DNA of 33,288 nt, from the NCBI GenBank assembly GCA_964200185.2, contig CAXNAD020000065.1, positions 1 to 33,288 on the forward strand, in the 5' to 3' direction. The stretch is from Choristocarpus tenellus KU-1152 (Eukaryota > Protista > Phaeophyceae). The position numbers and the translations under genes were made by a program. Positions 1 to 33,288 of this stretch are shown piece after piece. Below the pieces are notes generated by a model. It made no database searches. It was not told the DNA's origin and was given only the letters and a program-made list of their open reading frames with translations. Position 1 is the stretch's first letter; each line of letters begins with the position of its first letter.

Positions 1-631
1 GGCTGAGTACGAAAAAAAAAACACACCTTGAACTTTTGTTTCGAATGAGTTCATATGTATATGATTAGGGAGCAAAGTGGAAAACTTTGTCGTGGTCTAT
101 TAAGTGTGTTTCAAATACAAGTGTTACATTTTTGTTACATACGAGTTGAATGGTAGGGCTGATAATGGAGATGTTCAAGTTGAGTTGGAAGTAGAAAAGG
201 TATGAATAGGGGAATCATACATTTGCCGAGTGGAGGAGATACTTTAATTGTCAGCATTAAACTAAAGTGTCTTCACCTTGCTCTGGATTCTCTCCTGACC
301 ACATCCCAAAGAGTGCCAATTCCGTTCTCAACCCAAGGCAGTGAACAATAGCCAGGAAGAGTTTGTAAGTCTTTATTCCAGAATTTTCGAACTTTTGCCC
401 CAACTACAGCAACTGAATCGCTGACACTATCTTATGTCTCTTTTCAAACCTTTGCTTACGGCAATAGCACTGATGAAGCCTGCAAACTATGTCTTCGAAG
501 TAATGTATGACCGGAGGGAGATCTTTGGTATCTTTATCCCTGTTGCATTTTTTGTAGGTGTGATGTTGAACTTCTGCACCTAGTCCATATAGTCATTCTG
601 ATAGAAGGAAAAATAATTTACTCTATTACAG

Positions 632-767
632 GGATGTTTTTTTGCGCCTGCTTATTGAATGTTGCAAGGATTTTGCCTTGCGATCGGTTCCACAGCTCCG
701 CTCAGTCATGGTCAACCCTCTTGGTAACATGGAAGGAGGACCACCTCTGGAAGGAGATGATCTTAAG
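632..767 (+). CDS. RNF213: RNF213-like exon 1 in window (DVFLRLLIECCKDFALRSVPQ...DDLK)
   Basis: tacag acceptor at 631; AAG|gtgggg donor at 768. KDFALRS resembles the RNF213 RDFAT motif. An alternative donor at 724 is possible. Confidence 0.8.
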
Positions 768-3700
768 GTGGGGTTAGGGTGTGGACTTGCTTATATGGGA
801 CAGTGCTATGTTGGTTGTTGGGTCAGGGTTGGGCTCTTAAATTTACCAAGTGTGACATAGAATAGTTTGCAAACCTACAGATATCCCTCGACTGACATTT
901 TTTGAGTGATTATCACAATTCTGATTAATGCCTATGGTAGGAGCAATATTTCACCCTGCAGAAAGAAACAGTCTAACGCTTTAGCATTGTGCACAATAGA
1001 TCACGGCCCAGACTACAGGTAATGTAGAGCATTGTCATGAGTGTTGTCCTAGACAACAGACATTACCAACTGAATTGATTCAAATGCTGGCTAAACAATG
1101 GATGTTAGATAGCAAATGACTTTGAGTGTCTCATTAAAAATGGAAATTTTCAAGCAAAGGCCAAAATACCAGATACTATGAGGCAATTTGTCCGGAGGGT
1201 TGCTGGACAGGTGATATGTTGACAAAGCAAATGGGTCAGGGCGTTTGCTGGAAATGGGAATTACAGACCAAAGAGCTTGAGCTTTTGCAGGGCGATGAAT
1301 GTTTTCAGCTTGAGCAACGGATTTTTTTTTGCATTTTCTTTCTTCTGCCATACTTTCCCGGTGAAATTCTATGTTTGCATTAAAATATGAATAAGCTGTT
1401 GTTTCCCATGGCTTGCGTGTATATATATTTATGTATTGTTTTTTTCCTAATTTGGCTGGAATGGACGAATTACAAAGAGGAGAAAGGAGTGAGCCCCCTC
1501 AGCACAGAGGGGTCTACCTTGGCAGCAACAATATTCCAGAACTCTAACTTTCTCTAGTTCATCCTATTTTATCTTTCACACATGTTCTTGACGAGTGGCA
1601 AACTTTATGTGTGATATTTTTTTCATGCAGATGAGGTGCTTCGCAAAATGGTGATTGAGGAAATATCCTTTAGTGTTGATCTGCACAATATATGTTACAG
1701 AGCAAACTGCAACAAATGTTGTGCTGGCGACAGATTTTACGCTCAAGTCTCATACTAGACAGACATTACAGAGCACACATGCTCAGGGTTTAGAGATCAA
1801 CTGGTCACTGAACATTGTCCTGGTAATGGGCGTTGCAAGAAAACTGCGCAAACATTGTCATGGATAACCGACATTGAAGGATGAATATAGTGAAACACTC
1901 TAGCAAAGCTAGCATTGAGTGTTAGATTTCTTGAGACACGCAATATTTGACCATGAAGGTCTTGTTCTCGGTAGCTTGGAAAGAGACATTTGTTTTGTGT
2001 TGCCTACAAATCTGATATTACCACTCAAATAATGAGGTAATTGAATTATGTCAACCCTGCAATAGAGTGTGCCATTTTTTCACGTAGAGTTCTATACTGG
2101 TGAAAATTGCGGCATATTTGTGGTAGCCTTGCATCATCTTTATCGTGACTTGATTGGGATTGAATGTAAGTCGAAAAGCAGAGAACGCGACATGCCTGGG
2201 CTAGTTTTGCCTATCTTCTGACCGCACTGCATCTTTCATCTCCATATACATAATTATATTTCCTAGAATTTCCCCTATTCCTTAACTCCTCCAGCGTTAC
2301 TCACTTGCCACCTACCTCTAATTCTCCCCCCTTACACTTCCCTTTGACTTAACCTTCACAAGGCTAATGAGAGCAATGGCAATCCAGTGGCCTTTGTCAA
2401 AGCACCCATCAATATGGAAGAGTCGCGGTGCCTGGCCAGGCGTTTTCAGACTATGATTGGCTGGGAAAAGTCTGATCATCCAATCGTGGTGTTCAAGGCG
2501 GATACTCCCTCTGGTCAATTTGGAGAGGTGTCCGGCGTGGACATATTGAGTCTTAATCGGCACCCAAGGTTTGTTACACATTTGCTTAGTGTTGGTCTTA
2601 CTCAAGCATCAAATTCTAAGGTTCCAGTTGTCCCTACTTGAACACCACACTACTCTGTCCCTTCCCCAAATTGATGCTAATCTTTCTACCCTACCCATGA
2701 TTTACCCTTGACACTGTAGTACACACTGATGCAATTTTCTGTACATATAAATGCACTCCCTTTTAGGTTCACATACTAGAAATCCTAGTGCTCTACTGTT
2801 CCTGTGTAAACATCACAAGCACCCTCCACCTTGATCAACATAGTTCAGTCCCTTCCCTCAACACGACACTGCTCCACTTTCCATCCTGATTAGGATCTAC
2901 CCATCACACTACAGACCCACTCAAATTCATGCATGTGCATCCCCCTGAAGTGTCATGTACTGGGAATCCCCAAACAATACATTACACTCCCTATCGTGTT
3001 TTTTTCTTTGGCACAACCCCCTTCTTCCTCATTGTAACCCTGGAGTTTCTAAAAATAGAAATATCAAAGCTAGAAAACGATTGGCCTCCAAATGCAAGGT
3101 AGATATAGGGAAGGTGTAGGGAAGGCATAATACAGGCACTGCGTTTCTTGTGTCTCAAAAGAACGGTTTATACACAAATCTCCTATACTCTCATAACATC
3201 ACTTCAATGTGAGCTTACTTTTTTGTTCTATTTCAGATCTCATTAACATGAAATGATACCCTTAAATGGTGAAATTCCACATTACCACATCCTGGATATT
3301 TGCAAGCACTTTTTATCAAGTAATATTTTATGGCTAGTTGAAAAATCATGCATGATGTGCACACTTACGTTTGTGGACAATACCAGATCATCTACTCAAG
3401 GAATTATGACTTCCTGTATGATGCAAAACATGCTTAGTTTTGTTCACCAGATGTTTGCCAACTTCATTGTCCCTTCACTTGACCGCCTCTTGGTTTTTCT
3501 TCGCAGATTGGCAGATGCCTACATTCAGGAGCCCCTGAAAAGTGCTCTCCAAATCAATGGTATTGATCTGGCAAGAAATTGGGAATTAATTACGGCAGAG
3601 GAAGGTTAGTTCTAATAGCAGCATTGCTAATGTAAGATCAAAGCACCATTGAAAGAACAATTTCTTATCCCATGGAGGTGTACACCAATTCTTTGTCAAA

Positions 3701-6700
3701 TGATGCTGTAGTTGCATCGGCATCCATTTTAGTCTTTATTATAGTCAGAGGAAATTTACTACAGACAAGTGGCACAACATGAATCAATAATGGGACCAAA
3801 GTAAGAGGTCTAGAGTAGCATATACTAGGGTATTGTTCTAAATAAATGATATTACCATATATAATCTCCTTTTCGATGATAATCTCAAGCTTCTACCATA
3901 GACGTTTCTCACCACTGTTGGAGCAAAGTCTCTGTTCTGCGTTGGGTTATCTGGAGATTGCCTGTGGAGAAATTTTGTGCTACATGAGCAAACTCAGCAT
4001 GACCGGACTTTCGTATCTGCGAAGTATGAGATGTAACGATAAGCAACTTGTAATTTTTCTCGTCACAGCAATAGCAGAGTCAGCTAGGTGTGGGAACGTT
4101 TGTTTAATATTATCTGAGAAGTACCTATGTGAGGACAACCAAGTATACTACTTGTTGCAACCGTCCTTTTTGTCAAAATGCTACACAAAGTATATTGTAG
4201 TTGACCAACCATGGGTGGTGACTCCCTCCCTGTTCTTTAACATGGTTCCACAATACCTTGTACGCTAATGTTTTTCAATTTGTCCATGCTTCTATCCTCC
4301 ACTTGCGGTGTCCCTCTCTTGATCTGCCAGCGGTGGAACTGCTCAAGAGCATGGGGGGGGTGTTAAGAGCATGTGGGAGTGTAGCGTCAACTCTGTCCAT
4401 GGATGATGTGCTGGGGGATGATTATGTCTTTACAGTGGACAACCTGCTTAAGATGCTTAGCATTACCCTGAGGCTACAGGTATTGTAATGTGGAAGACTT
4501 GCATAGCATTGGGAATGAAATTATTCTTATGTTCCTGTGATAATTGACTGGTGCTACATATACCTCTAAGTGGGAGCAAACGGGTAGTAGCCAATGATGA
4601 TAGTTTGGTGCTCTGCTATAATGCTCCACAATAATAATAGCAAGTTTTGTCGTCCTTGTAGGTTCAATGGTATAGAAGCGTTCTCTGTCACTGTGCTCAT
4701 ATCTTGCTCTGCACTTTGTTATGAGGATTATTTCAACTGTTGTGCACTGCCAAGCATTTTTGTATATATTTTCTTCACCCACTATGTTCTTGAGGGCCTT
4801 GACGATCAGTTCTAACAAGAATCTGTCTTTGAGCAGGCGAACATGCCAGTGGTGATCATGGGTGACACAGGCTGTGGAAAGAGCAGGTTGGTATCTTGTA
4901 TGTGCTCTATTTTGGATTGGCCACTTGCAGTACTTAATGTACACAGTGGACTCTCCTACACCGATATTGTACACTGGGTGGAAGAGCAGGCATCATTGGC
5001 GCGTGCAGCAGAGGCAGCAGGGAGGGCGGGTATCACTGTGATCCACCTGGATGAGATCAATACCTGCAACAGTGTTAGTGAGTGATCCATGTACCAGCAG
5101 GACCGAGGAAGCAATTTCTTGATAAAATGTTTTAGTGGAGTCCTTTTTGTTTTGGTTGAAGAATAGGTCTGAAAGTTTGAACTTCGATTTTTCCCAAAAA
5201 CAGAGATATTGGATAGATTTTCGTCAATTTATAACAGGCTGACCGTTACAACTGTGTGATTCTTAACACCATGATGTATGTGATCCCAAGGTCTCTTCAA
5301 GGAGATCGTGTGTGACGGGAGTGTGGATGGGAAACCTTTGCCTCAAAGTTTACGCATTGTGGCTGCATGCAACCCATACCGACTCCGTGCATCCAAAAAA
5401 AAAATTGCCAGCACTGAAGGAGTGAGGCGTGGACCTAAACGTAATGACCAACTAGTGGTTAATGGAAGGGGATTGGGAAGGATGATGGGTGCAGAAAAAT
5501 CTGATCTTAATGTTAAAGATCTTGTCATCGATGCATCAGGAATGGAAGATATTGATGGCAACGTAGTGGGCTTATCCACTGGAGTCACTGACCCTATCAA
5601 GGTATTCCCAAGGGGTTGAAGTGTTTTGCTTGAAATACTATGTAATAATCTAAATTTCTAAGAGATACTTTGATATCTAGTGCAAGTGCATTAACCAAAT
5701 TATCACGAGAATTTTTGCTCTGGCATTGTTGTGTCTTCCAACTATGATTCTTGTTAACTGCCTGCATCTAACAACTCTGAAAATTTGGTATACCTCTAAG
5801 ATTCTATGGCAAGTACGGGGCATATTGAAGGTATTGATAAGAGATATTGCCTTGATTCTTGTGGCTGGACTACAGAATGATGTAACGACACGCGGAATTG
5901 GCAAGTAAGAAGTGAAGATGTTTAGATGTTTAAATTCTGATACATTAATGCAAGGCTGTGTTGAAGGAGCAGTAAGAGTAGGCTTCAGGTTGAGTCATAC
6001 GGTGATTGACTGTTTCAAAAATTTTCATCCTGTGTCCCACAGGGGTCATGCGGAATGGAAATAAAATAATTCTCCAAGAAGGATCTGTTATTTTGTTAAG
6101 GTCTACTATAAACAATGAACTTAATTTGTAATCCCTGGCCCTATCCTTTGAACCCCCCCATGCCGTGTACTGAATCAACTTGTTCATTGATACGTGTATC
6201 AGGATCTAGTGTACAGAGTACACCCCCTCCATGAGTCGCTTGTTGACCATGTGATGGACTATGGAGCCCTGAAGAGATGCACTGAGCGCCAATACATAGT
6301 GGCGATGGTCAACAAAGGGCTTGGGGATGGAAATGGTGGGTAGTTGATAAGAGGTGCCATACCTGAGTAGGTATGGGGGGTAACATACTGTAGTTAAATT
6401 AGGCATCTTTCATATCCCTTATTATCTGTGTGCCTAGTAATCAAGAACTTGATTGACATAGCAGTTGGTTTTGAGACCATTATTTCTGAATTCTCGAGGT
6501 ACAACAAATGGTCTTGCTGAACTCGGTGGCAGCCATGTGCTGTAACCAGAAATAGAAGCGCTAGTTACGGAGGTTAGAACACATTTTTGATATACTGTGC
6601 ATAAGTATGGCTAGGTCTTCTCAAGGTCTGACTGACGTTTTTACTGTTAATATGTGGACTGATTGAGCATTCTCGTACGGATCAGAAGCTGTCTTACCAA

Positions 6701-9700
6701 AAAGTCTACATTTCAGCTGTCAAGAAGCAGGTAGGGTGAAATATCTCTCTTGTGGTACATCGAGAGTATCTAAAATTCTATCAAGCCAAGCATATCTTGT
6801 GAAATACATTTGAGGAACCAGGGCGATGGAAATTACTTAGATATGCTCAAAGTGCTTACTATAATTAGGTTAATTGAAGGCATTCCCAAATGCTTGTATG
6901 TGAATTGTGCTTGGTTTCTTCGAAATTATGCAATTTATTGACTTGCCTGTAGCACAAGGTTAGAAATATGTTGGATTTTCTCAAGTAAGAGATGACGAAA
7001 TTGTCACCTTTCTGGTACAGTTCGCAACAGCATCTTTCAGTCGGTAGTATTTCCTATTATTATCTACACATTCAAACACAGAGATTCCACACCAGAAAGA
7101 ACGATTTTGTAAGGTCTTAGGCTTCGTAGTTGAGCAATAAATGCATTTCGAAGTCATGATTCGCATGAACTCCTCCAACACCTGGTTGAGAACGGAAGGA
7201 GTACACTGTATTTTGCCAGGCTAATATGGAACTTTCATATTTTCTAATATTTTTCTTGTGCAGGTAGAGTAAGGAGTCCTATATCTGGATTATTAGAGGT
7301 CTTCTCAGAGGTACTTTGTACAGCACAAGAAACCTTGCGTACCCTCTTTGGTGGAGAGAGGGCTACTGTGTCCCTGAGGGATGTATCTCGTTGCATCAAG
7401 GTGAGATCTTGTGTACATTTGACAAAGGGGCGACAAAACTGGGGGCTAGGAGATTGTTAGGGATAGAGTGATGTCAAGCTTGGGGAGGTAAAGGAACTTG
7501 TATGGTGAACAAACCCTATCATTAAAACTGTGGCATGTAGGTTATTTGTTTGGGGCAAGTTTTGTCTTTTGCTCTGTGTCCCCTACCCCTTGATCTTGAT
7601 CTTGATCTTGGCATTACTCTAGAAATCTCAAGCTGTGTAAGGATCGTGACCACCAATGAATCAGGAGATGCCTCAAGCTTGGGGAAAGGAGAAGAAATCT
7701 GGCGTAAGTAACATGGACGAGCCCCAGGGCAATAAGCTAACTCTTGCTTAAGGAATGTATAATTCTTCACTTCTGATGATTTCACTAGACCTCTACACAA
7801 TCATATTTGCAACACATTGAGTAGGGTACATTTTTAGGTCATTACCTGAAAGGTGTCAAGATCAATCTGGAATGTGATCACTATTGCATTTTTTGGTTTG
7901 GTGCATAGCACCTTAAATCCAAGTTAGAGCATGATCATTTGACAGTCCTCAAGAATGTTGCTAATCATTTCCACACAACTACCTCCAACTATCTCCCCAA
8001 ACACACTATAAATGCACATGTTACAGGTCTTTGTGTGGCTTGGAAAAGAGTGGGTGATACATGGTAGCAACAGCCTCATTGCTTCATCTGCTCAGTTGAG
8101 GACTTTGCCAGGATTTTTCAATTGTGAGGACAAGGAATCGAAAATGGCTGCAATGGAGGCTATGGTACTTTCCCTGGCATACTCTTACCTTGCACGACTC
8201 CCAAGGTTTGTGCCGTTGAATTATGCACTTGTGCTTTTCAGTTATAACTATACTGCAGAGCTCTCGGAGCACTTTAGAGGTATTTTTCCTGTTATTTGTA
8301 TTTCAAGCTGAATCTTTTCATACATGAAAATAGCACCCCTGGTAACCTACTCTCCTAGCATGCACTGCCCAACACTTAAACAACTACTCATCTGTTTCAC
8401 TCCCAGGACTATTTCAATCAATGGGCAATTCTGTGTGTCTGGTCATTGGGGAAGAGAAAATTGAGAAAAAATAAACGAGAGGTGCCCAGGTTTCTTTGTT
8501 TTGGGTTCATCTTTTGTTGTTCACCCTTATATGGTTGAAGTGCTAAGATTGACTTGACAGCAATGATTTCTATGTTGTTCGCAAAATTTTAAAAAATTCA
8601 GAAAATTTTATATATTCATTTGTACAAAACCGAATTTTATATAAAATTATCAACATCCTTAGAATTTAGCTCTGGATACCTCTCATAATATTTCCCTCTT
8701 TTCTTTCCTGTTTCCCATTTCATGGTGCTAAAGGCCTGATCGAAATGTGCTTGTTCGGGATGTCTGCCGGACAGCGTCTGTTTGTGGAAGTCGTTATGGG
8801 TTAAAAATGGATGCTACATGGTTTGCTTCTACCGTGCGGAAGAGCGCACAAAAAACTGCTGGTGAGAACAACCTTGGGGGGGGGTATTGTGGTTGGTATG
8901 TTGTAGTGAAGCATCTTAAGCTCATTCACGGTTTCATTGTTTCAATTTCTGAAATGAAGCCTGTTTCTGTTTTCTGTCTTGCAGCTTCGACTCTTTGTTC
9001 CTACTTGATGGGGGTAAGGTGGAATATATTTCCTCTGAGTACGCTTTTGTGTTGCTGGAGTAAGTATGCGAAAACTGTTGCTTTCGTCAGCCTTCTCAAA
9101 TTTGGTGGTTGAGTTCTATCAACAAAGCTGTAGTGACTGAGGATGTAAAAATCCCGCTTGTGATATTTTGCCTTCCTGCCTTGCCTACATCTATCGGACT
9201 GTTACTGGTGAATATGGGGGAGGTGGTGATGATGAATACCACACCATAATGTCAAGAATACTAATTTCGGTCGTATTATAGTATGAAAATGTTTCATTTA
9301 TAGTATTGTTCTTCAAAGAATCGAAACATGTGTTTGGTTCAGTATTAAATGGCTAACTCAGCTGTAGATATATCAACATACGACATCCATGATTTTCCAC
9401 ATATATGTGATGATGGTACTATTGGGCAAGGCCATTCTCATCTCCCTTCCTTCGCTAACATTCAACCCTACTGTATGGTCAGCTCCCAACATCCTTCCTG
9501 ATAACAAAAACTAGGGTAAAATTTGAGAAACTGCAAATATGGATGGGTTACTAATGTGCTTGTCATGTGGAAAAAGTTCAATTGGGTGCAAGAAATATCT
9601 TGTGTTCATGCTGAGTCCATTTTTTCTACAGTTTTTCTTCAATCTGCCGTGAACTGTAGTAAGTGGGGCATGGGGATCACTCCATAGGGTTTACGTTTTC

Positions 9701-12700
9701 CAGCATCTAAAGCAACGTAGTTCATTGTTGGGTGGTCTCACAACGTAGAATTTCGAGTGCTAGCACACTTTGACCTTGCTGAAAGCTAAATAGTGAATGG
9801 AGTGCCTCACCCTCCAAAAATCATTGACATTTCTTTGAATAGTCCTGTTGATTACAAACACACTGTACTTCACTATTATTAGTACACACATTTCGAAATG
9901 AAGATAAGAGAGTGAGAACGCAAGTATGTGATTATTACATGCTTGACTGGGTGCATATCTACAGAATGAAGAGGCCAGGCCTAATTCCAAAAGTGGAAGC
10001 TTTGCCATTTTTGTTGTGTACATCACTATGATCAAATTTCTATTCTCCAAATATGATTCACTCCTGCAATTTTGCAAATATTATGAGGCGGGGGGTGAAG
10101 ACAGAACTCATCTACTAAAATGGGTAGTTTTCGGGATAGAATATTGGTACTACTCTTCTGCTGGCTCAAAGTATCTGGGGGAGGAGTGGGGATTTGCACC
10201 AGGATTTCTTTTTGGTTCCTGACCAGGAGAAGTGCATTTACATTATCCATCTGATGCATGCAACCAAATCATCCCAAAATCCGATATGGAAAATTGGGTC
10301 CCGACTGGACAGCCACCCCCCCCCCCCCCCCCCCCCAGATACTTTGAGCATCAAGAATCAACCTGGGCAGATGTCTTTATGCCTTTACATAATCCTAACC
10401 TTCGGTATACAATGTGAAGACTGTCTAAATACTAACGAATAACCTCAGGAATATCTCGAAGCCCTTCCACCCCCTGGCCAAGTGCAACTATTTGAGGCTT
10501 TCCAAAATTTCGTGTAATATTATATGCTCCAGATATTGAAATACAGTTTCAACACTGTAGTCTGACAAGAGCCTTGCTCTACATAGACTATGTTGCACTA
10601 CTTTCACTGTAAAAAGTTTTGATATTTCATCAAACCTCTGAAGCTAGAGCATGTGTTTGTCGCCTCATATATTCTGTGTATCTGTTGAGATCAGGCATAT
10701 GAATATAGTTGGCATGCCGAGTGTTGATTATGTAATTGTCCTGAACAAAGTTCTACAGTTCAACATGCCTTCGGCATAGCAACTTGATTGCTTAGGATAA
10801 GTTCAAGCTCCACACTTCCTTGAAAGTACACTATCAGATAGGACAGGATATCTGGGGGAACAACTTGAACTACCATGGTGAATAGCAGATCATCTTCACA
10901 CATTGCGAGCACAAAATAGTTTTTAGAGGTTAAGGTGTACACCATGAATTCAAGAAGAAACACATTAGGAAGAGTAAGACAAATGAAAACAGGGACAGCA
11001 GGGGGCAGGGGGTGCTACCTCTACAAACAAGGTGTATGTAGATTGCTCAGTGCGCGAAGAATTTGAACAGTCCAGCAGGTGGTCAAAGGTGATCAGCAGA
11101 TAATGTGAGGGCATATGAGGACTTACACTCCCAGGGTAGAATACCTCAGTAGACTAGTGTCAGTTCTGAAGCAGTTCTGCTCAGACAAAGTCAAGATGAG
11201 TAGAATAAAGATGGTTATCTAAGAAGGGAAGCTGATAACACTTTAGTCAGTAATAGATAAGAGCGTGGAAATCCAAGATCAGACCACTTTGCACACTCCA
11301 GTAAGCAATATTAGTATCTACTTGTAGTATGGCTGTGGACACAAGGACCATCATGAGGCCAGGTAGCTCTTCGATGGTGCGGCAAACAATGGGGAACAAT
11401 CACCAAGAATGGGGAGTGATGGGAAAGGGTAATCTAGTTAGGAAGGGCATGTGGCAGTTGCTTAATCAGCAGGAAGCACAGCCAGGGGGAGAAGTGGGAT
11501 AATGCTGGCCCCAGACAAATTGTAAGAGAAAATACTTTGTTGAGAGGAAAACATCTTTAAATTTCACTTTTTATGATGCTGCTCATTCCCTCAAGTTCTA
11601 CATTGTACCATAAATCAGTCTTTTTTGATTGGGCAATATGCTCGAACTACTGCTGCGTTAGGCACCATGGGATATTGTCATTAGAAATTGAGTACAATAT
11701 TCTGCCTTCAACACCATATTGGGTTAGTTTACCAATGTTCCGTCAACTGAGTTCTGCAACATAGTGAGAATACACAAGAATTTCAGGGTTCCATATATTG
11801 TTGCTTGAATGGAGTGAAAATATTGATTACAGTCGAAAATATTACAGCAGCTTGACTTTTTTGCACTGGTCCACTTTGTTGCTATTTTGTGAGTGAAAGT
11901 ATCTTATTAAGAGAGAGTACGAGTTTTGCCCTGTTTGTCCGTTTGGGGCTTGACTTCCCATGGGGTTTTTTATGACATTTTCCTATCCGAAATGTTTCAG
12001 AGTAGGTAATGTGTATACGTTATGAAAAGTGTGTCCAGAACAAGCATATTGGCACTTCCTAACAAATATGATAGTCAAAATTATATCAGAATCGCAACCT
12101 TGGATGTTGGCCCCCAAACAGACGCGGCTCTACCCTCTAAGATAATTTGAATGTGTCACCCTGACTAGTATGATTTAGGTTGTAGTGACTTGTCCTACTA
12201 CCTAATTACCCTTTTTCAGAGACTGTCATTCCTCCTGCTTCTCCTTTCTGGTACAGAGTGCCTTTTTCTTGACCATTTCCCATGTTAATTTGTCGCTCTC
12301 CATACATTCACACATACCCCCATCAGAGAGTATGATCCTTGGCCCAGGGGTAGCTGCGAACGAAGCTTTGAGTGAGAACCTTTTTGTGCTCCTCGTAAGC
12401 ATAGTCAACAGCATCCCGGTCTTTGTGGTAGGCAAGCCTGGCTCTTCAAAGTCTCTTGCAATCAGTGTAATAATAGAAAATCTACGTGGCCAGGCTAGTG
12501 TCAACACTTTCTTAAGGTCACTTCCGGCGGTGGAGGTCTTCTTTCACCAGTGCTCACCAATGTCTACTAGTCATGGCATACTGCAGGTGAAGTAGGACGA
12601 GAATGTCACTGAAAAATTCACTGATATCCTTTAGTAGTATAGGATGTAAGATAGCATGTGGTTTGGCATAATGATATCTTCTTTGAAACTCAATTTTATA

Positions 12701-15700
12701 TAGCATGGTGCATGGTGATAAAATATCAAGGAAAAACGTCTAGGAGGAATTGGACCGTGTGCATTCGATTGCTTTATCTGGTTGGTGATTGGTCATTACT
12801 ACCAATGATGAAGACATCATCTACTTCTTCCACCAATAGACAATTTTCTTGTCATGTATATTGATGTGTATATTTGATACTTGTGTCTTTCTGTTGTTGA
12901 TGAGCTTGTCTTCGCGAATACATTTCATCGATGAAGTATTATATTTTAGCGTACTCAGCATTTAACCCCTGGCATTGTTATGCAGATTGCGTCATATCGT
13001 TGAAAGCCATTGTCTACAAATGTGTGAACGAAAATATTTAAGATGCCTTTTACTGTTGCATGTTTCAAAAGTCTCCTAATGGCGTACATTACCCTCCACC
13101 AACCACATGTAGACGTTTAAGCAAGCTAGAGATTATCACCGGTCTGCTCCAAACACCGTTGTGGTTGTACTCCTGGATGAAGTTGGCCTTGCTGAACAAT
13201 CTCCTCACTTGCCCTTAAAGGTGAGATTTCCTTTCTTCCAAAGCTTGTTTTTGCACTTTGCACCTGCTCAAGTGCAATGTCAAATGATTTGGGTTCAGAG
13301 AGGTTTTGGATATAGTTGTTTTTCCTTAATTGAGATATATGGAAATTTCTGTAATGTTTGAATTTTCTTATGACAAAATGTCTACAGTGTGCATGCCTGC
13401 TGGTGTTGTGTGCCCCTTATGCTCCTTTTTTCGATTTTTTATCCTAACCTACTTGAACATGTTACGACAAGTACTTTGTACTGAAGCATGGAAAAATGAA
13501 GATTTTCCTTAGTTTCTTTGATTGTCTCAGTGGACTGATTTAGTGTGACGAACCAATCTCCAGGGACCCTGCGGCATACTATGGATGGGTAAAACAATAA
13601 CATTATCAACAAGTAATCTACACGTTTACGAGTATGGATTGATAACCTAGAGCTCTAGTCGCTGACATCCTCCAAAACGTATATATATTCTCAATGACAG
13701 GTTCTCCATAAGATCCTTGATGAAGCCCAACATGGGGAGACAGTTGTGGGCATATCCAACTGGGCACTGGACTCTGCCAAGATGAATCGTGCTGTACACA
13801 TCCATCGCCCTCCTCCAACAGTTAAAGACCTAACACTTACTGCACAGGGAATGAGCAGTGTCAGTGTTGGAGGCAGTGAGAACAGCATTGGCCGTAGCTG
13901 GAACTGGAACAGGTGGGTTGAGGCCAGGAATGTCAGACAAACTCTCAACGGACTGGCCCGTGCTTATGCAGGAGTCTATGAGCAGCAAAGGCATGCTGAT
14001 TTCTGGGGCCTCAGAGAGTTCTACTCAACAGTACGAGGAGTTGACCACTATCTCAGGTTTGGAAGTGGTTCTAATGCTTATGCTTTCGGTGACAATCAGG
14101 ATTGCATCTGTTTAGGACGTGCCAGTGGTTTAGAAAAGTTTTGGCCTTGCTGTATTGTTGCTACAATCGTTTTATGTATACATGTTTGAGTTATTTACGT
14201 TGATGATATCAGCATGTTTTTTTGGACTATAATCACAAACAAGAGCAACACTGAGTATCTCTTTGATAGGATTTTTTTATCCCTGCAAACAGGTCGCCTA
14301 AATGCAACATTTTATCCGACTGGGGTTCTGTTCCATGCAAACTAGAAGCAACAATTTTGATCCATTGATCACCTCTGACCCGAGAATTTGTACCTTTCTT
14401 TGAGCTTATCTTTCGGTCTCTTGCTGATTGAAAGCCAAATCCTGAACAGCAACTGTGTCCTTGGTTGACACGAAGTTGACACCAACAACGGCTTGAGTCT
14501 GGATAGTTGAACTAAAATATCTTTGTTAGTCCCAAGTAGGAGCTACTGATTATTTAAGTTTTAGACCTGGGTTGTGGTTGAAGTGACGGTCATGATAATG
14601 TGAGGGTGGACTGGAATTTGCATGTCAGCACTTAGTTGGTGCTACGTGAGGAATTTTGAGACCACCCCAGTTAGGCTTCCAGGTTGCTACTGTTGATGCT
14701 TTGGCAATGGTTGTGTTATGTTCGTGTTGTTGTCAACCTTGGTGCAGTGTAATTTTGTTTGGTTAAGGCGTTCCTGTCTGTACATTCAACACAATCACTT
14801 CTTCAGTTAACAACATAATTCATCCCTTCCAGGAACCATGTCATGTCAGAGGTCAACAAAGGTCGTGATTTCAATTCTTACATCAGAGGAGTGGAAAACG
14901 GACACATCGACATTCCACCTGCTGTGCTTGTTCGAGTGGTGCTTCGGAACTTTGGTGGAAGGTTTGATATATGTTGTATGTAACAATCTGGTGCAAAAAT
15001 GGGTGAGGGTGTGGCTGTGTTTGTTGCATGGTCATGATTCAGAGTGGGCTACTTGATGTGTGGATTGTATATTTTTCTGTCTGCGGGGGCTGGCATTTTC
15101 CAACCATGCTGACTCATACTGGATGTTGAATTCTTTTGGTGCTCTTCAGCAGCATTTTGTTCGAGGAATTAGAGATTTGAATATAACAACCAGTATTGTC
15201 AACAGGATGCTTTTGTATGGGATTGTATCGATTTGATTTTTTCTGCCACTCCAACATATTTTCATCAGTTTTTGGTTGCAAGTCATATAGGTATTAGTAT
15301 CCCTATTATTCCACCATTACGTAGATATACTTCTTACACACTGGTCAGCTTTGCACCACCATGGAATTTGAGCTGACTTGCTTTGTTTCTTTCCTTTGTA
15401 TCCTTCTTGTTTCCTGACAGACCCCAGTCTGAAACGTTTGAAGTTTTGAATGTTTTCTTCTCAGAGCTGCTCCAACAATCCCCTCCTCCTGTGTATACTC
15501 TGCCAACAGTGGATGAACTTATCCGTGACAACCTTGCGGAGAAGAAGGTTTGAGAATCTACCTTGCAAGATTTTCTGTTATGGCTAGTTAGATTCTGAAA
15601 GCTGAGACCTTTGTTTGGATGATTGGAGATGACGTGCCATTGGTAGCAGTTGCCATTAATCTGTAAATAAAGCTCCTGCAACTCACTCCCACCTTCACTT

Positions 15701-18700
15701 TAGAGCTGCTTAGGTCACATAGTGGACTGTGGCTAATGGTCTAGAACATAGGGCACTCCCACTGAAACGATATTGAAATATGCAGAAGTCAATATCAAGG
15801 AATTTCAGAGGTGGTATGAATAAGTGAATTCATGCCAGCATTAGTCGCCTTTCTGTTAAGAAAATTGCTCCATTTTTGTTTTGGCATTGGTCATTATGAA
15901 GGATGATGTGCATCTTGATATCTTCAAGTTGGACGCCTTCTATGGGGTAAGAGGCTTGTGCCACCTTAAGTCTGGACTTGTGATTGCTGCATGAAAATGC
16001 TTGAGGGAGACAAAAGTTTGTTGGGGGAATGGCCTGAGCTGTTCGAGCATTGACTATTGGTATTGATTGTTGGGATGGGGGTAGTGCCAATCCAACGTAA
16101 TCTTATCCAACGTACTCTTAAATAATATAGGAGTATATTGTAGTGTACTCACGATTTGTTCTGTGAACAAATGCCGATGTTGTTCTCCTTGCTGGGTATC
16201 ATGCTATTGTTCAACAAATTGTCGTCCTGCATGCAGTTCCTACATTTTCTGGACAGTATGTTGTGCGGCACTTAATAATTTTTTCTTCCTGTGTATGATG
16301 AGTATGAGTAGAGTTTATATCACCTTACTATTACCTAAACAAGTGAAATCCTTTGTTAATCTTATTCAGGCATTTTTTCCCTTCTAAGCATTAATTGTAG
16401 ATAACTTAAGGTGAACATGTTCGGCTTTTCCATATCACACTCTGATCCCTTCGGTAAAATGGGACTTTTTTACCTCTTCTCAGGCCCGCCACCTTATGCT
16501 ACTGACAAAGAATAATGCCGCACTGAGTCTACTATTTGACATGAAGCTTCTGGACCACAGCACAACTGAGGTGCTCTTTGGCAGTGACTTTCCTGGTGAC
16601 AGGACAGATATGCAGGTACGCTGAGTGTACACAGGCTTCATCAAACTATGAACGTAGGTTTGCAATAGTCCAATGAGCCCTCGTCTCAAGGACCTGGGAC
16701 TTGGGATCGTGTTGCAGAATTCCTACATCTGAACCAATGCACACTCTGTGGTGTTGTAATAATTTTACTATGCTGTTATTTCTTAGCAAACAAGCCTAAA
16801 ATCTGAGGACCCAAAATCTATGTAAGATTATTCCGTAGACATAGACTGCAGCAACAAATGAAAGGATCTCCTCAACTATCTTCTTCTCTAGACATCTATT
16901 CTTAGTCTGCTAGAGCTGTTTATGGCGTTATGGCAATCATTATTGTTGAACTGTATAGGCAAGCAAATACCTGGTTTAACTGTTCTCCGGCCTTCCTTCT
17001 TTACTCCACACCTTGTCTCCACTTCTTGAATAATACCTTGCTGCTATGATAGGTCTGTCTGGATATCCAGACAGTTAAAGCATGCATGGCCCGGGGTGGC
17101 ACAGTTGTTCTGGTGCACTGTGAATGTATGTATGAGTCTCTTTATGACCTTCTCAACCAACACTACACAGAGTGCGCTGGAAGGCTTTATGTGCGCTTGG
17201 CTATGGGAGCTCATAGCCAACTCTGCCCGCTTGATCCAAAGTTCAGGTATAGCTCCCCTCACAGGGAGATTAATCTTGGCAATAGTTTAGCCTGTTAGAA
17301 GTAAAAATATGTATAGGAATCTGTACAGGGGGTTACACTCGGAGCTTTAATTTTAGTTGGTTGTGCCAATTCATGCCTGCTATAACTATGAAATATGTTT
17401 TAGTGTTGGTAGGCTTAAGAATAAATTTAACAAATGTATGACTCCGTAGATTACATTATCTTGTTGAAGAACCCATGAATACGAGAGTGAGGAAGCAGGA
17501 GAAATTGAGGGGAAGACCTGTCTTTCTTGTCCTTTTCTTTGCATGGTTTCTCTCTGGTTTAGTCAATTAATTGTGACTGATGTCTCTGAAGGGCAGTTGA
17601 ATCAAATATGTGCAATTGGCATCTATCAAGGGTCACCAGTGTGTCAACTGTTCAGTCACGTATTCATAATGAAGTAATTCATACAGTGCTAGAGTCTTGA
17701 ATGTAAGCATAGTCCAATCTACACCTACGGTCAGAACGTCAGGTGTCTTATCTTTAATGAGGGGTAGCAAAGACACGTCCACATATTACTCTTATCCAAT
17801 CTTGACTCAATATCTATCTAACGGACAATGTGGTTCCGATAGTCAAGATTGTTTGGCTCCAGTATTGAGTTGTATGTACTACTACACAGTGGGATGTCCT
17901 ATCTTTTCTAGTATGTTAAACAGCTTTAGTCAACATTTTTCCTCACTATGTTCTGCTATACTCTCCAAATACGACAATCATGCTGTGTTTGCATCTGGAA
18001 TACTGGGGATAATTCTGGGGTATTTGCGGTGGTACTGCCCAGGGTTGTAGTCGTGGTGGAGAGCATTGAGGCGTATGAGAAACTTGCCCCTCCTCTCCTC
18101 AATCGCTTTGAGAAGCAGGTGAGTCCCTACTACTAGTGGTCCCTCAATAGATATTTGTTTGAGTATTTAAGATAAGTATTTTGCTCTCCAGTTCTAGCAT
18201 CTGTCTCCTTGAATCCAAAGGTGTTAAATTCATAAGTGAAAAGAGGTCTCCTATCTTGACGGTGATTAGTTGAGTATTAGAGGTCCCTGTTACAACCTTC
18301 TGAAACATGTGCTACTAATACTTTGAAGGTAATTTTGCACTTACGTGGAAATTGTTTAGTCTTCTCTTCTACAGTCACACCCTCCCAAAGAGATTTAGTT
18401 GAACTTACCACATAGAAATGAGTCAAGCAGGAGGTTTAGATAATCCTCAATACTCAATAGAGCCTATGTAGACCCCCTTCAAGATGAGAGGACTCAAAAG
18501 GAGACCCTCTAAATGGATTGAAGTCACACTCATCAAACGCGCTCAGTTTTCCTCATTTGCAGCAAGTCTAAAATTTCAACTACTTGCAGGTGTGCATCAT
18601 AGGAAAGGCGTACATGCGTTGGGTGTATTGATCATATGATGCACTTTAAGTATATGTTGGTAGGCAAATCTACAAGCTAGTCCAGGCAAGATCATCGAAT

Positions 18701-21700
18701 TCTGTTGATAATTTTACGAACTGCGTTGAGAAATATTAGCGGGGGTGTGCTCCCTGTGGTTATATACTTGGTGAAAAGCTACTGTGTATCCATTGACCGG
18801 TAGTTGTAGGAACTTGCAACCTATTAAGTGGGTACATGTGTTTTAAAGCGTCTTGATCTTACCTATAGTAAACTTGAAATGGAAATCAAAAATGATATTT
18901 TCAGTTCATTATTTTCACATGGCCTCCCAAAAGTCGTTCAATCAAAGGATCATCTGTAGTTTCAAATGATTTCCTAGTCCCTGAGATATCCATATCATGA
19001 TAAAGTGTGAAGCAACTTGGCTATCCTGAGGTTGGAGTGATAGTGCTGGAAGCTATTGCCATGTATTGACACAAGGCATTTTCATACTTGTTCTTAATTT
19101 GAACTCCAAGTCTCTGCTTTTATTAACATCATGTTCGCATTGTATTTTTGACAGGATAGATGTTGAACTATAAAACCTTCAAATATCAATGTAATATTCA
19201 TGATAAACTTGATGGCAAGTGCAAAAACGTGATATATACCATTATTTTCATCATTTCAAACATACGGGCCACTATATAAGCCCTCTTACTCCCTCAATGC
19301 CCCCATAATTTGTAGGGAAAGGACTAAATATCACATTTTAGTGTTCCTATGTTGGGATAGAGTGTCTCATAGTGGGCATGTTCTGTACCCAACTAATGGG
19401 AGAATGTTGTCAAAGAGAAATCTGTTGTGGTAGTTTGCTACATGCAGCTTGCAGCCTATTGGACGGCTGAGCAAGAGGGGAGAACTTCAAAACATGATGT
19501 TCCAACCACATATTTGACTGAGTGGGGCATACGGAGTAGAGTTCTCCTTTTTGCTCCAATATTCGTCTCGTCACATTATCAGGTTGTTTCAGTCAAAAAT
19601 CATGAAATAACTTTCAAGACCATTTTTGATTTGTTTTATTTGGTACAATTTTGTAGGAAAACCAAAGACGGTACTGCCATTGCAGCATTCTCAACAAAGG
19701 CACATTGTGCAGGTGATAAAGAGTGTAAAGTAGAAGCATATTTAATGTGACGAAGCACTTCAGAGGAATTGCTTTGCGTATGTTAGTTTGTATAGGGATC
19801 ATTATATCAACGCCTCCCGGTCTACCTGCCAAGATGATTTTGGAGATTATTGGGTAAAACCTCATTTTTTGCCAGCATTCTCCACATATGCACCTGATTA
19901 TTTGAATGTATAAAAGACTTGATTACCACCCTTATTTTAGGATCGATATTAAAAAAATAATTTCTGTGCTCCAAATTACTTCCCTAAACTGCCTTTCAGA
20001 TCTTGGGTTGGAGGGAAGTGTTAGACCTCTTCCAACCGTCAGAGCTCTATACCCAACTGATGAATCAGACAAGAGATTTTGCCATGGACCTAGCCAGTGG
20101 CCAAGGCGGACAGACAGACTCAGGTGAAACCGGCAGGAATACTCAACTGAACCTAACTCCTTGTGATTTTGTTGGAGCTGGATTCAAAGAGAAAATCCAC
20201 CATTATTTCCAAATAATGCTGTAGTCATTCATAACCTAAACCAGCAGTAAAGTACAATATTTTTTTGTTTTGCCCTTACACAAGTGCTTAACCATGCTTA
20301 TCCCAACACTTCCTATCCCAGCATTACTGTTCTAAAAAAAATCGTGAATGCTTAGATCTCTAGACCATGCATTTACACGTTTTTGGGGAATGTTATTGAA
20401 GCATTCTGCCCCAAGAAAACTATGATCTGAACCAGATAAGGACACAGGTCTAGAGTGAATTGAGAGTCTTCATGTAACTCTATCCCATCTCTTTACAATT
20501 TGCTGCACTCCTGATATCCTTGGTATTTGAGAGCAGCTCGGTGGGGTGAAATGCGGAAGGCTTTCCCAGGGTATGCCAAGGACTTTCTACCTTCACTAGT
20601 ACTTGCTGTTGTAGAGCTTGCTGGATGTAGTGGACGAAGTTTTCAATGCCGTAGCAGGAACCATGCTCCTTCTCAATCAGATGAAGGTGTAGAAGAGAGC
20701 AAGGGAAGCAATGAGCTTTTTGCAACAAGAGATTCAGATGACAGGAGTAGGGGTGGGGGTGGAGCTGGTGATGGGTGGTGCAATGTTGATCACGCAGAAT
20801 TGACCGTGAAAGATCTGTTTGAGGCGTGCTTGGAGAAGCTACTCTGGGTTGCAACACCAGAGGCCGTTTGCCAGTTGATACGGCACGCAAGGAATCCCAG
20901 TACAAGTCGGCAATCACATCATACCAAGCTAGAGGAGGCAGCAGGTGGAGTTCATTATCTGTGGGAATTAATTGCTGTGTCTAGTGGACCCGCAGAGTGA
21001 TGTTTCACTCAACATTGAATCTCGTCACCAAGAATTCATTCTCATGAACACAACTAGAATGCTGACTCCTCCAGCCCAATGTCAAATTTAACGTAGTTTC
21101 ATAGATCACTCTTATCACCCTAAGATTAGATTAGAGTCCATGTGGTGTGTGTGCTGATACATTTACATTGGCGTAAGGCTCCTAGAGAGAAGTAGCTCTG
21201 CCACACTGATAGTAGTGCAGAACGGGAAACAAAGATAATCGTACCTACTTTTGAACACATGTCTAGTAACACTTGTTGCCATTATATCAAATTCCAAAAC
21301 TGTTACAAAGTCATCATCAGGAACTCCCTTCCGTTTTCCCATTCAATGGCCCTCTGCACCTACCCTCTTGAGAAATGAAGATATGAGTGTGTTGCCCATC
21401 TCTTCTGAGAATATTGTAGCAAAAGGCACTTGGCATTGCCTCTCTCTCCCTTTCACCCCCTGCTCATTCCATCTTTCCAAACCTATACCCATACATCAGA
21501 CAAGTACTTTCAACACCAGACACATGGATCTCTGGAAGACTTTGCGCGGGTAACACTCCCTGCCTGGGGCGGGCAGGGAATGAGCAGTGCTGTCGTTGCA
21601 GGCAGGACTCAAAGTGAATTAGGTTCTGTTGGTGGCTGTGTTGTCGTGACCACGTATGCACCTCTTGAGGGAGATGCTGCAGCGAGGGACTTATGTTGTC

Positions 21701-24700
21701 CTGGTGGAGGTGCATGGAATGTTCATCATGTGGTGATGCATGAGCTGTCTCAGGTGAAGAGTGTGATCCAAGCATGGAGAGTTGCAAGGAGGATTTGGTT
21801 CAAAGGTATAATACCAAAATGTATTGACTATGGTCGGGTTGTGAATATTTTAGGTCCATTCTATGGCCCAACCAATTTGCTTTGTGGGTATTGTGTGGAA
21901 TCATTAGCAGGTTAGCATTACGCAACATGCGTAAAAATGGTTTGTTTTTGAAGGATTGAGGACTAAGATTTGTAGAAATGATGTAAATGTCAGTCAGCCG
22001 AACGTTATCTCTGTGGTTGGAGTTAATGTGTTCCTGACTTTGAAATAATGTTGTGGTACTGGCATGGATGCAAGTAATACAAGAGAGATATTGTGAATCT
22101 TGTAATGATATTATCTTGGTCCTGAGATGATATATATATGCACATATATAATGTATACTTGTATGTTTGGAAATATCAAGAAGCATTTCCTTACTGCCCC
22201 ATGACTCTTTTTAATCAGTTACATCTCTAGATATATTCTGATGATGAAGTGACAGGAACGGGATCTAAAGAAGAGGAGTTTTATAGTTTGTGATTTTTAG
22301 AATATTCCCTTAATATCCCACGTCCCACCCCCCTCTCTGTATTTTTTTGCTATGGTGAATTTAAAGGAACGGGACCTAAAGAAGAGGGTCAGAGACTTCT
22401 TCTCACCAGAATCTGCCAAGGATGGTGACGTTCTACTTCTTCAATTTGACCTACAGGTCTCCCCTGTCCGCATGGTGGAGCATGCCAAGTTTATTGTAGA
22501 AGATGCACGGTATGTCTGCAGTATGGCTACGTGGGAGAAAGGGGGGCATAAAAGGTGGTTTCACCATATGCACAGTGCTATATCTGCGGTATAGGTTGCA
22601 TGATGAGATCCTGAGGAATGACAATCCTTTGGATATCGTTTGACATTTTCCCCCCCCTTGCTTCAAATGCTTCCATGTCTCCTCTTGACCCTCATAGTGC
22701 TGCTCTTGTTCAGAGCCGCCAGGACAGCTCCATTACAATCAAAGGTGCCGGTCGTGGTATCCACGTCATCCTTCTCCTGCATTTGATCAGGGATGACGAT
22801 GCCTTTCGCATGAGTTTTGACACACGTTGGGGTGCTGCCTTTGTGGACAGTGTGGGGGACGGGGTAGGAGGGAATGGTGGGGGGTTGGGAAGCTTGGGTA
22901 TTGTTGGACAGGATGGTGTGCCGAACGCTGTTGAGGCTGTGGGCAAGAGCATGCAGGATGTGGTGACTGGTCTTGATCCAGTGAAGGTATTCTGCCTTGT
23001 AGGCATCCGATTGCTTCCCTACATTTCCACAGACGTTGTCATGAAAAGTGCAAATCCTGCACCATAGATATCGTCTATTTTAGAGGGTTGATATGACTTG
23101 TGAAGATTAGGATGGATGTGATTTCCTTTCTTGGACTGTGACTGCTCTGTAGCAATATTGTTGTCACAAACAGACAAGAAGTTCAACTGATGTTGGGCAT
23201 ACATTCATAACTATAGTATTAGTGGTGTTGATGGGAGATTAAACCTACTATGTGGAGGATTGCTCGCATTGTTTGCTGTCTTGCTGGAAATGTGTTGCCT
23301 GCTCATCAATTTTCCCTCCCTACCTTCAAAAGAATTTTAGGACTCTGCTGACTCCCTTGTTACTTCATTCTCAACCCCTACAAAGAGCTGGAGCTTTGCA
23401 AGTTATCCATTCATGGGTGTAACGTTCGGACATCCCCCTTCCATCCTCTTGTTGTGTGTCTGCCGATGTTTGAGCAATCTGCACATCCTTACTGTTGAAA
23501 TTCTGTTCGTTTTTCACCACCCTGCCAAGACAGTGACCACAGGGGATTGCAACAGCAGTGTAGCACTATTAGTGTTATTTTGGCACGGTGAGGGTTATTT
23601 AACAGTTGACCTGAAGGTACTTCCTACTGCATGACCGGCAGACTCAAAAATGCATCAGTTTCCACAGCGAAAACATACCCCTTTTGTGCCATATTTTTTT
23701 GTGCAGGTGTTGCTGAGCACCATGAGGGCTTCCTTGGCTAGGCTAGACTTCTGTGAGGGAAGATTTCACAGTGTCAATCTGGTACGGTGCTGGACTGGTA
23801 TCCACATGATGTTTGGTTTTCGCCCCAAAAAATGTAGGCAACCTTTGAAATTCGAAGCTATCTCGGTATGGTTTACACTCAAGGTCATTGGATAGTTTGC
23901 TCATCCTCGAATATGTTTGGTGCTTGAAGGGAATCAACACCCCCTAGCTGTGAAATTGTCTTTTGTTGTTGACAATGTTTTCTACATGTTGGTCCCAACA
24001 CCAATCTAGTAGAGCTCAAAGATGCTTTCTATTCAGTAGAAAGATAAGAGTTGTAAAACCACTCCACCATTCTGGCATGATGATGGGATATGTAAACGCA
24101 TGTCACATTCAGTTCACTGACATGAGCTTGAGCAATATGTTGCATCACTGCTTCACCACGTATATCATGTGTCTACTTTTTCGTATGAGTACAAGTTTTG
24201 CAGATGATAGTTACGTGTGCGATAACAAAAGCACTGGTGCCATGTTATTCTAGGATAAGATTGTCCTGATTGATGGATGAGATTTGGGCAGCTTTCAGAG
24301 GTGACTTTGCACTAGTATGCTACTGAGTCGACTAATGGATTTGGTCTGACATTGGGGTCCTATATTTTGGCAGGTTCGAGAGCAAATATGCCTACTCCAG
24401 GATGCTTGCAGCAATAATGGTGGCAGTAGTAGTACTGCTGCAAAGGTTCACGCCGTCCCTTCAGAGTTTGTGATGGCCACTTGGAAGGCGGTTATATACA
24501 GTGTATCGAATGGAAAGCAAGGGTATGCCACAGAAGGAGTTAGAAAAATTGAGGACGGCCCAGGTGCAGGAATGGAGGACAAGGATAAAACAGCAGTGTC
24601 AGAAAAGAAGGAGGAAGTCAAATGTCAGGAGGGTCAAGGGCAAGGAGGGGGGTTAGGAGGGAGGGGGGAAAAGGTTGATGTTGCTTATGCAGCATCTAGT

Positions 24701-27700
24701 GACAGACAACTACGATTGGCGGGGACATTTCAAAGGGCTATTCGTGCCTTGGTGAGAAATAGCAGAACACAATTTAGAGGAGAGGTAGAGGGACCAGGAA
24801 AGTCATGGGCGATATGCAGGGATGTTGAGAGGCATGAGGTGTGCTGAAAAAATGAGTAAGAAATGCAAGAAGGGATAAGGAAAGAGGACAAAGTAGATGG
24901 TATGAATTGGAATCACGGACGTTTGACAGAACACCGGATTGTAGTCTGTTCCAAGTTGAATCCATTGTTGCTGTCTCAACATGGACTCTAGGAATTTTGT
25001 TCTTGAAGCTGAGAATGTTACATCAGTTTTGTTGACCCTCATATTTAGCACTTCAGACATGCTTAGGGACTTATTTCAGAGATGTGTTGAAGCAGCAAGT
25101 CTGTGTCTGTAAATTATTAGTACACAAAGTAGATTTGCCAAAATGCCCTGGTTTATTTGCCAAACATGAACTGTTGACCTCCAGAGTTTCTAAGCACACT
25201 TTTTTGTAGTGTTACCGCCAACAAAAACCTTTCACCACACAGGCATTTTCCCATGACTCGTTACTTTGCAGGTATTGGGATCAGTGACTAGGGGCTTTTC
25301 CATGGTTCTCTCACATATGGACCGAAATTCTGGACTTTCTCTTCTGAAGGAGGAAGGGTTGCGCGAACTCTGGATTGATCTGTTCCAGGTTAGTTTGTGC
25401 CAATATTCTTCAGTGTCCAAGGAGTTGCAGAAACGAGTTCAGGGGAGCCCTTGTGCCGACATGGATTTGTAGCATCTTTCACATGTTGGGAGCGGGTGAC
25501 AGAGGTCTAGTCTACTCTAATTAATGACTTTCAGGGTTTGCACAGTTTGTGTCCTTGGTATGGGTGAATATTAGAGCTTGAAGAGGTTCACCTCTGCCTC
25601 ACAACAAAACAACTCAGAGCCACAATTTTTGCAAGCTACTATGCGTTTTTTTTCTCCTTTCCTGTTAAAGTCTTGACTCTCTAAGCTCTACTCTCTCACA
25701 TTGCAAAAGTGCTAGAATTCTGCTTCATTTTAAAAGTATGTGTTTGTTTTTTTATCTCTTGCAACCAAGACGTGTGACCTTCTTGAAGCACTGAGAATGT
25801 AAATTTGAGTTCATTAAAATGCGGTAGATTCTTATCCTTGTTCCTCACACAAAGCCTATGTTGAGGATGCAACACCAAACATTTCTTATCCATGAATCCT
25901 TTACTATACCCCTTACAAGAAACAGCATTGTCTCTGCTGCTCCTACCTTGCTTGATGTTGATCATGATCACGCTCAGGCCTCCTTTCATAGCATGGGCTT
26001 TCTGCCGCTGGCTGTGCAACCATCTTGGCCTCGATTGCACTCGCCTGTTGCAGCGCCTGCCACCTCATCTTATTCCACTGGATCTCTCATCTTGCGAGGC
26101 GCAGAGAGGTTTGCTGTTTTGGACACTACCCTTAGTCCTGGTGATCCTTCTCTCCACTGTAAATTCCCATTCAGCTTTTTTTTGTTCCGCCTACTGGAGG
26201 ACCTCAGGCGCAACCGAGGAGGGGTGGCTGGGGCTGGAGGGGAGGGAAGTTATACACATGCTGATGTCACAGACAAGGGTAATCACTCCTGTTCGGAGAG
26301 TGAGAACATCTTGAATGACTCAAGTATGGATAAAGAAGAGGCTCTGAGAAGTGAGTTTGCCCTGCTGGGCCTTTGCGATCGAATTCATGGTGACCTGCGC
26401 AACCCATCTACATTTCGTAGTAGTGCATTGGATCATTGTGATGATCGTCCACTCTCTCAGGCTGGTAGTTTGGGCATATCTACAGCACTATCGATGAGAT
26501 GGAGCGAGGGTGAGAGCTTGTTAGAACGTTATGTTTATGACTTTACATGCATGATGCTACCCTCAGTACGGGACATGACACGTAGTCACCAGGCAAGCCT
26601 CCTTCTCCTCCTCCTTGACCTTGAGGGGTGCACTGAAGTTTTGCCAGTAAGGCAGCAGGGGATGGCTCTAGGTGCAACGTCTCCACAAACATCAACCCTG
26701 GCTGCAGTCCACCACCGTTTCTGGCAGGTCGAACAATCAGCACGCCTTTACTTTAAACTACTGGATGCAGCTGGGCCACCTAGCTTCAGCCCTGTTACAA
26801 TAGTACTCAAGACCCGTCTCCAGGAAATGTTAGCTGGTGAAGCCAAACACTCTTGCCCTGCTGTTGATGGCAGCCTCCACCTCAAAGTGGCATGTGTTGT
26901 CGTGAATGCACTCATGGACTTCAATGCACAAGGTATCACAAAGGTGACTGTGTGTGGAGAAGGGCGGGAGAAGATGGACATGGGTGAAGGTGTAGATTGT
27001 GGAAAGTGGCTAAGGTGGGTGGATGCAGCAGACTTCGCCACCCAGACTCTACTCAATCTTGTGCACTCTTTGAGCAGTAGTACCACTGCCACTTGTGAAC
27101 ATGGATGTGAAATGGGAACCTGTGATGTCACGAAAGAACAAATGGAAGGAGATGGAAGGGGGGGAAATGGCTCAGGGACAGAGGGTAACCCTGGAATTGA
27201 TAAGGACGGTATGGTGGAGCAATGTCTAAATTCTCTACAAGAGGGTTGGCTGAGGCTGCGACTGATGAGGGATTTGGTTAGAGATATGGCAACTCCTCTT
27301 CACCTCTCCCCTGCAGACACTCTGGAAGCACTTCATGTGTTAAGAACATCACCAGGGCCAGTACTATCTGCAGTTTTTTTCAAAGAGATTATACTTCTGC
27401 TTGCAGTGGTTGCTCGAAAGATGGGATTGGCAGATGAGACAACGGTTAGCTCAACCGAAGACATCCGTGCTGGTGGAACTCCGATCACCACTTTTCTTGA
27501 AAGCAATTTATTAGGAGGTTTGACTTTGGGTCAATCTGACAATGGTAATGACAGAGATTTGAGTTCGACCTCTTCTGCAATTTTCGCTGATCCAGAAGAT
27601 GTGCTGCCACAGTATCTGGAGGGGTATCTGTTCAATGTGGTAACATGTTGTGGAGGAGAAACAGTCACTGCTTATTCAGCTAGCAGAAGGAGTGGCGAGT

Positions 27701-30700
27701 GTGGCTGTAACAGGGCTACAATCGGTGGTGTCAGCTGCCAGGGCAGCAGAAGAGTTGAGGGTGCAGGTCTTGGCACCTCTACATCACCTACTCTCCCTTG
27801 GAAGTCATCGACTTGTTCCTCTATGGGAGACTTATCATCAGTACTGATTATGACTCTTGCTGGAGACTGTAGGTCATTGTTGGAGAACCTGTTAGCTCAT
27901 GGTGGTGCCAGTGGTGGTGGGCACGAGATGTCGATTTCTTCAAAGCACTTAGAAATTGTAATGCCACGAGATTCAGCTTGCATCCGCGTTCTTTCATGGG
28001 TTAGGGGAGTTGAGAGTACAGATCTACACCGTGAATTACGGTCTGCTCTGTTGAAGGAGTTCAGGGAGACAGGTGACTTACGCCACACACAATTGACTTT
28101 CCGCTTTGTGGCTGCTGCTGAGGATGGTATGGAACTGGACGAGGTGACTGCAATGCCTTAGGGTGTAAAGTACACTGGAATGTGTATGGTAGGCTTTCGA
28201 TAGAATTTGGAATTTTGAAATGGAAAAAGTGCTCAAGCAGTTGAAACTATGGTTGACATTTTTTAATAGCATGTACTCTCACAAATTGTAGCCTCTTGCG
28301 TAAATTCAAAATGATGCGACACATTTATTTAGAGGTTCATTTTTGCTTATTTAGATTCTTTACTTTGGGTCCAATGTACTAGCAAACCGAATGACCCATA
28401 TTGCCCACCATTTCCCTGTAATCTTGATACACCAACAACAACATCTGACTGAGTAGTACCAAACCTCAAAATGAGTTGCGCAGGCTTCTTTAAAGGGCGA
28501 TGATTCTGCGAGGGCATTCGCACCCGATAGAAGTGGTACCATGGATACCCCTGGGATAGCAACACACCAACCACGAGTCAGCACTCAAGCCAAGGAGCAC
28601 AGGAGCGAGGACAGTATGTCCCTGAGATTGGAAAAAGAATTCTTGGCTATAGCCTGCATGCGCAAGGTAGCATGTGCTGCAGCAGAATTCTTGCTCAGAA
28701 CGTCACAGAGAGGTAAGCAGTAGACATTTCATGCTTGCCTTGTTCTGCTCTGTGGTTTGAATGGAGAGGAAAGGGCGCTTGAAATTTGTGCTCTTGTGTT
28801 CTCATCACTTGACTGTGAATAGAGATCTAAGCAGTTGGGTATCACGATTGTGTACACAATTAGAGCAAAGCAATCAGGAAAATGAAGTGTAGCAAAGGTC
28901 AAGAGATTATTGCAGTACACCAATGTGATCATAGAATTATCTATTTCATGCATACCCCTCATGTTCACAATTTGAGGAGTACTCCTTGTGGTGCTGGTAA
29001 CACATGTAACTGTTGCCTCTGCTGCAGGTGGCAACCTTAGCCAAGTCGACCAACGCAAGGCTGCAAGGCTACTAGACGTCCTGACCTCAGCCTTAGAACT
29101 GCACAATGCCACAGTTACATCCGAAAAGGATGAGAAGGAAGTTGAAGGGTCAGAAATGAAAAATACGGCTCACCTCCGCATGTTTCTTCTCAGGCAACTG
29201 GCATTACGACCAGAGGGTGGTATAGAGGTGCTCCGCAATGCTCTTCGTTGCACACCCCTGATCCAATACCGATGGGTAGTCCATGATGACCCCCGGATTG
29301 CAGCTTTCGTGGGTAGCAGCCGCCTACCCCAGGTATGAAAGCCATCACAGACTAACAAACCTTTTGAGGAGCGGACTAAAGAGCTTGTTGAATGTCACAA
29401 GTTTGTTGTTGCCCCCATGTCTGCTGTCATTGCCATTCGATGTGCTTGTACTCTTGTAATAGATGGAGGATTCAAATTTTTGTGAACAATTAGAGAAAAA
29501 TACAAAATAGAAATCCCTATTCATGTCTCCTCTGGTTCTTTGGCACACTGGGTTATCTTGAGCACAAGGGAACACAATGAAGTCAAATTGCTCTACAGCA
29601 CATAATTCTCTCTATTGAGATCCAGCATAGTCAAGAAACTGCTTCCAGCATTTGTGTGTATATATATATATATCAATGATGTGTTTCTACAAACTGCAAA
29701 AACCCCCGTACGGTCCTTGCTAGGCTCGATAGATCAGATTGAAACATTGTTTTATTTGCAACGAACTGTTCGTACCTAAGTAACTATGAGCACACATGAA
29801 TGTGTGAACATTTTACAGATGAATATTGTGTAGTTTTTTTCTTGTCTTGACCGAAGAACGCAATCAGACCAGTACATGCAGTTAGTGTGCTAGGTGTCTA
29901 TCTTTGATGAGGGGGAGCTTGGGCGCTTCTACATTATTTTTTGTCCAACCATGACATGATATCCATTTGAAGTGAATTGTATATGAGTCAAGTATGAATG
30001 TTGGACAGGTGGAGGTAGGGTATGTATGTTATGTATATACTACTATTCAGTGGGATGATCTACGTTTCAAAAGGAATCACACCCTCTATGTTGTGATATA
30101 TTTGACACAGTTGCCATTAAAATGAGCCCAAGAGGGCAGTACATCTTCCGAAATATTTTTGTTATATAAGTGACAGATAGGGTAGTCACATCATGTATCC
30201 AGTGGACTGGGTGTTCAATAGGTATTGAATAACACATATCTAGTCATATCCTCACCTTTCTTACTAAAATTTTATGATGGGGTGACCTCATATGGCAGTT
30301 GTCAGCCGGTAGTAAGGAAATATCCAGCTTTTGTCTATGTTGTGGATGTGTCACCGATTTCGTAATTGTAGTGTTGGAGACTGATATTTTTGAAGTTAGT
30401 GGTAGCTGTAGATTCTATCCACTTGTTTTCCCTTGCTGCCTTCTTGAAGGTGCAGAAAATATTACACCGATTGCCCGCTGCCACGTGTTTCCAGATAAAT
30501 CCCCTCGAAAGAGTCCCATTCTTTCACGATTGTCGTATGGCATTGAGAAGATACATGACCTCAGGAGACTTGCAGAAACTGGAAGCAAGACTGATGGAAG
30601 TGGCCTCTCCCGCAAGGATCAATGGTGAGTAGTGAGGGATTGGAACTGGCTAAATGAGGCTCTTCTGTTCGTTGGCTATATACGAAGCAGTCAAGTTCAA

Positions 30701-33182
30701 AGTACATGAGAGAACTTCAGAGAAAAGGGGTCAGTTGACGTGTAGTAGCATCAGAGGTTAATTGAATCAGGACCAAAGAAAGGGGCATGTTCTACCATTG
30801 AGTGTTGCATTCGGTAAAGGTTAGATTGTTGAACAGTATAGGTAAAGAAGAGCAACCAACTTCCCTCATGTCCTCCAGTTTGTGATCCAGCCTAAGCTTG
30901 GGAGGCGATATTGCTTTGATGTGTATGTCCTATGTACACGTTCACACTTGAGTGAAATTCTGTATGAACAAACGTCCATGCTACATTGCACGCCATCCCT
31001 TACCATCCTTAGGTCGTACCTTGTACTTTCACCGTTCCGTATTGTGTCATTACTGTACTCCATTCAATATTGCCCTCTTACTATGAGTAAACCTTTGCCA
31101 AGACATTGCTTCGAAGTCCATGAAAGTGCCATACTAATTACTCCATGCAATATTTATCTGTGCAACATACAACGGAAACTGCATCATTAACCCTTGTCCT
31201 GCAAAGCTATTTCCTTTCCTTCTGTCCAAAGTTGTAAAAAAACGTCACCCTAATTAATGCTATCCATAAGTCTTTGGGGTCACATTGGAGTGCAGTGAAA
31301 AAACATTTGATATATGGTCCATGGCACTTGTTATCTGTGGTAAAATAAATCTATTGCCTGTCCCTCTTCCTATTATATGGTGCCGGATCTTTGGCACAGG
31401 ATTGGGAGCCTTCAAAGGGGGACTCCTAACTGGACTCTTTTATGAGATGAACCTTATGCAGGTAAAGGGATCTTGCAAGACCATTGGAAACCTCCATATC
31501 ACTATAATATCCTTCTTAGAAGGAAAAAGGCTCCTGTGATTTGGGCTAGTATGCATAAATGCCAAATGTTTTGTTCGTACATGAAGCTGACACTCACATA
31601 TCCTGATGTTAAGGTGCGGAGTTCCACTTCTCTTGTGAACCAGGAGGATGACGTTTTTTTGAGTATTTGAGTTTCTCTTCAAATCCTCGTAAAGTGTAGG
31701 TGGCTGAAGGGCTTCATTTTGTAGTACTTGCCATCTTTTTTCATCTTTATGGAGATACCAAAGGCAATTGTTGAGGCTACCAGTCATGTAATATTTAGAG
31801 CACATTATTTAGAGTGCAGGGGTGAAGTGTAGCCAGTATCGTGGCTAACATTATACTCCTAGATGATCCCTATTGCACACTTTCATTTTGAGTATGAAGA
31901 AAGTATGAGTAAATTGTGATGTAATTTTTTAAGGATCTGGATGCACCGAAAAGAATCAGGGCATGTTCTCTTTATTGTTCTTGTGTGAGGGTGAGTTGAG
32001 TGCAAATATGGTAGACTCTAAGTTGTAATTCTGATTTGATTGCTACCTTGAAATTGCTAGGTTGGATGGCTTGTTGCTGTGGGTAAAAGATGGTAAGTCA
32101 CAGGTAGGGCGGTACAGAGAAAGATACGTAATGAAGGGTTAAAATATTGCACTCTTACCCCCTTCGCCGTCTACTTGTCAACCAATGCAGGTTAACTCAG
32201 AATTCAGTGAAGCCAAGGGCCACCTTCAGCTTCATGATCTGGGGGAAAGAGCTGAGATCCTTGCATTTTGGCTGTATGATTCCGCCTCCCTATCATTTCT
32301 CTCTCGTGTAGAGCGCTGCCTACTTGTTGTCTTTTCCGGGATCAAGGTGGGTGATGAAAGCAGTAGAGATGCTGGTGACAAGAGGAATGGCATTGGCAGG
32401 TCACGTGCTTTTGGATGGTCTGGTGCTACTACTGATGGTAGTCAGGGCAAAAAGAGTGCTGATGAAAGCAGAGATGCTGCCGAGGCTATGCAAGCTCGGG
32501 AGAAATTGAGACTTGGTCGGGATAGCTCGCTATTGCAGATTGTAATGGCCAGACTCGCTGTGCATGTCGTGGCTGCAGCTCTTGCCGCTCATCCATCAAG
32601 TCCTCTCAAGTTTTTCGAACAGCTTGTTACATCACCTGCAGCCCTTCGTGGAGGTATGAAAGTGTGCTCTGTGAAATATGAGGTGCCAATATGCTAGTGC
32701 AAGTGGAAAAAAGGTTGGACAAATTCTGAACGTAATACAAAGTACTGAATGGGGCACTATGTCCAAGATGTTGTGCACAGCAGGAACTATAGTGGTGAAG
32801 CATTGTGTTGGAATGGGAGAGTTCTTGTTATTAGAGCCTCTTAACATGCAGAAAAATGTAATGCAAGTACTTGTGAATTTCTTTGGAGTTTAGTAACAGA
32901 AACGTCAAATAAAATTAAAAACCTGTTAGTTTTTCCTGTACTACTCTAAGGTTATCACCTGTTTCAAGACCTTCAGGAGGTGCCATTCACTGCAAGTGTT
33001 ATGATGCCTCGTGATCTCTTCAATCACCTCCACTTTTGTCCATGCTAGGTCCTTCTTGATGAAAGATTAACAACACAATCAAACTTATTGTGTTCTGCTT
33101 GCAAATGCTTTGTCACTTTACTTTGTCGGACCACCTGATAGCATATCTTCCGACCATGGAGGAATCCCTAGACCTTCAGCAA
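632..33182 (+). CDS. RNF213: RNF213/mysterin-like giant AAA+ ATPase / E3 ubiquitin ligase, partial at both ends, 33 exons: join(632..767,2363..2568,3507..3604,4331..4479,4837..5077,5291..5601,6203..6335,7264..7400,8027..8205,8734..8861,12327..12586,13113..13220,13701..14056,14833..14961,15421..15547,16484..16615,17053..17246,18043..18118,20000..20123,20537..20944,21500..21753,22367..22509,22698..22986,23707..23781,24374..24751,25272..25388,25978..28143,28484..28712,29028..29332,30495..30624,31400..31461,32191..32653,33142..33182)
   Basis: All 32 introns are GT..AG with matching phases, and the spliced frame (8,284 nt, first base completes an upstream codon) is open throughout. The ordered motifs match RNF213 as recalled (human GETGCGKT, AACNPYR, LVYRVH, SLRDV, GKPGSSKS, QCSP, VLDEVGLAE, GISNWALDPAKMNR, YESLYDALNQ, FPFSW, FLPTM). 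Family assignment is strong; strict orthology is untested. Confidence 0.93.
2363..2568 (+). CDS. RNF213: exon 2 (ANESNGNPVAF...WEKSDHPIVVF...NRHPR)
   Basis: Pyrimidine tract plus caag acceptor; AG|gtttgt donor. WEKSDHP matches the RNF213 WESxxHP motif. Confidence 0.82.
3507..3604 (+). CDS. RNF213: exon 3 (LADAYIQEPLKSALQINGIDLARNWELITAEE)
   Basis: ttcgcag acceptor and G|gttagt donor; phases 2/1 fit neighbours. Confidence 0.85.
4331..4479 (+). CDS. RNF213: exon 4 (...DDYVFTVDNLLKMLSITLRLQ)
   Basis: ccag acceptor and CAG|gtattg donor. YVFTVDNLLKM matches the RNF213 YxLTxDNxLK motif before the AAA3 Walker A. Confidence 0.92.
4837..5077 (+). CDS. RNF213: exon 5, AAA3 Walker A GDTGCGKS (4861-4884) and Walker B IHLDE (5041-5055)
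   Basis: gcag acceptor and A|gtgagt donor; canonical P-loop and hhhDE. Confidence 0.95.
5291..5601 (+). CDS. RNF213: exon 6 (LFKEIVCDGSVDGKPL...IVAACNPYR plus insertion)
   Basis: caag acceptor and AAG|gtattc donor; AACNPYR sensor-I motif. Confidence 0.92.
6203..6335 (+). CDS. RNF213: exon 7 (DLVYRVHPLHESLVDHVMDYGAL...)
   Basis: Absent from the ORF track; read by hand. tcag acceptor and G|gtgggt donor; LVYRVHPL motif. Confidence 0.9.
7264..7400 (+). CDS. RNF213: exon 8 (...EVLCTAQETLR...VSLRDVSRCIK)
   Basis: Absent from the ORF track. tgcag acceptor and AAG|gtgaga donor; VSLRDVxRC motif. Confidence 0.92.
8027..8205 (+). CDS. RNF213: exon 9 (VFVWLGKE...LSLAYSYLARLPR)
   Basis: tacag acceptor and AG|gtttgt donor; phases 0/2. 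Confidence 0.88.
8734..8861 (+). CDS. RNF213: exon 10 (PDRNVLVRDVC...KSAQKTA)
   Basis: Pyrimidine tract plus aaag acceptor; G|gtgaga donor. Phases 2/1 bridge exons 9 and 11. Confidence 0.8.
10164..10349. mobile_element. MITE-like element (186 bp) with 18-bp perfect terminal inverted repeats, intron 10
   Basis: gctcaaagtatctggggg (10164-10181) is the exact reverse complement of cccccagatactttgagc (10332-10349). No clear target-site duplication. Confidence 0.6.
10316..10336. repeat. poly(C) tract, 21 nt
   Basis: Read directly from the sequence. Confidence 0.95.
10760..11520 (+). mobile_element. Possible heavily decayed retroelement gag fragment in intron 10 (boundaries approximate)
   Basis: Purine-rich stretch unlike the flanking intron. 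It contains *YGCGHKDHHEAR* at 11325-11366, which has CX2CX4HX4C spacing with stops at the outer Cys positions. Confidence 0.25.
12327..12586 (+). CDS. RNF213: exon 11, AAA4 Walker A GKPGSSKS (12431-12454), ANEALSENLF and HQCSP motifs
   Basis: tcag acceptor and CAG|gtgaag donor. GKPGSSKSLA is the signature second P-loop of RNF213. Confidence 0.96.
13113..13220 (+). CDS. RNF213: exon 12, AAA4 Walker B VLLDEVGLAEQSPHLPLK
   Basis: gtag acceptor and AAG|gtgaga donor. Confidence 0.95.
13701..14056 (+). CDS. RNF213: exon 13 (VLHKILD...GISNWALDSAKMNR...FWGLREFYS...)
   Basis: acag acceptor and AG|gtttgg donor; near-invariant RNF213 motifs. Confidence 0.95.
14833..14961 (+). CDS. RNF213: exon 14 (...VVLRNFGGR)
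   Basis: ccag acceptor and AG|gtttga donor; VLRNFxG motif. The frame differs from ORF 14838..15056. Confidence 0.9.
15421..15547 (+). CDS. RNF213: exon 15 (PQSETFEVLNVFF...ELIRDNLAEKK)
   Basis: Long pyrimidine tract plus acag; AAG|gtttga donor; phases 2/0. Confidence 0.88.
16484..16615 (+). CDS. RNF213: exon 16 (ARHLMLLTKNNAAL...VLFGSDFPGD...)
   Basis: tcag acceptor and CAG|gtacgc donor; RxLxxLTKN and FGSxFPxD motifs. Confidence 0.93.
17053..17246 (+). CDS. RNF213: exon 17 (VKACMARGGTVVL...YESLYDLLNQHY...DPKFR)
   Basis: atag acceptor and AG|gtatag donor; YESLYDxLNQ motif. Confidence 0.95.
18043..18118 (+). CDS. RNF213: exon 18 (VVVVVESIEAYEKLAPPLLNRFEKQ)
   Basis: ccag acceptor and CAG|gtgagt donor; PLLNRFEK arginine-finger-type motif. 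Confidence 0.93.
18242..18510. repeat. Degenerate long inverted repeat, possibly an old MITE, intron 18
   Basis: Left-arm blocks agaggtctcct, atcttga, ttgagtattagagg and aaccttctg are mirrored in order by caggaggtt, cctcaatactcaa, tcaagat and aggagaccctct. Confidence 0.5.
20000..20123 (+). CDS. RNF213: exon 19 (ILGWREVLDLF...GQTDS)
   Basis: ttcag acceptor and AG|gtgaaa donor; phases 0/1. Confidence 0.85.
20537..20944 (+). CDS. RNF213: exon 20 (RWGEMRKAFPGY...SLVL...LLWVATPEAV...)
   Basis: gagcag acceptor (tandem NAGNAG) and CAG|gtggag donor. FxGY and ATPxAV resemble RNF213 motifs. Confidence 0.85.
21500..21753 (+). CDS. RNF213: exon 21 (DKYFQHQTHGSLEDF...VTTYA...HELSQ)
   Basis: tcag acceptor and CAG|gtgaag donor; YFxxQxHxSxxDF and TT motifs. 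Confidence 0.88.
22241..22276 (+). repeat. Duplicate of the exon-22 acceptor and first 7 codons
   Basis: aggaacgggatctaaagaagagg (22254-22276) versus aggaacgggacctaaagaagagg (22365-22387): 22/23 identical, with further partial similarity upstream. Confidence 0.85.
22367..22509 (+). CDS. RNF213: exon 22 (ERDLKKRVRDFF...LLLQFD...HAKFIVEDAR)
   Basis: aaag acceptor and CG|gtatgt donor; phases 0/2. Confidence 0.87.
22698..22986 (+). CDS. RNF213: exon 23 (...HVILLLHLIR...WGAAFVDSV...DPVK)
   Basis: catag acceptor and AAG|gtattc donor. Confidence 0.87.
23707..23781 (+). CDS. RNF213: exon 24 (VLLSTMRASLARLDFCEGRFHSVNL)
   Basis: T-rich tract plus gcag; CTG|gtacgg donor; symmetric phase 0. Confidence 0.8.
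24374..24751 (+). CDS. RNF213: exon 25 (VREQICLL...LAGTFQRAIRAL)
   Basis: gcag acceptor and TTG|gtgaga donor; AGTF motif. Confidence 0.85.
25272..25388 (+). CDS. RNF213: exon 26 (...SHMDRNSGLSLL...LWIDLFQ)
   Basis: tgcag acceptor and CAG|gttagt donor; DRxxxLxLL and LWxxxF motifs. Confidence 0.88.
25978..28143 (+). CDS. RNF213: exon 27, 2,166 nt (722 codons), E3 scaffold (CKFPFSF...ERYVYDF...AAVH...AAAEDG)
   Basis: Lies inside the 767-aa ORF. ctcag acceptor at 25977 and GAG|gtgact donor at 28144, both phase 0. FPFS motif. Confidence 0.88.
28484..28712 (+). CDS. RNF213: exon 28 (...EFLAIACMRKVACAAAEFL...)
   Basis: gcag acceptor and AG|gtaagc donor. Confidence 0.85.
29028..29332 (+). CDS. RNF213: exon 29 (...LRMFLLRQLALRPEGGIE...RWV...)
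   Basis: tgcag acceptor and CAG|gtatga donor. Confidence 0.87.
30495..30624 (+). CDS. RNF213: exon 30 (INPLERVPFFHDCRMAL...)
   Basis: tccag acceptor and ATG|gtgagt donor; phases 0/1. Confidence 0.85.
31400..31461 (+). CDS. RNF213: exon 31 (GLGAFKGGLLTGLFYEMNLMQ)
   Basis: acag acceptor and CAG|gtaaag donor. Required to restore phase (1/0) between exons 30 and 32. Confidence 0.83.
32191..32653 (+). CDS. RNF213: exon 32 (...ARLAVHVVAAAL...PLKFFEQLVTSPAALRG)
   Basis: tgcag acceptor and GAG|gtatga donor. AVHxxA and SPA motifs match the pre-RZ region of RNF213. Confidence 0.88.
33142..33182 (+). CDS. RNF213: exon 33, 41 nt (AYLPTMEESLDLQQ)
   Basis: Absent from the ORF track. atag acceptor and CAA|gtgagt donor. 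Phase 1 joins to give SPAALRGAYLPTM (human ...AFLPTMPED). Confidence 0.85.
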
Positions 33183-33224
33183 GTGAGTATCTCCTCCACA
33201 TGAACACCCTGGTGTAGACCCCCT

Positions 33225-33247
33225 CCCCCCCCCCCCCCCCCCCCCCC
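33225..33247. repeat. poly(C) tract, 23 nt
   Basis: Read directly from the sequence. Confidence 0.95.
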
Positions 33248-33288
33248 TGGCTGGGCGCGCGACCCTCCACTAGCTGTTGCGGTCCAGC

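Follow-up and report, generated by a model that had tools for sequence, protein, structure and literature searches.

The stretch of DNA analysed here (the window, 33,288 nucleotides) raises the question of whether a giant AAA+/E3 gene of the RNF213 (mysterin) type is encoded outside animals and, if so, in which genome, how completely and with what possible function. The window is the entire contig CAXNAD020000065.1 (C65) of an assembly of 164 Mb in 27,310 contigs. It has a GC content of 39-50%, its + strand is dotted with short open frames, and a multi-exon gene runs along that strand throughout. In our reading, which we hold with good confidence, the window carries the middle ~2,790 codons of a transcribed brown-alga nuclear gene of the RNF213 family, from late AAA2 to AAA6, then across an E3-module scaffold up to the RZ finger lead-in; the gene would span the contigs C571, C65 and C6163 and have one paralog, on contig C11.

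The gene model was built by a dynamic programme in which splice sites were limited to GT/AG positions shared with the C11 paralog. It comprises 33 GT..AG exons between 632 and 33182 on the + strand, with 2,792 codons and no stop, and agrees with the 33 exons and about 2,761 codons of the preliminary description (Table 1). The 32 introns range from 188 to 3,465 nt and average 755 nt; the donor at 5078 (GTGAGT, no preceding AG) is weaker than the others. Two gene finders run without the paralog constraint were rejected, one having over-extended the exons and the other having recovered one of the eight RNA junctions. A last exon at 32698-32893, which ends in a stop, was likewise rejected in favour of 32191-32653 and 33142-33182 on the alignment with P0015, a protein that is part of an almost intron-less gene on the JGI metagenome contig L010. 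The junction 32653|33142 restores SPAALRGAYLPTM, to be compared with SPKLLGNTYFPTM in P0015.

Three public sequencing runs (X1, X2 and X3) were mapped onto positions 12,250-18,200 of the window. X2 is evidently RNA, as its contigs are spliced, and X1 and X3 are unspliced DNA runs. In this interval the depth of X2 is 130-320 over exons and about 0-15 over introns. Its spliced contigs contain seven GT..AG joints between 12587 and 18042, and the junctions 8861|12327 and 18118|20000 are established by two loose ends. Hence nine of the 32 junctions are seen in RNA, in support of the splicing that had been proposed, and 23 are predicted only. The C11-restricted model recovered all eight RNA-known introns (8/8), and every RNA-known site falls within the conserved set. 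When joined, the eight RNA-defined exons give a single open frame that includes VFVVGKPGSSKSLA, VVVLLDEVGLAE and VGISNWALDSAKMNR; the same junctions carried over to C11 also yield an open frame. Further downstream, 94% of the words sampled from 25858-28161, a 2.2-kb stretch containing exon 27, are present in X2. The part of the gene carried by C65 is transcribed and spliced.

A second RNA form was observed in X2, in which 11492-11521 (donor 11521|GTAAGA, within the 3.4-kb intron 10) is joined to 12327. Read in the gene frame, this form meets a TAA six codons before the end of the extra exon, which is either a poison exon or the one that opens an internal transcript. Intron 10 is far longer than its equivalent in the paralog and contains repeats. 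At 13436, 13438 and 13440, in intron 12, the window has T and both DNA runs have G, which is an intronic assembly or strain difference.

Table 1. Features of the window, with the evidence for each (positions are those of the window)
Feature	Position	Strand	Evidence
Exon 1, late AAA2, aa 1-45 of the partial model	632..767	+	C11-conserved splice sites; collinear with L010 ORF A from residue 1836
Exon 2, AAA2 end	2363..2568	+	C11-conserved sites; tblastn to L010 ORF A 1885-1959, E 1e-11
Exon 3	3507..3604	+	C11-conserved splice sites
Exon 4	4331..4479	+	C11-conserved splice sites; L010 alignment
Exon 5, AAA3 Walker A VIMGDTGCGKSRL (GDTGCGKS) and Walker B (VIHLDE)	4837..5077	+	PDB phmmer
Exon 6, AAA3	5291..5601	+	C11-conserved sites; L010 alignment
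Exon 7	6203..6335	+	C11-conserved sites; L010 alignment
Exon 8	7264..7400	+	C11-conserved sites; L010 alignment
Exon 9	8027..8205	+	C11-conserved sites; L010 alignment
Exon 10, joined to 12327 in RNA	8734..8861	+	RNA contig loose end at 12326 = window 8832-8860
Exon 11, AAA4 Walker A VVGKPGSSKSLA (GKPGSSKS), same as in RNF213	12327..12586	+	RNA joint; PDB RNF213 only, E 2.4e-16
Exon 12, AAA4 Walker B VVVLLDEVGLAE (LLDEVG)	13113..13220	+	RNA joints at both ends
Exon 13, RNF213 AAA4 motif VGISNWALDSAKMNR	13701..14056	+	RNA joints; PDB RNF213 only, E 9e-7
Exon 14	14833..14961	+	RNA joints
Exon 15	15421..15547	+	RNA joints
Exon 16	16484..16615	+	RNA joints
Exon 17, AAA5 region	17053..17246	+	RNA joints; PDB RNF213 only, E 7e-11
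Exon 18	18043..18118	+	RNA joint and loose end reading into exon 19
Exon 19	20000..20123	+	RNA loose end at 18118 reads ATCTTGGGTTGG... = window 20000 onward
Exons 20-26 (AAA5, AAA6, hinge, start of E3 region)	20537-20944, 21500-21762, 22367-22509, 22698-22986, 23707-23781, 24374-24784, 25272-25388	+	C11-conserved sites; junctions predicted; region covered by a single blastp alignment, model against P0015 1-824, E 6e-149, gaps <=33 aa
Exon 27, 722 aa, E3-module-like helical scaffold (predicted) with long Gly/Ser/Leu-rich disordered inserts	25978..28143	+	hhalign, AF2, Foldseek, VIA
Exons 28-31, E3 core region	28484-28712, 28977-29332, 30495-30624, 31400-31461	+	C11-conserved sites; local blastp to P0015 1219-1574, E 1e-19
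Exon 32	32191..32653	+	79% aa identity to paralog; aligns to P0015 about 1514-1562
Exon 33, 41 nt, RZ finger lead-in, encodes ...AYLPTMEESLDLQQ	33142..33182	+	Frame still open at 33182
Dispersed repeat terminus, poly-C run and contig end	33194..33288	.	At least 192 candidate genome copies
Interspersed repeat of ~260 bp in intron 10	11889..12149	.	~7,400 (7,431) candidate copies, 86-93% identity

Family membership was examined with single exons as queries against 177,635 PDB sequences. Three queries matched RNF213 alone, namely 12329-12586 (E 2.4e-16), whose unusual P-loop GKPGSSKS is the same as that of RNF213, 13698-14186 (E 9e-7) and 17053-17244 (E 7e-11). The AAA4 unit has this Walker A together with an hhhhDE Walker B and the GISNWALDxAKMNR motif, and the AAA3 unit has a Walker A (GDTGCGKS) and a Walker B (IHLDE) in the exon at 4837-5077, which was aligned to RNF213 AAA3 at 1e-4. 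All motifs of the RNF213 AAA ring had been reported for the window; the Walker A and B motifs of AAA3 and AAA4 are indeed found in it, but AAA1 and most of AAA2 lie outside. Nothing useful came from scanning the ten largest open frames and the C-terminal exons against Pfam.

A search of representatives with the 722-aa exon 27 returned 20 matches, mainly single-exon fragments at about 40% identity, and these included P0015. The frames of the corresponding L010 gene match RNF213 over AAA1-3 (9e-16), from AAA4 to the RZ finger (3e-76) and in the C-terminal domain, CTD (3e-18), and its Pfam domains are UBA, AAA_5, U-box and RZ-finger. Local comparison of the joined spliced model was confined to the L010 frames, and that of the joined AAA4-5 translation of the eight RNA-supported exons to the relatives. 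The model is collinear with the L010 gene from residue 1836 of ORF A to residue 1574 of ORF C, the largest gap being at most 33 residues, with 35-41% identity over about 2,700 aa and blastp values of 9e-38, 1e-113, 6e-149 and 1e-19.

Could the gene encode a midasin- or dynein-type AAA protein rather than RNF213? We consider this extremely improbable. The exon with the AAA3 Walker A is the only one searched that favours midasin (3e-14, against 1e-4 for RNF213, in the PDB phmmer search), and ORF B of L010 has weak Pfam matches to AAA_5 and AAA_lid_7, but the midasin value is a sum across the six repeated P-loops of that protein. The other searched exons match RNF213 exclusively in the PDB, and the L010 homolog has a U-box, an RZ finger and an RNF213 CTD. 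Midasin (Rea1/MDN1) and the dynein heavy chain likewise have six AAA_5-type AAA+ units per chain, but without an E3 module, an RZ finger or an RNF213 CTD. Midasin or dynein identity was ruled out on the exon matches confined to RNF213 and on the RNF213 matches of the L010 homolog. Judged by sequence, the C65 gene encodes a predicted giant AAA+/E3 protein of the RNF213 family, as first proposed, and not a midasin or a dynein.

The region downstream of the ring is less readily recognised. Exon 27 matches no Pfam family, and RNF213 was not found in the PDB either by phmmer with the exon or by hmmsearch with its 11-sequence profile. The first third of the exon was aligned by hhalign to residues 786-942 of P0015 with a probability of 98.8%. 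An AlphaFold (AF2) model computed from the 11-sequence alignment consists of helices and long disordered inserts, and its mean pLDDT is 56. With this model, the best six of the 350,542 chains searched by Foldseek are all RNF213 (E about 0.05-0.2), and VIA-align gives a Z of 11.3 over 342 residues to the E3 module of human RNF213 and 6.2 to the next chain, a Z of 11 being within the range that helical proteins reach by chance and the pLDDT of the model being low. These comparisons weakly suggest an E3-module scaffold with an RNF213-like fold in exon 27, in line with the E3-type scaffold described earlier. HECT/AZUL-like rows from a protein atlas search of the same exon were set aside for their low recognition.

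No RING or U-box was matched by Pfam in the window gene even at E<=10, no Cys/His pattern is kept in both paralogs, and the few Cys clusters are not conserved; the RING had already been reported as missing. The RING of vertebrate RNF213 is dispensable for activity (Ahel 2020, PMC7311170). Its absence makes for a poorer match to the vertebrate architecture and leaves the family kinship unaffected.

We then consider the genome in which this gene resides. At least 150 EsV-1-7 repeat matches over the cut-off, from 404 candidates, were found in the assembly, and none in 14 control genomes. A large expansion of this cysteine-rich repeat is a hallmark of brown algae. Furthermore, the contig belongs to the brown-alga genome because the ~260-bp repeat in its intron 10 has ~7,400 candidate copies across the assembly. 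A contig from an animal or other contaminant of the sample, carrying an ordinary RNF213, is hardly credible: nothing beyond the fact that the best-known hosts of the family are animals speaks for it, while the intronic repeat, the likewise dispersed terminal repeat, the EsV-1-7 expansion and a tree that groups the gene with SAR protists, apart from animal clades, all speak against it. The preliminary description was therefore right in taking the genome as non-animal, and its guess of a streptophyte alga or early plant gives way to a brown alga, a stramenopile.

The family has two members in the assembly, the window gene and its paralog on C11. The latter is collinear with window positions 563-33187 at 70-84% nucleotide identity, and the AAA4-5 regions are 87% identical. 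Between the two copies dS is 0.39 and dN/dS is 0.38, lower in AAA4-6 (0.27) and higher in the E3 region and tail (about 0.5), each value being an average over both copies; on these sequence estimates the pair is under purifying selection. The C11 frame continues through ...IAYLPTMEKNLDLEQVRGVGTPYQCACGLIYAIGECGKPMERR, an RZ finger (PF20173) at 31.3 bits, above the Pfam cut-off, and the next C11 exon encodes the second half of the finger, CECGKTLGGIRH. C11 thus keeps a complete RZ finger. Several copies of the ~260-bp repeat, which is SINE/MITE-like, were seen in introns of both paralogs, C11 and C571 included. A weak RZ-finger-like match was also noticed on contig C1016 (14478-14552; 17.5 bits, below the cut-off), which may belong to a ZNFX1-like gene or be due to chance.

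In the case of the window copy, the gene is not intact as had been stated. The window holds its middle only, the gene runs off both contig ends, and repeat sequence breaks into the RZ finger region. The whole gene very probably amounts to roughly 4,700 codons over the three contigs C571, C65 and C6163. At the 5' side, C571 (reverse strand) and the window share an overlap, formed by the last ~80 nt of the former and positions 1-80 of the latter. C571 has exons that show 56-66% identity with the upstream exons of C11 and match residues 953-1835 of the homolog (N-arm, AAA1 and AAA2), so that the window begins late in AAA2. A stop inside the C571 match was rejected as an exon break, since it is located before the conserved exon start.

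At the 3' side, homology to C11 stops at 33187, give or take a few bases. It is followed by the terminus of a dispersed repeat (33194-33247), with at least 192 candidate copies in the genome, then by a poly-C run and the contig end. The window copy of the RZ lead-in, YLPTM...LDLQQ, lies at 33142-33182, and the second half of the finger, CSCGRILGGIDH, is found on C6163. That contig (reverse strand) opens with ~1.8 kb (1-1773) of decayed, DDE-type transposase-like sequence with several stops and a weak DDE_3 match (E 0.009). Beyond it, alignment of C6163 with C11 begins in the intron that precedes the second RZ half, followed by a post-RZ exon with 82% aa identity to C11 and by the CTD exons. 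The latter match ORF D of L010, which itself matches the RNF213 CTD at 3e-18; the alga's own exons match that domain weakly (E 1e-5 to 1e-2). The first half of the RZ finger of the window copy was not found anywhere in the assembly, and this segment of about 275 nt is either replaced by a transposon or located in an assembly gap. GTGAGT stands at 33183, and the borders of exon 33 and of the C6163 exon with the second RZ half appear to be in phase 0.

We observed that the repeat terminus with its C-rich run at the window end faces the DDE_3-like transposase at the start of C6163. Together, the two pieces resemble a Tc1/mariner-type element inserted into the exon region of the RZ finger. Given that repeat or transposon sequence occupies the place of the first RZ half, the ligase competence of the window copy is uncertain.

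The window copy might thus be a degenerating or re-purposed duplicate whose first RZ half was removed or split by a transposon, either a ligase-dead ATPase scaffold, which could serve the C11 copy as a partner, decoy or regulator, or else a young pseudogene that continues to be transcribed. We regard this as a minority possibility, unlikely but not negligible. The end of C11 homology at 33187, followed by the repeat terminus, the transposase-like opening of C6163, whose alignment with C11 begins only at the intron preceding the second RZ half, and the absence of the first half from the assembled genome would all fit such a fate, as would the higher dN/dS of the E3 region and tail (0.49-0.52, against 0.27 in AAA4-6). 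That ratio, however, averages both copies, and the repeats at both contig ends leave room for an assembly gap of the missing ~275 nt. Moreover, the window copy keeps 2,792 open codons, is strongly expressed and is correctly spliced, and on C6163 the CTD exons are conserved and the post-RZ exon retains its high identity to C11.

A search with P0015 returned 149 relatives of 885-2,817 aa. Among them are entries from dinoflagellates (Prorocentrum, Polarella and Symbiodinium, in some cases under the names 'rnf213a' or 'RNF213'), from other protists (Bigelowiella, Cercozoa and Pelomyxa, the last as 'rnf213-alpha'), from fungi (Endogone, Jimgerdemannia and Glomeromycota), and from a fern record, Ectocarpus fasciculatus, molluscs, a sponge and fish. 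According to precomputed Pfam lists, many of the protist relatives have an RZ finger without a RING or U-box. The gene at L010:2284-16757 is itself an RNF213-like protist gene of about 4,770 aa, in which the N-arm contains a UBA, a U-box stands where the RING would be, and both an RZ finger and a CTD of the RNF213 type are present; four close kin with 62-85% identity were seen in other metagenomes and in Logan assemblies.

In a quick, unrooted maximum-likelihood tree of the AAA4-5 region (48 rows), the window gene and C11 are paired within a clade of Cercozoa, Bigelowiella, dinoflagellates and the U-box metagenome genes (SH-aLRT 94). Vertebrate RNF213 is placed elsewhere, alongside some mollusc sequences and Pelomyxa. 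The divergence that was initially remarked on is supported. A third position is taken by the Ectocarpus fasciculatus protein P0085 (NCBI 'unnamed protein product'), together with a Symbiodinium protein. P0085 is also a brown-alga RNF213-like protein and has an RZ finger, but it shows 31-58% identity to the window gene in the AAA4 exons and falls in another clade; no closer counterpart of it than the window and C11 genes was found in this genome. Brown algae may hence hold two old RNF213-like lineages with differential loss.

Compared with vertebrate RNF213 (PDB 6TAX, 8S24 and 9JWG), the algal gene appears to have the same module order, with the N-arm on C571, a dynein-like AAA ring, the E3 scaffold, the RZ lead-in, and the CTD on C6163. 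As in the vertebrate protein, Walker motifs are present in AAA3 and AAA4 only, and the GKPGSSKS P-loop and the GISNWALD.AKMNR motif are identical in both. Unlike it, the alga has no RING, its E3 region is not recognisable by sequence, long disordered Gly/Ser-rich inserts are present and the RZ finger of the window copy is interrupted. In P0015/L010 and their nearest kin a U-box occupies the RING position and the N-arm contains a UBA; neither domain lies within the alga's window, and the 32 introns of the algal gene part contrast with almost none in L010. ZNFX1 shares the RZ-type zinc finger, present here in C11, and no homology beyond it; ZNFX1 is an SF1 helicase without a six-AAA ring.

No study of RNF213 relatives in brown algae, stramenopiles or protists was found in the literature. 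This agrees with the earlier statement that no characterised example was known in the lineage, but the novelty was overstated, as many RNF213-like proteins are already in public databases. The C65 gene adds a member to a family already known and does not represent a new kind of system, and outside animals that family is visible in databases and uncharacterised in the literature found.

As to function, by analogy with vertebrate RNF213, ATP binding at AAA3 and AAA4 would gate a RING-independent ligase, which would take ubiquitin from an E2 and hand it on via the RZ-finger/CTD region; ubiquitylation of non-protein or pathogen surfaces could be possible for such a ligase. This ATP-gated, RING-independent transfer is inferred from the vertebrate protein (Ahel 2020, PMC7311170), and a UBE2L3 transthiolation intermediate is among the PDB titles of the RNF213 structures matched. 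The mechanism would fit the C11 paralog, given its full RZ finger. Purely by analogy, an immune, pathogen-ubiquitylating role in the alga may be hypothesised.

Vertebrate RNF213 acts at lipid droplets as well, and the algal genes could instead encode a working RNF213-like ligase with a housekeeping role, such as the control of lipid-droplet or organelle surfaces or the quality control of proteins and lipids. RNF213/mysterin is also cited in a review of lipid droplets in immunity (PMC8240858). The high expression in an ordinary RNA run, with no infection recorded, and the presence of two copies only, with no expansion of the immune-receptor type, are consistent with housekeeping, but a paralog pair with disordered, fast-evolving inserts is compatible with host-pathogen conflict, and we see the housekeeping role as possible rather than probable.

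A wider proposition, which we put forward as quite improbable, is that RING-independent ubiquitin coating of the RNF213 type, through the RZ finger, is an ancient, eukaryote-wide, cell-autonomous defence that brown algae have kept as a RING-less pair. The window copy, with a transposon in place of its first RZ half, would then use the GTGAGT at 33183 as a donor for an in-frame splice to C6163 and act as an RZ-crippled regulator or decoy of the intact paralog.

The gain from this locus is modest, as the window is part of one gene and the point at family level can already be read in databases. RNF213 is commonly presented as a protein of vertebrates, and has been called 'expressed in all vertebrates' (Ahel 2020, PMC7311170). 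The locus and the 149 relatives extend the machine made of AAA ring, E3 scaffold, RZ finger and CTD to brown algae, other SAR protists, amoebae and early fungi. The RING is often absent from it and sometimes replaced by a U-box, which fits the RZ/CTD route, and not the RING, as the ancestral catalytic core. For the pathology of brown algae, namely the oomycete, viral and bacterial infections of kelps, the window gene and its C11 paralog are a candidate gene pair.
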